A stretch of 63,470 nucleotides of DNA, the filler included, from Psammoneis japonica (Eukaryota), in assembly GCA_008632985.1 (NCBI GenBank). It is 3 parts of 3 records of this genome, joined end to end, with 100 filler letters (N's around TTAATTAATTAA, not from the genome) between each part and the next. Parts side by side here need not be neighbours in the genome. Positions count along the whole stretch, not along the records: positions 1 to 23,682 come from QPGO01000445.1; positions 23,783 to 47,469 come from QPGO01000432.1; 1 more part is not named here. One strand, written 5' to 3'. The notes beneath the pieces were generated by a model. It was not told where the DNA came from and made no database searches. It saw only the letters and a program-made list of their open reading frames with translations. This document shows, one piece after another, positions 1 through 63,470 of the stretch. The number at the start of each line of letters is the position of its first letter. Positions within the stretch are counted from its first letter, which is position 1. The position numbers and the translations under genes were made by a program.

Positions 1-2028
1 GTCTTTTCAAGGAAAACAAACGTGTCGTTTCAAGGAAAACAAACGTGTCGTTTCAAGGAAAACAAACATGTTTTTTCAAGGAAACCAAACATGTCTTTTC
101 AAGGAAAACAAATGTGTTGTTTCAGGGAAAACAAACATGTGGTTTCAGAGAAAACAAACATGTCTTTCAAGGAAAACAAACATGTCGTTTCAAGAAAAAC
201 AAACGTGTCGTTTCAAAGAAAACAAACATGTTTTTTCAAGGAAAACAAACGTGTCTTTTCAAGGAAAACAAACGTGTCGTTTCAGGGAAAACAAACATGT
301 CGTTTAAAGACAAACATGTTGTTTCAAAGAAAACAAACACATCTTTTCAAGGACAACAAACATGTCGTTTCAAGAAAAACAAAGGTGTCGTTTCAAGGAA
401 AACAAACACATCTTTTCAGAGAAAATCAAGGTGTCATTTCAAGAAAAACAAACATGTGGTTTCAAGGAAAACAAACGTGTCATTTCAAGGAAAACAAACA
501 TGTCTTTTGGAGGAAAACAAACATGTCTTTTCAAGGAAAACAAACATGTCATTTCAAGGAAAACAAACATGTCTTTTCAGAGAAAACAAACGTGTCATTT
601 CAAGGAAAACAAAACAAACGTGTCGTTTCAGGGAAAACAAACATGTGGTTTCAAGGAAAACAAACATGTCTTTTCAAGGAAAACAAACATGTCTTTTCAA
701 GAAAAACAAACATGTCGTTTCAAAGAAAACAAACATGTCTTTTCAAGGAAAACAAATGTGACGTTTCAAGGAAAACAAACATGTCTTTTCAAGGAAACAA
801 ATCATGTCTTTTCAATGAAAACAAGCGTGTCGTTTCAAGGAAAACAAACATGTCATTTCAAAGAAAACAAACATGTTGTTTCAAGGAAAACAAACATGTG
901 TTTTCAAGGAAAACAAACATGTGCTTTCAAGGAAAGCAAACATGTCGTTTCATGGAAAACAAGCACGTCTTTTCAAAGAAAACAAACATGTCTTTTCAAG
1001 GAAAACAAACGTGTCTTTTCAAGGAAAACAAACGTGTCATTTCAAGGAAAACAAACATGTCTTTTCAAGGAAAACAAACATGTTTTTTCATGGAAAACAA
1101 GCGTGTCTTTTCAAGAAAAACAAATGTGTTGTTTCGGGGAAAACAAACATGTGGTTTCAGAGAAAACAAACATGTCTTTTCAAGGAAAACAAACATGTCG
1201 TTTCAAGAAAAACAAACNNNNNNNNNNNNNNNNNNNNNNNNNNNNNNNNNNNNNNNNNNNNNNNNNNNNNNNNNNNNNNNNNNNNNNNNNNNNNNNNNNN
1301 NNNNNNNNNNNNNNNNNNNNNNNNNNNNNNNNNNNNNNNNNNNNNNNNNNNNNNNNNNNNNNNNNNNNNNNNNNNNNNNNNNNNNNNNNNNNNNNNNNNN
1401 NNNNNNNNNNNNNNNNNNNNNNNNNNNNNNNNNNNNNNNNNNNNNNNNNNNNNNNNNNNNNNNNNNNNNNNNNNNNNNNNNNNNNNNNNNNNNNNNNNNN
1501 NNNNNNNNNNNNNNNNNNNNNNNNNNNNNNNNNNNNNNNNNNNNNNNNNNNNNNNNNNNNNNNNNNNNNNNNNNNNNNNNNNNNNNNNNNNNNNNNNNNN
1601 NNNNNNNNNNNNNNNNNNNNNNNNNNNNNNNNNNNNNNNNNNNNNNNNNNNNNNNNNNNNNNNNNNNNNNNNNNNNNNNNNNNNNNNNNNNNNNNNNNNN
1701 NNNNNNNNNNNNNNNNNNNNNNNNNNNNNNNNNNNNNNNNNNNNNNNNNNNNNNNTTTCAAGGAGAACAAACATGTCGTTTCAAGGAAAACAAGCATGTC
1801 TTTTCAAGGAAAACAATTGTGTCTTTTCAAGGAAAATAAACGTGTCGTTTCAGGGAAAACAAACATGTGGTTTCAAGGAAAACAAACATGTCTTTTCAAG
1901 GAAAACAAACATGTGTTTTCAAGAAAAACAAATGTGCTGTTTCAGGGAAAACAAACATGTAGTTTCAAGGAAAACAAACATGTTGTTTCAAGGAAAACAA
2001 GCATGTCTGTTCAAGGAAAACAAGCGTG
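1..2028 (+). repeat. 23-bp tandem satellite (consensus ~TCTTTTCAAGGAAAACAAACATG), N gap at 1218-1755
   Basis: The unit repeats continuously with CATG/CGTG/CACG and TCT/TCG/TCA/TGG variants. The periodic 'FQGKQTC/FKENKHV/SRKTNM' ORFs are translations of it. Confidence 0.97.
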
Positions 2029-2404
2029 CCATGCCCACCATCACATCGGCGCTGCAACACCAACAGAGCCACATTGATGTTGTTGCATTCGCCGCTGTGG
2101 CAGAACCGCCATGGTGGGTGATGCCTTCCATTGTCCAACTCATTTTTGGATCCATTCATGTGCTTGCTGTCGATGCTGCTGCTTCTGCTGCTGCAATTTG
2201 ACCACATTCATGCCGGTTGCTGTTGTTGCGCTGTTTGAGACATTGCAGCTGTGAATGTGCTTTGAATTGCAGAAGGGGGGCACGGAAGAGATGCAGGTGA
2301 GCTTGTTTTCAGCATCAAAGCAAGTTGCGTTGCTGTCTCTTCCGTTGTCATTTGTTGCTCAACACCCAAACCTCTGCATGCGCGCTGGCTCATGTTCTTT
2401 TCTT

Positions 2405-5400
2405 GCATCAGAGTTCATTGAGATTGCCGCTGAAGTCGCGCGAGAGAGTCAGAAACACCGTGAAGAAAGAGATGCACGGATCGCAGAACTCGAGCCAGAA
2501 TGCACGAAACAGTCGAAGGCGAAAGCCCGAATGCCACAAAACCAATGCTGCACCGAAGAAACCAAACGAGTCTTTCGGAAAATCAATGCGTGCAAAAAGT
2601 CAGAAAACTCCAGTGTGCAAACTGTTCAAATTCCAGCAGATCCTCGAGATGACTCAAAGACATGTGAGAATTGGACAACGACAGACGCTCCAGACAACGT
2701 CGAATCTGCACTTCAGCACTGCAATCAACGCCATTTCGGGCAGGCACACGGAACTCCTCCCACGGTTCCTGTCTTGTCAAATCCAATGATGGAGATTTCA
2801 CGTGCATCCAGGAAGACTTCGCCAACCAGCGACGACGATTGCACTTCTTGCCACGACAGGAACATTCCAGCAATTGTCGGATTGTGTGCGAAGAGCAATG
2901 GCATGCATGAAAGAGCAGTCAAAGTCAACATGGCGACTTTGCATCACGCGCGCCACTGGCTGCACACTCTTCTGGGACTCGCCAAACGATGTTGTTCTCA
3001 TTCCTCTGAGTGTCCTTTGTGTGGAACAGGACAAGGCAGTGGAAATTCTCCCTGGCACTGGAACACTCTGTGCAGCAGACTCTTTGATGTTTTCGATGCA
3101 GAAGCTGTCGGATCACATTTCGAAACCCCGGACGGACAGTTTTGCATTTGAGTTTTCAACCGAGGACATGTCGACGACACTTCCAAGCAAGTGAACGACT
3201 TTAGAGCCAGCCCTCAGCCTTCTGCTTTCGAGTTGTCTCAATCTCTACAATCGGACAACCAGTTGTGGTGTGATCCACTGGATGCGGCCGGGCACAAACC
3301 AGAATTGCCAAAATGTTCTTTCCACACCATCGAGTGGGACTTCACGGAATGTGGCGAACCATGCATCCGCCCTCACCACGATGACATCGAAGTGGAAATC
3401 TTTTCTGCAGATCGTTCTGCTTCCAGGTGCAGCACGCAATTGTCTGCATGTGCGCCTCACAAAACCTTGGGACACTGCATGGCTCCGACAGGCACACAGA
3501 AGACTCAACTGAAGAAGTTGCTCCACAAGAGCAATGCAGTCTCCCCATTTGTCCAATCATGTCCTTTGGACAGAAGAGAAACATGGCGGTGCCATTGTGC
3601 TTGTCATTTATCTTCGATGACATGCGCGCTGGCAAATTCAAACTTCCTCCCCAAAGAACTCCAACAGGTCCAACAGAAGGCCATGCGGACGATTTTTGCC
3701 AAATGCGGACACAACAGGAACACCAAACAAGCAATCTTGTGTGGACCGCAAATCCCTTGGAGGAGGCGGGTTTCGATCACTGGACGTCAAGCAAGGAGTG
3801 GCCCAACTGCAACAATCGTTGAAGCACTCGAGAGGGGTCAAACACTTGCAGCTCGGGGAGGACCAACCGCACAAGCTTCTTCACATTGCCGCAGCGTGGA
3901 TCCAACTGAACTTGGGAACTGGCGAGAGTTTCTTGTGGGACGTCGACACCGCATTGCCTCATGTGGAATCTAGATGGCTCGCATCTGTTGGGCTGTTTTT
4001 ACAGCAGATCAAAGGCCGGGTGTTTCTGCGCCACAACGGGGTCCTTCCACTTCAACGAGACAACGACCAGTGCTTGATGGATGTTGCTTTGCATTCCCAG
4101 TCCTTTGCCGCACGAGAGATCCGGTGGCCAAACTGTTGCCGTCTGCACCTGAAAGTCTTGTCTGTTTCAGATGTTGCTCTGTCGGATGGAATGACGCTGG
4201 ATGGGTCAAAAGCACAAGGGGAACCGTCATTGCAGAGCAGTGTCGGTGCACTCAACAACATCGAGCAGTGCAAGCCATGCCAGCGAGCATGGAAAGTCTG
4301 GAAGAAATTTTGTCCAGCCCTGTGCCATCCGAAGTCACTGCGCTTGAAGGAACCCCCAGGAGATTGGCTTCTGCCACCATCCCAGATGAGAGTGCAGTCA
4401 ACTGCGTGCTTTTCTCCATCTGAGGAACACTTGCATGTGCGCTCTCCAACCGGCTGTGACACATTTCAAGCAAACAGGACCATCGCTGATTCTGTCAGAG
4501 AGATGGAGACTGCACCACATCCTTCCGATTCTTCTTGTCCAGTTGAGGTGTCTACCATCAAGGATGGACGATGGCATTTTGAGATCCCGCGCACTTCATC
4601 AACCGCTTTCCACTCTCCGACCACTCCAGATTCCTTTCTGTCGCATCTTCAGGGACTCGACAAGTGGGAATCTGTGCCATTTGAAGACTTGGTCTTTCAT
4701 GTTTCTCCACGAACAGTGGTTCGACACTTTCTTTCGTCTCATCTCACCGCAGGCAGTGATGGATCGGTCCAAGAAGGAGCCACCTTTGGGTGGACCATTG
4801 CCATGGATGGTGCACCACCAGTGGATCATGCAGGGCCAGTTTTTGGGAAGACTCCGTCCTCTCACCACGCAGAAGCTTGCGGCATTCCATCCATTGCAAG
4901 ATTCATCTGCCGGCTGTGCGAATGCTGCCGCGTTGCCGTTCCTTTGGGTGCAGTGATTCATTGCAATGACAAAGCACTGGCTGACTGTTTGTCTGAATTG
5001 ACTCCCATCCTGCCGGTGAGTGATCCCGAGAACAACGCACGCGAACAACACGACTTTCACATTCGCTGCCATGGGTCCAACGCTGTCGCTCCGGATTGGG
5101 ACATTTTGAATGAGATCCTCCACACCCAGCAAGCTTTGACGCAACTGTCGGATGCAGCCGATCTCGCTCTGCCTCCAGTGCGATGGGTGAAAGGACATCA
5201 AGACAGGCAATCTCCCGTCCACTCATTGCCGTTAAATGCCAGAGTTAACATCCGAGCGGACAAATTGGCAGGAGCTTGCCAAGGACATTGCCTGCACGAC
5301 ACGAATCAGGTCAAGCACCTGCCACATTGCCGCTCGCATCTGGAGATCAACGGGGGTGCAATCACGACGAATTGCAAGAAACAAATTCGGTGCACTGCTG

Positions 5401-5921
5401 CTGCTCCTGAATTGATGCAACATGTTGTTGAACGGAACAAATGGGATCCTTCAGTGGTTGACCTTGTCAACTGGAATGCTCGCGCGGTTCTGGTGAAACG
5501 TCACTCACAACAGCATGTTGACACAGTCAAACTGGTCCATGACTTGCTGCTGACTGATCTCTTGGAGACTGCACCACATCCTTCCGATTCTTCTTGTCCA
5601 GTTGAGGTGTCCACCATCAAGGATGGACGATGGCATTTTGAGATCCTGCGCACTTCATCAACCGCTTTCCACTCTCCGACCACTCCAGATTCCTTTCTGT
5701 CGCATCTTCAGGGACTCGACAAGTGGGAATCTGTGCCATTTGAAGACTTGGTCTTTCTTGTTTCTCCACGAACAGTGGCTTGACACTTTCTTTCGTCTCA
5801 TCTCACCGCAGGCAGTGATGGATCGGTCCAAGAAGGAGCCACCTTTGGGTGGACCATTGCCATGGATGGTGCGCCACCAGCGGATCATGCAGGGCGAGTT
5901 TTTGGGAAGACTCCGTCCTCT
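2405..5921 (+). mobile_element. Non-LTR retrotransposon (Ambal-like LINE) ORF2 fragment, RT + RNase H, degenerate copy 1
   Basis: RT motifs CGTGQGSGNSP and GHVDD, then 'FAKCG..LCGP..LGGGGF'; RNase H motifs GSDGS, SSHHAEACG, WVKGHQD and NIRADKLA. It lacks ~610 bp at 2779 relative to the copy at 8389-8997, and 5563-5921 re-duplicates ~4505-4862. Confidence 0.88.
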
Positions 5922-6584
5922 CAGAGTGCGCGAAATGCCAAAAATGTGTGGATTTGCATGATGACAATTTGTCAAAATGTTGCAAAAAATTGTTGTTGCA
6001 CAATGACACTCCAACCTCTGGTTGCAAGTTTGCTGTGCCAATGTCGCGACAACTTGTTGAGAATCATGTGTGCCATTTTTCACTGTGCCCACATCGCCAT
6101 TTCTGCCTCCACCTTGTTGCCATGTGCCAATCCATGATTGCACTGCCGCGCAATCCTTGGTTTGTCAATTTTTGCAAACAGGGGTGTGATCACAGAACCA
6201 CTTGCGTGCCTGCTTGTTCCTTCGTTTGCTGCCAGCGACAGTGTCTGGGCCAAGCGGATCCCATGTCGGCACAATCGGGATGTCTTTCTTTTCATTCTTG
6301 TCATGGCTTGACTTTTTCCTGCCTTGCTTTTTCCTCTTGACTGCCGCCTTGAGTTTCTTTTCTTTTTCCTTTCCCTCTTCCTTGGCGACAACGCCTGCAC
6401 AGAAAAAGCATCACCGTCATCTTCTTGTGAGATGCGCGCAACTCTTGAGTCACACACATTGGTCACCCAACTTACGGGCCATTGCCTCCGCCCCAGCAGC
6501 CGAGCACACCGTGTTTCTGAGATTGTCTACTTGCCTTTTTGCCGCCTTTTTTGCCCATTCCTCCCAAGTTCCTGACCAATTTGA
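5922..6584 (-). repeat. Inverted copy of the block at ~13943-14604 (and ~22699-23360)
   Basis: Near-identical reverse complement; the same ORF translations recur on the opposite strand (e.g. 5849..6340+ vs 14186..14578-). Confidence 0.9.
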
Positions 6585-7632
6585 GGAAAACAAACGTGTC
6601 GTTTCAAGGAAAACAAACACGTGGTTTCAAGGAAAACAAACATGTCGTTTAAAGAAAAACAAACATGTCGTTTCAAAAAAAACAAACATGTCTTTTCAAG
6701 GAAAACAAGCACATCGTTTCAAGGAAAACAAACGCGTTGTTTCAAGGAAAACAAACATGCATTTTCAGAGAAAAAAAAAATGTCTTTTCAAGAAAAAACA
6801 AACATGTTCAAATGTGGGTGCAGCTGAAGCACAAAACAACTCATCTTGTGTGGCCCACAAACTCTTGGCGGTGGTGGGTTTTGACCGCCAGATGTCAAAC
6901 AAGGAGTTGCTCAATTGTGGGCACTGCTCAAGCATTCCAGAGGCATCACACATCTTCATCTGGGAGAGGGTCAACCCCACAAATTGCTGCACATTGCAGT
7001 CTCATGGATCCAACTGCACTTGGGGACAGGCGCAAGCTTCTTGTGGGGCGCAGATGCTGTTCTCCTGCACATGGAATCGTGTTGGTTTGCTTCCGTCAGT
7101 GCGCTCTTGCACAGAATTCAAGGCACACTCATGTTGTTTCAAGAAAAACAAACACGTCATTTCAAAAAAAAATGTCATGGGAAAACAAGCTTGTCTTTTG
7201 AAGGAAAACAAACGCGTCGTTTCAAAGAAAACAAACATGTTGCTTCAAAGTCATCTCAACAAACATGTCGTTTCAAGGAAAACAAACATGTCTTTTCAAG
7301 GAAAACAAACGTGTGTTTTCAAGGAAAACAAACACGTGGTTTCAAGGAAAACAAACACGTGGTTTCAAGGAGAACAAACATGTCATTTCAAGGAAAACAA
7401 GCGTGTCTTTTCAAGGAAAACAATTGTGTCTTTTCAAGGAAAACAAATGTGTCGTTTCAGGGAAAACAAACATGTGGTTTCAAGGAAAACAAACATGTCT
7501 TTTCAAGGAAAACAAACATGTGTTTTCAAGAAAAACAAACATGCTGTTTCAGGGAAAACAAACATGTCGTTTCAAGGAAAACAAACATGTTGTTTCAAGG
7601 AAAACAAGCGTGTCTTTTCAAGGAAAACAAGC
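6585..7632 (+). repeat. 23-bp satellite arrays (6585-6808, 7131-7632) flanking a LINE fragment
   Basis: Same unit as 1-2028. Confidence 0.95.
6805..7130 (+). mobile_element. Short fragment of a diverged LINE subfamily embedded in satellite
   Basis: Translates FKCGCS*STKQLILCGPQTLGGGGF...QPHKLLHIAVSWIQLHLGTG, homologous to but clearly diverged from 3700-4020. Confidence 0.85.
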
Positions 7633-8009
7633 GTGCCATGCCCACCATCACATCGGCGCTGCAACACCAACAGAGCCACATTGATGTTGTTGCATTCGCC
7701 GCTGTGGCAGAACCGCCATGGTGGGTGATGCCTTCCATTGTCCAACTCATTTTTGGATCCATTCATGTGCTTGCTGTCGATGCTGCTGCTTCTGCTGCTG
7801 CAATTTGACCACGTTCATGCCGCTGCTGTTGTTGCCGCTGTTTGAGACATTGCAGCTGTGAGTGTGCTTTGAATTGCAGAAGGGGGGCACGGAAGAGATG
7901 CAGGTGAGCTTGTTTTCAGCATCAAAGCAAGTTGCGTTGCTGTCTCTTCCATTGTCATTTGTTGCTCAACACCCAAACCTCTGCATGCGCGCTGGCTCAT
8001 GTTCTTTTC

Positions 8010-11000
8010 TTGCGTCAGAGTTCATTGAGATTGCCGCTGAAGTCGCGCGAGAGAGTCAGAAACACCGTGAAGAAGAAAGAGATGCACGGATCGCAGAACT
8101 CGAGCCAGATTGCACGAAACAGTCGAAGGCGAAAGCCCGAATGCTACGAAACCAACGCTGTGCCGAAGAAACCAAACGAGTCTTTCGGAAAATCAACGCG
8201 TGCAAAAAGTCAGAAAACTCCAGCGTGCAAACTGTTCAAATTCCAGCAGATCCTCGAGATGATCCCAAGACATGTGAGAATTGGACAACGACAGACGCTC
8301 CAGATGACGTCGAATCTGCACTTCAGCACTGCAATCAACGCCATTTCGGGCAGGCACATGGAACTCCTCCCACGGTTCCTGTCTTGTCAGTGGATCTCGG
8401 ATGTGAAGGAGATGCCATCATGGCTGACCTGATCTCAGACAGTGAGTGCGAAACGGAACAACTGAGCCGGGCTGCATCGTTGCTGATCCAGCATCTCCAA
8501 TGACGCACACCCCCAGCAGTTCCTGGCACCCTTTCTCCTGAAGCCCTGCAGTCAAAGATTGCATTGTGGTCTGAATCTGCCTCTGCATCATTGAAATCGG
8601 GGATTCATTTGGGGCATTGGAAAGCTGTGCATGCTCCTCATTCTCATGCATCTGATTGCGATGATGACGGGAATCCATCCGATCGGAAAGAACTGCTGGA
8701 TTCGGCTCAACAGACTCTTGTGGCAGTGCAGCTCAACTTGATCAATTGCACTCTGAAGTGGGGCTGCTCGTACGAACGGTGGAAAGACATTGTGAGTGTG
8801 ATGATTTTCAAAGAACCAGGCAACAACAAGATTCACAGATTGCGAGTGATTCATGTTTGCGAGGCAGATTTCCAATTGATTGCAAGCGTCAAGTGGCAAG
8901 AGTTGGCTCAAAAATGTGGAGCACCATCACATGTGCAACCCAGGGATCTACGGATGCAGATCATTCCTCTCCACTCAAACACCAGCCGTTTCTTGAAAAT
9001 CCAATGATGGAGATTTCACGCGCATCCAGGAAGACTTCGCCAACCAGCGACGACGATTGCACTTCTTGTCACGACAGGAACATTCCAGCAATTGTCGGAT
9101 TGTGTGCGAAGAGCGATGGCATGCACGAAAGAGCAGTCAAAGTCAACATGGCGACTTTGCATCACGCGCGCCACTGGCTGCGCACTCTTCTGGGACTCGC
9201 CCAACGATGTTGTTCTCATTCCTCTGAGTGTCCTTTGTGTGGAACAGGACAAGGCAGTGGAAATTCTCCCTGGCACTGGAACACTCTGTGCAGCAGACTC
9301 TTTGATGTTTTCGATGCAGAAGCTGTCGGATCACATTTCGAAACCCCGGACGGACAGTTTTGCATTTGAGTTTTCAACCGAGGACATGTCGACGACACTT
9401 CCAAGCAAGTGAACGACTTTAGAGCCAGCCCTCAGCCTTCTGCTTTCGAGTTGTCTCAATCTCTACAATCGGACGACCAGTTGTGGTGTGATCCACTGGA
9501 TGCGGCCGGGCACAAACCAGAATTGCCAAAATGTTCTTTCCACGCCATCGAGCGGGACTTCACGGAATGTGGCGAACCATGCATCCGCCCTCACCACGAT
9601 GACATCGAAGTGGAAATCTTTTCTGCAGATCATTCTGCTTCCAGGTGCAGCACGCAATTGTCTGCATGTGCGCCTCACAAAACCTTGGGACACTGCATGG
9701 CTCCGACAGGCACACAGAAGACTCAACTGAAGAAGTTGCTCCACAAGAGCAATGCAGTCTCCCCATTTGTCCAATCATGTCCTTTGGACAGAAGAGAAAC
9801 ATGGCAGTGCCATTGTGCTTGTCATTTATCTTCAATGACATGCGCGCTGGCAAATTCAAACTTCCTCCCCAAAGAACTCCAACAGGTCCAACAGAAGGCC
9901 ATGCGGACGATTTTTGCCAAATGCGGACACAACAGGAACACCAAACAAGCAATCTTGTGTGGACCGCAATCCCTCGGAGGAGGCGGGTTTTGATCACTGG
10001 ACGTCGAGCAAGGAGTGGCCCAACTGCAACAATTGTTGAAGCACTCGAGAGGGGTCAAACACTTGCAGCTCGGGGAGGACCAACCGCACAAGCTTCTTCA
10101 CATCGCCGCAGCGTGGATCCAACTGAACTTGGGAACTGGCGAGAGTTTCTTGTGGGACGTCGACACCGCATTGCCTCATGTGGAATCTAGATGGTTCGCA
10201 TCTGTTGGGCTGTTTTTACAGCAGATCAAAGGCCGGGTGTTTCTGCACCACAACGGGGTCCTTCCACTTCAACGAGACAACGACCAGTGCTTGATGGATG
10301 TTGCTTTGCATTCCCAGTCCTTTGCCCGCGAGAGATCGGTGGCCAAACTGTTGCCGTCTGCACCTGAAAGTCTTGTCTGTTTCAGATGTTGCTCTGTCGG
10401 ATGGAATGACGCTGGATGGGTCAAAAGCACAAGGGGAACCGTCATTGCAGAGCAGTGTTGGTGCACTCAACAACATCGAGCAGTGCAAGCCATGCCAGCG
10501 AGCATGGAAAGTCTGGAAGAAATTTTGTTCAGCCCTGTGCCATCCGAAGTCACTGCGCTTGAAGGAACCCCCAGGAGATTGGCTTCTGCCACCATCCCAG
10601 ATGAGAGTGCAGTCAACTGCGTGCTTTTCTCCATCCGAGGAACACTTGCATGTGCGCTCTCCAACTGGTTGTGACACATTTCAAGCAAACAGGACCATCG
10701 CTGATTCTGTCAGAGAGATGGAGACTGCACCACATCCTTCCGATTCTTCTTGTCCAGTTGAGGTGTCTGCCATCAAGGACGGACGATGGCATTTCCGAGA
10801 TCCCGCGCACTTCATCAACCGCTTTCCACTCTCCGACCACTCCAGATTCCTTTCTGTCGCATCTTCAGGGACTCGACAAGTGGGAATCTGTGCCATTTGA
10901 AGACTTGGTCTTTCATGTTTCTCCACGAACAGTGGCTCGACACTTTCTTTCGTCTCATCTCACCGCAGGCAGTGATGGATCGGTCCAAGAAGGAGCCACC

Positions 11001-12190
11001 TTTGGGTGGACCATTGCCATGGATGGTGCACCACCAGTGGATCATGCAGGGCCAGTTTTTGGGAAGACTCCGTCCTCTCACCACGCAGAAGCTTGCGGCA
11101 TTCCATCCATTGCAAGATTCATCTGCCGGCTGTGCGAATGCTGCCGCGTTGCCGTTCCTTTGGTGCAGTGATTCATTGCAATGACAAAGCACTGGCTGAC
11201 TGTTTGTCTGAATTGACTCCCATCCTGCCGGTGAGTGATCCCGAGAACAACGCATGCGAACAACACGACTTTCACATTCGCTGCCATGGGGCCAACGCTG
11301 TCGCTCCGGATTGGCACATTTTGAATGAGATCCTCCACACCCAGCAAGCTTTGACGCAACTGTCGGATGCAGCCGATCTCGCTCTGCCTCCAGTGCGATG
11401 GGTGAAAGGACATCAAGACAGGCAATCTCCCATCCACTCATTGCCGTTAAATGCCAGAGTTAACATCCGAGCGGACAAATTGGCAGGAGCTTGCCAAGGA
11501 CATTGCCTGCACGACACGAATCAGGTCAAGCACCTGCCACATTGCCACTCGCATCTGGAGATCAATGGGGGTGCAATCACGACGAATTGCAAGAAACAAA
11601 TTTGGTGCGCTGCTGCTGCTCCTGAATTGATGCAACATGTTGTCGAACGGAACAAATGGGATCCTTCAGTGGTTGACCTTGTCGACTGGAATGCTCGCGC
11701 GGTTCTGGTGAAACGTCACTCACAACAGCATGTTGACACAGTCAAACTGGTCCATGACTTGCTGCCGACTGACAAGATTGCAAATCAACACAACCCAGTT
11801 CGACCGCACCAATGCATCACATGTGAGCATCCGATGGAAGACAGGGACCACATGCTTTGGTGTCCAAACAACGAACAGTGGAGAAGGAAGTTCCTGCAGG
11901 GTCTTTGATGCTGCTGCGACAAGATCGACACTGTGCCTGCTCTCCGAGACTTCCTCCTGGACATGCTTCAAGCCTGGTTTGATGACGAAATGACGTGCTT
12001 CGACAATGTGGACTGTTGATGCAAGGAACTTTGGTGAGCTCAATTGGATGTTGGTTGGAGACAGGTTTTCAACGGCAGATGCTCGCACATGTGGAATCTT
12101 TTGCAATCCGGACACCTGCGCGATTCTGGCATTCTACGACAATGTCAGGAAGAAAACAAACAGCCACCAGATTGGACGGTTCAGATCGGG
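8010..12190 (+). mobile_element. Ambal-like LINE ORF2, degenerate copy 2 (RT, RNase H, C-terminal CCHC-like region)
   Basis: SGIHLGHWKA, IFKEPGNNKIHRLRVIHVCEADF, CGTGQGSGNSP, GHVDD, RNase H motifs, CITC...HMLWC and GWRQVFNGR. Contains frameshifts and TGA stops. Preceded by a ~375-bp spacer (7633-8009) that matches 2024-2404. Confidence 0.9.
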
Positions 12191-12497
12191 TCTTTCAATG
12201 TGTTTGTCTTCAACATCAAACAAACGGCAAAGTTTGTGGCACAATCATGCCTCTTGCCACTCAACGTTTTTGCAAATGCACCTGCCCTGCACGATTCTTA
12301 AGACATTGTAGAATCGCGCTGTAACAAAAAATGTCAAAAGTTGTTGGATGGATCGCTCAACAAGTGCACCGTAAAATGACACAAAATGTCAAAAAAATCA
12401 CGTAGAAATCTACGTGCGCGACATGCGACGTGATTCAAAAAACTGTCGATGTCACAGTTCAGCAGTGCGAGGTCCCACCTGGACCTGGAACGCGTCA
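12190..12497 (-). repeat. Dispersed repeat end, probably a DNA-transposon terminus (other copies ~21500-21804; opposite orientation at 27250 and 35726)
   Basis: About 95 bp (GACGCGTTCCAG...GGGACCTCGCA.TGCTGAACTGTGACATC...CACGTAGA) is shared between scaffolds 1 and 2. Confidence 0.55.
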
Positions 12498-12665
12498 AAC
12501 ATGTCGTTTAAAGGAAAACAAACATGTTGTTTCAAAGAAAACAAACGTGTCTTTTCAAGGAAAACAAACATGTCTTTTCAAGGAAGGAAAACAAACGCGT
12601 TGTTTCAAGGAAAACAAACATGTCTTTTTGACAAAAACAAACATGTCTTTTCAAGAAAAACAAAC
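12497..12665 (+). repeat. 23-bp satellite, short array (duplicate at 21805-21931)
   Basis: Same unit. Confidence 0.93.
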
Positions 12666-13748
12666 AACTTGGAGCACGCCAAGAAAGCCTTGATGACAGT
12701 TGGCCGTTTTGGCATTTAACTCAGGCGAGCCATCCAGTTCAGGCCTGTTTCCCAAGCTCAAGGGCGTCGACGCATTTGTCGGAAGACACCTGTCAATTTG
12801 CTTGAGCTCCAACTCAACATCAGCCAATGCCCATTTGACTCAAAGGTCAGAGGACATGGCCCAGCGTGCCTTGCTTTCCAAGTCAGACAACTGGCACTTT
12901 CTGATCTGGGTGCCCAAGCGCTCCTCCGGCTCGCGAACACTTCTGTCCGTGAGCGTGCACCCAGTGCTCACTCAACCCATGATCTTGAAGTTGCGGACCC
13001 CTGCCTGGGCGTCACTCTGAGGGTGTTCTTGGCAGCCGTCAGACCAATGTTCCACCTCTTGGAGAGCATCTCCGGCGTGACAGTCGATGCACGACTCAAG
13101 GTCAACAGTGCATGCACCCCTTTCCACTTGGCACAATCCAGGTGGACGTCCAGATTGTTCCGTTCATGTGGCCGGTCTCCCCCAGTGTCATTGTGAGATG
13201 CACTGGCCTGAGCAGCCAAGCAGCGATGCAGAGAATCATCGTCATTTGCACCCACAATGATGCTCTCATTGTGATGGGATGTCTGACACGAACAAGCCGA
13301 AGCAATGCACCTGGTTGCACTCATCATTGTCAGCTGTCCACCGGACTTTGACGGTCCTTGGCACACACTGACACATGCGCGCTCTTCCTCCTTTTGCACC
13401 ATGGCATCAGCAGAAGGTTCCCATCCAAGGGATGGCGTCAGTTCCAGCCGGGGGAGGTTCTCCATGTCCTCCTGAGTCAGCTCGTGTGAGTCAAAGACCA
13501 AAGCAACACCTTGCGCGCGCAAATGCACCCTGATTTTCAAGTCAAGGAAAACAACAGAGTGCGCGCTGTTGGGATCAAACTGGCAAGGGGTGTCGTGGAC
13601 AGTCAGCTCACTTGCTCACAGTTGGCTGGGGCACAGCAGGGTGTCAGTCATTCTTTCCCTGAAAAACACAGCCTCGTGGGCTGGCAGTGGGCGTGGCTGT
13701 CCATTGGCTGGATCAACCCACATGGCAGCAGCCACGCAAATGGGGACA
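12666..13748 (-). mobile_element. Ty1/copia (diatom CoDi-like) pol fragment, internally deleted
   Basis: VTPEMLSKRWNIGLTAAKNTLRVT (pre-integrase region) is fused directly to an RT C-terminal segment (WAMSS..VK.A..VE..., RPELDGSPEL). Confidence 0.8.
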
Positions 13749-14604
13749 GCCCGAGACTTCAGGCAGTGTTGAAGAGAACGGGCATGCAGGCAGCGCATGG
13801 TGCGCTGAAACCAGAAGAGGAGAAGGTGGCTGGAAATGATCTCTTTCCACAGGTGAAGTTTCTCAGCCCGTCAGAATTGGCAAGCAATGGGAGCGTCTCA
13901 ATGTTTGTCAAGAAACAGATTGCTGGTGGCAACATGGACACTTCAAATTGTCAGGAACTTGGGAGGAATGGGCAAAAAAGGTGGCAAAAAGGCAAGTTGA
14001 CAATCTCAGAAACACGGTGTGTTCGGCTGTTGGGGCGGAGGCAATGGCCCGCAAGTTGGGTGACCAATGTGTGTGACTCGAGAGTTGCGCGCATCTCACA
14101 AGAAGATGACGGTGATGCTTTGTCTGTGCAGGCGTTGTCACCAAGGAAGAGGGAAAGGAAAAAGAAAAGAAACTCAAGGCGGCAGTCAAGAGGAAAAAGC
14201 AAGGCAGGAAAAAGTCAAGCCATGACAAGAATGAAAAGAAAGACATCCCGATTGTGCCGACATGGGATCCGCCCAGCCCAGACACTGTCGCCAGCAGCAA
14301 ATGAAGGAACAAGCAGGCACGCAAGCGGTTCTGTGATCACACCCCTGTTTGCAAAAATTGACAAACCAAGGATTGTGTGGCAATGCAATCACAGATTGGC
14401 ACATGGCAACAAGGTGGAGGCAGAAATGGCGATGTGGGCACAGTGAAAAATGGCACACATGATTCTCAACAAGTTGTTGTGACATTGGCACAGCAAACTT
14501 GCAACCAGAGGTTGGCCTGTCATTGTGCGACAACAATTTTTTGCAACATTTTGACAAATTGTCATCATGCAAATCCACACATTTTTAACATTTCGTGCAC
14601 TCTG
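13749..14604 (+). repeat. Unclassified repeated block with a short degenerate ORF (LFPQVKF...WEEWAKK); copies at 17168-17527, 22505-23360 and inverted at 5922-6584
   Basis: Four near-identical copies in the window. It may be a transposon accessory ORF, but no catalytic motif is seen. Confidence 0.6.
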
Positions 14605-15472
14605 ATGCGTGTGTTGTGCACAGCATCATCACACAGCATTTGTCCAACTCTCCCTGTCATTGCAGGATGGGTTGTCGCCATGTGGCGCATCTGCACAGTG
14701 GAGTTGCGAATTTGACCATGCACTCCCTCTGTCAGGCAGGATGGGTTGATGCCATGTGGCGCATCCGGCCAAGGGAGGAGTGGGTTCGAAGCCCAGCCGC
14801 CCACCCCGGATGGGGTTGGAAAGGGGCAGGCCGAGAAAGAAAAGGAGGCTTGGATTTGAGGCCAATTCGAGCCAGCGACCTCAGGAAGCGCAAAGACTCG
14901 CAACCACTCAGAATGCTGCACACTGTCCTGGCGAGTGCAGGAGGTTCTCAACAACCCAAGAGGCAAAGAAGTTGCCACTCGGCTGGCTGTTGAGTCCCTT
15001 CTCCGTGCACACATTTGGGCGTGTGTTGTGCACAGCATCGTCACACAGCATTTGTCCAACTCTCCCTCTCGTTGCACGATGGGTTGTCACCATGTGGCGC
15101 ACCCGCACGGAGGAATCACGAATTTGACCATGCACTCCCCATGTTGGGCAGGATGGGCCAGCGCCATGTGGCGCATCCGGCCAAGGGAGGAGCGGGCTCG
15201 AAGCCCAGCCACCCACCCCGGATGGGGTTGGAAAGGGGCAGGCTGAGAAAGAAAAGGAGGCTTGGATTTGAGGCCGATTCAAGCCAGCAACCTCAGGAAG
15301 CGCAAACACTCACGACCACTCAGAACACTGCACACTGTCCTGGCGAGTGCAGGAGGTTCTCAACAACCCAAGAGGCAAAGAAGTTGCCACTCAGACAGCT
15401 GTTGAGCCCCTTCTCCGCACACACATTCAGGCATGCATTGTGCACAGCATCATCACACAGCATTTGTCCAAC
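14605..15472 (+). repeat. 412-bp tandem repeat (~2.1 units; partial copies at 17528-18026 and 23361-23542)
   Basis: The motif CAGCATC(A/G)TCACACAGCATTTGTCCAACT starts at 14621, 15033 and 15445 (period 412). Confidence 0.92.
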
Positions 15473-16312
15473 TGAGCATGTCATTTCAAGGAAAACAAGC
15501 ATGTTTTCTTTGAAAAGACATGTTTGTTTTCCTTGAAAAGACATGTTTGTTTTCAGGACATGTTTGTTTTCCTTTAAATGACACGTTTGTTTTCCTTGAA
15601 ACCACATGTTTGTTTTCTTTGAAACAACACGTTTGTTTTCCTTGAAAAGACACATTTTTTTCCCTTGAAACGACACATTTGTTTTCCTTGAAAAGACGTG
15701 TTTGTTTCCCTGAAAAGACACATTTGTTTTCCTTGAAAACACATGTTTGTTTTCCTTGAAACAACGTGCTTGTTTTCCTTGAAAAGACATGTTTGTTTTC
15801 CTTAAAAAGACAAGTTTGTTTTCAAGACATGTTTGTTTTCATTGAAAAGACATGTTTGTTTTCCTTGAAACCACATGTTTGTTTTCCTTGAAATGACACG
15901 TTTTTTTTCCTTGAAAAGACACATTTTTTTTCCTTGAAACGACATGTTTGTTTTCCTTGAAAAGACATGTTTGTTTTCCTTGAAAAGACATGTTTGTTTT
16001 CCTTGAAAAGACGTGCTTGTTTTCCTTGAAACGACATGGTTTTTCTTGAAATGACGCGTTTGTTTTCTCTGAAAAGACATGTTTGTTTTCAAGACATGTT
16101 TGTTTTCCTTGAAACCACATGCTTGTTTTCCTTGAAAAGACATGTTCGTTTTCCTTGAAATGACGTGTTTGTTTGTCTTGAAAAGACACGCTTGTTTTCT
16201 TTGGAACAACATGTTTGTTTTCTTTGAAACGACGTGTTTGTTTTCCTTTAAAAGACACTTTTTTCCCCTTGAAACGACATGTTTGTTTTCCTTGAAAAGA
16301 CATGTTTGTTTT
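15473..16312 (-). repeat. 23-bp satellite, inverted orientation
   Basis: CATGTTTGTTTTCCTTGAAAAGA units. Confidence 0.96.
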
Positions 16313-17167
16313 CACCAATCAAAGAGAGAGAGGGAAGAGATGTCGGGTGTTGAACCTGTCACCTCCTCTTCTGGGACTCGTCCTCCCATGTCTGACACAC
16401 TGGCTGCAATCATGCGTCGGATGTCACACGCCCATTTGGCGCTGTGGGACCAAAGTCGTCTGTGAGCACCAGTCCAGTGCAGAGTCACACGGACTCTTTT
16501 CTTCAACTCATGAATGGATGCCTCGGCCAGGTTCTGCCAGGGGCTGCATGGAGTGGACACCTCCTGGTGCATCCTGCATTCCTTGCAGATCTCCTTGGTC
16601 TGGCCTTCCGCCATTTCCGGCGCGCCACCCACAACAATGCTCTCATTGTGATGGGATGTCTGACACGAACAAGCCGAAGCAATGCACCTGGTTGCACTCA
16701 TCATTGTCAGCTGTCCACCGGACTTTGACGGTCCTTGGCACACACTGACGCATGCGCGCTCTTCCTCCTTTTGCGCCATGGCATCAGCAGAAGGTTCCCA
16801 TCCAAGGGATGGCGTCAGCTCCAGCCAGGGGAGGTTCTCCATGTCCTCCTGAGTCAGCTCGTGTGAGTCAAAGACCAAAGCAACACCTTGCGTGCGCAAA
16901 TGCACCCTGATTTTCAAGTCAAGGAAAACAACAGAGTGCGCGCTGTTGGGATCAAACTGGCGAGGGGTGTCGTGGACAGTCAGCTCACTTGCTCACAGTT
17001 GGCTGGGGCACAGCAGGGTGTCAGTCATTCTTTCCCTGAAAAACACAGCCTCGTGGGCTGGCAGTGGGCGTGGCTGTCCATTGGCTGGATCAACCCACAT
17101 GGCAGCAGCCACGCAAATGGGGACATTCCTCATTGGCGCACACTCTTCGGAGCAAGGATGCACTGCA
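16313..17167 (-). mobile_element. Copia (CoDi-like) fragment with integrase C-terminal half, internally deleted
   Basis: PCSPWQNLAEASIHELKK...RRLWSHSAKWACDIR...PEEEVTGSTPDISSLSLFDW. Confidence 0.85.
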
Positions 17168-18026
17168 GCCCAAGACTTCAGGCAGTGTTGAAGAGAACGG
17201 GCATGCAGGCAGCGCATGGTGCGCTGAAACCAGAAGAGGAGAAGGTGGCTGGAAATGATCTCTTTCCACAGGTGAAGTTTCTCAGCCCATCAGAATTGGC
17301 AAGCAATGGGAGCGTCTCAATGTTTGTCAAGAAACAGATTGCTGGTGGCAACATGGACACTTCAAATTTGTCAGGAACTTGGGAGGAATGGGCAAAAAAG
17401 GTGGCAAAAAGGCAAGTTGACAATCTCAGAAACATGGTGTGTTCGGCTGTTGGGGCGGAGGCAATGGCCCGCAAGTTGGGTGACCAATGTGTGTGACTCG
17501 AGAGTTGCGCGCATCTCACAAGAAGATCCACTCGGCTGGCTGTTGAGTCCCTTCTCCGCGCACACATTTGGGCATGTGTTGTGCACAGCATCGTCACACA
17601 GCATTTGTCCAACTCTCCCTCTCGTTGCAGGATGGGTTGTCACCATGTGGCGCATCCGCATGGAGGACTCACGAATTTGACCATGCACTCCCCATGTTGG
17701 GCAGGATGGGCCAGCGCCATGTGGCACATCCGGCCAAGGGAGGAGCGGGCTCGAAGCCCAGCTGCCCACCCCGGATGGGGTTGGAAAGGGGCAGGCTGAG
17801 AAAGAAAAGGAGGCTTGGATTTGAGGCCGATTCAAGCCAGCGACCTCAGGAAGCGCAAACACTCACAACCACTCAGAACACTGCACACTGTCCTGGCGAG
17901 TGCAGGAGGTTCTCAACAACCCAAGAGGCAAAGAAGTTGCCACTCAGCCAGCTGTTGAGCCCCTTCTCTGCACACACATTCAGGCATGTGTTGTGCACAG
18001 CATCATCACACAGCATTTGTCCAACT

Positions 18027-18980
18027 GAGCATGTCCTTTCAAGGAAAACAAGCATGTTTTCCTTGAAAAAACATGTTTGTTTTCCTTGAAAAGACATGTT
18101 TGTTTTCAGGACATGTTTGTTTTCCTTTAAATGACACGTTTGTTTTCCTTGAAACCACGTGTTTGTTTTCTTTGAAACAACACGTTTGTTTTCCTTGAAA
18201 CAACACATTTTTTTTCCTTGAAACGACACATTTGTTTTCCTTGAAAAGACACGCTTGTTTTCCTTGAAACGACATGTTTGTTTTCCTTGAAAAGACGTGT
18301 TTGTTTTCCCTGAAAAGACACATTTGTTTTCCTTGAAAACACATGTTTGTTTTCCTTGAAACAACGTGCTTGTTTTCCTTGAAAAGACATGTTTGTTTTC
18401 CTTAAAAAGACATGTTTGTTTTCAAGACATGTTTGTTTTCATTGAAAAGACATGTTTGTTTTCCTTGAAACCACATGTTTGTTTTCCTTGAAATGACACG
18501 TTTGTTTTCCTTGAAAAGACACATTTTTTTTCCTTGAAATGACACGTTTGTTTTCCTTGAAAAGACATGTTTGTTTTCCTTGAAACAACGTGTTTGTTTT
18601 CCTTGAAAAGACATGTTGTTTTCCTTGAAAAGACGTGTTTGTTTTCCTTGAAAAGACGTGCTTGTTTTCCTTGAAACGACATGGTTTTTCTTGAAATGAC
18701 GCGTTTGTTTTCTCTGAAAAGACATGTTTGTTTTCAAGACATGTTTGTTTTCCTTGAAACCACATGCTTGTTTTCCTTGAAACGACATGTTTGTTTTCCT
18801 TGAAAAGACATGTTTGTTTTCCTTGAAATGACGTGTTTGTTTGTCTTGAAAAGACACGCTTGTTTTCTTTGGAACAACACGTTTGTTTTCTTTGAAACGA
18901 CGTGTTTGTTTTCCTTTAAAAGACACTTTTTCCCCTTGAAACGACATGTTTGTTTTCCTTGAAAAGACACGTTTGTTTTC
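18027..18980 (-). repeat. 23-bp satellite, inverted orientation (paralogue of 15473-16312)
   Basis: Same unit and the same variant order at both ends. Confidence 0.96.
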
Positions 18981-20682
18981 ACCAATCAAAGAGAGAGAGG
19001 GAAGAGATGTCGGGTGTTGAACCTGTCACCTCCTCTTCTGGGACTCGTCCTCCCATGTCTGACACACTGGTTGCAATCATGCCTCGGATGTCACATGCCC
19101 ATTTGGCACTGTGGGACCAAAGTCGTCTGTGAGCGCCAGTCCAGCGCAGAGTCATGCGGACTCTTTTCTTCAACTCATGAATGGATGCCTCTGCCAGGTT
19201 GTGCCAGGGGCTGCATGGAGTGGACACCTCCTGGTGCATCCTGCATTCCTTGCAGATCTCCTTGGTCTGGCCTTCCGCCATTTCCGGCACGCCATCCGAC
19301 ACAAGGACCTGCGGTGTGCCGCCGTCATGCACAAATGACATGACGGCATCTGGGTGGTCCTGTTTCCTCTTCCAAGGATGGAACCTGTCACACCCTCTTC
19401 TGTTGGCAAGTGCGCTTCCTCCCATCTTGCCACGTGTCGATTTGACCTTTGAAAACATCTGGCCGGAGTAGAGTCGTCCCTTGACAGCAGGGAACTTGAG
19501 CCAAGGGGCTTTCTTCTGGACTTTCCATTTGGATGGTGTGCAGACATTGCGGACCCCTGCCTGGGTCATCACTCTGATGGTGTTCTCAGCAGCCGTCAGG
19601 CCAATGTTCCACCTTTTAGAGAGTGTCTCGGGCGTGACAGTTGATGCACAACTCAAGGTCGACAGTGCATGCACCCGTTTCCGCTCGGCACAATCCAGGT
19701 GGACATCCAGGTCATGCCGGTCGTGTGGCCCGTCTCCCTCGGTGTCATTGTGGGAGACATTCACCTGAGCAACCATGCGGCGATGCAATGAATTGTCATC
19801 ATCAGCGTCCACAATGACGCTCTCATCATGACAGGACATTTGGTGTGAATGAATGGAAGCAACGCACCTGGTCACATTCATTGTCGTCGACCATCCGCCC
19901 GACTTTGCTGATCATTGGCGCACACTGGCACATGCGCGCGCTTCCTCCTTTTGCACCATGGCATCAGCAGAAGGCTCCCATCTCGGGGGTGATGTGAGTT
20001 CCAGCCGGGGGAGGTTCTCCAGATCCTCATTTGTTGGCTCGTGTGAATCAAAGACAGAAGCAACGCCTCTTGTTCGCAGTGGCACCCTGATCTTCAAGTC
20101 AGGGAAAGCAATGGAGTGCATGCCAGTCGGATCAAACTGGCAAGGGGTGTCGTGGACAATCAGCCCATTTGCTCACAGTTGGTCGGGGCACAGAAGGGTG
20201 TTGGTCATCTTGTCCCCAAAAAACATGGCCTCGTGGACTGGCAGCAAGCACGGTTGTCCATCAGTTGGATCAACCCACACGGCAGCAGCCGTGCAAACAG
20301 GAGTGTTTTCCATTGGCACGTGCTCTTCGGAGTGGGGGTGCACCACGACAGTTCTGTCGATGTCACAGCACATCACAAAATTGGACCCAACAGCACACGT
20401 GTCAGCGTGCAAGTCTAAATCAGCGGTGGCTTCATCATCTGAATTTCCATCAGATGACAAAGAGACACACACATCCTTTGAGAATCACCCAGACAAACAA
20501 ACAGTGCCAGCAGGTTTAGCGACATTTGGTTCTGTGCCTTTCAGTGCTGGCGCAACTGTTCATTCCTCATTCTGAGGTTTCTCATGTGCGCTGCATCCAA
20601 ACTGGGTGCCTGCATTGGTGGCAGGTTCGTCAGGCTCGTCGGAGTCTTTCGGCGCATCAGCAGGTTGAGCAGCAGGCTCGGC
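18981..20682 (-). mobile_element. Copia (CoDi-like) gag end, protease and integrase, degenerate
   Basis: NAGTQFG (gag end), DLDLHADTCAVGSNF (aspartic protease, D(S/T)HADT type) and the integrase core LYSGQMF...LVSDG...PWHNLAE. Confidence 0.87.
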
Positions 20683-21500
20683 AATCTCGCTCTGCCTCCA
20701 GTGCGATGGGTGAAAGGACATCAAGACAGGCAATCTCCCATCCACTCATTGCCGTTAAATGCCAGAGTTAACATCCGAGCGGACAAATTGGCAGGAGCTT
20801 GCCAAGGACATTGCCTGCACGACACGAATCAGGTCAAGCACCTGCCACATTGCCGCTTGCATCTGGAGATCGACGGGGGTGCAATCACGACGAATTGCAA
20901 GAAACAAATTCGGTGCGCTGCTGCTGCTCCTGAATTGATGCAACATGTTGTCGAACGGAACAAATGGGATCCTTCAGTGGTTGACCTTGTCAACTGGAAT
21001 GCTCGCGCGGTTCTGGTGAAACGTCACTCACAACAGCATGTTGACACAGTCAAACTGGTCCATGACTTGCTGCCGACTGACAAGATCGCAAATCAACACA
21101 ACCCAGTTCGACCGCACCAATGCATCACATGTGAGCATCCGATGGAAGACAGGGACCACATGCTTCGGTGTCCAAACAATGAACAGTGGCGAAGGAAGTT
21201 CCTGCAGGGTCTTTGATGCTGCTGCGACAAGATCGAAGCTGTGCCTGCTCTCCGAGACTTCCTCCTGGACATGCTTCAAGCCTGGTTTGATGACGAAATG
21301 ACGTGCTTCGACAATGTGGACTGTGGATGCAAGGAACTTTGGTGAGCTCAATTGGACATTGGTTGGAGACAGGTTTTCAACGGCAGATGCTCGCACATGT
21401 GGAATCTTTTGCAATCCGGACACCTGCACGATTCTGGCATTCTGCGACAATGTCAGGAAGAAAACAAACAGCCACCAGATTGGACGGTTCAGATCGGGTC
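20683..21500 (+). mobile_element. LINE 3' fragment (duplicate of ~11376-12190)
   Basis: Near-identical to copy 2 from WVKGHQD to GWRQVFNGR. Confidence 0.9.
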
Positions 21501-21930
21501 TTTCAATGTGTTTGTCTTCAACATCAAACAAATGGCAAAGTTTGTGGCACAATCATGCCTCTTGCCACTCAACGTTTTTGCAAATGCACCTGCCCTGCAC
21601 GATTCTTAAGACATTGTAGAATCGCGCTGCAACAAAAAATGTCAAAAGTTGTTGGATGGATCGCTCAACAAGTGCACCGTAAAATGACACAAAATGTCAA
21701 AAAAATCACGCAGAAATCTGCGTGCGCGACATGCGACGTGATTCAAAAAACTGTCGATGTCACAGTTCAGCAGTGCGAGGTCCCACCTGGACCTGGAACG
21801 CGTCAAACATGTCGTTTGAAGGAAAACAAACATGTTGTTTCAAAGAAAACAAACGTGTCTTTTCAAGGAAGGAAAACAAACGCGTTGTTTCAAGGAAAAC
21901 AAACACGTCTTTTTGACAAAAACAAACATG

Positions 21931-23537
21931 TCTCCCCCAGTGTCATTGTGAGATGCACTGGCCTGAGCAGCCAAGCAGCGATGCAGAGAATCATCGTCAT
22001 TTGCACCCACAATGATGCCCTCATTGTGATGGGATGTCTGACACGAACAAGCCGAAGCAATGCACCTGGTTGCACTCATCATTGTCAGCTGTCCACCGGA
22101 CTTTGACGGTCCTTGGCACACACTGACGCATGCGCGCTCTTCCTCCTTTTGCACCATGGCATCAGCAGAAGGTTCCCATCCAAGGGATGGCGTCAGCTCC
22201 AGCCGGGGGAGGGTCTCCATGTCCTCCTGAGTCAGCTCGTGTGAGTCAAAGACCAAAGCAACACCTTGCGCGCGCAAATGCACCCTGATTTTCAAGTCAA
22301 GGAAAACAACAGAGTGCGCGCTGTTGGGGTCAAACTGGCGAGGGGTGTCGTGGACAGTCAGCTCACTTGCTCACAGTTGGCTGGGGCACAGCAGGGTGTC
22401 AGTCATTCTTTCCCTGAAAAACACAGCCTCGTGGGCTGGCAGTGGGCGTGGCTGTCCATTGGCTGGATCAACCCACATGGCAGCAGCCACGCAAATGGGG
22501 ACAGCCCGAGACTTCAGGCAGTGTTGAAGAGAACGGGCATGCAGGCAGCGCATGGTGCGCTGAAACCAGAAGAGGAGAAGGTGGCTGGAAATGATCTCTT
22601 TCCACAGGTGAAGTTTCTCAGCCCGTCAGAATTGGCAAGCAATGGGAGCGTCTCAATGTTTGTCAAGAAACAGATTGCTGGTGGCAACACGGACACTTCA
22701 AATTTGTCAGGAACTTGGGAGGAATGGGCAAAAAAGGTGGCAAAAAGGCAAGTTGACAATCTCAGAAACACGGTGTGTTCGGCTGTTGGGGCGGAGGCAA
22801 TGGCCCGCAAGTTGGGTGACCAATGTGTGTGACTCGAGAGTTGCGCGCATCTCACAAGAAGATGACGGTGATGCTTTGTCTGTGCAGGCATTGTCACCAA
22901 GGAAGAGGGAAAGGAAAAAGAAAAGAAACTCAAGGCGGCAGTCAAGAGGAAAAAGCAAGGCAGGAAAAAGTCAAGCCATGACAAGAATGAAAAGAAAGAC
23001 ATCCCGATTGTGCCGACATGGGATCCGCCCAGCCCAGACACTGTCGCCAGCAGCAAATGAAGGAACAAGCAGGCACGCAAGCAGTTCTGTGATCACACCC
23101 CTGTTTGCAAAAATTGACAAACCAAGGATTGTGCGGCAATGCAATCACAGATTGGCACATGGCAACAAGGTGGAGGCAGAAATGGCGATGTGGGCACAGT
23201 GAAAAATGGCACACATGATTCTCAACAAGTTGTTGTGACATTGGCACAGCAAACTTGCAACCAGAGGTTGGCCTGTCATTGTGCGACAACAATTTTTTGC
23301 AACATTTTGACAAATTGTCATCATGCAAATCCACACATTTTTAACATTTCGTGCACTCTGATGCGTGTGTTGTGCACAGCATCATCACACAGCATTTGCC
23401 CAACTCTCCCTGTCATTGCAGGATGGGTTGTCGCCACGCGGCGCATCTGCACAGTGGAGTTGCGAATTTGACCATGCACTCCCTCTGTCAGGCAGGATGG
23501 GTTGGTGGCATGTGGCGCATCCGGCCAAGGGAGGAGT
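21931..23537 (+). repeat. Segmental duplicate of ~13176-14781 (copia fragment, unclassified block, start of 412-bp unit)
   Basis: Colinear, near-identical sequence. Confidence 0.92.
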
Positions 23538-23682
23538 GGGTTGGGGTTGGGGTCAGGGTCAGGGTTGGGGTTGGGGTGGGGTTGGGGTTGGGGTTGGGGT
23601 CAGGGGGTTGGGGTTGGGGTTGGGGGTTGGGGTTGGGGGTTGGGGCTGGGGGGGCCAGGGTCGGGGGTCAGGGTTGGGGTTG
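23538..23682 (+). repeat. Degenerate telomeric array: TTGGGG/TCAGGG hexamers, inferred to derive from TTAGGG
   Basis: G-rich strand runs toward the scaffold end. Mostly TTGGGG, with four TCAGGG, one CCAGGG and no intact TTAGGG. Confidence 0.8.
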
Positions 23683-23782
23683 NNNNNNNNNNNNNNNNNN
23701 NNNNNNNNNNNNNNNNNNNNNNNNNNTTAATTAATTAANNNNNNNNNNNNNNNNNNNNNNNNNNNNNNNNNNNNNNNNNNNN
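23683..23782. other. Artificial scaffold linker N44-TTAATTAATTAA-N44
   Basis: Exactly 100 nt; the palindromic 12-mer gives stops in all six frames; identical structure at 47470-47569. Confidence 0.97.
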
Positions 23783-24791
23783 TTTCCAATGATGGAATTT
23801 TGCCGAACGGTGGACATCGTTTGTTTGTCATCAAAAAGTAAGTACGCAAAGTGTCAACCGTGCGTATGACTGAAATCGATTCCTTGAGGTCGTGGCCTAT
23901 TTTTCGCAAAGCACGGGAAAAGCACGACGAACAAGATATTCTACGCGAATTTTCTACGTGAGTTTTGTACCAGAAATCGCCCAAACCCTGTTTTTCGGGA
24001 CTCATAACCCCTGCACATGGCTTATTTCGCGGCGCGCCGGATTTTTGTTGAGCGAGCTTAGATTGTCGGTGTGTCTGTCTGTTCATCGAAATGCGCCGGG
24101 AAATGCAACCACAGGCTCAGAACGTTTTCGGCGATCCTTGTGGGTGGTGGAATGAAATCCGATGTCACTCTGGTNAGATGCCCTTTTGGAGCAAATGTTG
24201 GAGCACAAGCCGGAGTGATGCACACATCCTGGAGACTCAGCAATGCAAGCATTGAAGCAACAATGCCAGCACAACATTGTGAGGGCTTGGTCGACAGCGT
24301 CGCCCACATGTGGCTGCTGCCATGAGTGAACAGCACCTCACAACAGTGCAGGGGGAGGGGGGGACATGGCGGCCATTTGTCCTGCTCATGTGGTGACCTG
24401 ACACACTTGCAGAAACACATTGATGGGCTGGAAGTGGATTTGAAGCACCTGCACGCACACAGTCTCTGTGCTGTGTTTTTGGTGCAGCAAAAATGCTCAT
24501 GTGTGCTGCGCCATTTGTGGAAAGCACATGCATTGTGCAGTGTCCCACCATGGGAAACATGGCAACAAGAGCTGTTTTTTCTCTGCCATGATGAAGCATT
24601 GTTTGGTCTTGCATGAGATGACACCAAACTTTTTTGCTCACAAGTGCAGAGGTCTGATTGGACAGAGCTGCCTCAAGTGAAAGAATGGCTCAGCATGGCT
24701 CACACCCAATGTGTGTCAACTGCACAACAACCCTGCATTGTCCATTGCAAGTGTTTTTGTTTGCAGCAGTTTGTCACTTTGCGCCACACTC

Positions 24792-26433
24792 AGCCCCTCC
24801 CTTGACGTCGCACAAAAACAAAAACAAAAACGTTTTTTGTTTTCGTGACACGCGCGACGGCCTTGTCATCAAACAAAAACAAAAACACCCTTTACATGCA
24901 TTTGCATGCCAAACCACATGTGGTGCATGGAGCCACGTGCTGACAATGCCGGCTGCAGATGACCGCAACAAACAAAAGGGCAAGACACGCGATGGCGTCT
25001 TCGAAATCCATTTTGTGACGGCAATTGTCAATCAATCATGACACAAGTCAATGCAGTCAACATTGTTGATTGAATGTCATCCACAGCATAAAAGACAAGG
25101 TGAAATGTGTCAGCTTGTGTGCAGAATGCCAGCACAACAGATCGGTCGTCAAAAAAGCACTGCTCTTGTGTTGTGTCATCACAAATGCGAGTCACAAGGC
25201 AACCAGAGTGATGGCTGAGGCAGAAGCAGGACCTCACATGGCTGACAAAAATGTGGAGGATTGAACAGTCTTGTTTTTGCCTCCCTTCCATGCATCTCAT
25301 GTGCAGAACACAGTGGATCGTTTCATCATGCTTGTCTTGCATGGTCACAAACACAAGCCACAAGGCATCTGTGTTGAAGGCAAAAAAAAAGGACCGCACA
25401 TGACCAATGTCAATGTGGAGAGTTCAATGGAAAAGCTTGTCCCTCCCAATTCCACCAGAAGGGGCCGCATCGCGTCGATGTGTCGATGCATCAGTCATGG
25501 TCGTCGCTGGCAGTGGATTTGCCGTCGCACAAAAACAAAAACAAAAACGCATTTGACCCACTCGACTGCACTTTGACTCGATCGACTGAGACTTTGGTTT
25601 TTGTTCACGACTGCTCGTGAACAAAAACGACACCATGTTTTTGGTTTTTGTGGAAACAAAACAGCTCACAAAAACGCAGCGCTGTGGGTCTTTCCACGCA
25701 CAAATCCACCACCTGCGACGACCATGACTGATGCATTGACACATCGACATGATGCGGCCCCTTCTGGCAGAATGAGGAGGAACAAGCTTTTCCATCTCAT
25801 TCTCCACATTGACATTGGTCATGTGCAGTTCTGCTGTGGCCTTGTCCTTCACTGTGGATGCCTTGTGGCGTGCATTTGTGACCACACAACAAAAGCATGA
25901 CAATGCGATCCGCTGCATTCTGCACATGAGATGCGACAAAGGGAGGAAAGAACGTGACCATTCAATTCGCCACATTTTTAATGGCCATGTGAGGCTCTAC
26001 TTTTGCCTTGGCCATCACTCTACAGTCGCCTCACATGATGTGCACTTGTGACGACATGACACGAGAACAGCGCATTTCTGACAACCAATCTGTTGCACCA
26101 GCATTCTGCGCACAATCCACCACATTTCATCTCATCTTTTATGCTGCAGATGACATTCAACCAATGTCATTGACTGCAGTGACTTGCGTCATGATTGATT
26201 GACAATTGCCGTCATGAATGGATTCGAGTGCACCATTGCATGTCTTGCCCACTTTGTTTGCTGCTGTCGACTGAAGCCGGTGTTGACAGCGCGTGGCTCC
26301 GCACGTGCGTGGTTTGGTGCAGAAATGCACGCAAGGGGTGTTTTTGTTTGCTGTTTGATGACAAGGCCGTCGCGCGTGTCACAAAAACAAAAAACGTTTT
26401 TGTTTTTGTTTTTGTGCGACGACAAGGGAGGGG
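24792..26433. mobile_element. Foldback or inverted pair of a non-coding element; arms ~24792-25521 and ~25701-26433
   Basis: The arms are diverged reverse complements (CCCTCCCTTG.CGTCGCACAAAAACAAAAACAAAAACG... versus ...TGTGCGACGACAAGGGAGGGG). Confidence 0.8.
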
Positions 26434-28640
26434 CCAAGGGAGGGGCTCACATCATGCTTCTGTCAAATGACTGCTGCTGGCAAAAAGCAAAAAAAAAATG
26501 AGCACATGTGCCCACTGCACTGACAGCGCCACCAGGTGTGGAAGCTGCAACTTTGGTGCAGGTGTCACACTCACAAAAATGAGCAGGATGTGACCCCCTC
26601 TTTTCACACGAGTGTGCCACACCTGCGCCAGCAAACCCAGGTGTGCAACACCCAGGTTTCAAATGGCTGCTGCACCACACATGACACTCCTGGAGTGGGG
26701 CCACCATGCTGCGCAGAAATGCATTTTGCACTGTGATGCCATCAGCACACAGAATCTGCAGCAGTGCTGAAAGCCACCTCCTTCTTTCTTTTTTTGCTTG
26801 GGCTAAAATTCAAGAGCTTCAGTGCAAAAAATGTGCATGTTTTGCTGCACAAAAATTGGCAAGTTGCTGTTGCTGCATCAAAACATCACTGATTGATCCC
26901 TCATGCCTGAAGTCATGATGTTTTGAGCGGATCTTGTTGCCGCCACATGTGGCTGACATGTTGCACAAAAATGTCGTCAATCTTGTCACTTGCAGACCAA
27001 AATGTCAGTCTTTGACCAAGCAAGTTGTCAAAGATTGGCTCCGTGCATTTGCGCACTGCATGCAGGACCCTGATCATCATCACCATTCATTTGGCTCCGG
27101 GCAAAAGATGGTGGTTGGCTTCAAATGTCAAGAATCAATCAGAAGAGGACAGGTCATTTCTGGATCAGTTGGGAGTTTCTGTGGTCAACTTTGAATGGGT
27201 GCACAAAAAGACATGTCTCTCAAAAATCAACAAGGGCAAGTGTCCAGCAGACGCGTTCCAGCTCTAGGTGGGACCTCGCAGTGCTGAACTGTGACATCAA
27301 TGGTTTTTTGGATCGCGCCGCATGTCGCGCACGTAGATGGCTACGTGTGACATTCTACGAAACCAGGCCTGTGGGGAGCATTGACCACTTGTCTTTCTTT
27401 GTGGGTGTGGGTGTGTGTGTGCCGTTGCGTGCTGCATTGCCTGCACGCACGTGGGGCCCCACCGCCGGGGCCGGCATTGTGGCGGCTGAGTGGCATGGCC
27501 ACCGCACCGGTGACGCGGATGACCGTTGTGTTTGATGTCTCATGCCATTTTTGGGGCTGCAGCGAGGTGCACGGACACTCTTTTTTTCCAATTTATCGCC
27601 ACAATGGCGCATCACACAAACTCACTTGTTGTTCGACATGTTTTCCCCAATGTGACTTTTTTGTGTAGAATTCACGACAAATTGTCTTTGCATGTCCCTG
27701 GTCCGCGCATCGTTGCGCTTTTGTGCAACAGTGCACGATTTTTGGGTCACAGACATTTCCCTTTCATTCTCCACACCGTTGCAGGAAAGTGCAGCCAGGA
27801 TTTTACACACATCTGTGTCATCGCATGCTGTGTGAAAACAGCACTTGCATGTCAAATGCCTCATTCGGCATGAATGTCAGTGTTCAAACAATGGCGCTCA
27901 AAACATCAACCCTGTGGAATTCTGCGTCAATTCCAGTGGAAACCGCGTTGTGCTTTTCTGCAACGTGGCGATTTTCACGACCAAAAATGCATCCTCTTGC
28001 TGTTTGTCTTATGAAAGCCACCTCAGGTTGTTTGACACTGTCAAACCACCAGACACCATCATTGGAGCCTGCTTTGGCTAGTTGGGTCAGGTCAGGTGTC
28101 AAATGACCGGCTTTGTCAATTGTTGGCAACAGCACAAAACCATGTTGTGCTTTCGCGCAACGTGAAGGCGCGGACCAGGGATGTGACTGAATGCATTTTT
28201 GAACATGCCACGCCGTCAATCCCAATTTTTCAGAACTTTCGAGCTCTCCCAAAAAACCGTGCCGCGTGCCCGTCGCAGGGAATTTATCGATTTTTTAGGA
28301 TGTCCCCACAACCTCTCATGTCCTCAATGACAACTCCAAGAATCCGAAGAATTCATCTGCACTAAACAACCCACACCCTTTCAAAATCCAAGGGACACAC
28401 TTTCAAATTCAGACGGACAACCCGACTGCCCGACCCCCCGACCCCCCGACTGCCCGACTGCCGGACCGACACGAAAAAGTCTGCAATCACCAACCACTGA
28501 GTGGTCAATGATTGTTTCACACTTCCCATTTTGCGAAGCCAAAGGCTTTCTGTTTTCAACATTTGTGACAACGAAAATGCACTGGGCACATTCTTTAATG
28601 TCTGTAGAATGTGCCCATACAAACTGTTGTTCATGCACTT
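25731..28640 (+). repeat. ~2.9-kb direct repeat, copy A (copy B at 34207-37110)
   Basis: Colinear near-identity at an offset of ~8.47 kb; 37054-37110 matches 28584-28640 after the N gap. Confidence 0.92.
28421..28470 (+). repeat. 9-bp minisatellite CCCGAC(TGC/CCC)
   Basis: About five imperfect units upstream of LINE ORF1. Confidence 0.7.
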
Positions 28641-28717
28641 GCAATTCTGCGATTGCTTGCACTGAGTGTGCCTGCGTGTTTTTAGCACCACGCTCTCCGT
28701 AGAACTGCCGACACACC

Positions 28718-30571
28718 ATGGCGTCTTGTTCCGTCGCTGACGGCAGCCACACCCCCAACGATGACAACGACATCAATGTGGCGGACGACATCACTGTTGA
28801 TCACGCATCCAACAAACCTTCTTCTAAACCAAAAGAGCCTCCCTGTGTGGAGATCACCCCGTGCTTTGACATTCGTGGCCCGGAGGCGACGTGCAAGCCG
28901 ACGACCCTCACCACCGCTCATCTTCAAGTTTTGCAACAAATCCCATTCACGCATCACAACGATGTTCAGATCCTGGACAACCACAACAACCAGATCACCA
29001 ATGTCAACATTGCAGAATGGATTGCAACCCTTCAGCACGAACGTCACTTCACGATTTCTGCGACTCGCAGTGGAGAAAAACGCCCTGTCGTCCACCGCCT
29101 GTGCCACCGCATTTTAACCAAAGTCCCCCTTTGAGAGATCCGTTCTCATCCTCATGTTCAGAGCATTTTAGACTCAAACAACATGGGTTTGAAGCGCCAC
29201 TGCTGGAATGAGTCAGTGATCGACACGGTGACTCCGGCATGTTGCGTCGCCACCCCATCCAAGCATGCTCCGATCGACGAAGCTACCAAGTTGTTTGCAA
29301 AAGATCTGGGCGAATTCAAGTCCAAGATGCCGAAATTTCGTCTCGCACCTACCTCCATTCGTGCCGACAACGATCAATTGGCTCCTCCCCTTCGCACCGT
29401 CACTTGTGCCATCGAAGTGCAACAAGACGATTGCCGCACTGCAGGAAAAACCTTGCTGTGCGCCTCCAACAAGCTGCCGACACACATTGTCATGGCGAAG
29501 ACACGGCACATGTCGCCACTCGCCTTCTGTGACGCCGTCAAACTCCAAGCTCGTCGCAATCATGATGCTCACGTGGTTCCACTGTTGTGCACCTCCCCGG
29601 ATGTGATGTTTTATTTGGAAAACCACATCAGGGCCATCTCCGGAGTGAAAGAGATCTGCAAGTCTAGCACCGCCCCTGGTCGGTGCAACACATTGGTCAA
29701 ACGTACGGATTTCAAAGCTTCCCGTGCTGGCATCTCCACATGCATCATGGATCAAATTCCAAACATCCCCAAAGAATCTTGGCCGTCTCCTCCGTTTCCC
29801 GATCAACCTCACGTGTCTGGTGTGCTTGACGAGCAGTCCGACACCAGCAAATCCACAGTGTCTGCGAGCATCCGCAGTTTGGAGTCCCCAACCTTCTCAG
29901 ACGTATCTCCATTGACGGACACCCAGGCCTCGAGGTCAAACCGTCCTCCTCCTCCGGCACAGTTCGCGGATAGAGGCCATGGTCATGGCAGCACCCCTGG
30001 TCGAGGCCACTCTCTAAGCCCGTCAGTCCCTCCACAAATCTTTGCCCCCAGGCCCTCCTTCCAGGCAACTCCTTGCGGATGTTCTGGGTGCCCAGGAATC
30101 TCGTCCCCTCCGCATTCGCACGCTCAAGCGACTCAGTCGTCTACAAGTTCTTCCCTTGCGTCAGCACAGATGGCGGAAGTGCAACAGACCCTGTCACAAA
30201 TGCAACAGAAGAACGATGCGGCTCCAGCAGATCTCCGCCGACAGCATTCTCAGGATGTGGAAGCTTTGCACAACACCTTTGCCAAACAACACTCCCAGGA
30301 CATGGCCACCATGCAGTTTCAGCATTCCCAACAGTTGGCTGCAGTGCAGGAACAAATGAACCAAATTGTTCAACTGCTTCAAGCAAACCAACCCATTCAG
30401 AGTTCAGCCAGAAAACGCCCCAACAACATGGAAACTCCTGAACGCCCTGGCGACCACAAAGAACGGGAGACGGATTTTTGGGCAGGGGTTGGACTTCACC
30501 GCCTCCACCCCCTCAAGAAATTGGGCGACCTCCTGACATTGTTTCCTCGCCCCACTCACCACTTACGCTAA
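28718..30571 (+). pseudogene. LINE ORF1 (putative), interrupted by TGA at 29132
   Basis: 28718..29134 and 29183..30571 are in the same frame, directly upstream of the APE-RT ORF2. Pro/Ser-rich and Gln-rich coiled-coil C-terminus. Confidence 0.7.
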
Positions 30572-30683
30572 CATCAATTTTCCGTCGGACTTCACGACAC
30601 CGGAGTTTTTCCTTCCAAACCAACACCAAGTTAATGCAGTGCTCTAAGCCTCAGTCTTCTCTTCGGAGGAGCATGGCCCAACA

Positions 30684-33600
30684 ATGAGTCGTTCGCCTTC
30701 TGCTGAAGATCCAGCTCTCGCTTGGCAGAACATCCTAGACAGACGCAGTTGCCACCCTCCCACAGATCGTCGGACAGATTTTTCTCGACTGAAGACCAAT
30801 GCACCTGTGGGCGACGAACTCCGGCCCAAGCTTTCTCACCATGCGCGCCTTTACGCCTTCAATGCCAACGGTTGTAAATTCGACAAGCGTGGCGGTGATG
30901 TGAACGAGTGCTGTCAACTCGCCTCCGAAATTCAAGCCGATGTCATTGGCATCTCGGAGGTGTGCCTCGACACCACCCAATTCGACATTTTGTCTGTGTG
31001 TAGATCCACCGTTTCCAAGTCTTTACATCATGGGCGGTCTGCCTTTTCAAGCAGTTCCACCACCTTTACAACGCAACACAAACTGGGTGGAACGGCCTTG
31101 TTGTCATGCAATTCGATTTCTGCTCGCTTCCGGACTCAAGAATCCGACCCACTCGGCAGGTGGTCAATTCAAGTCTTCGACGGTGGGAATGGACGCCAAG
31201 TTGTGTTTGTCTCTTGCTGTCGAGTTTGCGCCAAGAACCAACAACACCCAGGGAAGACAACAGCATGTGCTCAACAATTGGCCCTCCTCCGGCAACCAGG
31301 GCGCCGGTCACTCGATCCCAGGAAGGCATTTTGCACAGACTCATCCCGAGTCTTGCAGGATTTTCTGGCGGATTCCAATCGAGAAGTCATTATTTTTGGG
31401 GACTTTAACACTGATTTCACCTGTGACACTGACTCTTTGGCTGCCGTTGCCCAGCGCTTCAATTTGTCTGACGTCCTGTTTAACATCATGGGCGACACTG
31501 AGTTCTCCACACACACCAGAGGTTCCCGGCGTCTTGACCACGTGCCAGCCTCTCCTGGCGCTCTTGCTGCAGCTCGCTTCAGTGGATGTGAAGCCTTTGG
31601 ATGTTGAGTCACTTCTGATCATCGTGCTTGCTTCGTGGACTTTGACACCGCAGCTCTTTTCGGCAACCCGACTGTCGATTTACCCAAGGCATCCTTCAGG
31701 GATGTTCAGGCTACGTCTAAACCACAGCTCACCTCTTGTCTACAGGCAATCGGCCCAATGATTCAGAGTCGTTCGGTGTTGCAACGCTCTTTCCAGCCAC
31801 TGGAACTTGACGCTCCAGATCATGCTCTGGCTGAACGGTTGGACCGTGATCTCCTACAGTTCTCTCTTTCCGCTGCCAAGAAATGCCGAATTCATCGCAA
31901 ACCCGACTGGTCGGTTGAACTTTCAGACCTGAGGTGCCGGGTGCACATCTTTTCCCGCCTCGCATCCATGATGAGGACAAAATTGGACTGCGCATCACAG
32001 ATTTGAGCAATGCGAGACAAACTGAGTGGATCCTTCACTGTCCCCGACACTTTACAAGGTTGTCAAGAGGCGCTGCGCACTGCTCAAGACGACTGCAAGC
32101 GATTGGCGGCTGACAGTGTCGTACACCGCGAAAGGGAAGTTTCCGAGAGGACAGCCACACTCGATCTGGAAGGCACTGAGGAGTCACGCAAACAGGCAAC
32201 TATCTTGCGCAATGTCCGCAAGGCAGAAGAGATGAAAAAGCTGTTCAGGAAGATTGACTCATGCCGCACTCAGAGGGACACAGGCATTCAGAGCGTCCAA
32301 GTTCCCGGCAATCCTTCTGTTCCTCCCAAAGAATGTCAAGATTGGATCACTGTTGACGCTCCGGAAGAGGCAGCCACTGCTCTCCGTCAACGCAATCAAA
32401 AACACTTCGGTCAGGCACAAGGCACCCCTCCAACGGTGCCTCCGTCATCCATGGACCTGGGCTGTGAAGGTGACACTGTCATGGCGGATCTTGTTCTTGA
32501 TGGCGAGCATGACACGTCGGCTTTGAACGAAGCAACCGCCCTTTTCATCAACCACTTGTGTCGCCGTTCCCCAGTCTCTGTGCCGAATCTTCTGTCTGCA
32601 TCAGATCTCGAAGGAAAAACAAAACGTTGGAAAGAATCCACCTCCACGTCTGTTTGCTCCGGCCTCCACCTGGGTCATTGGAAAGCAATGTATGCTCCTC
32701 ATTGGTTCTCAGATGCAACTGATTCCGAAGGCAATCCCACCCCTGAACGTGAGGCCCTCGATGAAGTTCAACAATCCCTTGTTCAAATCAGGTTGAATCT
32801 GCTTAACTGTGCCCTTCGTTGGGGATGCTCCTTTCACCGCTGGCAAGACATTGTCAACGTGATGATCTTTAAAGAGCCAGGCAACAACAAGACACATCGT
32901 CTCCGTGTCATCCATGTCTACGAAGCTGACTTTCAATTGTTCTCGAGCGTCAAGTGGCGCGCTCTGGCCCAAAACATGGAACACCGCCGATCACACAACT
33001 CGGGGATCTATGGCACTCGCGCCTTCTTAAATGCCAACACTCCTGTGCACCTTGAAGAACTCATGCTCGAGATCAGCCGTGCCTCCCGAAAATCCGCCAT
33101 TCACAGCGATGATGATTGCACATCGTGTTGCGACCGGAATGTTCCCGCTCTGGTTGCAATTGAGAGCCGCAGCAATGGCATGCCCAAAGAAGTCACTCAA
33201 GTCGCTGACGCTGCTGTTCACAAGGCTCGCCACTGGTTGCGAACGGTGCTGGGCCTGTCACTAACTTCTTGTTCTCACTCTGATGACTTCCCCATTTACG
33301 GAACAGGACAGGGCAGCGGAAACTCTCCGTTCTGCTGGAACCAAATTTGCAACAGTCTGTTCCAGATCTTCGATCAACGGGCACATGGTGCATTTTTCGA
33401 GTCCCCAGATCACTCCCTCTCGCTGCAGATGTTCAACAGAGGACATGTCAACGACACGTCCAAGCAGGTGAACGATTTTTGTTCGAGTCCTCAACCTTGC
33501 ATCCTCGATTTGGCTTTCAAGATGCAGGAAGATGATCAACTGTGGTGCGACCTTTTGAACGCGGCTGGCCATGAGTTAGAATCACCCAAATGCTCCTTCC

Positions 33601-34207
33601 ACGCCATTGAATGGATGTTTGCAGAGGACGGCGAACCTCACCTTCGACCCTGCAACGAGGACATTGACATTGAAATCTCTTCCGCAAACAATTGTCCGCA
33701 TGCTCTTCTCACAAGACACTTGGACACTGCAAAGCTCCAGCAGGGACTCAAAAGACCCAGTGCTCGGCTCTGAAACAAAAGAGTGACGGCATTGCCCTGT
33801 TCCTTTGGTCTTGTCCTTTAGATCGACACGAGTCATGGACTCACTGTTTTGCTTGTTGTCTGTCTGCAACCACGCATGTTCTCCCGAACACTCACTTCAA
33901 GGAGAAAGAGTTGCTCGAAGTGCAGAGGAAGGCCATGCGTGCCATTTTTGCCAAATGCGGGTGCAATCGGAACTCGAAACGTGACGTCCTCTTTGGACCT
34001 TGTTCCCTGGGAGGCGGTGGTTTCAGGTCTTTAGACGTGGAACAGGGTGTGGTGCAGGTTCTGCAGTTTCTCACCCACTGGCGGGGCTCTGGGCAACCTC
34101 AGGTGTTGTCGCAAATCGCTGCATCATGGATTCAGTTGCAGCTTGGCACAGGTGTGAGTTTTCTTCAGGACGTCCACACCAAGCTCCCTCATTCCGAATC
34201 GAAATGG
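30684..34207 (+). mobile_element. Ambal-like LINE ORF2: APE endonuclease + RT, 3'-truncated, with in-frame TGA stops
   Basis: APE motifs AFNANG, DVIGISE, DPLGRWS, IFGDFN, THTRGSRRLDH and SDHR; RT motifs LRVIHVYEADF, IYGTGQGSGNSP and GHVND. A different subfamily from copies 1 and 2. Confidence 0.92.
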
Positions 34208-37110
34208 TGCATCGACACATCGACGTGATGCGGCCCCTTCTGGCAGAATGAGGAGGAACAAGCTTTTCCATCTCATTCTCCACATTGACATTGGTCATGT
34301 GCAGTTCTGCTGTGGCCTTGTCCTTCACTGTGGATGCCTTGTGGCGTGCATTTGTGACCACACAACAAAAGCATGACAATGCGATCCAAGGCATTCTGCA
34401 CATGAGATGCGACAAAGGGAGGAAAGAACGTGACCATTCAATTCGCCACATTTTTAATGGCCATGTGAGGTTCTACTTTTGCCTTGGCCATCACTCTACA
34501 GTCGCCTCACATGATGTGCACTTGTGACGACATGACACGAGAACAGCGCATTTCTGACAACCAATCTGTTGCACCAGCATTCTGCACACAATCCACCACA
34601 TTTCATCTCATCTTTCATGCTGCAGATGACATTCAAACAATGTCATTGACTGCAGTGACTTGCGTCATGATTGATTGACAATTGCCGTCATGAATGGATT
34701 CGAGTGCACCATTGCATGTCTTGCCCACTTTGTTTGCTGCTGTCGACTGAAGCCGGTGTTGACAGCGCGTGGCTCTGCACGTGCGTGGTTTGGTGCAGAA
34801 ATGCATGCAAGGGGTGTTTTTGTTTGCTGTTTGATGACAAGGCCGTCGCGCGTGTCACGAAAACAAAAAACGTTTTTGTTTTTGTTTTTGTGCGACGACA
34901 AGGGAGGGGCCAAGGGAGGGGCTCACATCATGCTTCTGTCAAATGACTGCTGCTGGCAAAAAGCAAAAAAAAAATGAGCACATGTGCCCACTGCACTGAC
35001 AGCACCACCAGGTGTGGAAGCTGCAACTTTGGTGCAGGTGTCACACTCACAAAAATGAGCAGGATGTGACCCCCTCTTTTCACACGAGTGTGCCACACCT
35101 GCGCCAGCAAACCCAGGTGTGCAACACCCAGGTTTCAAATGGCTGCTGCACCACACATGACACTCCTGGAGTGGGGCCACCGTGCTGCGCAGAAATGCAT
35201 TTTGCACTGTGATGCCATCAGCACACAGAATCTGCAGCAGTGCTGAAAGCCACCTCCTTCTTTCTTTTTTTGCTTGGGCTAAAATTCAAGAGCTTCAGTG
35301 CAAAAAATGTGCATGTTTTGCTGCACAAAAATTGGCAAGTTGCTGTTGCTGCATCAAAACATCACTGATTGATCCCTCATGCCTGAAGTCATGATGTTTT
35401 GAGCAGATCTTGTTGCCGCCACATGTGGCTGACATGTTGCACAAAAATGTCGTCAATCTTGTCACTTGCAGACCAAAATGTCAGTCTTTGACCAAGCAAG
35501 TTGTCAAAGATTGGCTCCGTGCATTTGCGCACTGCATGCAGGACCCTGATCATCATCACCATTCATTTGGCTCCGGGCAAAAGATGGTGGTTGGCTTCAA
35601 ATGTCAAGAATCAATCAGAAGAGGACAGGTCATTTCTGGATCAGTTGGGAGTTTCTGTGGTCAACTTTGAATGGGTGCACAAAAAGACATGTCTCTCAAA
35701 AATCAACAAGGGCAAGTGTCCAGCAGACGCGTTCCAGCTCTGGGTGGGACCTCGCAGTGCTGAACTGTGACATCAATGGTTTTTTGGATCGCGCCGCATG
35801 TCGCGCACGTAGATGGCTGCATGTGACATTCTACGAAACCAGGCCTGCGGGGAGCATTGACCACTTGTCTTTCTTTGTGGGTGTGGGTGCATGTGTGCCG
35901 TTGCATGCTGCATTGCCTGTACGCACGCAGGGCCCTGCCGCCGGGGCCGGCATTGTGGCGGCTGAGTGGCATGGCCAGTTGTGTTTGATGTCTCATGCCA
36001 TTTTTGGGGCTGCAGCGAGGTGCACGGACACTCTTTTTTTCCAATTTATTGCCGTGACAGCGCATCGCACAAACTCACTCATTGTTCGATGTGTTTTCCC
36101 CAACATGACTTTTTCGTGTAGAGTTCACGATGAGTTGTCTTTGCACGTCCCTGGTCCGCGCATCGTTGCGCTTTTGTGCAACAGTGCATGATTTTTGGGT
36201 CACAGACATTTCCCTTTCATTCTCCACACCGTTGTGGGAAAGTGCAGCCAGGATTTTACATGCATCTGTGTCATCGCATGCTGTGTGAAAATGGCATTTG
36301 CATGTCAAATGCCTCATTCGGCATGAATGTCAATGTCCAAATGATGGCGCTCAAAACATTGACCCTGCAGAATTCTGCATCAATTCCAGCAGAAACCGCG
36401 TTGCGCTTTTCTGCAACGTGGCGATTTTCACAACCAAAAATGCATCCTCTTGCTGTTTGTCTTATGAAAGCCACCTCAGGTTGTTTGACACTGTCAAACC
36501 ACCAGACACCATCATTGAAGCCTGCTTTGGCTAGTTGGGTCAGGTCAGGTGTCAAATGACCGGCTTTGTCAATTGTTGGCAACAGCACAAAACCACATTG
36601 TGCTTTCGCACAACGTGAAGGCGCGGACCAGGGATGTGACTGAATGCATTTTTGAACATGCCACGCCGTCAATCCCAATTTTTCAGAACTTTTGAGCTCT
36701 CCCNNNNNNNNNNNNNNNNNNNNNNNNNNNNNNNNNNNNNNNNNNNNNNNNNNNNNNNNNNNNNNNNNNNNNNNNNNNNNNNNNNNNNNNNNNNNNNNNN
36801 NNNNNNNNNNNNNNNNNNNNNNNNNNNNNNNNNNNNNNNNNNNNNNNNNNNNNNNNNNNNNNNNNNNNNNNNNNNNNNNNNNNNNNNNNNNNNNNNNNNN
36901 NNNNNNNNNNNNNNNNNNNNNNNNNNNNNNNNNNNNNNNNNNNNNNNNNNNNNNNNNNNNNNNNNNNNNNNNNNNNNNNNNNNNNNNNNNNNNNNNNNNN
37001 NNNNNNNNNNNNNNNNNNNNNNNNNNNNNNNNNNNNNNNNNNNNNNNNNNNNNGGGCACATTCTTTAATGTCTGTAGAATGTGCCCATGCAAACTGTTGT
37101 TCATGCACTT
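34207..37110 (+). repeat. ~2.9-kb direct repeat, copy B (N gap 36704-37053)
   Basis: Matches 25731-28640. Confidence 0.92.
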
Positions 37111-38199
37111 AAAGTGTGAAGGAGGAGATGCGTTCGTAAAATTGCCTCTTTTTCTGTTGGCGATCATTCACATTTTCATTGATTGACAACACCAACGCAG
37201 AGCTCGCATGCAGAATTCTGCGGGCCCAATGTCACACGGAGTCCCACCTGGGATTGGAACCCGTCAGCACTCAACTTGTGTTCTCTCATCATCCCCCAAC
37301 AGAAATTTTTGCTGCATGGCAGCCGCATTGCTGCATGAGTTCTTTGGTTGTGGTGGAGACACATTGACAACACCAGGAGCTGCAAATCCTGTGATGAAGG
37401 ACTTTGCCTTTGTTTGCTTGTTGCTGGCAGATGTGCTGCAAAAAGCCAGCACCGCGCAAAGGAAGCTCTCAACAAGCTGCAACTTCAGCTCAAGAAGAGC
37501 CAAAGGTTCAGCCAAACCAGCCACCAAGAAGAGAGTGCAGTGGAGAGTCAACTGACTGGGCCATTTCCCCAGCCCACATCTGCCCCAGTCTGTCCCAAAA
37601 AGATGATGTGCCAGGAATGGAGAAAACAAGCAATCCTCATGACCCAACTTTTCTTCTGCATTGAGCACCCCCCTGTGGTGTGGTTTCCAGTGCCACTGCT
37701 GATGCCACAGCTTGTGGCAGAGATCTGCAAAACTTGGAAGAAGGAGTCCTTGACAGGGTCTCAAGAAGTTTCATTGGCCAGCTGTTGCCAGTGATGCCAG
37801 TGACGTCAGTGGCGACACTGACATCCAAAGCATGGCTCCAGCCAAAACTCTCAAGCACATGGGACACAAAGTCATGCAATTCCAGAGGAGGTGTGAGACA
37901 ACAAAGGCATCATGAAACTAAACCCAAGTGCAAGAGGGTGTGGCACAGCAAGTGGTGGATGAGAACCTCAAAAGTTGCCAAGGGGGTGTCAAAACAATTG
38001 GTGCCCACCATCACATTGTGGCCATGAAGATGCTTGTGCAAATGAAATGTGTGCCAGGAAAAGTCTGTTCAGTGTTTGCTTGCAAGCCACTCTTCTTTCA
38101 ATTTAGAAGAAACACAACAAGATTCCACATGTGCCCAACCCACAGAGAAACAGGTTGAGCTGTGGGAAATGGGTGGGATGGCAGAATGAAAGATTGCTG

Positions 38200-40530
38200 C
38201 AATGAATGATTTGCTCAGCATGCTGACTGGGCTTTCATTTCATGACAGGAAGAGCACTCTCAGAAAGCCAGTTGACAACACCATGCGCGTGTTGAAAGTG
38301 AACAACAGCAATGGCAAGAAGGACAAAATGTGGCGACAGGCACCTCTGGTTGAGAGTGTCAGTGGTGTGATTTGTCCACGTGTTGAGGCTCTGGCGAACA
38401 AAGGCATTCTTGTCAAGTCCTCAACAGCAACCAGACTCAGTGATGGCACACTCATTGACCCTTTCAGTCAGCCAAACCACAGCATGCTGCAGTGCTTGGC
38501 ACAAAGTTGAGCCTGCACTTTGACGTGTTAAAAAGTTGAAACCATGGCAAAAGCACAAAGGAAAGAGACAATCTGTTTCCTGGCCTGTTTAACACAAGGG
38601 TGCATCTTGAGTTGACAAATTGGCTGATTGCAAAGACATGCTTGACAACACACAATGATCTGACAAAATGAGGACTGTCCAAAATTTTTGATTTTTAAAA
38701 CCTCAGTGAGTGAAAGTTTTGAGGTGCGTGGACATGCAAGGTGTCTGTCAACAGTTGTGTGGCACCAAACTGCTTTCATTTCTCATGTCAATGTGTTCTC
38801 CACCCATCACACTTTTTGCTGTGCTTGCACCAGCATGTCATTTTGATTTACAATGTGGCAAAGTGTGGCGTGGAACTCTGCACATTTTGTGCACTGCATG
38901 CTGTGGTTTGGCTGATTTCTGAAAACTGAAAGGGTTTGTGGCAATTTAAGTTTGGAGCTGCAGTTGTGAGCAGCACAGACCCAAGCAGCCCCAACTTGCT
39001 TGATCTCATTGCCAATCTTGACGCACCAGACACGTGTGAAAGCCTGAGAAAGAAGTTGCTCAACAACTGAAAACATGCTTTTGACACCCACCTCTTTTGA
39101 AAAAAGGAGGCTCTTGTCCAGTGTTGTTTGCACACAACATGGCTGGAGCAACATGACCACATCAGTCTGTTGGCAAACAACAAAGCAGCTGAATGCCCTC
39201 CTCCAGCCCAAGCCAAAAGCCGGTTGCCCCTGTTTCAACAACAGAGAGCACCCACATCAAGACCCTTCTTGCTGTCAACAACCATGCATGGGAGCTGCGG
39301 TCCATTGACACACAGAAACAAACAAGGAGGTTGAGATGCCTTTTTGTGCAAGAATGGAGCAGACCAAGGTTGATCAGATGAAGCCAGAGACTTGCGTGCT
39401 TCACACCATTCCTCTTTGTGGTGATGCTCAACTCATTGACAACACCCTTGGCCTGCAAGGATGCAGCACCTCTGCCCTTCCCCTCTGCTTTCTCTGCAAC
39501 ATTTCCCTTGAAGCACTGGTGCAGTCAAAATCAAAGAATGCAGCTGCAGGAACAGAGCTGTGGACATGGCTGCTGCAGCTGAGCAACAGCTTGAGAACAT
39601 CCCAAAGAGCAAAACAAAGAAGAAACAAAAGCAAACAGCTGAGACAAGTGGGCCAGCCATCAACAAATCTTTGACTTCAGCTGACACTTCAGTCATGCCC
39701 TTCTCTCCTCATTGCATGTTTTGAAAGCAAGAGTCTCAAGAGCACCAAGGAAAAAAGAGCAAAAGCTGAGCTGCTCTGAGCAGCTTGGAATCAAGTTCTG
39801 CCAAACTTTGAAGCAGAGAAGTGTCCCTGTTGCAAACACACAGAGAGGAGTGTGAGTCAGCTCAACATTTCTCACAACTCAAGACAATCTGCCCTGCTCC
39901 AGAGGGTCTGTTGTCTGACATTGGTTCCTGCCTCAAACACCACTGAGGGAAATGCAAAGAGTGCTCTGGAGTCAGTCACTGGCGGCAAGCCTCCCCATTG
40001 GCACCAAGCACAACCCATTTTGCGGCAGATCATTTGATGGAAACAACTGCTTCAGAATGATGCACAACTTCAGTGCACTGATCTGTGCCCTGCAGAATGC
40101 ATCCAAAGATGAGTTGGATGAAATGAGATCAAAAATGGGTGCTGCAGCAACCAAACAAGAGAATGGTTTTGGCACATTTCAAAAGATCTTGCCAAGATTT
40201 GGGTCTGCTGAGATGTCAGATGAGCCAGACATTGACAAATTCAAAGAGGATCTTGAAAAATTCAGGGAAATTTGTGACAGGTCTGTGACAACTGAGATCC
40301 ACCAACTGATGGAGCAAGCTTGGCAATGTTGAAAAAGTGTGCAGCAGACGCGCTCCACACTGCAAATGAGAATCACTCTGAATGAGCTGTTTTCGCTCTA
40401 AACAAAAAATGAACAGAGCATTTTGCTCCGATTGCAAGTGCCAAACAATTAATTGTGGCTTTGCTCTGTTCAAGCCACAGTCAGAGCGACATGCTCTGTG
40501 CATGAGACAATCAGAGCAAAATGCCAACAT
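38200..40530 (+). pseudogene. Highly degenerate DDE transposase, Chapaev/Transib-like
   Basis: Motif order FKFG...PSSP...LDAPDTCESL; LCGDAQLIDNTLGLQGCS..PLCFLC; LHV; CGRSFDGNNC. This resembles the GD..GLxG..PCxxC / FxGNxC signature. Many stops and frameshifts. Confidence 0.6.
38468..38915. mobile_element. 448-bp MITE-like insertion with perfect 20-bp TIRs
   Basis: TCAGCCAAACCACAGCATGC at 38468-38487 and its exact reverse complement at 38896-38915. No clear TSD. Confidence 0.7.
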
Positions 40531-40997
40531 TTGCCCTGTTTAACCGCATTCAGAGGATGCCTTCGATTGAGTGCAATTGTTCAGGGCATTCGCTTCAAAC
40601 AACTGCAGCCTCCTGCGACCTTTTACATTCTCAGAGCAAATGGTTTTTCTTCAAAGCAAACGAACAATGAACACACACACACACAATGAGACGCAATGAT
40701 GGACGATTCAAAGCATCATTGGCGCACATGCACGCACACATTCATGGTTGCCAGTCAATGCTCGTAATCTAATCTCGTCGTTTTTGTTTGTGGCAATCTG
40801 TTGACGAGCATCGTTGTTGCTCCATTGTTGTTGATTGTCGCCTGTGTCGGCGCATCGCACACACAACATGATTTTTGCATTTCCACCTTGTTTGTCTGTG
40901 CAAGTCATGGCCTCCACAGCCTTCTCCACATGCTGCAAACATTGCTTCTCGACTGTTCCATTGACTCAATGTGACAACTCCAACAGCATCGTAAACA

Positions 40998-43900
40998 TGA
41001 GTGATTGCCTCTGTTCCGGCAAATGTCTCAACCCGGAGTGTTCAGTTGATTCCTTTTTTGTCTGCGAATGCTGCTGGAACAGCAGCAACACAAACAGCGG
41101 TGGTCGTCATCTTCCAATTCTTAAAGATTGGAAAACCTGCGTCAAGCACGCCAAAACTCCAACTCATGTGCAATCCTTTGAAGCTTTGAAAGCCGCACCA
41201 ACAAGCAGTGTAAATGCCGTGTGTGCGCCGGCGGAGCCTGCACACGACGAATGTTGGTGCAACGATGACAATGACGCCTCTGTTTCCGAGAGCAAGGAGC
41301 CTTCCAACCAAGATGATTGGGTTTACGACGTCAATGATGCCGGCTCACGTCCTCCATTGCGCGTTGATGATCTCCGACAAGGTTTTGATCCGGACTCCAA
41401 CAGCCCGGCCTTTTTTTGGTACGAGCATTTGCACCCCGGACAAGGCATCCAGAAATTGACAGCTGACGCTTTCGAATTGCCCGTCACCGAGGTGACCAAA
41501 GAAGAGGCCCATTTTTCACTTGTGATGGCTAGCCTGCTTTCACAACTCACCGAGAAACAACGTGAATTGTTGGCAGAATGCATGCTGCAAGCCACAAACA
41601 GCCGTGATCCAGACTTGTCCATTTTTCGTCGGACTCGTGTCCCCACTTCTGTGAAAGATTTTGAAATGTTGCATTTGTCCAGCAAACGTGCCATTGTGCC
41701 AAATTTGCCTCATCCTGTTCCCAGGAAAACCGATGATGGCAGTCATTCCTGTGTTTCCTTTAAAGACGTGCTTGCAAATGAGTTGGCAAAAGCCACGCAA
41801 TTTGACAAGTTCCATTTTGATGCGGACGTCATTGTTCAAGATTCACAACCTGCCATTTTGCGCACACCGGCGGCGCATTCCTTGTTCATGGAACTTAAAG
41901 AAGATGTCGACGGTTTTGTGTTGTGCATTTGGGTGCGAGAATGGCGTGATGACTTCGATCCCAACGGCACGAAGAAGTCACGCAATCAAGTGTGGCTCAA
42001 CACGTGCACCTGCTGCCCTCCTCCCAATTCTTCCAGTGGACGCCACACCCACTTCATGGCAATGTCGTCCAAGGGAGAAAATCATGAAGTTGTGGAGACA
42101 ATGTTTGAACGCGAACTGCAGTCGTTGTCTGAAGAAAGCCATTGGTTTTGCCATGGCGGACTGCAGAAGCTCATGTGGGTTGAAGCTGGCAAACTCAGTG
42201 TTTGTGTGGATCGGCCTGAATGTTCCTGCATGTTTCGTGTTGGAGACCACAATGGCAGCCATTCAACGTTTTGGGAACATGCCTGTTGTGCAGATGGAAA
42301 CTGTTCTTTCAATCACTTGCCTCATTGTCAGCTCTGTCGCAAAGCACATGTGAGCAACCATTTTAGCACATCCGAGGATCCTTCTGATGTCGCCGACAAT
42401 TCACAGGAAGAAGGAGCACCAGTGGATGGCGCAGTTGCAATCAACGTTCCTCCTGTTTCTGGCACATGTCCACACAATGCTTGTGCATCCTGGAATGTGT
42501 TCGACACTGCGTTTCGTTTTCTGGCTCCGGCTGACTGCCCCTGTTCACATGACCAACGCGAAGGTGCACCGAAACCTCCCACTGGCAGGGAAGTGACTGT
42601 CTTCAACCCGTCGGCACATGACATCCAATCCACTCAAGACTTGGCCACAGATCCATCCACATCGACCGATTCTTCTCGTTGCAGATGCAAACGCCAACGT
42701 GTGGCCGCCCCAAGACAATGGTTGGCCTCCATCAAACTCACTGTTCCCTGGTTGCAGCAAGCGATCGTGTTTGCGCATCACAACATGAGAACACATCCGC
42801 CGGGCACCCCGAGTGCCAAGCGCTTTTGGACCAAAGCTAACCTCACGGCCCATCTTCGTACTTGTGCCGTCATCCAACGCCACATCGACACAGTGCACGC
42901 AGCTGCAAAATGCAATCTGCCTTGCCCAACACATCCAGCACCTTGGCTTAATCCCAAAGCACTTTCACGTTGTCATCATGCACCAATGCACACCATTGGT
43001 CTGGGCAATGTTAAAAGTGATTTCGAAATGATGTCCAAATTGTTCTCTCGATTTGAACTTCAGGCAACCTTTGGAAAGCAAGCAAACAAATGCTTGCGGT
43101 CCATCCAGTCCCTCCGATCAACCAAACATTTTGCGGCTCATCCACTGTCCACCAGCAAGTGGGGCACAGGTCCCTGGGTCAGTGAAAATTGCTTCTTTTG
43201 GGCAAGGACAGTAAAATTTGTGGTTGCGCTGCCTGCGCTTCACCAACAACGGGTGATGGACAATCACTTGGATTGTGCAGGTGTGTCGCGGATGTTGCTT
43301 CGATTCGCTTCTGCCACACAAGCTTGTCTGAGCCGAGTCATGTCTTCGGAGCGCGTTGTTGGGGACCTTCACGAAATGGTTTTGATGCATTTGGATGCAA
43401 TGGTCGAGATGGACATGTGGTTGATGAAAGCACCCTCAGATGAGGCAGACAATGATGCCGCAGAAGGCGACGGTGAAGTTCAGAAGAAAAAGAAAAAAAG
43501 GTGAACTTTGTGAAATCTGTTTCACTTGGAATGCTGGGAGTCGCGGAATCCCACCAACATGATGGACCGGCCATTCTGCATTGGGAGGGTGACGATTCTG
43601 GAGAAAGTGGTGTGCAAACTGTGAGGCCAGAGGCCAGCATCAAACGCAGCAATGCAGGCTGGCAAACAATCGCTTTGCGTCACATTCACCAACAGGCAAC
43701 CATTTCTTGGCTTTTAGAACGTGACAGTGAGAAAGGTTCATCGAAGAACAGACATCTAGATGGCATCTTCAAAATCTGCAGCAACTGGAACACATTGTTG
43801 GAGGCAAGACAGCAATGCCTTCCCTTTGCTGGCCTTGTGTCGTCCGATTGCACTGTGTGGTTGTTGTTTCGACCAGTGGGTGAAAAAGGAGCCACTTGCT

Positions 43901-44205
43901 CCTCTGTAACTGCAGTTGCTTTAGAATTTGTGGATGAGGAAGGTGAAGAAATTTTGGACTTGTGTTGGATGGCGCCAGTTCAAGTGACAGACAGGAGAAA
44001 ATCATTTGACGCGGTGACAGATCTTTGCAACAGTTTGGGACATCAGTTTGTGCTGGCATTGCCAAGGATGGAAGATGATGGTGAAACGTTCCTAAACAGC
44101 TTTCATTGTGTCAGCCATCTGTGGAATGAAAGAACCAGAGATGGATGCTTTGTGAAAACGGAACTCAGCTTGGACGTTTTTGACGATTGGTTGACAGCCG
44201 GCTAA
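40998..44205 (+). pseudogene. Large DNA transposase (CACTA/Mirage/Chapaev- or Plavaka-like), frameshift in the A-run at ~43490
   Basis: N-terminal Cys/His finger; WRDDFDPN..KSRNQVW; VDRPE; PMHTIGLGNVK; WEG...GE..VQ..RP. Only 2 Tyr in the 889-aa ORF. Confidence 0.65.
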
Positions 44206-44408
44206 CCATCAACTGCTCTGTCATCCGTCTCGGTTGACAATCCAGCCTGTGTGGGGGAGACAATGGCATGAGCAGTGCACGTGCTCCAATGGTGGATAGA
44301 CCCGTGAAGGAGCAGCGCACATGCTCTTTTGTTTAAAGACGCACTGTTGTGGCCGACACGCAGCTAGCTGCGGGGGACAAGAAGGACATGCGAGCTGGGC
44401 ATCTGCTC

Positions 44409-47400
44409 TCATTTCATGTTCCTCTTTCTCTTTATGAAGCAGAACTGTACAGATTGGTCCCTCATTGCGTTTGACATTTTGTTTTTGGCCAAAATGTCCA
44501 ACATCACCTCTGGTGGATTAGACAGCAGTTTGTCAAAATTGAACTCAAATGCAATTTGAATGGGACCATGATCCCAGGTCGACCCGGCCCAATCATTGTC
44601 CTCACACAGTTCTTTGGCAATCTCCTCCATCTTTTTTTCCTCACTTTTACATGAAAAGTTTTGGATTAATCCACCGGGAGGCAGCTCTTCGGGGTCACTG
44701 GAACCATCAAAGTGACAAAGAAAATTCGCCTCATCGTGGAAAACAAAAAATGACATTCCTGCAAAACAGACATCGCAGTGGTTTACCCTCCCTTTGCTGA
44801 TCCAGAAGCAAAACATTTTGCAAAGAATGTTCTCAACAAAACGAATGGTGAAGTGAGTGTCTTTCTTGTCATCACCCCCGGGGTTGTTCAACTGCACGGT
44901 GAATGCACCCTGTGTGGTTTGAGCCAAACGGAACATGTCCGCATCGTCCATCTTGCCCAGCCCACATTCTTCGGCAATTTTTGTGTCAGGGAGGGAATCC
45001 TTTTTGCAGTGGCAACAATGCAGCATCCAAACAGGAAGCTGGCCAATTTCTGCCATGATCGCAATCGAATGATTGAGATGCAAGACGTCGCATTGCGGGG
45101 AGAATTCAGACAACTGATTCATCAGTTTCTTGTAAATGGAGACGATGTCTTTGTTTTGTGGCTTGTTTGCATGCTCATTCCAAATGTCACAAATCCACTT
45201 TCCCTTTTTGTCATTCCAATTTTCCATTCAGCCTTGGTTGGCAAGGGTGGTCTCTTGCTGCGTGACGCACATCGTAGAGGGATGCCTCTAGAGTGTGCCT
45301 CTTTCACATGGACCATCATTTCGTAAATGAGACATCCCAATCCGTGGGGGTCGCTTGGTGGCTGGAAGGCATTAACGGATAAAAGAACCAACGCAACTGC
45401 TCCAAAGCAACATGACTGCGCCGGGTGCACCTCGAAGCAAGTCTGAACAGCGACAATCTGCGGCAACGCAAGTGAGAATTTGTCAATCATTGCAACAATG
45501 AAGTGTAGAAAGAGCTGGTGGCATGACGTTGGTTCCATGTTGCAGTCGCCTTTTAATGCATCGATTCCTTTGCATCCCTTAAATCCTGTCAAGTGATCAC
45601 AGATGATTGCCGGCTCCAGTCGTTGCCGGTGCACGGGCAAGTTTTGGCAGGTGCGAATGGCTCGTGTTGTGATGGGCAAGGCAAGTCGAATCCTCTTCTC
45701 CGCAGTTTCTACAGAACTGCGGGTGCAAGCAATGACAGCATCTCTTGTTTCTCCATCATTTGTGATTTTTGAAACAGACAAAACTGGGGTCATGTCTTTG
45801 TTTTGGCCGTTGCATTCATCTGAGTGGCAATCCGTAATTTTGCCAAATTTGGCATTCGCCAGATGCAGTGCCTCCACGACATTGTTTGCTGAGGCATCCG
45901 GCAATGAACCTGCACAGTCTTGATGTCGGTTTTTCATCTCTTCATCGTGCCACAATCTAGATGTAAAAGTGGGATTCAGTGTCTCTGCAGTTTCAGACAT
46001 TGACTCAAAAAAAGGCATTGCTTCCTCAGTCCCTTTCCCAACTCAAGGCCGTGCAACACCATCAGCATGGCCTTCCCTTGCAGTGCTTGTGTTGGTGCAA
46101 ACGCCGAAATCTGCAAAGTGGTCCTTTGGTTGACGATGGGTCCCAGTTTTCTTGGGCTTGTTGCTTTTCTTTTTCTGAAAACGTTTTCTCTTGCCAGTTT
46201 TCTTGCCAACATTGCCTTTCCTTGTTTTCTTTCCCTGGTTGCTTTTCGACTCACGTTCATGGCATTTGTCAATCAGCACGCGCGATCGGTCCCAGTCAAT
46301 GCGGCAGATTGGGTGTTTGTTTGGAAAGTGGTCAAGCACCAACATGAAGTCATTGCAATGGTCGGAATCAACATCATACAAGGACCATTTGATGTCAGTT
46401 TCATCCTGTCCAAGTGTCAACACCAAATCCGGAATTGGCACTTGGCAGTGGGGGATGTCTGCTCTGCTTGCCAAGTGAACCTGCAGTTTCGACTGGAAGA
46501 CAACATGCAGATGGGTGGCACACTTTTGCCTGTGTTCTCCAGACAGTTTCCCCAAATTGTCAAGTGCTTTGGCTTTTCCAGAATTATGATGGAAGCAAGC
46601 ACTGTTCATCTCCTCAAACACAAAAACAACATTGAACATGTTTTTGGCACGCAAGCTCTCTTCTTGCAGCAGGGAACGGGACAACACCATTTTCTCCCGC
46701 CGAGTCTTGCAGTTGCCAGTGAAAGTTGGACGCTGCATCTGCAAGGGCAGTGCTGCCTCAAAAGCGCTTGAATGGCAATCAGATGATTCGTCTCTGCTTC
46801 CATTGGGCAAATCAGAATCAGAGAAATCAATGGGAAAAGCTGACACAACTGCGCCATCATGCCAATGCGATGATGATTGGTCGCTCTGACTTGAGAAAAC
46901 AGAGTCAATGACATCACTGTTTGTTGATTGTTCCTCGACGTGATGCACAGAAGCCGAGTCCTCACAGCGTTTTGCTTCTTCCTGCATGTGCTGTGCACTC
47001 AGCAAGCAAAGCAACTGGTCTGCTGGTCTTCGCTTGCGAGGAGGTGGAGACCGTCCCAGGGGAGATTCCAGGCTGCGTGACCTGGATGTGGCAGATCTTG
47101 TGCGGTGTGAGATTGGACTGCTGCTTCTGTTTCTGCGGAGTCGCATTTGACAAAATGGGACCATGCCACTGTTGGCAGGTTGACTTGTTCTGCTTGAACT
47201 CCTTGAGCGGATGCTGTCATCTGCAGAACATGCGGGAGGATGGCTTTTGTCCCAACCGCGACTCTCAGATTTCCTCGATGTACCCACCTGTGCGAGCGCA
47301 ACGAATGCCTGGGTTTGCGAACATCGATCGACCCCGACACCTGGATGGTGACCTCAACATTGTGGAGACCTGTTTTTTGACCTGGAGGGTGACCTGCACC

Positions 47401-47460
47401 TGGATGGTGACCTGTGCGGTGACCTGTGTCTACGCCGAGGTGACAATCTAGACCTTTTGT
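44409..47460 (-). pseudogene. Degenerate convergent ORF(s) with an RS-rich N-terminus, probably the accessory gene of the adjacent transposon
   Basis: Chain of overlapping minus-strand ORFs (46043..47287, 45122..46018, 44409..45227); RSPSR repeats at 47335-47455; TpA-depleted like its neighbour. Confidence 0.5.
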
Positions 47461-47469
47461 TGGAAGAAA

Positions 47470-47569
47470 NNNNNNNNNNNNNNNNNNNNNNNNNNNNNNN
47501 NNNNNNNNNNNNNTTAATTAATTAANNNNNNNNNNNNNNNNNNNNNNNNNNNNNNNNNNNNNNNNNNNN
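47470..47569. other. Artificial scaffold linker N44-TTAATTAATTAA-N44
   Basis: Identical to 23683-23782. Confidence 0.97.
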
Positions 47570-49308
47570 TTTTGAGTCACTCACTTTGTTTTCTCTCATT
47601 TTGGCATGACTGCTCAGTCCAGGCATGCTGCAGTGACGCAGCATTTCACAACTCACAGAATTGGTGAGCTGTTGATTGTGGGGGCGATTGGCTCTCTCTC
47701 TGGGTGCCATGTGCTGGCTTTGTTGCTGCTGTCATTTTGCCTCACTCCTCTTTCTTGCACTCTCAACTCAACCTTTTTCTCACCAATTTTTGGTTTGGCA
47801 ATGTGGAATTTTGTGAAGTTGATCAATTTCAAATTTGCATGTTTAAATTTGTGCAAATCTGCAGAGCGGCTGATGAGCTGGTCATCTTCTTTGATGCTGC
47901 CCCATCTCTCAAGCCTTTGATGATGTCAATGATGTGAGGCCAGCATGACCTGGTGTGTCTGATCACAGCGCAACCCAAGCAGTCATCCAGCCCTCCCTGA
48001 CAAGCCCAGAAAACCAAGTCCCGCGCAACTTTCCTTCTTGGCTCTTTTGTGCTTGACTCTGTTGCACNTCTTCTTGAGCCAAATCCTGCACAGTTCCAGG
48101 CCACCAACCTTGTTTCATGCTCCTGCCACACAACAAATGGGCAGCCCTTGGCTTGGAGATCAATGCGCTCTGGCAAGGCATGTGATTTGTGCCATTTGAA
48201 TTTGGAGCACCAGCTTGCCATTGGGCTGCAGCAGCAGCTTGACTGTTTTGAGCAACTCCGCTTCACTCCACATTTGCAAGGCAGCTGTCCATCTGAGCAT
48301 GCCTGTCTCCTTTACCTCTTTTGCACTCAGCTCTTCTGACACACGCCACACCACCATCACCTCTGAATGTGCAGCCCTCAGCTCATTCTGTTGCAAGAGT
48401 TTTTGTGCAGGCAAAGCTCCAGCTTGACTCGTGCACCTTCCTCCCTCACCTGTCATCAACTCCAACCACCTCATTCAAATGCAGCCAACAAGAATTTCTC
48501 AATTGGGTGTTTGCCCTGCGGAAGCTGCCTTGCTTGACTGCATGGCTGGTGCACTCTTTTTCAAGTGCGCAAGGAAAGACAGTGGCGGTTCTTGGCAAAA
48601 GCAAGCCAAAGCAGTGCATGCCCTCCTGCCAGCAGCCAAGCACCAGCGCCATTTCATCTGGGGACTTGTTCTGTGTGACTCTCCTTTGTGACACATGTCC
48701 ATTGCCTGCCAATGCAGAATCTGGGCACAACCTTCTGTCAGGGCCACATGGCAACAACTCCACATTGTCGCGCAGATCTGATGTGCAACGCCAACCCTCC
48801 AGTGGCCTCTGCCATTCTTTCTCATCTCAAAAACAACAGCAAGCAGAGCTGAGCAGCCACCACAAATTCCAGATGAGAGTGCAAACTTTGGTCTTGAGCA
48901 CAAGTCCAAACATGCTTGGAGTGTGCATTCATCAAAATCTCCCACATGGTGAAACACTTCAAGCCACATGACAGCAACTGATTTGGAGCATCTCATTCCC
49001 CATGGCAACTTTTTGCCCAGCCCAGCTCTGCACACAGAGAGAAGTTGTTGTGTCAGAATGGGCAGCAAATTTTTTGCATTCAGGAGGTGGGTGCAATTGT
49101 GTCAAGTTGACCAATTGTTTGAACTTTGAGCTTGACGAGGCTTGGCATGAGGTGCTTTTGCAGCTGAGTTTGTCTCGCTGATCAAATGTCCATTTTGAGC
49201 GCTTGTNNNNNNNNTTTCTTTCTTGATGGTGCCCCCACATTGCTCACCTTGGGTTTTTTTCTTGGATTTTTCATTCTTCTCATTGCCTCGTTCATTTCAA
49301 AAGATCTT
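47570..49308. other. Unidentified degenerate relic, depleted of both TpA and CpG
   Basis: Composition matches the other old repeats; no motif recognised. Confidence 0.45.
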
Positions 49309-49666
49309 NNNNNNNNNNNNNNNNNNNNNNNNNNNNNNNNNNNNNNNNNNNNNNNNNNNNNNNNNNNNNNNNNNNNNNNNNNNNNNNNNNNNNNNNNNNN
49401 NNNNNNNNNNNNNNNNNNNNNNNNNNNNNNNNNNNNNNNNNNNNNNNNNNNNNNNNNNNNNNNNNNNNNNNNNNNNNNNNNNNNNNNNNNNNNNNNNNNN
49501 NNNNNNNNNNNNNNNNNNNNNNNNNNNNNNNNNNNNCCCCCCCAAGTCACCACAGCGTGGTCGTGGTTTTTTTGAAGGACCGGTCGCGTCTCGCGAGTGT
49601 CCATCGCAGTCGTGCGACAGCCTCCCAGCTGGGAGTGGTGCGACAGCATAGCACGAGGCATGAGTC

Positions 49667-51973
49667 GTGTGTCGTGTGTGTGAGCAAGAATTCCTACGCT
49701 CCACAAAACTCGCTGCCACCATGACACCAACTGCAGCGGCCGTTACCAACGAGGTCCTGGCCCTAATTCCTGAAGCTACCTCAGAAGAGAAGCAACTTGT
49801 GAGGGAGATATCCTGTACGATTCTTAATCTTGACGAAAGGGGACGAAAGTTGATTGAAAAACAAAATGACACTTATGAGGGCGACGTTGGTGCTGTTCGA
49901 TCGGAGCTTTTGCAAAGACGCAAGGGCATATACGAAGAACTGGATGTAAACTCCAAGCAAAGGAAGAGCCACCATGCAGTCTTAAAGGATTTAAGACACG
50001 TTTCAAAGCACTTAAGATCCATTGCATGTCACACACGAGATACACTAGAGGAGATTGAAGCGATTCGTGAAGCAATTGAGTTCAACTTTGCAGTTCTTCA
50101 AGACGCTGTTGGAAAGGAAAATACACTCCCATTCGAACTACGATATATTGCCGAGATTGACGATCCAGCTTTTGATAATGCCATCGTATCTGATTTTGAA
50201 ATACAAAAAGTAGTAACGCAAGATGGTAGTGTTGTGGGATTCGAGTGTTGCGGCACTTGTGGTTTCGAATTTGGTGTCACGGATCCGCGGTGGCGCTGTA
50301 TGAACTGTGTCCAAGATGAGCTTCAATGCGAGCAATGTCATACATACTTTCCAATATTCCATGAAGATTGCGATGTAGTTCTATTGGAACATTCGAGTGC
50401 AATCTCTCGTCGTGAAGAGATTTCGTCGGGTGGACAAAGTTTGGCTTCGACATTGTTTCGAATGTTCAACAACTGGTCTGATCGGCCATGTTTTAGAACA
50501 CACAATGAAGAAGACTGGATAACGTACCATGAAGTTCTAAACCGGTCTCTCCGGATTGCCAGTCAGCTCGTTTCCTGCAGAGCAGATCGAGTTTTGCTTT
50601 GCTTCCCAGCAGGGTCTATGAACTTTTATCTTTGTGATTTTGCTTGTGCCCTTTGTGGAATCACATCAATTGGTGTACCAGTGTCATCCCTCCCAGATAC
50701 CATCCCCGAGGCTAGCCATGCATTTTGTGAAGACTATCTGCAGGAAGAAATTGTTCAACGTACAAACTGTATCGTTTTGGACGTGACGGATGCATGTGAG
50801 TTCGAACCGTATCACGTTCCACTTGACGAAAAAGACCATGATTCTATCTACACAATCTACTTTACGAGTGGTACAACGGGTAAGAGTAAGGAAATACACG
50901 AAACAAGAACTGCCTTTCTGAAAGATTTCACCAGTCCCATCAACGTTACGCCGATTGTGATATTGAGCTTTCTGCCGCCTTGCTGGGCATCCGACCGCAA
51001 TGCTGTGTACGAATGTCTCTACAATGGTGGACGTGTCGGCTTTTCTCATCCAGAGCCATCTCTTTCCGAGATTGTGGAAGATATGACGCGCTTGGAACCG
51101 TCCTATGCGGTAGTCCCTCCGCTCGTTTTGCGCTTTCTCTGTGCTACCAAACCACCACCGTTTCTTGGACGTCGTCTTCAGTTTGTGGGCTGTGGCGGAG
51201 CAGCAGTTTCCAAACAAACTATGGCTTGCTTCAAAGAAATCTATGGAACACCGGTAACGGAAGGATATGGAACGACAGAGGTCGGAGGTATAGCTGTAGA
51301 TGGTCGCATTCTTCCAAGTGTCCGAGATTCACTCCGAGTACGCAATACTGTCACGGGACAATGGGTTGACACGAAATCAAATGAATCTGTGATTGGAGAA
51401 TTGTGGGTTGGAGATCAAAACACTCAGGATGTTGTGGAAGTGACAGATGGAGGACGTGCAATACGTGTCCTTGGTCGTACGGATGTGGCTTCCGCCTTCA
51501 AGATGGAGAATGGCAAGTGGTGCTCCCTGGTGGAGATTGAGGATGAAATCCTTCAAGCATCAGAGCTTGTGGAGGATGCATTCGTGATGAAGAACAATCA
51601 CGGCATGTTGGTTCTTATCGCATTTTCAACAGCAAGCCTCGACGAATCGGAACTCTATGCTGAAGTTGTTTGCCGATCCAATCTTTCGCAGGAAATGCGT
51701 CCAAAAGGTATCATCTTGACGAATGAGCCATTCGAAAAGACAGTCACAATGAAATCCAGCATATTCAATCCTGCTCTATTGGAAGGACAAGAAATGATTG
51801 GTGATTCCAAGCGATCTACGGATCGTACAGTCTTGCCGATTGATGAAGGAACGATCCGAGGTCTTCTTCATGCTTGCAGGATACAGAGCAAAATCGCATC
51901 TTTAAGTAGTTTAGATCATTGCGCGCCTTTTGGCGGAATACTACTTATGATTGTTTTTGACACTGGCGGATAA
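49667..51973 (+). CDS. AMP-binding (acyl-CoA synthetase/adenylation) enzyme with N-terminal coiled coil and ZZ-type zinc finger; true start uncertain
   Basis: P-loop IYFTSGTTGKSK, EGYGTTEVG, LGR...FKMENGK; CGTC...RWRCMNC...CEQCH. Normal TpA and Tyr content. Confidence 0.85.
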   Translation: MCRVCEQEFLRSTKLAATMTPTAAAVTNEVLALIPEATSEEKQLVREISCTILNLDERGRKLIEKQNDTYEGDVGAVRSELLQRRKGIYEELDVNSKQRKSHHAVLKDLRHVSKHLRSIACHTRDTLEEIEAIREAIEFNFAVLQDAVGKENTLPFELRYIAEIDDPAFDNAIVSDFEIQKVVTQDGSVVGFECCGTCGFEFGVTDPRWRCMNCVQDELQCEQCHTYFPIFHEDCDVVLLEHSSAISRREEISSGGQSLASTLFRMFNNWSDRPCFRTHNEEDWITYHEVLNRSLRIASQLVSCRADRVLLCFPAGSMNFYLCDFACALCGITSIGVPVSSLPDTIPEASHAFCEDYLQEEIVQRTNCIVLDVTDACEFEPYHVPLDEKDHDSIYTIYFTSGTTGKSKEIHETRTAFLKDFTSPINVTPIVILSFLPPCWASDRNAVYECLYNGGRVGFSHPEPSLSEIVEDMTRLEPSYAVVPPLVLRFLCATKPPPFLGRRLQFVGCGGAAVSKQTMACFKEIYGTPVTEGYGTTEVGGIAVDGRILPSVRDSLRVRNTVTGQWVDTKSNESVIGELWVGDQNTQDVVEVTDGGRAIRVLGRTDVASAFKMENGKWCSLVEIEDEILQASELVEDAFVMKNNHGMLVLIAFSTASLDESELYAEVVCRSNLSQEMRPKGIILTNEPFEKTVTMKSSIFNPALLEGQEMIGDSKRSTDRTVLPIDEGTIRGLLHACRIQSKIASLSSLDHCAPFGGILLMIVFDTGG

Positions 51974-52731
51974 CAGGTAGTAAGTACAAAACAGTACAAT
52001 TAGAAAATATTATCAAACCATTGCCTACGCTGCAAATAGTTTGAAGGGAAGAAGCAAGCGAAATTCGATGAGATGAAACTCAATAAACTAGAAAGAACAA
52101 TCCACCCTGCAAGCAAAAACTTCAAGCCAAGCATGATGAAAGCTGATGGAAACAACTGAAGCATTCACTTGCACCGTTTTTTCTCCTGCGAGATCCATGC
52201 GCGACACGTGCCACAAACACCTGCAGTGCCATCTTTGCAGCAGACTTCCAGCACTGTAGTTTGCTTGGCCCTGTCTGTGCCAGCTGGGGCAGCTAAAGGG
52301 AGGCAGTGGCAAAAGTGACCCAGTGCCAGTCCTGAGGCAGCAAGCATGCTGGCAGCCTTGGCACAGCCACGAGCACCAGGGGAGCAAGCGAGGTGCCAGG
52401 GGCACTCCCACTTCCCGTGCAGTGGCACTGCCTGCCTGCCTGCACCCTTCCTCTTGCCAAGCCACTCTCAGCCTGGCTGCTTGTGTTTCTAAGTGGCAGT
52501 CGCAAGTCTCTCATTTAAGAACTCTTGGTCATGTTTGTGTCTCATGCCACCAGCAAATGGCATGAGTGTTGTCAACATTGATTTGTTGTGGTTGTTTGAT
52601 GGCATGCATTGGCACAGCACAGTTGCCAGCCACATGTGATGGGTTGTCATTTTGTTGTGCTGACCCACCAAAAAAGTGCAACAGATCATGTCAAAATGAA
52701 GTTGCCAAGCACAAGTGCCTTCTGTTGAGCC

Positions 52732-52736
<5 letters not shown>

Positions 52737-52767
<31 letters not shown>
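52737..52767 (+). repeat. (GA)n microsatellite
   Basis: Pure GA run. Confidence 0.95.
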
Positions 52768-52771
<4 letters not shown>

Positions 52772-52779
52772 TGCACCTT

Positions 52780-53990
52780 GCAGAGGAAGAACTCTCACCT
52801 GTCGAACAAACTTGCTTCCAACGGAGCTTAAAAAAGCTGCACACCTGTGTGCCTCAGCTCTGCACTGCACCAAAGGCACACAAGAAGCCACGGGCAACCC
52901 ACCCCATTGTGAGCTGCATCAATGGTGAGAACAAAATTTTCTCCAAGTGGCTTGATTCAAAAATGAAGGAGCTTCTGCCACTCTCACGGACATGCATCTG
53001 AGACTCTCACCAAGTCATGAGTGACCAACAACTGGGGAAACTCCTGCCAGATGCAAAACCACTCACAGCCAATGCAGCCAGCATGCATTCCAACATCAAC
53101 ACTGCGCACACACACTGGAAACATTCTGTTGCTGGCTCCTCAAGCACCCTGATTAAGCACCTGAAAATTTCCCAATCAATTTTTTCTGACCGCCCTTGAG
53201 ATCATCATGACAAGGAACATCCTCCAGCTTTGCAACGCCTTCTGGCTCCAAACAAATGGAACAGCCATGGGTGGCAGCATGGCTTGCATGTGTGCCGCCA
53301 TGTCCCAAGCCCTCCACAATTGCCAAAACATCCCAAGATTCATCTGCAACCTCCTGTGTTGTGGATGATTCGTCAATGACACACTTGGCGTGCTGACCGG
53401 CAGCAAACAAGGCAAGACTTGGGAGAAGCTCAAGCAAGAACTTGACAACCATGGCCTGCTGAAATGGGAAACATCTGAACTCAGCAAACACACAGTTTTC
53501 CTGGATCTTGACATCCGGATTGGAGCAAACTGATGCCACAAGATCAAGACCAAGATGCACCAAAAACCAGTGAACCTGCACTTGTGCACTCCACCAAGCT
53601 CCGCCCACCCACCTGGAGTGCTGAAAAGTGGTGTCGTGCATGGCAACCTGCATGTGTGCTGGGCCCAAAATTCAGACCCCATGGACTGCAAATGAACAGC
53701 CACCCAGTTCTTCAACAAGCTGGCAGCATGTGGCCACAACAAAGAAAGCACTTGCAACAGCTCCTTTTAGAAGCCTCTGTGGCTCTCCAAGGCCAAAACC
53801 CTCCAAGCTCTAATGTCACTGATGCAACCAACCCAGCACTGTCCCATTTTTTCACCAAGAAGAACACCATCCATGCAGAGCACCATGCAAAGAGATGCAA
53901 AAAATCCACCAAGATGCCTGTGAAGTGCACGCTGGATTCAAGTGGCTGGCAGTGGCATTCTCAAGGCTGAAAAACCTCCAAGATGCTTCG
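52780..53990 (+). mobile_element. Penelope-like element reverse transcriptase relic
   Basis: PKAHK.P..HPIVS; TANAASMHSNI; FWLQTNGTAMG..MACMCA; *FVND; FLDLDIRI; HQKPVNLHLCTPPSSAHPPGVLKS; AFSRLKNLQD. This is the PLE RT motif order with Tyr changed to His/Cys. Confidence 0.8.
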
Positions 53991-54716
53991 AAACAAATGC
54001 CTCTCAACAAACCCACCAGACAATGTGCGTTGCACTGCACAGAAAATTTTGGGGCCAGAGCTCTGGCTTGGCAACCCCATTGTGACAAGACATCTCTGGC
54101 AAAATGTTCAAAGTGGGTGAACCACAACAGCTGTGGAAAGGCACAATGGCCAACCCTCCCTGCTCACAACCCCTTTCAAACCTTTTGAGCCATGCTCAAC
54201 AATGCATTGACCTTGACCACATGATTGTCTGTTGCAGCCATTCTCTCACAACCTTGGAAATCTTCTTTCCTGCCACAAACTCTGCATCTCCCATGCCCCC
54301 CAGTTATGTCCTGTCAGATTGCAAATGGGGAGGCCACTGAGAGAGAGAGGGGGGGGCATGAGGCAGCGAACATGATGACAAAAATGATGGTCACACCATG
54401 AGGTCACACACAAAGCAGCACCTTTTGTTGCACTTGCTGCTCCTGACTTCTGCAATGATTGAGATGCTGAGAGGTGTGAGTGTGCTAAAAAATTGAAGGG
54501 AGATGTGTGGCGTCATTGTTTGGCACTGCTCATCAACACACCAGGCATGCAGCACACAGCACAGCAGCATGCTGAAACAAAAAACAGCAGGTCTTTGGCA
54601 GCTTGACAGCAAAAGCTGAGTCAACCATGATTGTGCAAAATCAAAATCCATGCAGAGCATGGCACTTGGCTGCTGTCAATGATTGTCAAAACCTGCCAAG
54701 AAACTGCCCCATTGTG

Positions 54717-54782
54717 TCTGTTAAGACAACACTCATTTTCTCCAGCTGGTCTGTTGAGACAACACTCATTTTCTCTGGCTGG
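54717..54782 (+). repeat. 33-bp tandem duplication
   Basis: TCTGTTAAGACAACACTCATTTTCTCCAGCTGG followed by TCTGTTGAGACAACACTCATTTTCTCTGGCTGG. Confidence 0.9.
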
Positions 54783-55342
54783 AGCCGTTGGGTCAATCAG
54801 CAAGGATGGGCTGACACACTGAGGCCAGTTTTTCTCTGGAGGTGTCATGGCCACATCAAAAAATTCCAGATGTGCCATGTTGCATGCATGCATTAATTGT
54901 CAAAACAAAAAGGTTGGCAAAAACAGGCCCGACTTTGTCCCACACCAGTTTGCACAGCTGCAGCATGATGCTGACACACAGGGTGCATTTGCTTGCACGA
55001 CCATGCAAGATTTTTGCATGGCAATGACTGTGAACATGTGCACAACCAGTCAAACTGTGGCCATTGGCATTTCCCAGGAAGTTCTGGCATGACCACCAAT
55101 TCAACCCTGAAGTGTGCAAATGAAAGAGATCTGCCAAGCCAAGTGCTGACTCTGAGAGCAGAGAAGGAGTGTCTCTGGCAGTGTGGCATGAGTGTGCTGC
55201 TGCTGCTCACAAAAAGAGCTGCACCTCAAGAGCCCACAGCAAAGGATTGGAAAGAGGAAGGACAGCAGGTGGGTCATGAAACACTCAGCATGCACCCAGC
55301 CACTGTGTGACAACAAATGACAACATGCAGTGGCTCTGGAGA

Positions 55343-55344
<2 letters not shown>

Positions 55345-55375
<31 letters not shown>
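55345..55375 (+). repeat. (GA)n microsatellite
   Basis: Pure GA run. Confidence 0.95.
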
Positions 55376-55378
<3 letters not shown>

Positions 55379-55693
55379 GAACCCCCCACTCAGTCACTTG
55401 ATGCAGGCAAGACAGTGAGGCAATGCAAAAGTGCATCACCAAGAGGAGACTGAAGTGGAGCAACTCTGTGGGCTGCCCTCAGTGTGAGGAGAATCGGCAA
55501 GGCCTGCCATAAAGGCAGAGTTCTAATGCTGGCAATCATTAAATCGAACGAGTGATCAAACCCAAAACCAAGCACCACTGTCCTTCCTTCTTTTCATCAA
55601 AACATTGCACTAGTTCTTTAATGGACTCTCGTAGTTCATTTTATTTGAGAACCGTTAACTGGGCGCACAATTTCATCTCGGCAACGAGTCGAC

Positions 55694-56935
55694 TCACGCC
55701 TTTGATCTGCTTGGCCCTCTGGAAAACAGTGGAGTCGAAACCTCTTCACCATCGTCTCTTTCAGGTGTCGTGTTGACGTTTGACATGCTTGAAGAAATTG
55801 TCTCCACGTGTTGAGCTAGTGCTTCTTGGTAAGTTTTCAGTCGAGTTTCGCCGATAAATAGTCGAAGCTGTAGTGCTTGAATTTTTTCTTCGCAGCTTTC
55901 CTTCTCTGTCTGCATGGCTCTCTTGTGCGCTATTTCCATATCAGCGAGTTTCTCATCTCTGTCTATTATAGCAAGTTTGAGCTGTCGAATCTGCTCTTCC
56001 AGGGCTTTGATGCGAGCAGAAGCCCGTTTCATATCAGAAGGGTCATGATGTGCAGAACGATCCGTTGTCGAAACATCCCCTGCAATCTCTGAGCGGCCGT
56101 CCCCAATTGTTGAACTTGTCATAAGCGATTCTTTCCAAGCCATCTCGCTTGACTTTGTGGGTCCGTCGTGATGTGTATCCCCTCCCCTGTTGGCATCTCC
56201 TAGTGCTGGTTTATCTTTTTCTGGCGCAATCGGCTTTGATGCAATCTCCCTCAGTTCATCCTCCATTTCGTTATCATCTCCATCGTTTTTCTTTATACCA
56301 CCGCTTACAACAGAGCTGGGTGTACACACAGGTTTCGAAGGCTGAGGCCGTTTCTTTGTAACCTCAATCCAAGAATCAGGTTGCTGCTCATTGTCGTGGC
56401 GTAGGACTCTGATGGGAGACAAAACACCGTGATCTTTTTCTGCTACTGGTGACAACGGCGGACTCTCGTCTGTATCTGTTGAAGCAGAATCGATACTACG
56501 CCGAAAATCTTCAATATTGCGACTTTGTTTTCGATTCTTCTTCGCCGCCTGTTCGTCTGCTTTTAGTGTCTCTTCTTTCATGAGTTTCTTTGCCATTGCA
56601 TTGGCTTTCTCCGTCATTACCGAATGTCGCTGAGCTACATCCCTGTCAATCACTTTCTGTGCCTTCTCACTTGGAATTAACGCGGGAGTAAGAACGTATG
56701 GGTTACAATCAGTGTCATTGGTATCCTGACTTGACTGGTACAGAGTCTGCAGCAGCTGAAATCGTTGCTCTTGAAGGCTGCTGAACGGCGGCTGGTTTCC
56801 GTTTGTCACCATGCCACAAATGTACACTAGGTGTTGTGAAATTCCCATGGCTTCTTGCTTTTCTGTCAGTGGTAAGCTCATACCAACCTTACCAGCACCC
56901 AAATCGTTCACCAAGGACTCTTCGACGATGTCCAT
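55694..56935 (-). CDS. Hypothetical protein, disordered middle and C-terminal coiled coil (may have an upstream exon)
   Basis: 413-aa ATG-initiated ORF with normal dinucleotide content; heptad region RIKALEEQIRQL...KIQALQLRLFIGETRLKTYQEAL. Confidence 0.75.
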   Translation of the reverse strand: MDIVEESLVNDLGAGKVGMSLPLTEKQEAMGISQHLVYICGMVTNGNQPPFSSLQEQRFQLLQTLYQSSQDTNDTDCNPYVLTPALIPSEKAQKVIDRDVAQRHSVMTEKANAMAKKLMKEETLKADEQAAKKNRKQSRNIEDFRRSIDSASTDTDESPPLSPVAEKDHGVLSPIRVLRHDNEQQPDSWIEVTKKRPQPSKPVCTPSSVVSGGIKKNDGDDNEMEDELREIASKPIAPEKDKPALGDANRGGDTHHDGPTKSSEMAWKESLMTSSTIGDGRSEIAGDVSTTDRSAHHDPSDMKRASARIKALEEQIRQLKLAIIDRDEKLADMEIAHKRAMQTEKESCEEKIQALQLRLFIGETRLKTYQEALAQHVETISSSMSNVNTTPERDDGEEVSTPLFSRGPSRSKA

Positions 56936-57085
56936 CGTTTACGTTGTTTGTCCCTGTCATCCATTGTCTTACCGCATCCATCTTCAATCTCAGATCTCGC
57001 AGTGGTGCGATCTGGGAGCTCGGACCTCGCCTTGAATCGGGATAGTAGCATAACCGCGATGCCAGAACATGCATGGATCAGGCAC

Positions 57086-57201
57086 AGGGCCCTCTCTACT
57101 CTCTAGAGAGTAGCTAGAGTAGAGTAGAGAGCGAGAGCTAGTACCTACTCTAGTAGGGCACACCAGAACGGAGATACTCTCTACTCTAGCTAGAGGGCCC
57201 T
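57086..57201. repeat. ~116-bp CTAG/GTAGA-rich hairpin (MITE-like)
   Basis: Inverted repeats at 57086-57095/57192-57201 and 57111-57124/57179-57192; perfect 18-bp palindrome at 57096-57113. Confidence 0.65.
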
Positions 57202-57320
57202 AGAGCTACATTGTTTGTACTGTTGCAGTGTTCTAGAGTCTACAAAGCTAGATCGCCTTAAGTGCTCATTTTTGAGTATGGCAAATCATAGGAGACATGA
57301 TTGGCTTCCTATTCGCGACG

Positions 57321-58757
57321 TCATTCTGGATTTGAGTTCTCCAACAGCTCCGCATAAGCCACCAAAATCCACAGGAAATCGGTCGCCAACTGCTTCCTGA
57401 CAAGCTTCCGTTTGCACCAGCGATTAGCATTTTCTATAATCTGTAGCACTTCCCTTGTATTGTTCTTGTCTAATGCATACTCCGTCACGTCAACCAAGTT
57501 TGAAAGATTTGCATGTACGGGTATGTAGTGTTTCCAAGGCACAAGCTCGGAATGAAAGTAGTCCACAAATTTCGGTCGCACCTTGATAATGACCGAATTG
57601 TAGCACAACAAATGACCAAATCTGCTACTCCAGGAGTTACCATCCATATCCACAATAGCCATGTACCTCATGAAGTCATCTTGATTCATTCTCTTTCGAA
57701 ACTGCACCTCCGTCGAGTTTAACATTTCGGCGTGCTCCTGCGGGTTGCGAGCTTTTGTAAATCCCACATTAAACAAGTCACGCCGTTGCATTCCATAATG
57801 TACAAGTTTAGCCCGCGGTAAATCTTTCCAGTGCCAATGGAATGGCCCTGTGGGCGATCCCCGCCATACGGCTCGCCGTTTCTTTTTTGACCATGGATAT
57901 TCTCGACGCCACGTTTGAAACTGCTTTTTCCATTCTGATGTAGAGTCTTTTGAGACCGCTTTTCTCCATAAATGATAAGATGGTATTGGCCAAACATTAG
58001 TGTCATTCCTGTCAATTTCGTCAAAGTGATTGAGCCAAGACAGAACGGGAACATTGTTTGGTATGTGATATGGAATTGCGTCTCCTTTGAATAGAATGAT
58101 GGGAAGCGCTTCCAAACTTGCGATTCGCCTTAAGCGAGCATTAGAAGACTGCCTTGCTAGCATCATCGCCATGTCTAACATTTGGTCAAAGGCATGTATC
58201 CGGCTTGTAACGCGGTTTTTGTACTTTAGCAACATGCTTTCCTTTGCTTTTGACTTGAAAATGGTGCCATTCTTTACAATGTAGGGTAAGGTATGAAGAT
58301 GATACCAGCACAACAAAATGTCTGGATTCGTCTCATCTTCTTCTGGAACTAGATTTTGGAACTGATCGAGACACTTGATGTTGTTGATTTCTGTTGCAAA
58401 GACGTCAGTCAGGGCTGAAACATTCATCCGTTGGTGGTGTGGCAATTCAAGATACCACGGATAACCTTGCGGTGGCGTGTCTTGTAGCTGCTGCTTCGTT
58501 TTGGAGTATGTAATTTTCAATGATTTCGCGTCTACACGTTGCTTCTCCTTGTTTTGAATGAGTGCAACTCCGTCTCGCGTCACGTCGTCATGACGAAAAA
58601 CTGCCAACTCGATGAAAAAGCTCCGCGAACTCAAGCACAAAACAACGAAAAGCGATGCCCATCGTACCGTAATTCTTGGATGTATCCGTAGATATCGAGT
58701 CTCATGGGGCATGTTGAAGCCGTTACTACTCGAAGAAGCTTGCTCGTTTCTCGTCAT
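57321..58757 (-). CDS. Glycosyltransferase family 90 (CAP10/KDELC/POGLUT-like), type II membrane protein
   Basis: N-terminal hydrophobic anchor; AVWRGSPTG, YMAIVDMDGNSWSSRF..LL, YFHSELVPWKHYIPV. First ATG at 58757. Confidence 0.9.
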   Translation of the reverse strand: MTRNEQASSSSNGFNMPHETRYLRIHPRITVRWASLFVVLCLSSRSFFIELAVFRHDDVTRDGVALIQNKEKQRVDAKSLKITYSKTKQQLQDTPPQGYPWYLELPHHQRMNVSALTDVFATEINNIKCLDQFQNLVPEEDETNPDILLCWYHLHTLPYIVKNGTIFKSKAKESMLLKYKNRVTSRIHAFDQMLDMAMMLARQSSNARLRRIASLEALPIILFKGDAIPYHIPNNVPVLSWLNHFDEIDRNDTNVWPIPSYHLWRKAVSKDSTSEWKKQFQTWRREYPWSKKKRRAVWRGSPTGPFHWHWKDLPRAKLVHYGMQRRDLFNVGFTKARNPQEHAEMLNSTEVQFRKRMNQDDFMRYMAIVDMDGNSWSSRFGHLLCYNSVIIKVRPKFVDYFHSELVPWKHYIPVHANLSNLVDVTEYALDKNNTREVLQIIENANRWCKRKLVRKQLATDFLWILVAYAELLENSNPE

Positions 58758-58999
58758 GGTCAACGCATCTTCAGCGATTTCGATTGAATGTTCAGCGACA
58801 CCGACGATACTACGAATTGCTGAACAATTGCGCGATACACGTGCCCGAACGGTGATTGTTGCAAGGTCTAACGAGATAAAGACTTCAGTGATAACAAAAT
58901 TGTGAGCGAAAGACCGAGGTAACGAGGGTCGCTTTCAGCGAAGCCCGTTACAACGGCTTCCGTTATATCTAATAGGTTCATTAATACTATATATCAGAA

Positions 59000-61900
59000 A
59001 AATAAGGTGCGAGACACTGCACTCTTCCCTTCCATGATTCGAGTGTCGAGAATCATGCGGGACTCAAAAAATTTAAATTCCAAAGGATAGAAGGGAAACC
59101 CAAATGTTGGGGAGAAAACCCTTAACCTCAGGTATGATACGGTACGACGCGACGTATATTCAATCGTTCTGTCACATGAGGTGTACGTTGGACCGTAAGT
59201 GTACCGTTGGCGTGTACTTGAACGATGGGATGTGGACCGTGAGCTCGTGGCTCGAGCTTGGTTGGGTCGACAGCCTTGAGTAGAACTTGTCCGCCAACTT
59301 GAAAATCGTAGGATCGGCGTTTAGCGTTGGCTCGACGGAGATTTGCATTAATGATCGCTTGTCGGTGTTCTTGAATGGCAGCAAGATCGGCTAGGACCGG
59401 CAAGTCAAGAATCATGTCACGTTGAAAAACCACAGCACCGGGTGAAATCTTGAGAGCACGAGAAACCGCACATCGCATTGCATGCATGGCGGTTGCCAAT
59501 GCATTGTCCACTAGTTGATTAGCCTGCTCAACATTCTGTGGAGGACAAACATGAAGCAAAGTGCGTAAGATGTTTCCAACAGTTTGATGCATGCGCTCGC
59601 ATGCCGCATTGGCTTGTGGGTTTCGCGACGCAGTCGGAGCGTCTTCCACTCCTGCTCGTTGCAATAACAATTGAAAGTCCTCTCCAATGAATTCTCCACC
59701 ATTATCATGGATACATCGGTCAGGTCGAGGACAACGAGACAACCAACAATTTTCAAATTGTTGAGCAATGTGAGACGAGGTTTTGTTGTCGATGCGAACA
59801 AGTTCAGTCACATTCGAAACGGTGTCAATGCAAGTCAAAGCGTTGAATTCGATTTCATGGTTTTGAATTTCAATTTTCCAGGGACCGATGAGGTCAACTG
59901 CAACTTCCGTCCATGGTGATAAAGGCGCTTCCCGTTCAGGTGGGTCCCCATTTCCTCGAGAGAAGGACAGTTCAAAAATGATTCACACAATTCGGGGTCG
60001 TCCACGACAGAAGAATAAAATGGAGATGGTTCTTCACGACGATAGGAAAAATGAGACACATTGTTTTGGTCGTCCAGTTCTTCTTCATGCGGCAGCACAG
60101 CAGGGTCGATCGTCTTAAAATCAATTAGCTTGCCCTTGTTAGGAGCACACTTCCCCTTCCGCAGGAGGGTCCATGTGTGGCAATCTTGAAAAACAATCCG
60201 CCAAAAGATTATCTTTGCCATCAATGTATTCGAAAGTTGGGGCAAAATCTTCCAAGAAGAGTCGCCACCTGAGAACTCGTTGAGAATTGAGCGTACGAAA
60301 GGTGAGATTTTTATGATCCGTAAAAACAGTGCAGTCAGCTCCAAATGACATGCTTCGAAATTCTTTGAAACACATTGCCACCGCCAATGATTCTTTTTCA
60401 ATCGTAGAGTAGTTCTGTTTGTGCTGCGCTGAGTTTCCGGGACCAGCAAGCTACTGGTTTCCCGTCTTGCATAATTGCGGCTCCCATCTGATGGTCCGAA
60501 GAGTCAGTGTAAACATGGAATGGCTTGTTGTGATTCGGGTAGACCCAAAGGGTGTCGTCCAGCATCAAGGTTTTCATATCTTCAAAGGCCCGTTGACATT
60601 CAGGGGTCCATTCCAACTTGCTCTTGCCTGTCAACTTCGTGAGTGGAGCGAGCACGTGTGAACGACGAGGCCACATGTTGCGACAATAAGTTGCCGCACC
60701 GACAAACGATTGTAGTTGCGTCATAGTTTTAGGTGGTTGCATTCGCAGCACCGCTTCCACTTTTTTCTTCCACGGTCGGACTCCTGCAGGCGTGAGCCAA
60801 TGGCCTAAAAAATCCGTCTCTTGGACACACCATTCGCACTTGAGTGGGTTAATTTTCAGATTGTTCTCTTCTAGTCTGGATAACAGCTCATCGAGTCGAC
60901 GCATGTGAGTGTCAAACGAATCATCAAATTGAGCAATGTCATCGATGTAAGTTTCAACATCGATTCCTTTTACCACTTTTTCAACAATGGCTTGAGCAAT
61001 GTCGGGAGAGGTTTTCAAACCCATGGCCCAATCGACAATGTCGAAATTTTCCAAACGGAGTGACAACAGCACACAAATCCTTGGATTCTTCGTCAAGCTC
61101 GACACGATGATAAAACACAGTGAGGTCCAACTTGGTCAAGTGCTTGCATCCCGAGCGTCGGTGAACAACATCTTGAATGATCGGCAGAGGATAGACCTTT
61201 CGTTTGAGTGCCTTGTTCAACTCTCGAAAATCGGACACCCATCGAACTCGTCCATCCTTTTTGGGAGTTGCAAAAGTTCCGGCTGCCCATTCAGTTGGTC
61301 CCACTGGTTCCAGTGCGCCAACATTACATGGATGTTGCAGTTCTTTCTTAAAAACGGCTTCATCCCTCTTGGATGCCTCATGAGCCTTAGAATGGAAGGG
61401 AACAGCGTCAGGATCAACTTCCAAGTGAACAGTCTCATGCAGATGTTTGCCAAGCGTTCCATCAAAGAGGGTTTCATGCTTTTCAAGCACTGCTTGTAAC
61501 TCATCACGTTGTTCTTGAGTCAAGTGAGTTTGAGCTTGCGCCACTTTCGCCGGATGACACTTTTTCGTGTTTGGCGTCCATCACAAAAGATTGTCCGAAG
61601 GTTTCATCATCGTCTTCGTCCTCTCCGTCGTCTTCCAGTGTATCCAACCAATTCTGAACTGAGTTCCAATGATTGGATTGCTTCATTGGGATTGACTTTT
61701 CCAACCACTTCATTGTTCCAAATCGAAAATCAAGCACGATCCCGGCTTTCGACAAAAAGTCTTGTCCCAAAATTAAATCACACTTGCATGGGGCATCAAA
61801 AACTTGAGCCGCAACACTGTCGACTTGTTTTGACTTGTCAAATTCTGGCAATGTCAAGTCTTTCACAATGACATGTCGGGAGGATTCACATCGTCCGGCT

Positions 61901-63470
61901 GCCGTCTGAAAGCTCAACCGTCCTTCATCGTTCATGGTTGGATTCGCTCCCTTCGGCAAAACTCGAGAATGAACAAGAGTGTCAGCACCTCCTGAATCCA
62001 ACAGTGCTCGCAACACTCGCTCACTCTCTTGATTTTGAATGGCACGCGCCGCCATCAACGTCGTTGGCACCACATTCAATGGCTCAGGAGTCGCAGTTTT
62101 AGGGGTTGGTGCAGCGCACTCCAAAACGCCGCCCAAATTTTCTTCATTCATGGTGTGAGATTCCATCAGGTCTCCCACATTGTCATCAACATTAAAACAT
62201 ACATTTTCTTCACAATCACACGAAACATAAAAAGATTGAGCGACACGCTCTGACTCGGGCACTTCCGTCCCTTGTCAATTACGCCAACTTCGTTGGCCTT
62301 GATGGGTGCGACCGTTCTGATCGCATCCATTTCCACCTCGCATCTCACGAGGCCCTCCTTGATCAAAAATGGTGCGACTCCATTTGCCAACCACCAGGAG
62401 GAGCTGCTCCAGCCGGATTTCCATAGCCTTGGGTGTCACCGTTGGCTTGGGTGCCGTTTTGATTTTGGCAATGGGATCCATTCCCTTGAGAATTTTGGGA
62501 GTTGTTACAATTGCCGTAACCTCGGCCTCCATGTCCTCCTTGATTGCCACAATTGCCACGTCCTCGACCTTGGAAGTTGCCACGACTGCCTCCACCTTGG
62601 GGTCCTCTACCTTGGCAGTTTCCTCGGCCTCCACCACGACCTCCGCTACGACCGCCACGGTCGGACCTCGGTCGACAGTTTTGGCTTTCTGGATTCAAAA
62701 TACAATCCTTCCACTTGTGGTCGTGATTCGCATGCACCGGGCATCTAGATTCTGGATCCGTTCTACCACTGTTGCCACGAGAGCGTCTTGAAGCTTGAGA
62801 CGAAGCACTGTTGCTTTTCCTCTTCTTGTCCTGCTTTTTGTTGCCACTTTTGTCAGCAAAAGATTTCTCGTTGTTCACATGACTGATGATCTCAGCGAGA
62901 GTGTCGTTCGCTGTCGCTCGTCCTGCTCGAGCACACATCTCACACCACGGACGAGGAAAAGCTGTCGAATGTTGTCTTTTTCTTCTGAGCTTTGTTGACT
63001 TGAGGAGTGTTTCCTGGTAGTTTGTTGGAGTGCCGAATCAAGGTTTCCATGCGATCTGCATGCGCCTGTGCTTCAGATTTGAATGGTTTCTTCAAAGTTA
63101 GCAAATGTTCAATCATCGTATCACACGCTTCATTGTCACAATAAGACAAGTAAAAACGATTGATTTCCTGATCAAAACGCTCGACAGTTTTATCGGCATC
63201 GTCAATTGCATTGGTCAAGTTCGCCCACTTGTCCTCTGCAGCATCCGCAAGCACTTCCTCGAAATTTTCGAACAACTCCTCGCCAGCAGTGCACTCCAAT
63301 TTCACAGAAATTTTACGAAAACGATCCTCAACGAATAACAATGCTTCAATGCCATGAGTACCATCAAAACGCGGACACTTTTTTGTACGAGTGCTACCGT
63401 CATCATACGATTGGGTCAATTTCACTTCCTCCAAGTCAGAATGCTCAAATTTAGCTTCAGTATGCAAGGC
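59000..63470 (-). mobile_element. Ty3/gypsy LTR retrotransposon (gag, PR, RT, RNase H, IN), frameshifted; 5' end outside the window
   Basis: Gag with CPVH..HDHKWKDC; ALLDSGG; PKKDGRVRWVSDFRELNK; YIDD; VYTDSSD, FTDHKNL; IHDNGGEF, NPQAN..CERMH, GPH(Y). The integrase zinc-finger region is largely deleted at ~59900. Confidence 0.95.
59022..59033 (-). promoter_or_regulatory. Polypurine tract of the gypsy element, followed by the putative 3' LTR start (TG at 59021)
   Basis: Minus strand reads GGAAGGGAAGAG-TGCAGTG, ~95 bp after the integrase stop. Confidence 0.7.

Follow-up and report, generated by a model that had tools for sequence, protein, structure and literature searches.

Genes and elements in the window

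The window analysed here, a stretch of 63,470 nucleotides, is made up of three scaffolds separated by N44-TTAATTAATTAA-N44 spacers, which bears out the three unlinked scaffolds of the preliminary description. Host genes occupy two blocks, both of which are taken as unaffected controls. The first, 49667..51973 on the plus strand, encodes an AMP-binding enzyme (Pfam AMP-binding, E = 2e-31) with 16 Tyr residues, and the second, 55694..58934 on the minus strand, encodes a coiled-coil protein and a GT90 glycosyltransferase (Pfam Glyco_transf_90, E = 1e-24). The host coding sequence aligns uninterrupted with its homologues over about 2 kb and 1.15 kb. The host proteins are 34–44% identical to their best database matches, among which there is no named chlorarachniophyte; the best named relative is a diatom GT90 (35%). 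These low identities and the uninterrupted alignments suggest that the source is probably an organism other than Bigelowiella natans.

LINE-like element A is present in two copies, both on the plus strand. Copy 1 (2029..5921), comprising the RT and the C-terminal region, matches endonuclease and RT proteins of 1900–2100 aa, and copy 2 (7363..11905) is 96.8–98.4% identical to it. The motifs CGTGQG, VCEAD and SHHAEACG, listed in the preliminary description, were found in both copies, as was an RT-box-like HVDD. LINE-like element B (28251..36703, plus strand), which is partly depleted of TpA, contains an endonuclease at 30648-31604 (Pfam Exo_endo_phos, E = 2.6e-11), an RT at 32007-34225 and a 3' part at 34205-36703, and is 47% identical to P0088 across 561 aa. 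The 3' part of an upstream copy (25729..28250, plus strand) forms a direct repeat of 34205-36703 with 96.2% identity.

A transposase-like frame of 889 aa with a 242-aa continuation lies at 40835..44202 on the plus strand and belongs to a family without a Pfam model, for which 22 homologues were found (the closest being 48% identical across 97% of the query length). A partly depleted Ty3/gypsy-like element with protease, RT, RNase H and integrase (Pfam rve, RT_RNaseH_2, RVT_1 and Asp_protease_2) occupies 58950..63470 on the minus strand. Of the 97 frames that reach 150 aa, 80 were compared with Pfam at a cut-off of E ≤ 0.05 (15 frames in an earlier round). Among the elements, these searches recognised only the LINE-like endonuclease and the protease-RT-RNaseH-integrase of the Ty3/gypsy-like element, and detected no copia, Penelope or DDE transposase domain in these frames; homologue searches added the second LINE-like family and the transposase-like family. 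The copia and Penelope labels of the preliminary description were not confirmed by these searches. Hypermutated elements are missed by the Pfam models, and long spurious open frames occur in all six frames.

A 23-bp satellite array fills 1..2023 (Tandem Repeats Finder: period 23, 53 copies; N gap at 1218-1755), and further satellite arrays lie at 6584-6807, 7117-7640, 15484-16320 and 18040-18985. A variable site of the satellite reads CATG, CGTG, CACA or CACG, for which a CpG and a TpA ancestor are both possible. A telomere-like array of GGGTTG and GGGTCA units is located at a scaffold end (23538..23682, plus strand). Two blocks poor in both TpA and CpG are unclassified: one upstream of the AMP-binding gene (47570..49206), with observed/expected ratios (o/e) in 250-bp bins of 0–0.07 for TpA and 0–0.39 for CpG, and one between the two host-gene blocks (52070..55570).

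TpA depletion outside the host genes

Over the whole window, 570 TpA were counted where base composition predicts 3997 (o/e 0.14), while CpA and TpG reached o/e values of 1.60 and 1.57, respectively. TpA o/e was 0.00–0.1 in most 1-kb bins of 1-49000 and 52001-55000. The 51.5 kb of non-genic DNA contained 219 TpA against 3315 expected (o/e 0.07), compared with an o/e of 0.57 across the two host-gene blocks combined, confirming the distinction between TpA-poor repeats and TpA-normal genes that had been drawn earlier. The earlier counts proved exact both for 2029-5921, where TpA is nearly erased (8 against 227 expected), and for 52100-55500 (12 against 206). The presence of TpA in the host genes was likewise confirmed, with 87 in 49667-51973 (o/e 0.51) and 134 in 55694-58757 (o/e 0.62); the coding bins of 55694..58934 ranged from 0.39 to 0.69. 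The Tyr counts agree as well, with none in the 720-aa stop-to-stop frame at 3621-5780, 2 in the 889-aa frame at 40835-43501 and 17 in the 537-aa GT90 frame. Among the other repeats, TpA o/e was 0.15 in LINE-like element B (28000-34200) and 0.31 in the gypsy-like element, whose CpG was normal (0.96), and bases 1-1000 of the satellite contained a single TpA. The transposase-like region held 14 TpA against 165 expected (o/e 0.085), versus o/e values of 0.34–0.94 at 11 metagenome loci of the same family, indicating that the depletion is not intrinsic to this transposase family.

The changes were confined to the conversion of TpA to TpG or CpA. ApA, ApT and TpT showed no depletion in the non-genic and repeat DNA (ApA o/e 1.29 in repeats and 1.14 in genes), and the combined deficit of 2819 dinucleotides (1661 TpA and 1158 CpG) approximately equalled the surplus of 2725 (1507 CpA and 1218 TpG). 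As a CpG deficit of 1158 stands beside the TpA deficit, part of the CpA and TpG excess does not derive from TpA loss but from CpG decay. CpG o/e in the TpA-poor regions was 0.59, against 0.97, and TpA and CpG were correlated across 57 bins (Spearman 0.50), although only weakly within the repeat bins (rho = 0.29, p = 0.047).

Direction of change and the strands affected

In five protein segments from three element families, 42 columns in which Tyr is conserved among the homologues were identified, and in the window only 3 of these still hold Tyr, the residue being His at 20, Cys at 16 and Phe at the other 3. Tyr was retained in 0/10 and 0/4 of the columns for copy 1 of LINE-like element A, in 3/8 and 0/5 for LINE-like element B, and in 0/15 for the transposase-like frame (8 His, 5 Cys and 2 Phe). 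Other conserved residues in the same alignments were retained in 641 of 821 columns, including 262 of 311 in the transposase-like frame. The split between His and Cys at former Tyr codons indicates that both strands are affected. The telomere-like array consists of 15 GGGTTG-type and 4 GGGTCA units, with no GGGTTA unit, and GGGTTG and GGGTCA are each one step from GGGTTA, at its TpA. The Tyr columns and the telomere-like units agree in pointing to the A:T>G:C direction from an ancestral TpA.

The duplicated elements bear on when the conversion took place. For the two copies of LINE-like element A (2779-5557 versus 8997-11772), seven residual TpA were shared, one was polymorphic and no CA/TG discordant site was observed; copy 2 is a duplicate that postdates TpA saturation. 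For the LINE-like element B pair, the BLAST alignments contained 17 CA-versus-TG discordant sites, all inside 27414-28143, against 0.9 expected from CpG decay, and a further 4 sites were TA in one copy. The excess of discordant sites indicates that conversion continued in the resident copies. Recent duplicates differed by 265 events, of which 140 were CpG transitions and only 16 were exchanges between TpA and CpA/TpG, suggesting either that the saturated regions are nearly without substrate or that the process has stopped. The duplicated copies also shared 513 and 537 concordant CA/TG sites. No strand-coordinated CA/TG tract was detected by runs tests in five copy pairs, which are small (13–20 sites each); the probabilities of at most the observed number of runs were 0.21, 0.99, 0.97, 0.94 and 0.15.

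Depletion boundaries, read support and copy number

The depleted blocks lie directly beside normal DNA, with TpA o/e of 0.4–0.7 in genes and 0.8–1.4 in intergenic DNA (1.43 in the single-copy intergenic bin 57070-57319). At 52070, the o/e falls from 0.82 (51820-52069) to 0.26, 0.19 and 0 in successive bins, and it rises again after 55570. Each transition between depleted and normal DNA occurs inside one 250-bp bin.

Read support was obtained from the sequencing run X1, from which contigs were built with exact 31-letter words at a word depth of approximately 54x; it represents one sample of one study, possibly the very material from which the window derives, and the record gives no library type. 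The X1 contigs cover 52070..55570 with 0–1 differing letters, and one of them runs across the boundary between the gene and the depleted block. At other places, substitutions and an insertion of 1067 letters separate X1 from the window, indicating that it is not simply the assembly's own sequence.

The word depth over 52070..55570 was 49–81 (baseline, 52–54.5), except for 210–264 at 53725-54654. The gypsy-like element had a summed word depth of 1500–3450 against the baseline of approximately 54 (roughly 30–60x), the highest among the families, yet it was the least TpA-depleted. The preliminary description had called the process repeat-restricted. This is weakened by the 52.1-55.5 kb block, which is mostly at single-copy depth for copies of at least 85% likeness, old diverged copies escaping the depth test, and by the high-copy element being the least depleted, a poor fit to a simple repeat-induced trigger.

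These results support the DNA-level, TpA-specific A:T>G:C process that had been proposed earlier. It acts on both strands, is limited to DNA that is non-genic or repeated, and starts and stops over less than approximately 250 bp.

Discussion

The mutation process itself is likely to be real: the standing sequence shows its specificity, its direction, the use of both strands, the abrupt boundaries and the persistence of conversion in resident copies. The best overall explanation, which we consider probable, is that this genome runs, or recently ran, a DNA-level conversion of TpA to CpA or TpG on non-genic DNA, of the same kind as that in Bigelowiella natans. Mettrop et al. observed that NCLDV and virophage DNA integrated in B. 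natans undergoes TpA>TpG/CpA hypermutation de novo (bioRxiv 10.64898/2026.01.13.699255). Of the 231 new mutations that mutation-accumulation lines acquired in two viral regions, 230 were A>G or T>C, each of them at TpA, with rates in certain lineages of about 1e-7 to 1e-6 per site per generation, and transposon domains were enriched among TpA-depleted CDS and clusters (bioRxiv 10.64898/2026.01.13.699255). A role in defence and a deaminase of the ADAT2 type are proposed there (bioRxiv 10.64898/2026.01.13.699255). The system is therefore not wholly new; in the literature searched, this preprint alone describes TpA>CpA/TpG hypermutation.

In the process that we envisage, A:T would be converted to G:C at TpA on either strand of the DNA, yielding CpA or TpG. 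The targets would be transposons, the satellite, telomere-like repeats and other non-genic blocks, with adjacent genes and single-copy intergenic DNA spared, and they would be selected because their chromatin is silenced or methylated, or because they are recognised as foreign, rather than by present copy number. Conversion would proceed near to completion, and the resulting loss of Tyr codons and of TAA and TAG stops would inactivate the elements. The chemistry may be deamination of adenine to hypoxanthine in DNA. An ADAT2/TadA-like adenine deaminase is our leading guess for the agent, held tentatively and at somewhat less than even confidence. In the natural tRNA substrate of ADAT2/TadA, A34 always follows U33. 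Such an agent would be expected to have an HxE-PCxxC site, to enter the nucleus and to work on TpA in DNA. Amphioxus ADAT2 is reported to edit DNA (PMC10354150).

By sequence alone, adenine deamination, thymine modification and biased repair are indistinguishable. Because TpA is self-complementary, T>C on one strand is inseparable from A>G on the other, and all the sequence evidence would fit equally well if a TET/JBP-type dioxygenase acted on the T of TpA in silenced DNA and oxidised it to 5hmU/5fU, which would mispair with G at replication and give T>C. Base J and 5hmU are located at TpA in the telomeric and repetitive DNA of some protists; a literature search combining 5-hydroxymethyluracil with dinoflagellate and TpA, however, found nothing, and we regard thymine oxidation as unlikely. 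Biased mismatch repair, for which bacterial very-short-patch repair is an analogue, would involve a glycosylase/endonuclease that restores T:G to C:G at deaminated methylated CpA or CpG in heterochromatin and also "corrects" replication T:G at true TpA to CpA. The lower CpG of the TpA-poor regions, the correlation across the 57 bins and the predominance of CpG transitions between recent copies are in keeping with cytosine-methylated DNA, where repair of this kind would be of use. The correlation inside the repeat bins is weak, however, and the gypsy-like element combines a reduced TpA with a normal CpG. The bursts of 0 to 45 mutations per line described for B. natans (bioRxiv 10.64898/2026.01.13.699255) also favour an induced enzyme over a constant bias, which leaves biased repair decidedly unlikely.

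The remaining alternatives are contradicted more directly by the counts. Pol eta-type error-prone repair synthesis recruited to heterochromatin, a candidate of the preliminary description, would produce A>G at WA, and Pol eta is known to err at the A of this motif. The expected A>G at AA alongside that at TA was not observed: ApA is raised in the repeats rather than depleted, conserved Lys and Asn (AAR/AAY) are mostly retained (K 12/21 and N 12/15 in the transposase-like frame; K 3/6 and N 4/4 in LINE-like element A), and the former Tyr codons have no transversion component except for the 3 Phe, so that this disfavoured reading seems very improbable. ADAR-like A-to-I editing of retroelement transcripts, fixed by reverse transcription, would suit the retroelements that make up most of the classified elements, and the 5'-U preference of ADAR matches TpA (bioRxiv 10.64898/2026.01.13.699255). 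Editing of the sense strand, however, gives only TA>TG (Tyr>Cys), whereas 20 of the 36 His-or-Cys replacements are Tyr>His on the coding strand. The changes are not limited to retroelements, since the TA-free satellite, the telomere-like array and the unclassified non-coding blocks are equally depleted, and former TpA sites came to differ between resident copies once these had been duplicated. Editing of an RNA intermediate is thus inadequate, as had been argued before, and is scarcely credible. The depletion might also be an artefact, through mistakes in sequencing, base calling or assembly or through misreading of a modified base in repeats, given that the only runs containing the sequence come from one sample of one study. 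The X1 contigs nevertheless reproduce the depleted block and lead into it from the gene, they are no copy of the assembly, and the duplicates share most of their CA/TG choices, which random miscalls would not produce; an artefact is accordingly most improbable.

A broader reading of the preferred process, for and against which we find the balance even, is that the window comes from a second eukaryote, distant from B. natans, in which the same TpA editing would serve as a general, saturating silencer of all heterochromatic DNA (several transposon classes, satellites and telomere-proximal repeats) alongside cytosine methylation, the context rule (ATAT fully converted, TTAA refractory) reflecting the specificity of the enzyme. 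If this is true, "reverse RIP" would be a widespread and ancient genome defence of marine protists rather than one alga's peculiarity. If the host differs from B. natans, the system is not a single-species oddity, and the enzyme could be looked for by comparative genomics. The window represents the end state of such a process, with element families stripped of Tyr codons and of TAA and TAG stops and with the satellite and the telomere-like array rewritten. The natural enzyme may be a native TpA-specific DNA adenine editor. For annotation, the consequence is that elements escape Pfam and false long frames arise.

Comparison with known systems

To our knowledge, the point-mutation genome defences are known as C>T systems, namely RIP in fungi and APOBEC in animals. 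For the reverse direction, A:T>G:C at TpA, the literature searched contains a single 2026 preprint, which concerns one alga and mainly two integrated viruses. Fungal RIP (Neurospora etc.) resembles the process in the window in that repeats are irreversibly inactivated by point mutation, with dinucleotide specificity, on both strands, with genes spared and with sharp boundaries. RIP, however, is a C>T change, mainly at CpA, that creates TpA, whereas TpA is destroyed and CpA and TpG are created in the window; RIP is triggered by duplication, a dependence that is only possible in the window, where one depleted block lies mostly at single-copy depth for copies of at least 85% likeness, and the runs tests on the five small copy pairs gave no strand-coordinated runs. 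ADAR and APOBEC editing in animals likewise generates deaminase-type, context-dependent clusters of transitions in mobile elements, and ADAR prefers a 5' U. These enzymes act on RNA or reverse-transcription intermediates and on one strand, and the APOBEC changes are C>T, in contrast to the window, in which both strands (20 His and 16 Cys) and non-retroelements are affected. Methylation-driven CpG decay also feeds CpA and TpG and is active in the same regions (CpG o/e 0.59; 140 of the 265 recent-copy events), but it cannot remove TpA and explains 1158 of the 2819 missing dinucleotides (approximately 41%).

The B. natans system, as set out in the preprint, is alike in being restricted to TpA, in acting on both strands and in local blocks, in its CpA- and TpG-rich clusters and in the enrichment of transposon domains. 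It is backed by mutation-accumulation lines, whereas the process in the window is known from standing sequence alone. Conversely, the window adds LINE-like, gypsy-like and transposase-like elements, a satellite and a telomere-like array, which are absent from the main text of the preprint, and it is saturated, with a TpA o/e of 0.07 compared with 0.45 in the NCLDV region of B. natans.

Distribution of TpA in the window

The evidence comes from the window itself, from public collections of proteins and metagenomes, from a single set of sequencing runs, and from the literature. The window consists of three small scaffolds (1-23682, 23783-47469, and 47570-63470), with artificial spacers (N44-TTAATTAATTAA-N44) between them. 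Over the whole window, TpA occurs 570 times versus 3997 expected from base composition (observed/expected ratio, o/e, 0.14), and the o/e values of CpA and TpG are 1.60 and 1.57, respectively. When the window was divided into three classes, the TpA o/e was 0.07 in the non-genic and repeat DNA (219 versus 3315 expected; 51,517 bases), 0.31 in the gypsy-like element (58950-63470), and 0.57 in the two host-gene blocks (5,548 bases), which hold the AMP-binding gene (49667-51973) and the GT90 and coiled-coil genes (55694-58934). The difference between repeats and host genes confirms the observation made in the preliminary description, whose TpA counts (8 in 2029-5921, with 227 expected, and 12 in 52100-55500, with 206 expected) were exact. 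Its tyrosine counts were reproduced as well (0 in the 720-aa frame at 3621-5780, 2 in the 889-aa frame, and 17 in the GT90 frame), and the motifs that it quoted are found in the window.

In 250-bp bins, the TpA o/e falls from 0.82 at 51820-52069 to 0.26, 0.19, and 0 in the following bins, and returns to 0.33-0.59 past 55570. Equally strong depletion of single-copy non-coding DNA, which had been named as an observation that would speak against the proposal, was not found, because the single-copy intergenic stretch at 57070-57319 shows an o/e of 1.43, in a window that contains little such DNA.

TAA and TAG are gone from the repeat regions, leaving TGA as the sole stop codon. Because of this loss, long open frames (97 of at least 150 aa) occur in all six frames; most of them are not genes, and they form a trap for gene callers.

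Conserved tyrosine columns

For the transposase-like 889-aa frame (40835-43501), 22 homologues were found in the database, of which the best is 48% identical across 97% of the query. In the alignment with 20 of them, two that cover less than 40% of the query being left out, a column was regarded as conserved when at least 60% of the homologues agreed. Tyrosine was kept in none of the 15 conserved tyrosine columns (8 His, 5 Cys, and 2 Phe), and 262 of the 311 other conserved columns were kept. The LINE-like frame at 2255-3970, which is broken and in which one TGA was read as X, has 1790 relatives at E≤0.001. Aligned with 36 relatives, picked for a long matched stretch from the top 45 among the best 150 of the 1790, it kept tyrosine in 0 of 10 columns (5 His, 4 Cys, and 1 Phe) and the residue in 88 of 127 other conserved columns. 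Tyrosine was likewise kept in 0 of 4 columns in the C-terminal region of LINE-A, the LINE-like element with copies at 2029-5921 and 7363-11905 (others, 98 of 134), and in 0 of 5 columns in the endonuclease of LINE-B, a second such element at 28251-36703 (others, 48 of 64). The less depleted LINE-B reverse transcriptase kept 3 of 8 (others, 145 of 185).

In total, only 3 of the 42 tyrosine columns were kept, with 20 replaced by His (TAY>CAY), 16 by Cys (TAY>TGY), and 3 by Phe, and 641 of the 821 other conserved columns were kept. These replacements indicate that the ancestral TpA is the lost state and that both strands are affected about equally. In addition, the matched part of 11 metagenome loci of the transposase-like family shows TpA o/e values of 0.34-0.94, compared with 0.085 for the copy in the window. 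TpA depletion is not intrinsic to the elements, as this family exemplifies.

Specificity and CpG decay

ApA, TpT, and ApT do not show a TpA-like depletion in the repeats (o/e 1.29, 1.32, and 0.82, versus 1.14, 1.07, and 0.96 in the genes, respectively), a pattern at odds with a general A:T>G:C drift as well as with a WA-motif polymerase signature. The Pol eta-type repair put forward in the preliminary description is thus disfavoured, as seen from the ApA values. The repeats are poor in CpG, too (o/e 0.59 versus 0.97). With host-like values as the reference, they show a deficit of 1661 TpA and 1158 CpG (2819 together) and a surplus of 1507 CpA and 1218 TpG (2725 together). This balance indicates that two processes supply CpA and TpG, namely ordinary CpG decay and the unusual loss of TpA, the latter making up about 59% of the dinucleotide deficit. 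The o/e values of TpA and CpG correlate over 57 bins with a Spearman coefficient of 0.50, which is only 0.29 inside the repeats.

Conversion in resident copies

Copy pairs within the window were compared from BLAST alignments. Pairs with at least 90% identity contain 265 difference events in total: 140 CpG transitions, 38 CA-versus-TG double differences, 16 exchanges between TpA and CpA or TpG, 41 other transitions, and 30 transversions. In the duplicated block of LINE-A (98.4% identity), no CA/TG site is discordant and 7 residual TpA are common to both copies; its duplication therefore followed saturation. Conversely, the 3' parts of LINE-B (25729-28250 and 34205-36703), which form a direct repeat with 96.2% identity, show 17 discordant CA/TG sites versus 0.9 predicted from a CpG-only model, as well as 4 sites where TA persists in one copy. 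All 17 sites lie in 27414-28143 (versus 35890-36620), the last ~730 bases of the 2.5-kb alignment, and the initial 1.7 kb has none. This stretch was thus converted independently in each copy once the two had separated, and conversion within a single element was uneven in time or space. Over the 17 pair rows listed, discordant sites add up to 140 versus 50 expected under this simple model; the rows are not independent, since one pair is entered both ways round and several have sequence in common. Strand-coordinated runs were not found among the discordant sites, in these small samples.

In the most depleted 500-bp bins (38.5 kb), 95 TpA remain. TTAA accounts for 32 of them, followed by CTAA/TTAG, and ATAT for none. 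The TTAA excess may reflect an enzyme preference or a faster re-creation of TTAA.

Affected elements and arrays

The depleted DNA includes two LINE-like families with endonuclease and reverse transcriptase, kin to proteins of 1900-2100 aa; the transposase-like family (40835-44202), for which there is no Pfam model; and a 23-bp satellite (1-2023 and other arrays). The Ty3/gypsy-like element at 58950-63470 has the order protease-RT-RNaseH-integrase. Pfam searches of the frames left the earlier copia and Penelope labels unconfirmed. Either side of the AMP-binding gene lie unclassified blocks (47570-49206 and 52070-55570) with a CpG o/e of 0-0.39 and almost no TpA, which gave no Pfam match and no likeness to the remaining window.

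Across the homologous proteins of the transposase-like family (P0065-P0086), 48 columns are invariant, a W-D-F-D-P block and Cys/His positions among them; one 90%-identity cluster has 204 members, on Mb-scale contigs, and one relative (P0083) contains a Tudor domain. At the metagenome locus of a distant relative (L009, contig JAAUYE010008181.1, 1-2475), the CpG o/e is 0.00-0.01 and TpA is normal (0.55-0.59); here dinucleotide decay has reached another extreme, with CpG lost completely.

Most variation in the satellite unit falls on a single site (CATG, CGTG, CACA, CACG, and CGCG), whose forms make up a ladder of YpR steps with either CpG or TpA as a possible ancestor. The canonical telomere unit is TTAGGG. 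In the telomere-like array at 23538-23682, 15 units are of the GGGTTG type and 4 are GGGTCA, each type being one step off the TTAGGG repeat at its TpA, and GGGTTA is absent. This array stops at the scaffold end, and the distal telomere may or may not be intact.

Read depth and copy number

Reads matching the window come from one study and one sample, in three runs. Over the genes, the word depth of the X1 contigs is ~52-54.5. Four pieces of these contigs account for 53277-55893, at 0-1 differing letters per piece, and a further contig (49637-52727) reaches from the AMP-binding gene into the depleted block. Elsewhere, X1 has 7 letters unlike the window in the 449 bases of 56154-56602 and 7 in 56759-58809, indicating that it is not a copy of the assembly, and it may derive from the same culture. 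Towards the 3' end of the AMP-binding frame, at 51754/51755, the contigs of X1 and X2 both have 1067 additional letters, a segment missing from the window through a strain indel, a mobile insertion, or an assembly collapse.

When matches of at least 85% likeness are added up, the depth is 49-81 across most of the depleted block at 52.3-55.6 kb, 210-264 at 53725-54654, and 1500-3450 across the gypsy-like element. The depleted block is mostly at gene-like depth, indicating that the strongest depletion here does not follow present copy number; depletion is weakest in the gypsy-like family, the most abundant one. Age of residence would therefore fit the depletion better than repeat number.

Proposed mechanism

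Taken at the level of sequence, these patterns show a TpA-specific A:T>G:C conversion of DNA, acting in place on both strands and limited to non-genic blocks. Targeting may operate through silenced chromatin, because the depleted regions show CpG decay as well. The chemistry would be adenine deamination by an ADAT2/TadA-like enzyme; in the tRNA target of such enzymes, A34 comes after U33. DNA editing by amphioxus ADAT2 has been reported (PMC10354150; 10.64898/2026.01.13.699255). TpA could also be lost through thymine oxidation or through a repair biased from T:G to C:G. Both are compatible with the sequence evidence; we consider oxidation improbable and biased repair slightly more so, and prefer adenine deamination.

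Comparison with known systems

The closest database matches of the host genes (AMP-binding protein, 44% identity; GT90, 34-43%) include none named as chlorarachniophyte, and no element frame has a match above 48% identity. The chlorarachniophyte Bigelowiella natans is intron-rich. The uninterrupted alignment of ~2 kb and 1.15 kb of two host genes to their homologues would be unusual for that species. The window very probably comes from an organism other than B. natans.

The literature searched gave no account of TpA hypermutation besides one preprint on B. natans (bioRxiv 10.64898/2026.01.13.699255, April 2026). In that work, 231 of 302 nuclear single-nucleotide mutations in mutation-accumulation lines fell in one integrated NCLDV and one virophage region; 230 of the 231 were A>G or T>C, all at TpA, with rates of ~6e-7 per site per generation and in some lines only. 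The authors also report 324 CDS with a mean TpA frequency of 0.0018, 124 TpA-poor clusters, and enrichment of DDE-endonuclease and reverse-transcriptase domains, and suggest an ADAT2-type adenine deaminase; telomeric and satellite DNA do not feature in the main text (10.64898/2026.01.13.699255). The process proposed in the preliminary description largely stands, but its designation as a candidate new system does not, since the same kind is already contained in this very recent preprint. Compared with the main text of the preprint, the window presents a far more extreme case of a type of process that has been described once.

What the first reader, a model, noticed from the sequence alone, without database searches (positions are those of the whole stretch)
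2029..47469. Surviving TpA sites share a protective context (TYTA / TARA)
Seven of the 8 TpA in 2029-5921 sit in TTTA, TCTA or their complements TAAA/TAGA (3202, 3246, 3609, 3971, 4000, 4553, 5233). The same pattern recurs elsewhere (TCTAC, GTAGA, TCTAGA, TTTA at e.g. 8949, 19469, 25997, 27666, 28605, 43757, 45288, 47449). ATAT, GTAC and ATAC are almost absent from the heavily hit repeats. This implies an extended sequence or DNA-shape preference, which fits an enzyme better than general GC bias and gives a fingerprint for identifying it.
Basis: partly seen in the sequence, partly recalled or inferred. Interest (0 to 1): 0.78.

Follow-up and report, generated by a model that had tools for sequence, protein, structure and literature searches.

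The report
Flank rule for surviving TpA sites
In the repeats of this eukaryotic DNA nearly every TA has been turned into TG or CA, and the few TAs that remain sit mostly in TTTA/TCTA (or TAAA/TAGA), which gives a six-base fingerprint of the unknown editing process.

Summary
In 2029-5921, 7 of 8 TpA lie in TYTA/TARA. In non-redundant TpA-depleted sequence, 127 of 185 TpA do. The figures for comparison are 1763 of 6999 TpG/CpA sites in the same DNA and 81 of 303 TpA in the weakly depleted part of the window (p about 1e-19 and 1e-34). All three contigs in the window show it. Only the two bases on each side matter.

Survival multiplies across the two sides. TYTARA sites are as frequent as in the reference (ratio 1.0). 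One-sided sites have ratio 0.24 and unprotected sites 0.028. Protection is relative: in the most depleted kilobases TYTARA sites are gone too.

Product asymmetry suggests, with moderate support, that the resistant form is TA*RA on the edited strand.

The underlying process, TpA to TpG/CpA hypermutation of repeats and foreign DNA, was described in a 2026 preprint on Bigelowiella natans. Its main text gives no flank analysis.

ADAR, polymerase eta and the published ADAT2 DNA context do not fit. A TadA-like reading frame fits only in outline.

The enzyme and the organism remain unidentified.

The parts
1..49200 (.). TpA-depleted repeat DNA. TpA rho is 0-0.24 per kb and CpA/TpG rho about 1.5-1.9. 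It spans two and a half assembly pieces.
2029..5921 (.). Discovery segment. It has 8 TpA, 7 of them in TYTA/TARA. Positions 2772-5557 are a 98.3% copy of 8991-11772.
52001..55500 (.). Second TpA-depleted block (also strongly CpG-depleted), used together with 1-49200 as 'depleted'.
1..1217 (.). 23-bp satellite (unit GTCTTTTCAAGGAAAACAAACAT). Further arrays lie at 1756-2023, 6584-6807, 7180-7630, 15502-16313 and 18055-18980. It was masked in the final counts because its few TpA are variants of a TA-free unit.
25729..28250 (+). Copy A of a 96.2% repeat pair. Its subregion 27414-28143 holds 17 TG<->CA double differences with copy B.
34205..36703 (+). Copy B of the same pair.
28900..34213 (+). LINE-like element with intermediate depletion (TpA rho 0.10-0.20). 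An Exo_endo_phos endonuclease domain lies at 30648-31607. Many other copies are present in run X1.
23538..23682 (+). Telomere-like array of TTGGGG and TCAGGG units at the end of the first assembly piece.
23683..23782 (.). Artificial contig joiner N44-TTAATTAATTAA-N44. A second one lies at 47470-47569.
49664..51973 (+). Host-like gene (AMP-binding enzyme) with TpA rho about 0.5. Part of the reference set.
57321..58934 (-). Host-like gene (glycosyl transferase family 90) with TpA rho 0.6-0.85. Part of the reference set.
59128..62274 (-). LTR retrotransposon pol (aspartyl protease, RT, RNase H, integrase), partly depleted (TpA rho 0.11-0.37). Its 59128-61000 part lies inside the reference set.
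3969..3974 (.). Example of a doubly protected site, TCTAGA. The 22 TYTARA sites in non-redundant depleted DNA have unrelated surroundings.

Best explanation
The repeats in this window have been through a DNA-level hypermutation that turns TpA into TpG or CpA. This is an A:T to G:C transition at the A of 5'-TA-3' on either strand. It is the process recently seen happening in real time in Bigelowiella natans.

The rate at each strand depends on two further bases. Read on the strand whose A is changed, TA*Y is lost fastest (T, then C, at +1). TA*G is intermediate and TA*A slowest, and an A at +2 slows it further. So TA*AA and TA*GA are the resistant forms.

Because TA is its own complement, a site survives only if both strands are slow. 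That is why the survivors pile up in TYTA/TARA, and why TYTARA is essentially undepleted until the heaviest exposure.

Shown here: the context bias, its two-base reach, its multiplicative behaviour and its increase with depletion. Inferred: that destruction rather than re-creation sets the pattern, which strand's flank is read, and that the agent is an enzyme. The most likely agent is a polynucleotide adenine deaminase acting on DNA, which contacts T(-1), A(0), +1 and +2.
For: (1) Extreme and specific depletion. Across the window TpA rho is 0.14, and about 0-0.1 in most repeat kilobases. CpA is 1.60 and TpG 1.57, while ApA, TpT and ApT are 1.30, 1.31 and 0.86.

(2) Context bias in non-redundant DNA. 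127 of 185 TpA have a TY or RA flank, against 1763 of 6999 TpG/CpA sites and 81 of 303 reference TpA. It holds without the discovery sites (115 of 176) and in each contig.

(3) Reach. Positions -1 (p = 3.5e-8) and -2 (p = 1.8e-13) matter. Positions -3 to -6 do not (p = 0.27-0.89).

(4) Dose response. The measure is TA/(TA+TG+CA+CG), depleted over reference, with flanks grouped into three classes: P (TT or TC 5' of the TA, read on either strand), M (AT, CT, GT or CG) and U (all others). PP is 1.01 (22/171 vs 6/47), MP 0.69, MM 0.30, PU 0.24, MU 0.071 and UU 0.028. A multiplicative per-side model reproduces the totals: 187 observed, 187.4 fitted, chi-square 68 over 53 cells.

(5) Kinetics across depletion tiers, from least to most depleted. 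UU falls 0.197, 0.025, 0.001, 0.001. PU falls 0.160, 0.074, 0.034, 0.017. PP runs 0.133, 0.161, 0.165, then 0 of 42.

(6) Natural experiment. The 96.2% pair 25729-28250 / 34205-36703 has 17 TG<->CA double differences. CpG decay at the rate seen in that pair (76 shared, 24 single) predicts about 1 by my arithmetic. Of the 17, 3 have a P flank, against 9 of the 11 TpA kept in both copies. Over all aligned pairs, 16 of 19 shared TpA have a P flank against 12 of 62 doubles (p = 5e-7).

(7) Direction. At sites with the protective flank upstream and an unprotected flank downstream, TG:CA is 757:475 against 105:113 in the reference (OR 1.7, p = 3e-4). PM sites give OR 2.0 (p = 0.002). The TG share at PU sites rises with depletion: 0.48, 0.58, 0.61, 0.61.

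(8) Other copies of these repeats in run X1 differ almost only by transitions, 341 against 29 transversions. Of the 32 events shown, 7 are TG<->CA doubles and 10 are TA<->TG/CA changes.

(9) The preprint 10.64898/2026.01.13.699255 (Results and Discussion read) reports 230 of 231 de novo mutations in two integrated viral regions as A>G or T>C, and states that all of these fall on TpA. It also reports TpA-depleted coding sequences enriched for reverse transcriptase and DDE domains.
Against: The reference is small (7.95 kb). It includes part of a partly depleted LTR element, so absolute survival ratios are rough; PP rests on 6 of 47.

No unedited consensus was available, so the ancestral state is inferred and not observed. 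In the satellite the few TpA are clearly new variants of a TA-free unit, so some survivors elsewhere may also be new.

The direction test shows no shift for MU sites (OR 1.0). Allele pairs support the direction only weakly: 10 for, 3 against, 5 neutral, p = 0.09.

The 17 doubles cannot be separated one by one from CpG-derived doubles. As a class, doubles have the same flank spectrum as CpG sites (p = 0.61).

Protection is not absolute (0 of 42 in tier 1). The tiers were defined by TpA count, which biases that cell.

All data come from one 63-kb window. The organism and enzyme are unidentified, and identity with the B. natans process is assumed from likeness.
Confidence: 0.72

Rival explanations
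1. Same hypermutation and same flank rule, but the chemically altered base is the T of TpA. An example would be hydroxylation or another thymine modification in repeat chromatin that later pairs with G. The enzyme would then read NN-T*-A, with TY-T*-A as a poor substrate.
For: Sequence data cannot tell A>G on one strand from T>C on the other. The direction test says equally well that the mutated T is the one preceded by an unprotected flank. A read of 5' flank plus target is the layout I recall for AID/APOBEC-type DNA editors. Thymine hydroxylation marks repeats in dinoflagellates (abstract and passages of 10.1101/2023.11.30.569493).
Against: That preprint reports a TG-rich peak motif (GTTGTTGTTG), not TpA, and no mutational consequence. 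By my recollection, 5-hydroxymethyluracil opposite A is not strongly mutagenic. No thymine-modifying system is known to give clean T>C transitions.
Confidence: 0.12
2. The residual TpA are mostly new. They would be re-created from TpG/CpA by ordinary or context-biased C>T transitions after the original TpA were erased. TYTA/TARA would then reflect where TpA is made, not where it survives.
For: In the 23-bp satellite the TpA are single-monomer variants of TTTCAA/TTGAAA-type consensus. TpG/CpA sites outnumber TpA about 38 to 1 in depleted DNA (6999 vs 185), so the supply is large. TA<->TG differences between young copies occur at about the background rate per TpG/CpA site (my arithmetic).
Against: Context-blind re-creation would give the TpG/CpA flank spectrum (25% with a P flank), not 69%. 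TYTARA sites keep the reference TpA share (0.129 vs 0.128) through tiers 4 to 2 while unprotected sites fall 200-fold, which a re-creation balance would not be expected to hit. 26 TpA are shared by copies of 94% identity or more, against 10 unshared, so most predate those duplications. Other genomic copies carry TpA in unprotected contexts (GATAA, GATAG, TGTAC) where the window copy has CpA.
Confidence: 0.1
3. The surviving TpA are kept by selection because they lie in functional motifs of the elements, such as stop codons followed by A, a TCTAGA palindrome or signal sequences.
For: TAA-A and TAG-A are stop codons plus A. TCTAGA recurs: 5 of the 22 doubly protected sites.
Against: The 22 TYTARA sites and the other survivors have unrelated surroundings and lie in many different, mostly decayed repeats with no recognisable domain. 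The effect is graded over all 16 flanks and disappears in the most depleted windows.
Confidence: 0.03
4. Artefact of repeat non-independence, base composition or assembly.
For: The window is highly repetitive: 17.7 kb were masked as satellite or second copies. It also contains artificial linkers with TpA.
Against: The bias survives clustering, masking, removal of the discovery sites and a split by contig. Flanks at -3 to -6 show nothing, and A at -1/-2 is depleted rather than enriched, so AT-rich patches are not the cause.
Confidence: 0.02

Closest known systems
TpA-targeted A:T>G:C hypermutation of integrated viral and transposon-like DNA in Bigelowiella natans (Mettrop et al., bioRxiv 10.64898/2026.01.13.699255; Results and Discussion read)
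   Same: Both show TpA loss with a CpA+TpG gain. Transitions dominate. Repeats and foreign DNA are hit while ordinary genes are spared. The TpA frequency in hit sequence is about 0.002 (8 in 3.9 kb here; 0.0018 in their low-TpA coding set).
   Different: Their main text stops at the dinucleotide: the words context, flanking, logo and trinucleotide occur 0 times. Their supplements could not be opened. Here the depletion is far deeper and contiguous over tens of kb, including satellites (rho about 0.03, against 0.45 for their viral region). A two-base flank rule, its multiplicative form and a strand assignment are added. Whether the window comes from that species is not known.
Repeat-induced point mutation (RIP) of fungi
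   Same: It is a repeat-targeted, dinucleotide-specific transition hypermutation that ruins transposons.
   Different: RIP turns CpA into TpA and makes repeats AT-rich and TpA-rich. Here the chemistry runs the other way (TpA lost, GC gained). RIP's duplication sensing and link to meiosis are untested here.
TadA / ADAT2-ADAT3 polynucleotide adenine deaminases
   Same: They need a 5' U/T next to the target A and make contacts to both the 5' and 3' neighbouring nucleosides (passages of PMC10354150). That is the same set of positions read here: -1, +1, +2.
   Different: The only natural ADAT2 tested on DNA prefers GAA for adenine and TCG for cytosine (PMC10354150). Here the 5' T appears obligatory and TA*AA is the most resistant form. 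TadA's natural UACG (recalled) would predict TA*CG as a good site. Here it is relatively resistant (factor 0.63), though methylation of that CpG may interfere.
ADAR editing of repeat-derived double-stranded RNA
   Same: It causes A>G changes in repeats on both strands, with a 5' U favoured (as stated in the preprint's Discussion).
   Different: ADAR accepts a 5' A nearly as well (recalled), but ApA is enriched here (rho 1.30). Satellites and telomere-like repeats are hit, which argues for action on DNA. The 3' order here (T, C, then G, then A) is not the recalled ADAR 3' G preference.
CpG methylation decay
   Same: It also yields TpG/CpA and TG<->CA doubles between copies. It is active in this window and is the commonest recent change: 253 CG<->TG/CA differences in pairs of 75% identity or more.
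   Different: It cannot remove TpA, and it accounts for about 1 of the 17 doubles in the 96% pair.

Membership tests
TpA>TpG/CpA hypermutation of repeats/foreign DNA (B. natans type) | TpA depletion coupled to CpA+TpG enrichment in blocks | tested here: met
   TpA rho is 0-0.24 and CpA/TpG rho 1.4-1.9 over 1-49 kb and 52-55.5 kb. [quoted passage not shown]
TpA>TpG/CpA hypermutation of repeats/foreign DNA (B. natans type) | Changes at TpA are transitions to TpG or CpA | tested here: met
   In the two 61% LINE-related pairs, TpA in one copy faces TG or CA in 16 of 25 cases. There are 17 TG<->CA doubles in a 96% pair. X1 copies show 341 transitions against 29 transversions. The ancestral state is inferred.
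TpA>TpG/CpA hypermutation of repeats/foreign DNA (B. natans type) | Targets are transposons, viral or other non-host DNA; ordinary genes are spared | tested here: met
   Satellites, a LINE-like element and unclassifiable repeats are hit. The AMP-binding and GT90 genes keep rho 0.5-0.85, and an LTR element is intermediate.
TpA>TpG/CpA hypermutation of repeats/foreign DNA (B. natans type) | New mutations arise at a rate about 1000-fold above background in living lines | not testable with these tools
   No mutation-accumulation data exist for this genome, and only assembled contigs of one sample were available.
Fungal RIP | C>T at CpA giving a TpA excess and AT-rich repeats | tested here: not met
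   The opposite is seen: TpA rho is about 0.03 and repeats are about 50% GC against 44-47% in genes.
ADAR-type signature | 5' neighbour U or A tolerated; double-stranded RNA substrate | tested here: not met
   ApA is not depleted (rho 1.30), and non-transcribed-type repeats (satellite, telomere-like) are affected. The ADAR preferences are partly recalled.
TadA/ADAT2-type signature | 5' U/T required; 3' neighbours read; known DNA context GAA (BjADAT2) or UACG (TadA, recalled) | tested here: inconclusive
   The 5' T and the reading of +1/+2 fit. The preferred 3' bases do not: TA*AA has factor 1.45 (most resistant) and TA*CG 0.63. BjADAT2 prefers GAA.
Polymerase eta WA signature | Mutation at A in both TA and AA, with many transversions (recalled) | tested here: not met
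   ApA is enriched and transversions are rare.

The most novel reading that the evidence does not exclude
It would sweep satellites, retroelements and even telomere-type repeats. TYTARA would be its blind spot, so the hexamer rule could be used to pick the enzyme out of candidate deaminases and to predict which TpA invading elements can keep.
Probability: 0.35. Interest if true: 0.8.

Novelty: new member of a known kind. Interest (0 to 1): 0.6.

Why it matters
TpA-specific hypermutation is a very recently reported genome defence with no known enzyme. A quantitative flank rule gives a direct biochemical test for any candidate. The rule has a two-base reach, about a 70-fold per-strand range from TA*AA to TA*TA (about 16-fold to TA*CT, the most susceptible flank with surviving sites), a multiplicative form over the two strands, and a probable assignment to the 3' side of the edited A.

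It already argues against ADAR-like and polymerase-eta-like mechanisms and against the one ADAT2 DNA context on record.

It also shows that the process reaches simple satellites and runs almost to completion over tens of kilobases. Anyone annotating such genomes needs to know this, because stop-poor fake open reading frames and unrecognisable transposons follow from it.

Tried and rejected
- The whole genome is not held, so no family consensus or genome-wide hexamer table could be made.
- Earlier scan notes: three look-ups, nothing found.
- Organism placement failed. The AMP-binding ORF has one database relative at 41% identity. The protein-atlas neighbours are generic AMP-binding clusters from fungi, bacteria and viruses.
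- Pfam found no domain in 42 of the 52 stop-to-stop ORFs scanned. Most of the blank ORFs lie in the depleted repeats, and many long ORFs there are probably artefacts of missing TAA/TAG.
- Sequencing runs: no RNA holder was listed. Only contigs of one sample could be laid, and 331 further differences were not shown, so the copies in X1 could not be used for a full spectrum.
- General GC bias or biased gene conversion was rejected because only TpA, among the A/T dinucleotides, is lost.
- AT-rich refuges were rejected because positions -3 to -6 show nothing and A at -1/-2 is disfavoured.
- Strand bias at the kilobase scale was looked for and not found: TG/(TG+CA) is mostly 0.42-0.56.
- My first hand count of allele-pair directions looked stronger. 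The scripted strict count is 10 vs 3 (p = 0.09), and that is what I report.
- Literature searches for the same phenomenon elsewhere returned only the B. natans preprint as relevant. They were, with terms TpA, hypermutation, TpG, CpA, TA dinucleotides, adenine deaminase and genome defense.
- A search for the nuclear telomere repeat of chlorarachniophytes gave no relevant title or abstract in its listing, and I opened none of the papers.
Full report
**What the window is.** The 63,470 bases are eukaryotic and mostly repeats. They are three assembly pieces joined by two artificial N44-TTAATTAATTAA-N44 linkers, at 23683-23782 and 47470-47569.

The window contains:
- arrays of a 23-bp satellite;
- large segmental copies: 2772-5557 = 8991-11772 at 98.3%, and 25729-28250 = 34205-36703 at 96.2%;
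- a LINE-like element with an endonuclease domain at 30648-31607;
- an LTR retrotransposon pol on the minus strand at 59.1-62.3 kb;
- two ordinary-looking genes, an AMP-binding enzyme at 49664-51973 and a family-90 glycosyl transferase at 57321-58934.

No whole genome is held for the window, and the organism could not be placed.

**The background phenomenon.** Over the whole window TpA has an observed/expected ratio (rho) of 0.14. CpA is 1.60, TpG 1.57 and CpG 0.67. ApA, TpT and ApT are 1.30, 1.31 and 0.86. Kilobases up to 49 kb hold 0-13 TpA each. The gene-bearing kilobases hold 33-61 (rho 0.51-0.85). So one A/T dinucleotide is being removed from repeats. This is not a general drift to GC.

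**The observation.** It checks out exactly. There are 8 TpA in 2029-5921, 7 of them in TTTA, TCTA, TAAA or TAGA. All 8 other named sites are as described. Against the local TpG/CpA background (28.4%), 7 of 8 gives p = 9e-4.

I defined 'depleted' as 1-49200 plus 52001-55500. The 'reference' is 49537-52000 plus 55501-61000. The reference holds two genes and part of the partly depleted LTR element, so it is a conservative reference.
- Raw counts are 160 of 228 against 81 of 303.
- Collapsing repeat copies by flank similarity gives 130 of 192 clusters (OR 5.7, p = 2e-19).
- Dropping every discovery site gives 115 of 176 (p = 2e-16).
- Masking satellites, the second copy of every repeat pair of 75% identity or more, and the linkers leaves 34.8 kb. 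There, 127 of 185 TpA (68.6%) have TY upstream or RA downstream.
- The comparison figures are 1763 of 6999 TpG/CpA sites (25.2%), 316 of 1234 CpG sites (25.6%) and 81 of 303 reference TpA (26.7%).
- Each assembly piece shows it: 17/22, 99/143 and 11/20.
- ATAT, GTAC and ATAC/GTAT number 2, 9 and 5 in the depleted 35.0 kb, against 21, 26 and 47 in 7.95 kb of reference.

**Anatomy of the context effect.** To remove composition differences I expressed TpA as a share of all Y-R steps (TA+TG+CA+CG) in the same flank. That sum is unchanged by both TpA and CpG decay.

Only the two bases next to the TA on each side matter. Position -1 gives p = 3.5e-8 and -2 gives p = 1.8e-13; positions -3 to -6 give p = 0.27-0.89. 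A at -1/-2 is disfavoured, so surviving TpA are not simply sitting in AT-rich patches.

I grouped flanks into three classes, read 5' of the T on either strand: P (TT or TC), M (AT, CT, GT or CG) and U (the rest). The depleted/reference ratios are:

| Class | Depleted | Reference | Ratio |
|---|---|---|---|
| PP | 22/171 | 6/47 | 1.01 |
| MP | 48/544 | 20/156 | 0.69 |
| MM | 17/447 | 16/126 | 0.30 |
| PU | 57/1491 | 55/348 | 0.24 |
| MU | 23/2373 | 79/575 | 0.071 |
| UU | 18/3392 | 127/665 | 0.028 |

This is close to a product of one factor per side. A fitted multiplicative model gives per-side factors from 1.45 (TT) and 0.84 (TC), through 0.75 (AT), 0.63 (CG), 0.48 (CT) and 0.46 (GT), down to 0.09-0.24 for the rest and 0.02 for TA. 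It reproduces the counts.

The 22 doubly protected sites (TTTAGA 8, TCTAGA 5, TTTAAA 5, TCTAAA 4) have unrelated surroundings.

**Kinetics.** I sorted kilobases by TpA rho. From least to most depleted, the TpA share of unprotected sites falls 0.197, 0.025, 0.001, 0.001. One-sided sites fall 0.160, 0.074, 0.034, 0.017. Doubly protected sites run 0.133, 0.161, 0.165, then 0 of 42. The 'protective context' therefore slows the loss and does not prevent it. The last cell is biased by how the tiers were defined.

**Evidence that TpA is destroyed.** Between copies, the commonest recent change is CpG to TpG/CpA: 253 such differences in pairs of 75% identity or more. That change also makes TG<->CA double differences.

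But the 96.2% pair has 76 shared and 24 singly changed CpG. By my arithmetic this predicts about one CpG-derived double, and 17 are seen. They cluster at 27414-28143. They are best read as ancestral TpA hit independently in both copies after duplication. In the same pair 11 TpA are intact in both copies and only 4 are intact in one, a bimodality that itself implies fast and slow sites. Nine of the 11 intact sites have a P flank, against 3 of the 17 doubles.

Over all aligned pairs the figures are 16 of 19 against 12 of 62 (p = 5e-7). As a class, though, the doubles cannot be told from CpG sites by flank (p = 0.61).

Contigs of run X1 show that these families have many more copies. Those copies differ from the window almost only by transitions (341 vs 29). 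Of the 32 events shown, 7 are TG<->CA doubles, 10 are TA<->TG/CA changes and 14 are CpG changes. They include copies that still carry TpA in unprotected contexts where the window has CpA. 331 more differences were not shown.

**Which flank is read.** TA is palindromic, so TYTA on one strand is TARA on the other.

At sites with the protective flank upstream and an unprotected flank downstream, the excess product is TG, not CA. Counts are 757:475 against 105:113 in the reference (OR 1.7, p = 3e-4). PM sites give OR 2.0 (p = 0.002). MU sites show no shift (OR 1.0). The TG share at PU sites rises with depletion: 0.48, 0.58, 0.61, 0.61. Allele pairs between copies lean the same way only weakly: 10 for, 3 against, 5 neutral, p = 0.09.

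So the A that gets changed is the one whose 3' side is unprotected. On the edited strand the rule reads T-A*-N-N. At +1 the order of susceptibility is T, then C, then G, then A, and an A at +2 is protective. TA*AA and TA*GA are the resistant forms. Equivalently, a mutated T is one not preceded by TY. I hold this with moderate confidence. It rests on a small reference.

**Mechanism.** The best-supported reading is an enzyme-like, DNA-level editing of TpA in repeats with flank-dependent rates. A site survives only when both strands are slow.

Re-creation of TpA from the abundant TpG/CpA surely contributes; the satellite's few TpA are new variants. But it does not explain three things:
- the 69% against 25% contrast in flank use;
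- the constancy of the TYTARA share across tiers;
- the sharing of most TpA between young copies (26 shared, 10 not, in pairs of 94% identity or more).

Selection on motifs and repeat or composition artefacts are unlikely. Whether the altered base is A (deamination to inosine) or T (a modification that pairs with G) cannot be decided from sequence.

**Comparison with what is known.** A 2026 preprint on Bigelowiella natans (10.64898/2026.01.13.699255; I read the outline, Results and Discussion) reports that 230 of 231 new mutations in two integrated viral regions are A>G or T>C, and states that all of these fall on TpA. The rate is about 1000-fold above background. It also reports a set of 324 coding sequences with TpA frequency 0.0018, enriched for reverse transcriptase and DDE domains. 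It proposes an ADAT2-like DNA adenine deaminase.

This window fits that process in every feature testable here. It shows the process carried much further (rho about 0.03 over tens of kb, against 0.45 for their viral region) and extended to satellites.

The preprint's main text has no flank analysis: context, flanking, logo and trinucleotide occur 0 times. Its supplements, which list the mutated sites, could not be opened, so I cannot exclude that a figure or table shows flanks.

The fingerprint compares with candidate mechanisms as follows:
- ADAR does not fit. ApA is untouched, non-transcribed-type repeats are hit, and the 3' order differs (ADAR preferences partly recalled).
- Polymerase eta does not fit. 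ApA is untouched and transversions are rare (recalled signature).
- The one natural ADAT2 assayed on DNA prefers GAA and TCG (passages of PMC10354150). Here TA*AA is the most resistant form.
- TadA-type enzymes do contact the 5' and 3' neighbours of the target (same paper). The layout fits but the letters do not.
- Fungal RIP is the mirror image in chemistry.

Three further searches found nothing else like it.

**Verdict.** The underlying process is already in print as a preprint. The hexamer rule, its multiplicative form and the tentative strand assignment appear to be new, and they are directly usable to test candidate enzymes.

Noticed in passing
23538-23682: A telomere-like array at the end of the first assembly piece mixes TTGGGG and TCAGGG units. 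These are exactly the two products expected if TTAGGG repeats had their TpA turned into TpG or CpA. The organism's true telomere repeat is not known to me.
   Followed up: partly
23683-23782 and 47470-47569: N44-TTAATTAATTAA-N44 blocks are artificial contig joiners, so the window concatenates three assembly pieces. Their TpA must be excluded from any count.
   Followed up: yes
37001-40000, 48001-49000, 52001-55000: These repeat blocks are also extremely CpG-poor (rho 0.10-0.26), while other equally TpA-poor repeats keep CpG rho 0.5-0.9. The two decay processes are therefore not coupled one to one.
   Followed up: no
whole depleted part (CGTA/TACG sites): TpA next to a CpG survives better than other TA*C sites (per-side factor 0.63). 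Methylation of the neighbouring cytosine may interfere with editing.
   Followed up: no
24781-26446: This segment aligns to its own reverse complement at 76% identity (a large decayed palindrome), with 47 TG<->CA double differences between the arms.
   Followed up: no
2255-5783 and many others: Stop-to-stop ORFs of 250-890 codons without any Pfam domain are common in the depleted repeats. With TAA and TAG nearly absent, only TGA can close a frame, so long ORFs here are not evidence of genes.
   Followed up: partly
14607-15473: There is a 412-bp tandem duplication (2.1 copies, 89% identical) next to a satellite array.
   Followed up: no

Follow-up and report, generated by a model that had tools for sequence, protein, structure and literature searches.

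A probable TpA-specific transition process in repeated and non-coding DNA of Psammoneis japonica

A stretch of 63,470 nucleotides from Psammoneis japonica (GCA_008632985.1; hereafter the window) contains a site that reads TA, CA and TG in three paralogous copies. This raises the question of which state came first, and of what process could lead from it to the other two. An earlier note had taken TA as ancestral, with one transition per derived state and one per strand. All three sequences are found at the cited positions (Table 1), and the 361-bp copies around the site show 4, 8 and 10 differences over the 361 positions. The window is composed of three contigs joined with synthetic spacers, and every copy that we compared lies within one contig or other. 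Our analysis indicates that a directional, TpA-specific transition process is probably responsible and probably continued after recent duplications.

Table 1. Positions of the repeats, genes and variable sites discussed in the text
Feature	Coordinates	Strand	Remarks
23-bp satellite, largest array	1..1217	+	Unit GTCTTTTCAAGGAAAACAAACAT
Further 23-bp satellite arrays	1756-2023, 6584-6807, 7180-7630, 12496-12666		
Inverted 23-bp satellite arrays	15502-16313, 18055-18980		
Duplicated block A1	1756..5557	+	Satellite remnant and LINE; TpA O/E 0.00-0.07
A1 reverse-transcriptase part	2420-3655	+	Internal deletion
Three-state site, TA state	4553..4554		GAGGTGTC-TA-CCATC; copy A1 of duplicated LINE block
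Three-state site, CA state	5612..5613		GAGGTGTC-CA-CCATC; internal 361-bp duplicate 5563-5923
Duplicated block A2	7363..11772	+	96.8-98.4% identical to A1
A2 LINE reverse transcriptase	8018-9873	+	Conserved Tyr kept in 0/10 columns
Three-state site, TG state	10768..10769		GAGGTGTC-TG-CCATC; copy A2
TA-keeping copy	11376..12625	+	TA at 12135, 12322, 12403, 12411, 12509; partner 96.6% identical
Partner of TA-keeping copy	20684..21933	+	TG, CA, CA, TG, TG at those five sites
Telomere-like hexamer array	23539..23682	+	Contig end
2.5-kb duplicated segment	25729..28250	+	Includes clustered part 27401-28250
LINE copy B endonuclease, apurinic-type	30648..31604	+	Pfam Exo_endo_phos, E 2.6e-11
LINE copy B reverse-transcriptase part	31830..33910	+	Conserved Tyr 3/11, Arg 13/14 kept
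Partner of 2.5-kb segment	34205..36703	+	96.2% identity overall to 25729..28250
Gene-like ORF, AMP-binding domain	49664..51970	+	TpA O/E about 0.5
Gene-like ORF, glycosyltransferase family 90 domain	57324..58934	-	TpA O/E 0.6-0.85
Ty3/gypsy-type LTR retrotransposon	59131..62274	-	Protease, RT, RNase H, integrase; frame breaks

TpA depletion across the window

Over the first 47 kb, which comprise LINE elements, 23-bp satellites and other non-coding DNA, the TpA O/E is 0.03-0.11. Contig 1 has 50 TA in 23.7 kb, an O/E of 0.03; the value rises to 0.11 for contig 2 and to 0.33 for contig 3, which bears the genes. The deficit is matched by an excess of CpA and TpG (O/E 1.4-1.6; about 1.6 in repeats), and both strands have been hit. 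Other A/T dinucleotides are not affected, the whole-window O/E being 0.14 for TA, 1.30 for AA, 1.31 for TT and 0.86 for AT. Both cut-offs of a preprint on TpA hypermutation in the chlorarachniophyte Bigelowiella natans (Mettrop et al., bioRxiv 10.64898/2026.01.13.699255) are passed by 38 of the 63 scorable 1-kb windows, in runs that include 17001-28001 and 34001-40001; this count averages CpA and TpG, and the preprint's exact combined formula may differ.

The depleted sequences include the LINEs, the gypsy element, a possible transposase ORF and the satellites, as well as low-copy and intergenic DNA, and the two genes are depleted much less. At the 1-kb scale the genes have a TpA O/E of 0.5-0.85, against 0.05-0.20 for the DNA between them (52-55 kb). 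A low-copy stretch (26548-27093; summed depth ~100-130 vs ~69 for a single-copy contig) holds one TA in 546 bp. The satellite arrays are A+T-rich, yet near TA-free; among their 154 units the variable sites take the states CA, CG and TG and never TA. The 23 units of the telomere-like array include 14 TTGGGG, four TCAGGG and no TTAGGG. TpA O/E falls along an age gradient from the gypsy element (0.11-0.37, with the Tyr of the RT motif YIDD retained) through LINE B (0.10-0.20) to LINE A (0.00-0.07).

Conversion of TpA to CpA and TpG in the LINE copies

The direction of change is from TA to CA or TG, as polarised by an outgroup of LINE reverse-transcriptase homologues; this outgroup does not extend to the three-state site, and it is the wider pattern, not that single site, that can be tested against chance. 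An HMM from 63 outside homologues (28-47% identity) matches the three copies in the window, A1, A2 and B, and a conserved Tyr column is one with Tyr in at least 60% of at least 25 outside homologues. The 11 such columns of copy B hold three Tyr, two His, four Cys, one Trp and one Phe, and the ten of copy A2 hold six Cys, two His, one Trp and one Phe. His or Cys thus stands at 6/11 columns in B, 8/10 in A2 and 4/4 in A1, always encoded by CAY or TGY. When each of 62 homologues was left out in turn, none had more than three Tyr columns with His or Cys, and 40 had none. Other conserved residues are kept at 158/211 columns in B and 145/204 in A2, making the loss of Tyr significant in both (Fisher P 0.002 and 8e-6, respectively).

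Two ancestral TAY columns differ between the copies as CA against TG (712, TGC/CAT; 954, CAC/TGC), while at columns 884 and 1020 copy A has TGY and copy B has TAC. Other codon replacements agree with this process: every Ile>Thr codon is ACA, Leu>Ser codons are TCA and Leu>Pro codons CCA, and in copy B the Ile>Val codons come after a T. The same LINE copies show both kinds of sense-strand change, A>G in Tyr>Cys and Ile>Val, and T>C in Tyr>His, Ile>Thr and Leu>Ser/Pro. These columns, which the earlier note did not draw on, support its choice of TA as the ancestor, with one transition per derived state and per strand. In the same copies the TpA process outruns CpG decay: all 13 Arg kept in copy B are still encoded by CGN, and Arg>Cys/Trp/His/Gln is seen at 0/14 columns in B and 2/13 in A2 (P 0.003 per copy vs the Tyr change).

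Differences between recent duplicates

For young duplicates we used 15 pairwise alignments of at least 94% identity (13,531 columns, 312 mismatches); some copies belong to more than one pair, so that events are counted more than once. An unlike dinucleotide stands opposite TA in 29.7% of cases, opposite CG in 13.6% and opposite the other 14 dinucleotides in 2.3-5.9%. Double differences, in which CA faces TG, number 32, vs 5.3 expected under homogeneous CpG decay alone, a six-fold excess. Single differences (nine TA/CA and nine TA/TG) total 18, vs 13.1 expected from ordinary transitions at 2,636 conserved CA/TG sites, and since this is no more than such background transitions would give, they prove no direction by themselves.

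CpG transitions are the largest class of mismatch, with 141 of 312 (66 CG/TG and 75 CG/CA), and the note had overlooked this main difference between recent duplicates. The window's CpG O/E of 0.63-0.68 likewise points to CpG decay as a second process. Three further three-state sites have CG, and not TA, as their hub (F4 column 278; F6 columns 89 and 191), and because the third copy there has CG, some CA/TG differences must come from CpG. CG paired with TA occurs in none of 27 non-satellite pairwise alignments (at least 150 bp, all identities).

The five other pairs cited in the note are all present within 2-3 bases of the coordinates given (12135/21443, 12322/21630, 12403 and 12411 vs 21711 and 21719, 27265/35741, 28618/37088), but these two-copy comparisons give no polarity, and there are no more such differences than background would produce. 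Between 11376-12625 and 20684-21933, the same copy has TA at all five TA/x differences, all within 375 bp.

The note's claim that TpA loss went on after duplication draws support from these five one-sided differences and from the doubles, 17 of which cluster within the 2.5-kb segment. Over 825 bp, 27401-28250 and its partner differ by 17 CA/TG doubles, 12 CpG transitions, six other transitions and no transversion; CpG decay would give 0.58 doubles there, about 29-fold fewer. The adjoining 1.7 kb of the segment is without any double. Outcomes in the clustered part are two-peaked, with 17 sites converted in both copies, one in one copy and five TA untouched, which favours local episodes over a constant rate and fits such episodes without proving them. 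Young pairs conserve TA in both members at 26 sites, five of them amid the 17 doubles; a uniform per-site rate does not fit this, and we therefore invoke episodes together with context dependence.

The process depends on flanking bases. Surviving TA rarely have a 5' A (9/206) or a 3' T (20/206), and the O/E of NTAN ranges from 0.25 (TTAA) down to 0.005 (ATAT). The CA/TG doubles have the opposite bias, with 5' A or 3' T in 75/130 vs 96/245 CG/x sites (P = 0.0007); within the 17 clustered doubles alone, the enrichment is not significant (10/17 vs 12/31 conserved CpG).

Candidate process, alternatives and known systems

We propose that A>G change at TA would give TG, and that a hit on the opposite strand would give CA. 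As either strand of the palindrome can be hit, paralogues may show TA, CA or TG, and often CA vs TG. Such a process would have been active here for long, removing TpA almost totally from LINEs, satellites and other non-coding DNA and leaving CpA and TpG in its place. An enzyme that deaminates adenine in DNA may be at work, directed at mobile or silent sequences and active episodically over restricted stretches; we are far less sure of this enzyme and its targeting than of the process itself, and put them forward tentatively. No deaminase domain was found among the 104 scanned of 183 ORFs of at least 110 aa. Decay of CpG to TpG and CpA would run in parallel and, with TpA exhausted, would supply most differences between the youngest duplicates.

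CpG decay does not account for the TpA deficit. Were all changes due to methylated CpG, with CG as the ancestor of CA/TG and TA/CA/TG sites alike and TA secondary, the many CpG mismatches, the low CpG O/E, the three CG hubs and the CA/CG/TG variants of the satellites would all fit. Yet CpG decay cannot bring TpA to 0.03, nor can it turn Tyr codons, which were never CG, into CAY and TGY while neighbouring CGN Arg codons stay intact. The doubles exceed its expectation six-fold overall and far more locally, and CG/TA pairs are missing; we regard this reading as very improbable. The two processes are alike in that a palindromic dinucleotide is lost by hits on either strand, with CA and TG as products and CA-vs-TG differences between copies, and they differ in the starting dinucleotide. 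Repeat-induced point mutation (RIP) acts mainly at CpA and enriches TpA. A RIP-like conversion of CpA and TpG to TpA in one copy of a pair, with TA derived, might produce the five TA within 375 bp of 11376-12625, but the near-absence of TA from the repeats and the outgroup's TA>CA/TG polarity make it extremely improbable. RIP in ascomycetes is also a transition hypermutation that inactivates repeats and mobile DNA in a dinucleotide context, on either strand and with many differences between paralogues; it is described as C>T, whereas here TpA is destroyed and CpA/TpG created, and we rejected it on the TpA O/E of 0.03-0.11 and CpA/TpG O/E of about 1.6 in repeats and on the polarised change.

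A mild shortage of TpA is common to most genomes, and selection alone might remove it, through avoidance of TA-inserting transposons, of a UA-cutting RNase or of stop codons. Depletion, however, peaks in dead LINEs, satellites and non-coding DNA and is least in genes, opposite to the outcome expected from selection on RNA or coding sequence, and selection cannot favour the loss of Tyr from the catalytic core of a reverse transcriptase; selection without mutation bias is thus highly unlikely. Some protists have heavily modified thymine or adenine, and a modified base in TpA context, if misread, could make CA and TG consensus errors; moreover, the sole read set that contains the window may have served for the assembly itself, and so offers no independent check. 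Against this, contigs built separately from those reads carry 89% of sampled 31-letter words of the gene-bearing stretch 50000-59000 and, over TpA-poor DNA at single-copy depth, show no difference in 557 bp and one in 333 bp. The copy-specific CA/TG states are stable enough to assemble, and short reads of B. natans are reported to show such changes as heritable mutations, so that we give an artefact very little credence. An untargeted, genome-wide context bias of replication or repair, with selection keeping TA in exons and no defence involved, is unlikely, though less so. It agrees with the TpA poverty of the intergenic 52-55 kb and of 26548-27093, which resemble high-copy repeats in this, and with genes that themselves fall below 1; the two-peaked outcome beside 1.7 kb free of doubles suits local episodes instead, and the B. 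natans process is described as confined to particular regions and some lines. The evidence for choosing between targeted and untargeted action comes from one window rich in mobile DNA. PMC3829696 deals with how selection acts against UpA in expressed RNA.

The directional TpA-specific process has its closest known case in B. natans, so far the one other species in which TpA-erasing change is reported. There, A>G/T>C hypermutation at TpA only affects integrated viral and transposon-like DNA; in mutation-accumulation lines, two hypermutable viral regions gained 231 mutations, of which 230 were A>G or T>C, all of these on TpA according to the authors and only in some lines, with de novo rates about 1000-fold above background (10.64898/2026.01.13.699255). 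Adenine deamination in DNA is proposed there rather than proven, with an ADAT2-like, DNA-acting adenosine deaminase as candidate. Both cases share TpA-confined changes that give TpG or CpA by strand, and TpA depletion with CpA/TpG enrichment that extends over groups of neighbouring 1-kb windows. Activity there is uneven, limited to some regions and lines, and may be episodic here too; TpA-poor sequences there are enriched in reverse-transcriptase and endonuclease-RT domains. Here, unlike there, the organism is another one, as the two genes have best protein matches of 34-49% identity though B. natans proteins should be in the sources. Depletion is also deeper (O/E 0.03-0.11 vs 0.45 in their viral region) and unbroken over tens of kb, including satellites and the telomere-like array. 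No giant-virus or virophage gene was recognised within the window, and our evidence is comparative, whereas de novo mutations were observed there. The dependence on flanks found here does not appear in the preprint's abstract, Results or Discussion.

In the window, T is the least retained 3' neighbour of A, whereas T is not ADAR's favoured 3' neighbour. Hyperediting of animal repeat dsRNA by ADAR is likewise A>G, and ADAR prefers a 5' U/T (10.64898/2026.01.13.699255), but ADAR edits RNA, while here the LINE copies are changed on both strands, and satellites and other non-coding DNA are altered as well. ADAR editing fixed via retrotransposition was rejected, given sense A>G together with T>C in the same LINEs and tandem satellites that are equally TA-free.

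It is plausible, though we stop just short of favouring it, that TpA editing of the B. natans type also operates in this distant eukaryote, pervasively enough to have cleared TpA from practically all mobile and non-coding DNA and to have turned a chromosome-end TTAGGG array, its presumed origin, into TTGGGG/TCAGGG, with TAT the best and TAA the poorest substrate with respect to the edited adenine. If true, this would point to a widespread and ancient eukaryotic genome defence that acts by adenine rather than cytosine deamination, a mirror of RIP.

TpA deficit and repeat content

The window is eukaryotic and repeat-rich, carries no lower-case masking and includes 1,302 N. Two identical 100-bp spacers (23683-23782 and 47470-47569), each made of 44 N, TTAATTAATTAA and 44 N, presumably resemble synthetic six-frame-stop spacers. 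The window apparently consists of three contigs set end to end artificially, and thus neighbourhood across the spacers is not biological.

Over the whole window, the observed/expected ratio (O/E) is 0.14 for TpA, 1.60 for CpA, 1.57 for TpG, 0.67 for CpG and 1.3 for AA and TT. TpA O/E is 0.03 in contig 1 (23.7 kb; 50 TA), 0.11 in contig 2 (156 TA) and 0.33 in the gene-bearing contig 3 (359 TA). At the 1-kb scale it reaches 0.5-0.85 in two recognisable genes and is down again to 0.05-0.20 in the DNA between them. CpG O/E is only 0.10-0.26, with CpA/TpG at 1.7-1.9, in 37001-40000, 48001-49000 and 52001-55000, and CpG loss varies from region to region far more than TpA loss does.

Because TAA and TAG stops are nearly absent, each of the six frames contains long spurious open frames (105 with 150 aa or more across the 63 kb), and therefore an open frame carries little meaning here. 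Pfam was scanned on 16 ORFs and then on 104 ORFs out of the 183 with 110 aa or more; among those scanned, the only matches were a LINE-type endonuclease, a Ty3/gypsy element and the two genes. An Rfam scan of the window returned 0 families. A 588-residue reverse-transcriptase ORF (32007-33770) had no Pfam match; it has 63 homologues at 28-47% identity, a few of them with endonuclease or reverse-transcriptase domains. A profile built from these homologues matched in three places, and therefore the duplicated blocks A1 (1756-5557) and A2 (7363-11772), which are 96.8-98.4% identical and in which the LINE is flanked by a 23-bp satellite, are two copies of a LINE; a separate copy is called B. A1 is without the profile positions 206-406 found in A2, having lost about 600 bp internally after the two copies arose.

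Coordinates of the genes, mobile elements and satellite arrays
Feature	Position	Strand	Basis
AMP-binding enzyme gene	49664-51970		Pfam
Family-90 glycosyltransferase gene	57324-58934	minus	Pfam
LINE-type endonuclease	30648-31604		Pfam
Ty3/gypsy element	59131-62274	minus	Pfam
LINE reverse transcriptase, copy B	31830-33910		Profile of 63 homologues
LINE reverse transcriptase, copy A1	2420-3655		Profile of 63 homologues
LINE reverse transcriptase, copy A2	8018-9873		Profile of 63 homologues
23-bp satellite, seven arrays, both orientations	1-1217, 1756-2023, 6584-6807, 7180-7630, 12496-12666, 15502-16313, 18055-18980		

The LINE and repeat families tested are highly repeated: 8.2 kb matched 2,952 contigs from one public sample, whose summed depth reaches 76,000 where single-copy contigs are at about 69. 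Among the listed runs that contain the window, none is an RNA data set. In 40 listed of 1,320 places differing from the sample contigs, five had TA in the window with CA/TG elsewhere, four the reverse, four were CA in one copy against TG in the other (CA/TG doubles) and about 13 were CpG-type, a mix of all classes that favours no direction. Other genomic copies in this sample skip 495 bp (27691-28185), most often with the junction TATATA (depth 550) and more rarely with TGCACA (56), TTTGCA (85) or CACA; 27690-28186 resembles an insertion whose target was a TA repeat, some copies having undergone TpA conversions. An 889-residue open frame on the plus strand (40835-43501) had no Pfam match, and its feature-based look-alikes include clusters carrying Plavaka and Transposase_21 domains, at scores of 0.87-0.92 and with weaker recognition than usual. 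As a lead only, the frame could derive from a DNA transposase that has decayed. The four copies of a 412-bp tandem unit (14607-15473, 17572-18041, 23363-23540) form two clades, 11-15% apart, separated by seven or eight CA/TG doubles.

The TA/CA/TG site and the direction of change

The earlier note reported one site in three states among paralogous copies, and the three motifs are present as it described: TA (4553), CA (5612) and TG (10768). The 361-bp copies holding them differ at four positions between the first and the last (4504 vs 10719) and at 8 and 10 of 361 in the other pairs, which makes 4553 and 10768 sister copies, with 5612 standing apart. Its five further pairs are present too, offset by 2-3 bases at most from where it placed them. 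Its reading of TA as the ancestral state is borne out where an outgroup is available and not by the two-copy pairs: ordinary transitions at 2,636 conserved CA/TG sites would yield about 13 sites with TA opposite CA or TG (TA/x) and 18 are seen in young duplicates, so such pairs cannot show direction.

Direction comes from the homologues of the LINE reverse transcriptase. We scored columns covered by 25 or more homologues, 60% or more of which carry Tyr. Copy B keeps Tyr at 3 of 11 such columns (replaced by His at two, Cys at four, Trp at one and Phe at one), A2 at none of 10 (Cys six, His two, Trp one, Phe one) and A1 at none of four (His two, Cys two). The His and Cys are coded by CAT/CAC and TGT/TGC. 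Overall Tyr content is 0.7% in copy B and an ordinary 1.5-5.6% in the homologues. In a leave-one-out control, each of 62 homologues had His/Cys at three Tyr columns at most, and 40 had none. Retention at the remaining conserved columns is 158 of 211 in B and 145 of 204 in A2 (Fisher P 0.002 and 8e-6, respectively). Further codon losses fit the same chemistry: Ile>Thr always gives ACA, Leu>Ser is TCA, Leu>Pro is CCA, and all three Ile>Val in copy B are preceded by T. The TA/CA/TG pattern recurs where the ancestor is known, since at columns 712 and 954 (ancestral Tyr) the copies have TGC vs CAT and CAC vs TGC, and at columns 884 and 1020 A has TGY where B has kept TAC. Sense-strand A>G and T>C are both found, and therefore the event concerns DNA or both strands, not the LINE transcript alone. 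The organisms behind two metagenome homologues, P0056 and P0083, may be subject to the same process: each has Tyr at only 4 of the 11 columns and His/Cys at three, and Tyr makes up 1.5% of P0083, where His reaches 6.6%.

B retains conserved Arg at 13 of 14 columns, in every case as a CGN codon, and A2 at 8 of 13, where only two of the replacements are CpG-type. Since Tyr was lost more than CGN-coded Arg, TpA has decayed further than CpG in these copies (P = 0.003 in each).

A CG ancestor can also produce CA and TG, and the earlier note had named CG in outgroup copies as evidence against its reading. Such a hub is found at three three-state sites (F4 column 278; F6 columns 89 and 191), and the conserved Tyr columns are TA-derived. 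At the triple site itself a TA hub needs two fast steps, as opposed to two fast and one slow from CG, and for this reason TA was very probably the ancestral state there. The observation is confirmed and its interpretation is supported in substance, the evidence first cited for it being insufficient alone.

Two tandem arrays bear on the same pattern. The first 2 kb of the window has 24% G+C, yet is nearly TA-free. The 23-bp satellite was dropped as a polariser of TA change, because TA is absent from its variable sites, which are CA/CG/TG, and there is little variation at the stable CA sites (3 TA and 2 CG in about 285). All that follows from it is that CA is not in itself hypermutable. A telomere-like array of G-rich hexamers ends contig 1 (23539-23682), and its 23 units include TTGGGG (14), TCAGGG (4), CCAGGG (1), CTGGGG (1) and TCGGGG (1), with no TTAGGG. 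TTAGGG is the common eukaryotic telomere unit. If, as assumed here, it was ancestral, the main unit forms would each be one TpA transition away, a hint that the array repeats the TA/CA/TG pattern in tandem copies.

Recent duplicates and the timing of loss

We compared recent duplicates in 15 pairwise alignments (at least 94% identity; 13,531 columns), in which some copies enter several pairs and events are counted repeatedly. The 312 mismatches comprise 269 transitions and 43 transversions. CG/TG and CG/CA sites number 66 and 75, with 466 CG conserved, and CpG decay, on which the earlier note is silent, is therefore the commonest difference in young duplicates. There are nine TA/CA sites, nine TA/TG sites, no CG/TA sites and 26 conserved TA. 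The alignment and count of classes proposed in the earlier note place TA first per occurrence (29.7% differing; CG 13.6%, other dinucleotides 2.3-5.9%), a ranking that the rarity of TA confounds.

CA/TG doubles are more informative. With CG ancestors only and a decay rate taken from the CG/x and CG/CG counts, 5.3 are expected from CG decay and 32 are seen. Within 825 bp of 27401-28250 there are 17 doubles where CG decay predicts 0.58, together with 12 CpG differences, six other transitions and no transversions. Gene conversion from diverged family members was rejected as the source of the 17 doubles: old family pairs have 20-38 transversions for 17-24 CA/TG doubles, and because this stretch has none, import of diverged sequence is unlikely. 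A runs test applied to successive CA/TG states along 27401-28250 detected no strand-wise tracts (7 runs vs about 9.5 expected).

TpA loss after the recent duplications, as the earlier note claimed, is supported by this excess of doubles, by a one-sided pair and by an age gradient. In the pair 11376-12625 / 20684-21933, the TA of all five TA/x sites, within 375 bp, belongs to the first copy, while the second reads TG or CA; by symmetry the chance of this is 1 in 16. TpA O/E falls with age from the gypsy element (0.11-0.37) to LINE B (0.10-0.20) and LINE A (0.00-0.07), a gradient that favours continued loss. Most of the loss predates the A1/A2 duplication, since both copies share His/Cys states, and 7 of 8 TA sites are still common to both. 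The 825 bp carrying the 17 doubles also contain five TA sites that neither copy has lost. The outcome is two-peaked, with both copies converted or neither, and therefore does not reflect a constant per-site rate. Brief, local episodes in stretches that were then still TA-rich are suggested instead; in that case the 825 bp would have held about 40 TA at duplication, with an O/E near 0.8.

The loss also depends on flanking bases. After the six TA within the spacers, which would inflate TTAA, were taken out, the 206 TA surviving in the first 48 kb have 5' A in 9 and 3' T in 20. O/E is 0.25 for TTAA, a figure perhaps raised by the overall abundance of A and T runs, 0.05-0.11 with C or G flanks, 0.013 for ATAC/GTAT and ATAG/CTAT, and 0.005 for ATAT. 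With the edited adenine as the reference, loss is easiest at TAT and hardest at TAA. A 5' A or 3' T occurs at 75 of 130 CA/TG double sites vs 96 of 245 CG/x sites (P = 0.0007), flanks opposite to those of surviving TA, as converted TA sites should show; in the 17 clustered doubles alone the excess is not significant (10/17 vs 12/31).

Relation to known TpA hypermutation

The preprint by Mettrop et al. (bioRxiv 10.64898/2026.01.13.699255) describes TpA-only hypermutation in Bigelowiella natans. In mutation-accumulation lines, only some of which were affected, two integrated viral regions mutate about 1000-fold faster than the rest; 230 of 231 mutations there are A>G or T>C, all on TpA according to the authors. 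The B. natans genome has 124 clusters of TpA-poor, CpA+TpG-rich 1-kb windows, and its TpA-poor coding sequences are enriched in reverse-transcriptase and endonuclease-RT domains. An ADAT2-like adenosine deaminase acting on DNA is proposed there, without proof. With the cut-offs given there, 38 of 63 scorable 1-kb windows qualify here. Full-text literature searches found no other report of TpA-only hypermutation. Among the matches listed, other TpA-depletion papers, by title and abstract opening, use the term differently or concern mild genome-wide biases, and those on CpA, TpG and TpA in repeats all treat fungal genomes, mostly RIP.

The window probably does not come from B. natans: the two genes find their best matches at 34-49% identity, with diatoms (31-36%) as the only named organisms among the matches. 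The B. natans proteome is expected in the sources searched, so another lineage is likely; feature-based look-alikes point to diatoms, green algae and haptophytes. A dinoflagellate, where 5-hydroxymethyluracil at TpA might be invoked, was rejected, as the gene matches point elsewhere and a search of the window for the spliced-leader relic, allowing up to three mismatches, gave 0 matches.

The window provides another instance, the second and by far the more extreme, of the hypermutation first described in 2026. New here are outgroup polarisation, precedence over CpG decay, the flank preference and satellites as substrates, possibly with telomere-type repeats among them. In practice, TpA-poor DNA yields spurious long ORFs, and decayed element proteins stay hidden from profile searches because Tyr, Ile and Leu codons are lost. 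For the process itself, the window gives independent, outgroup-polarised evidence in apparently another lineage and a measure of its extent (O/E 0.03 across tens of kb); the process can go faster than the CpG decay that affects the same DNA, and its flank preference is a constraint that any candidate deaminase must reproduce.
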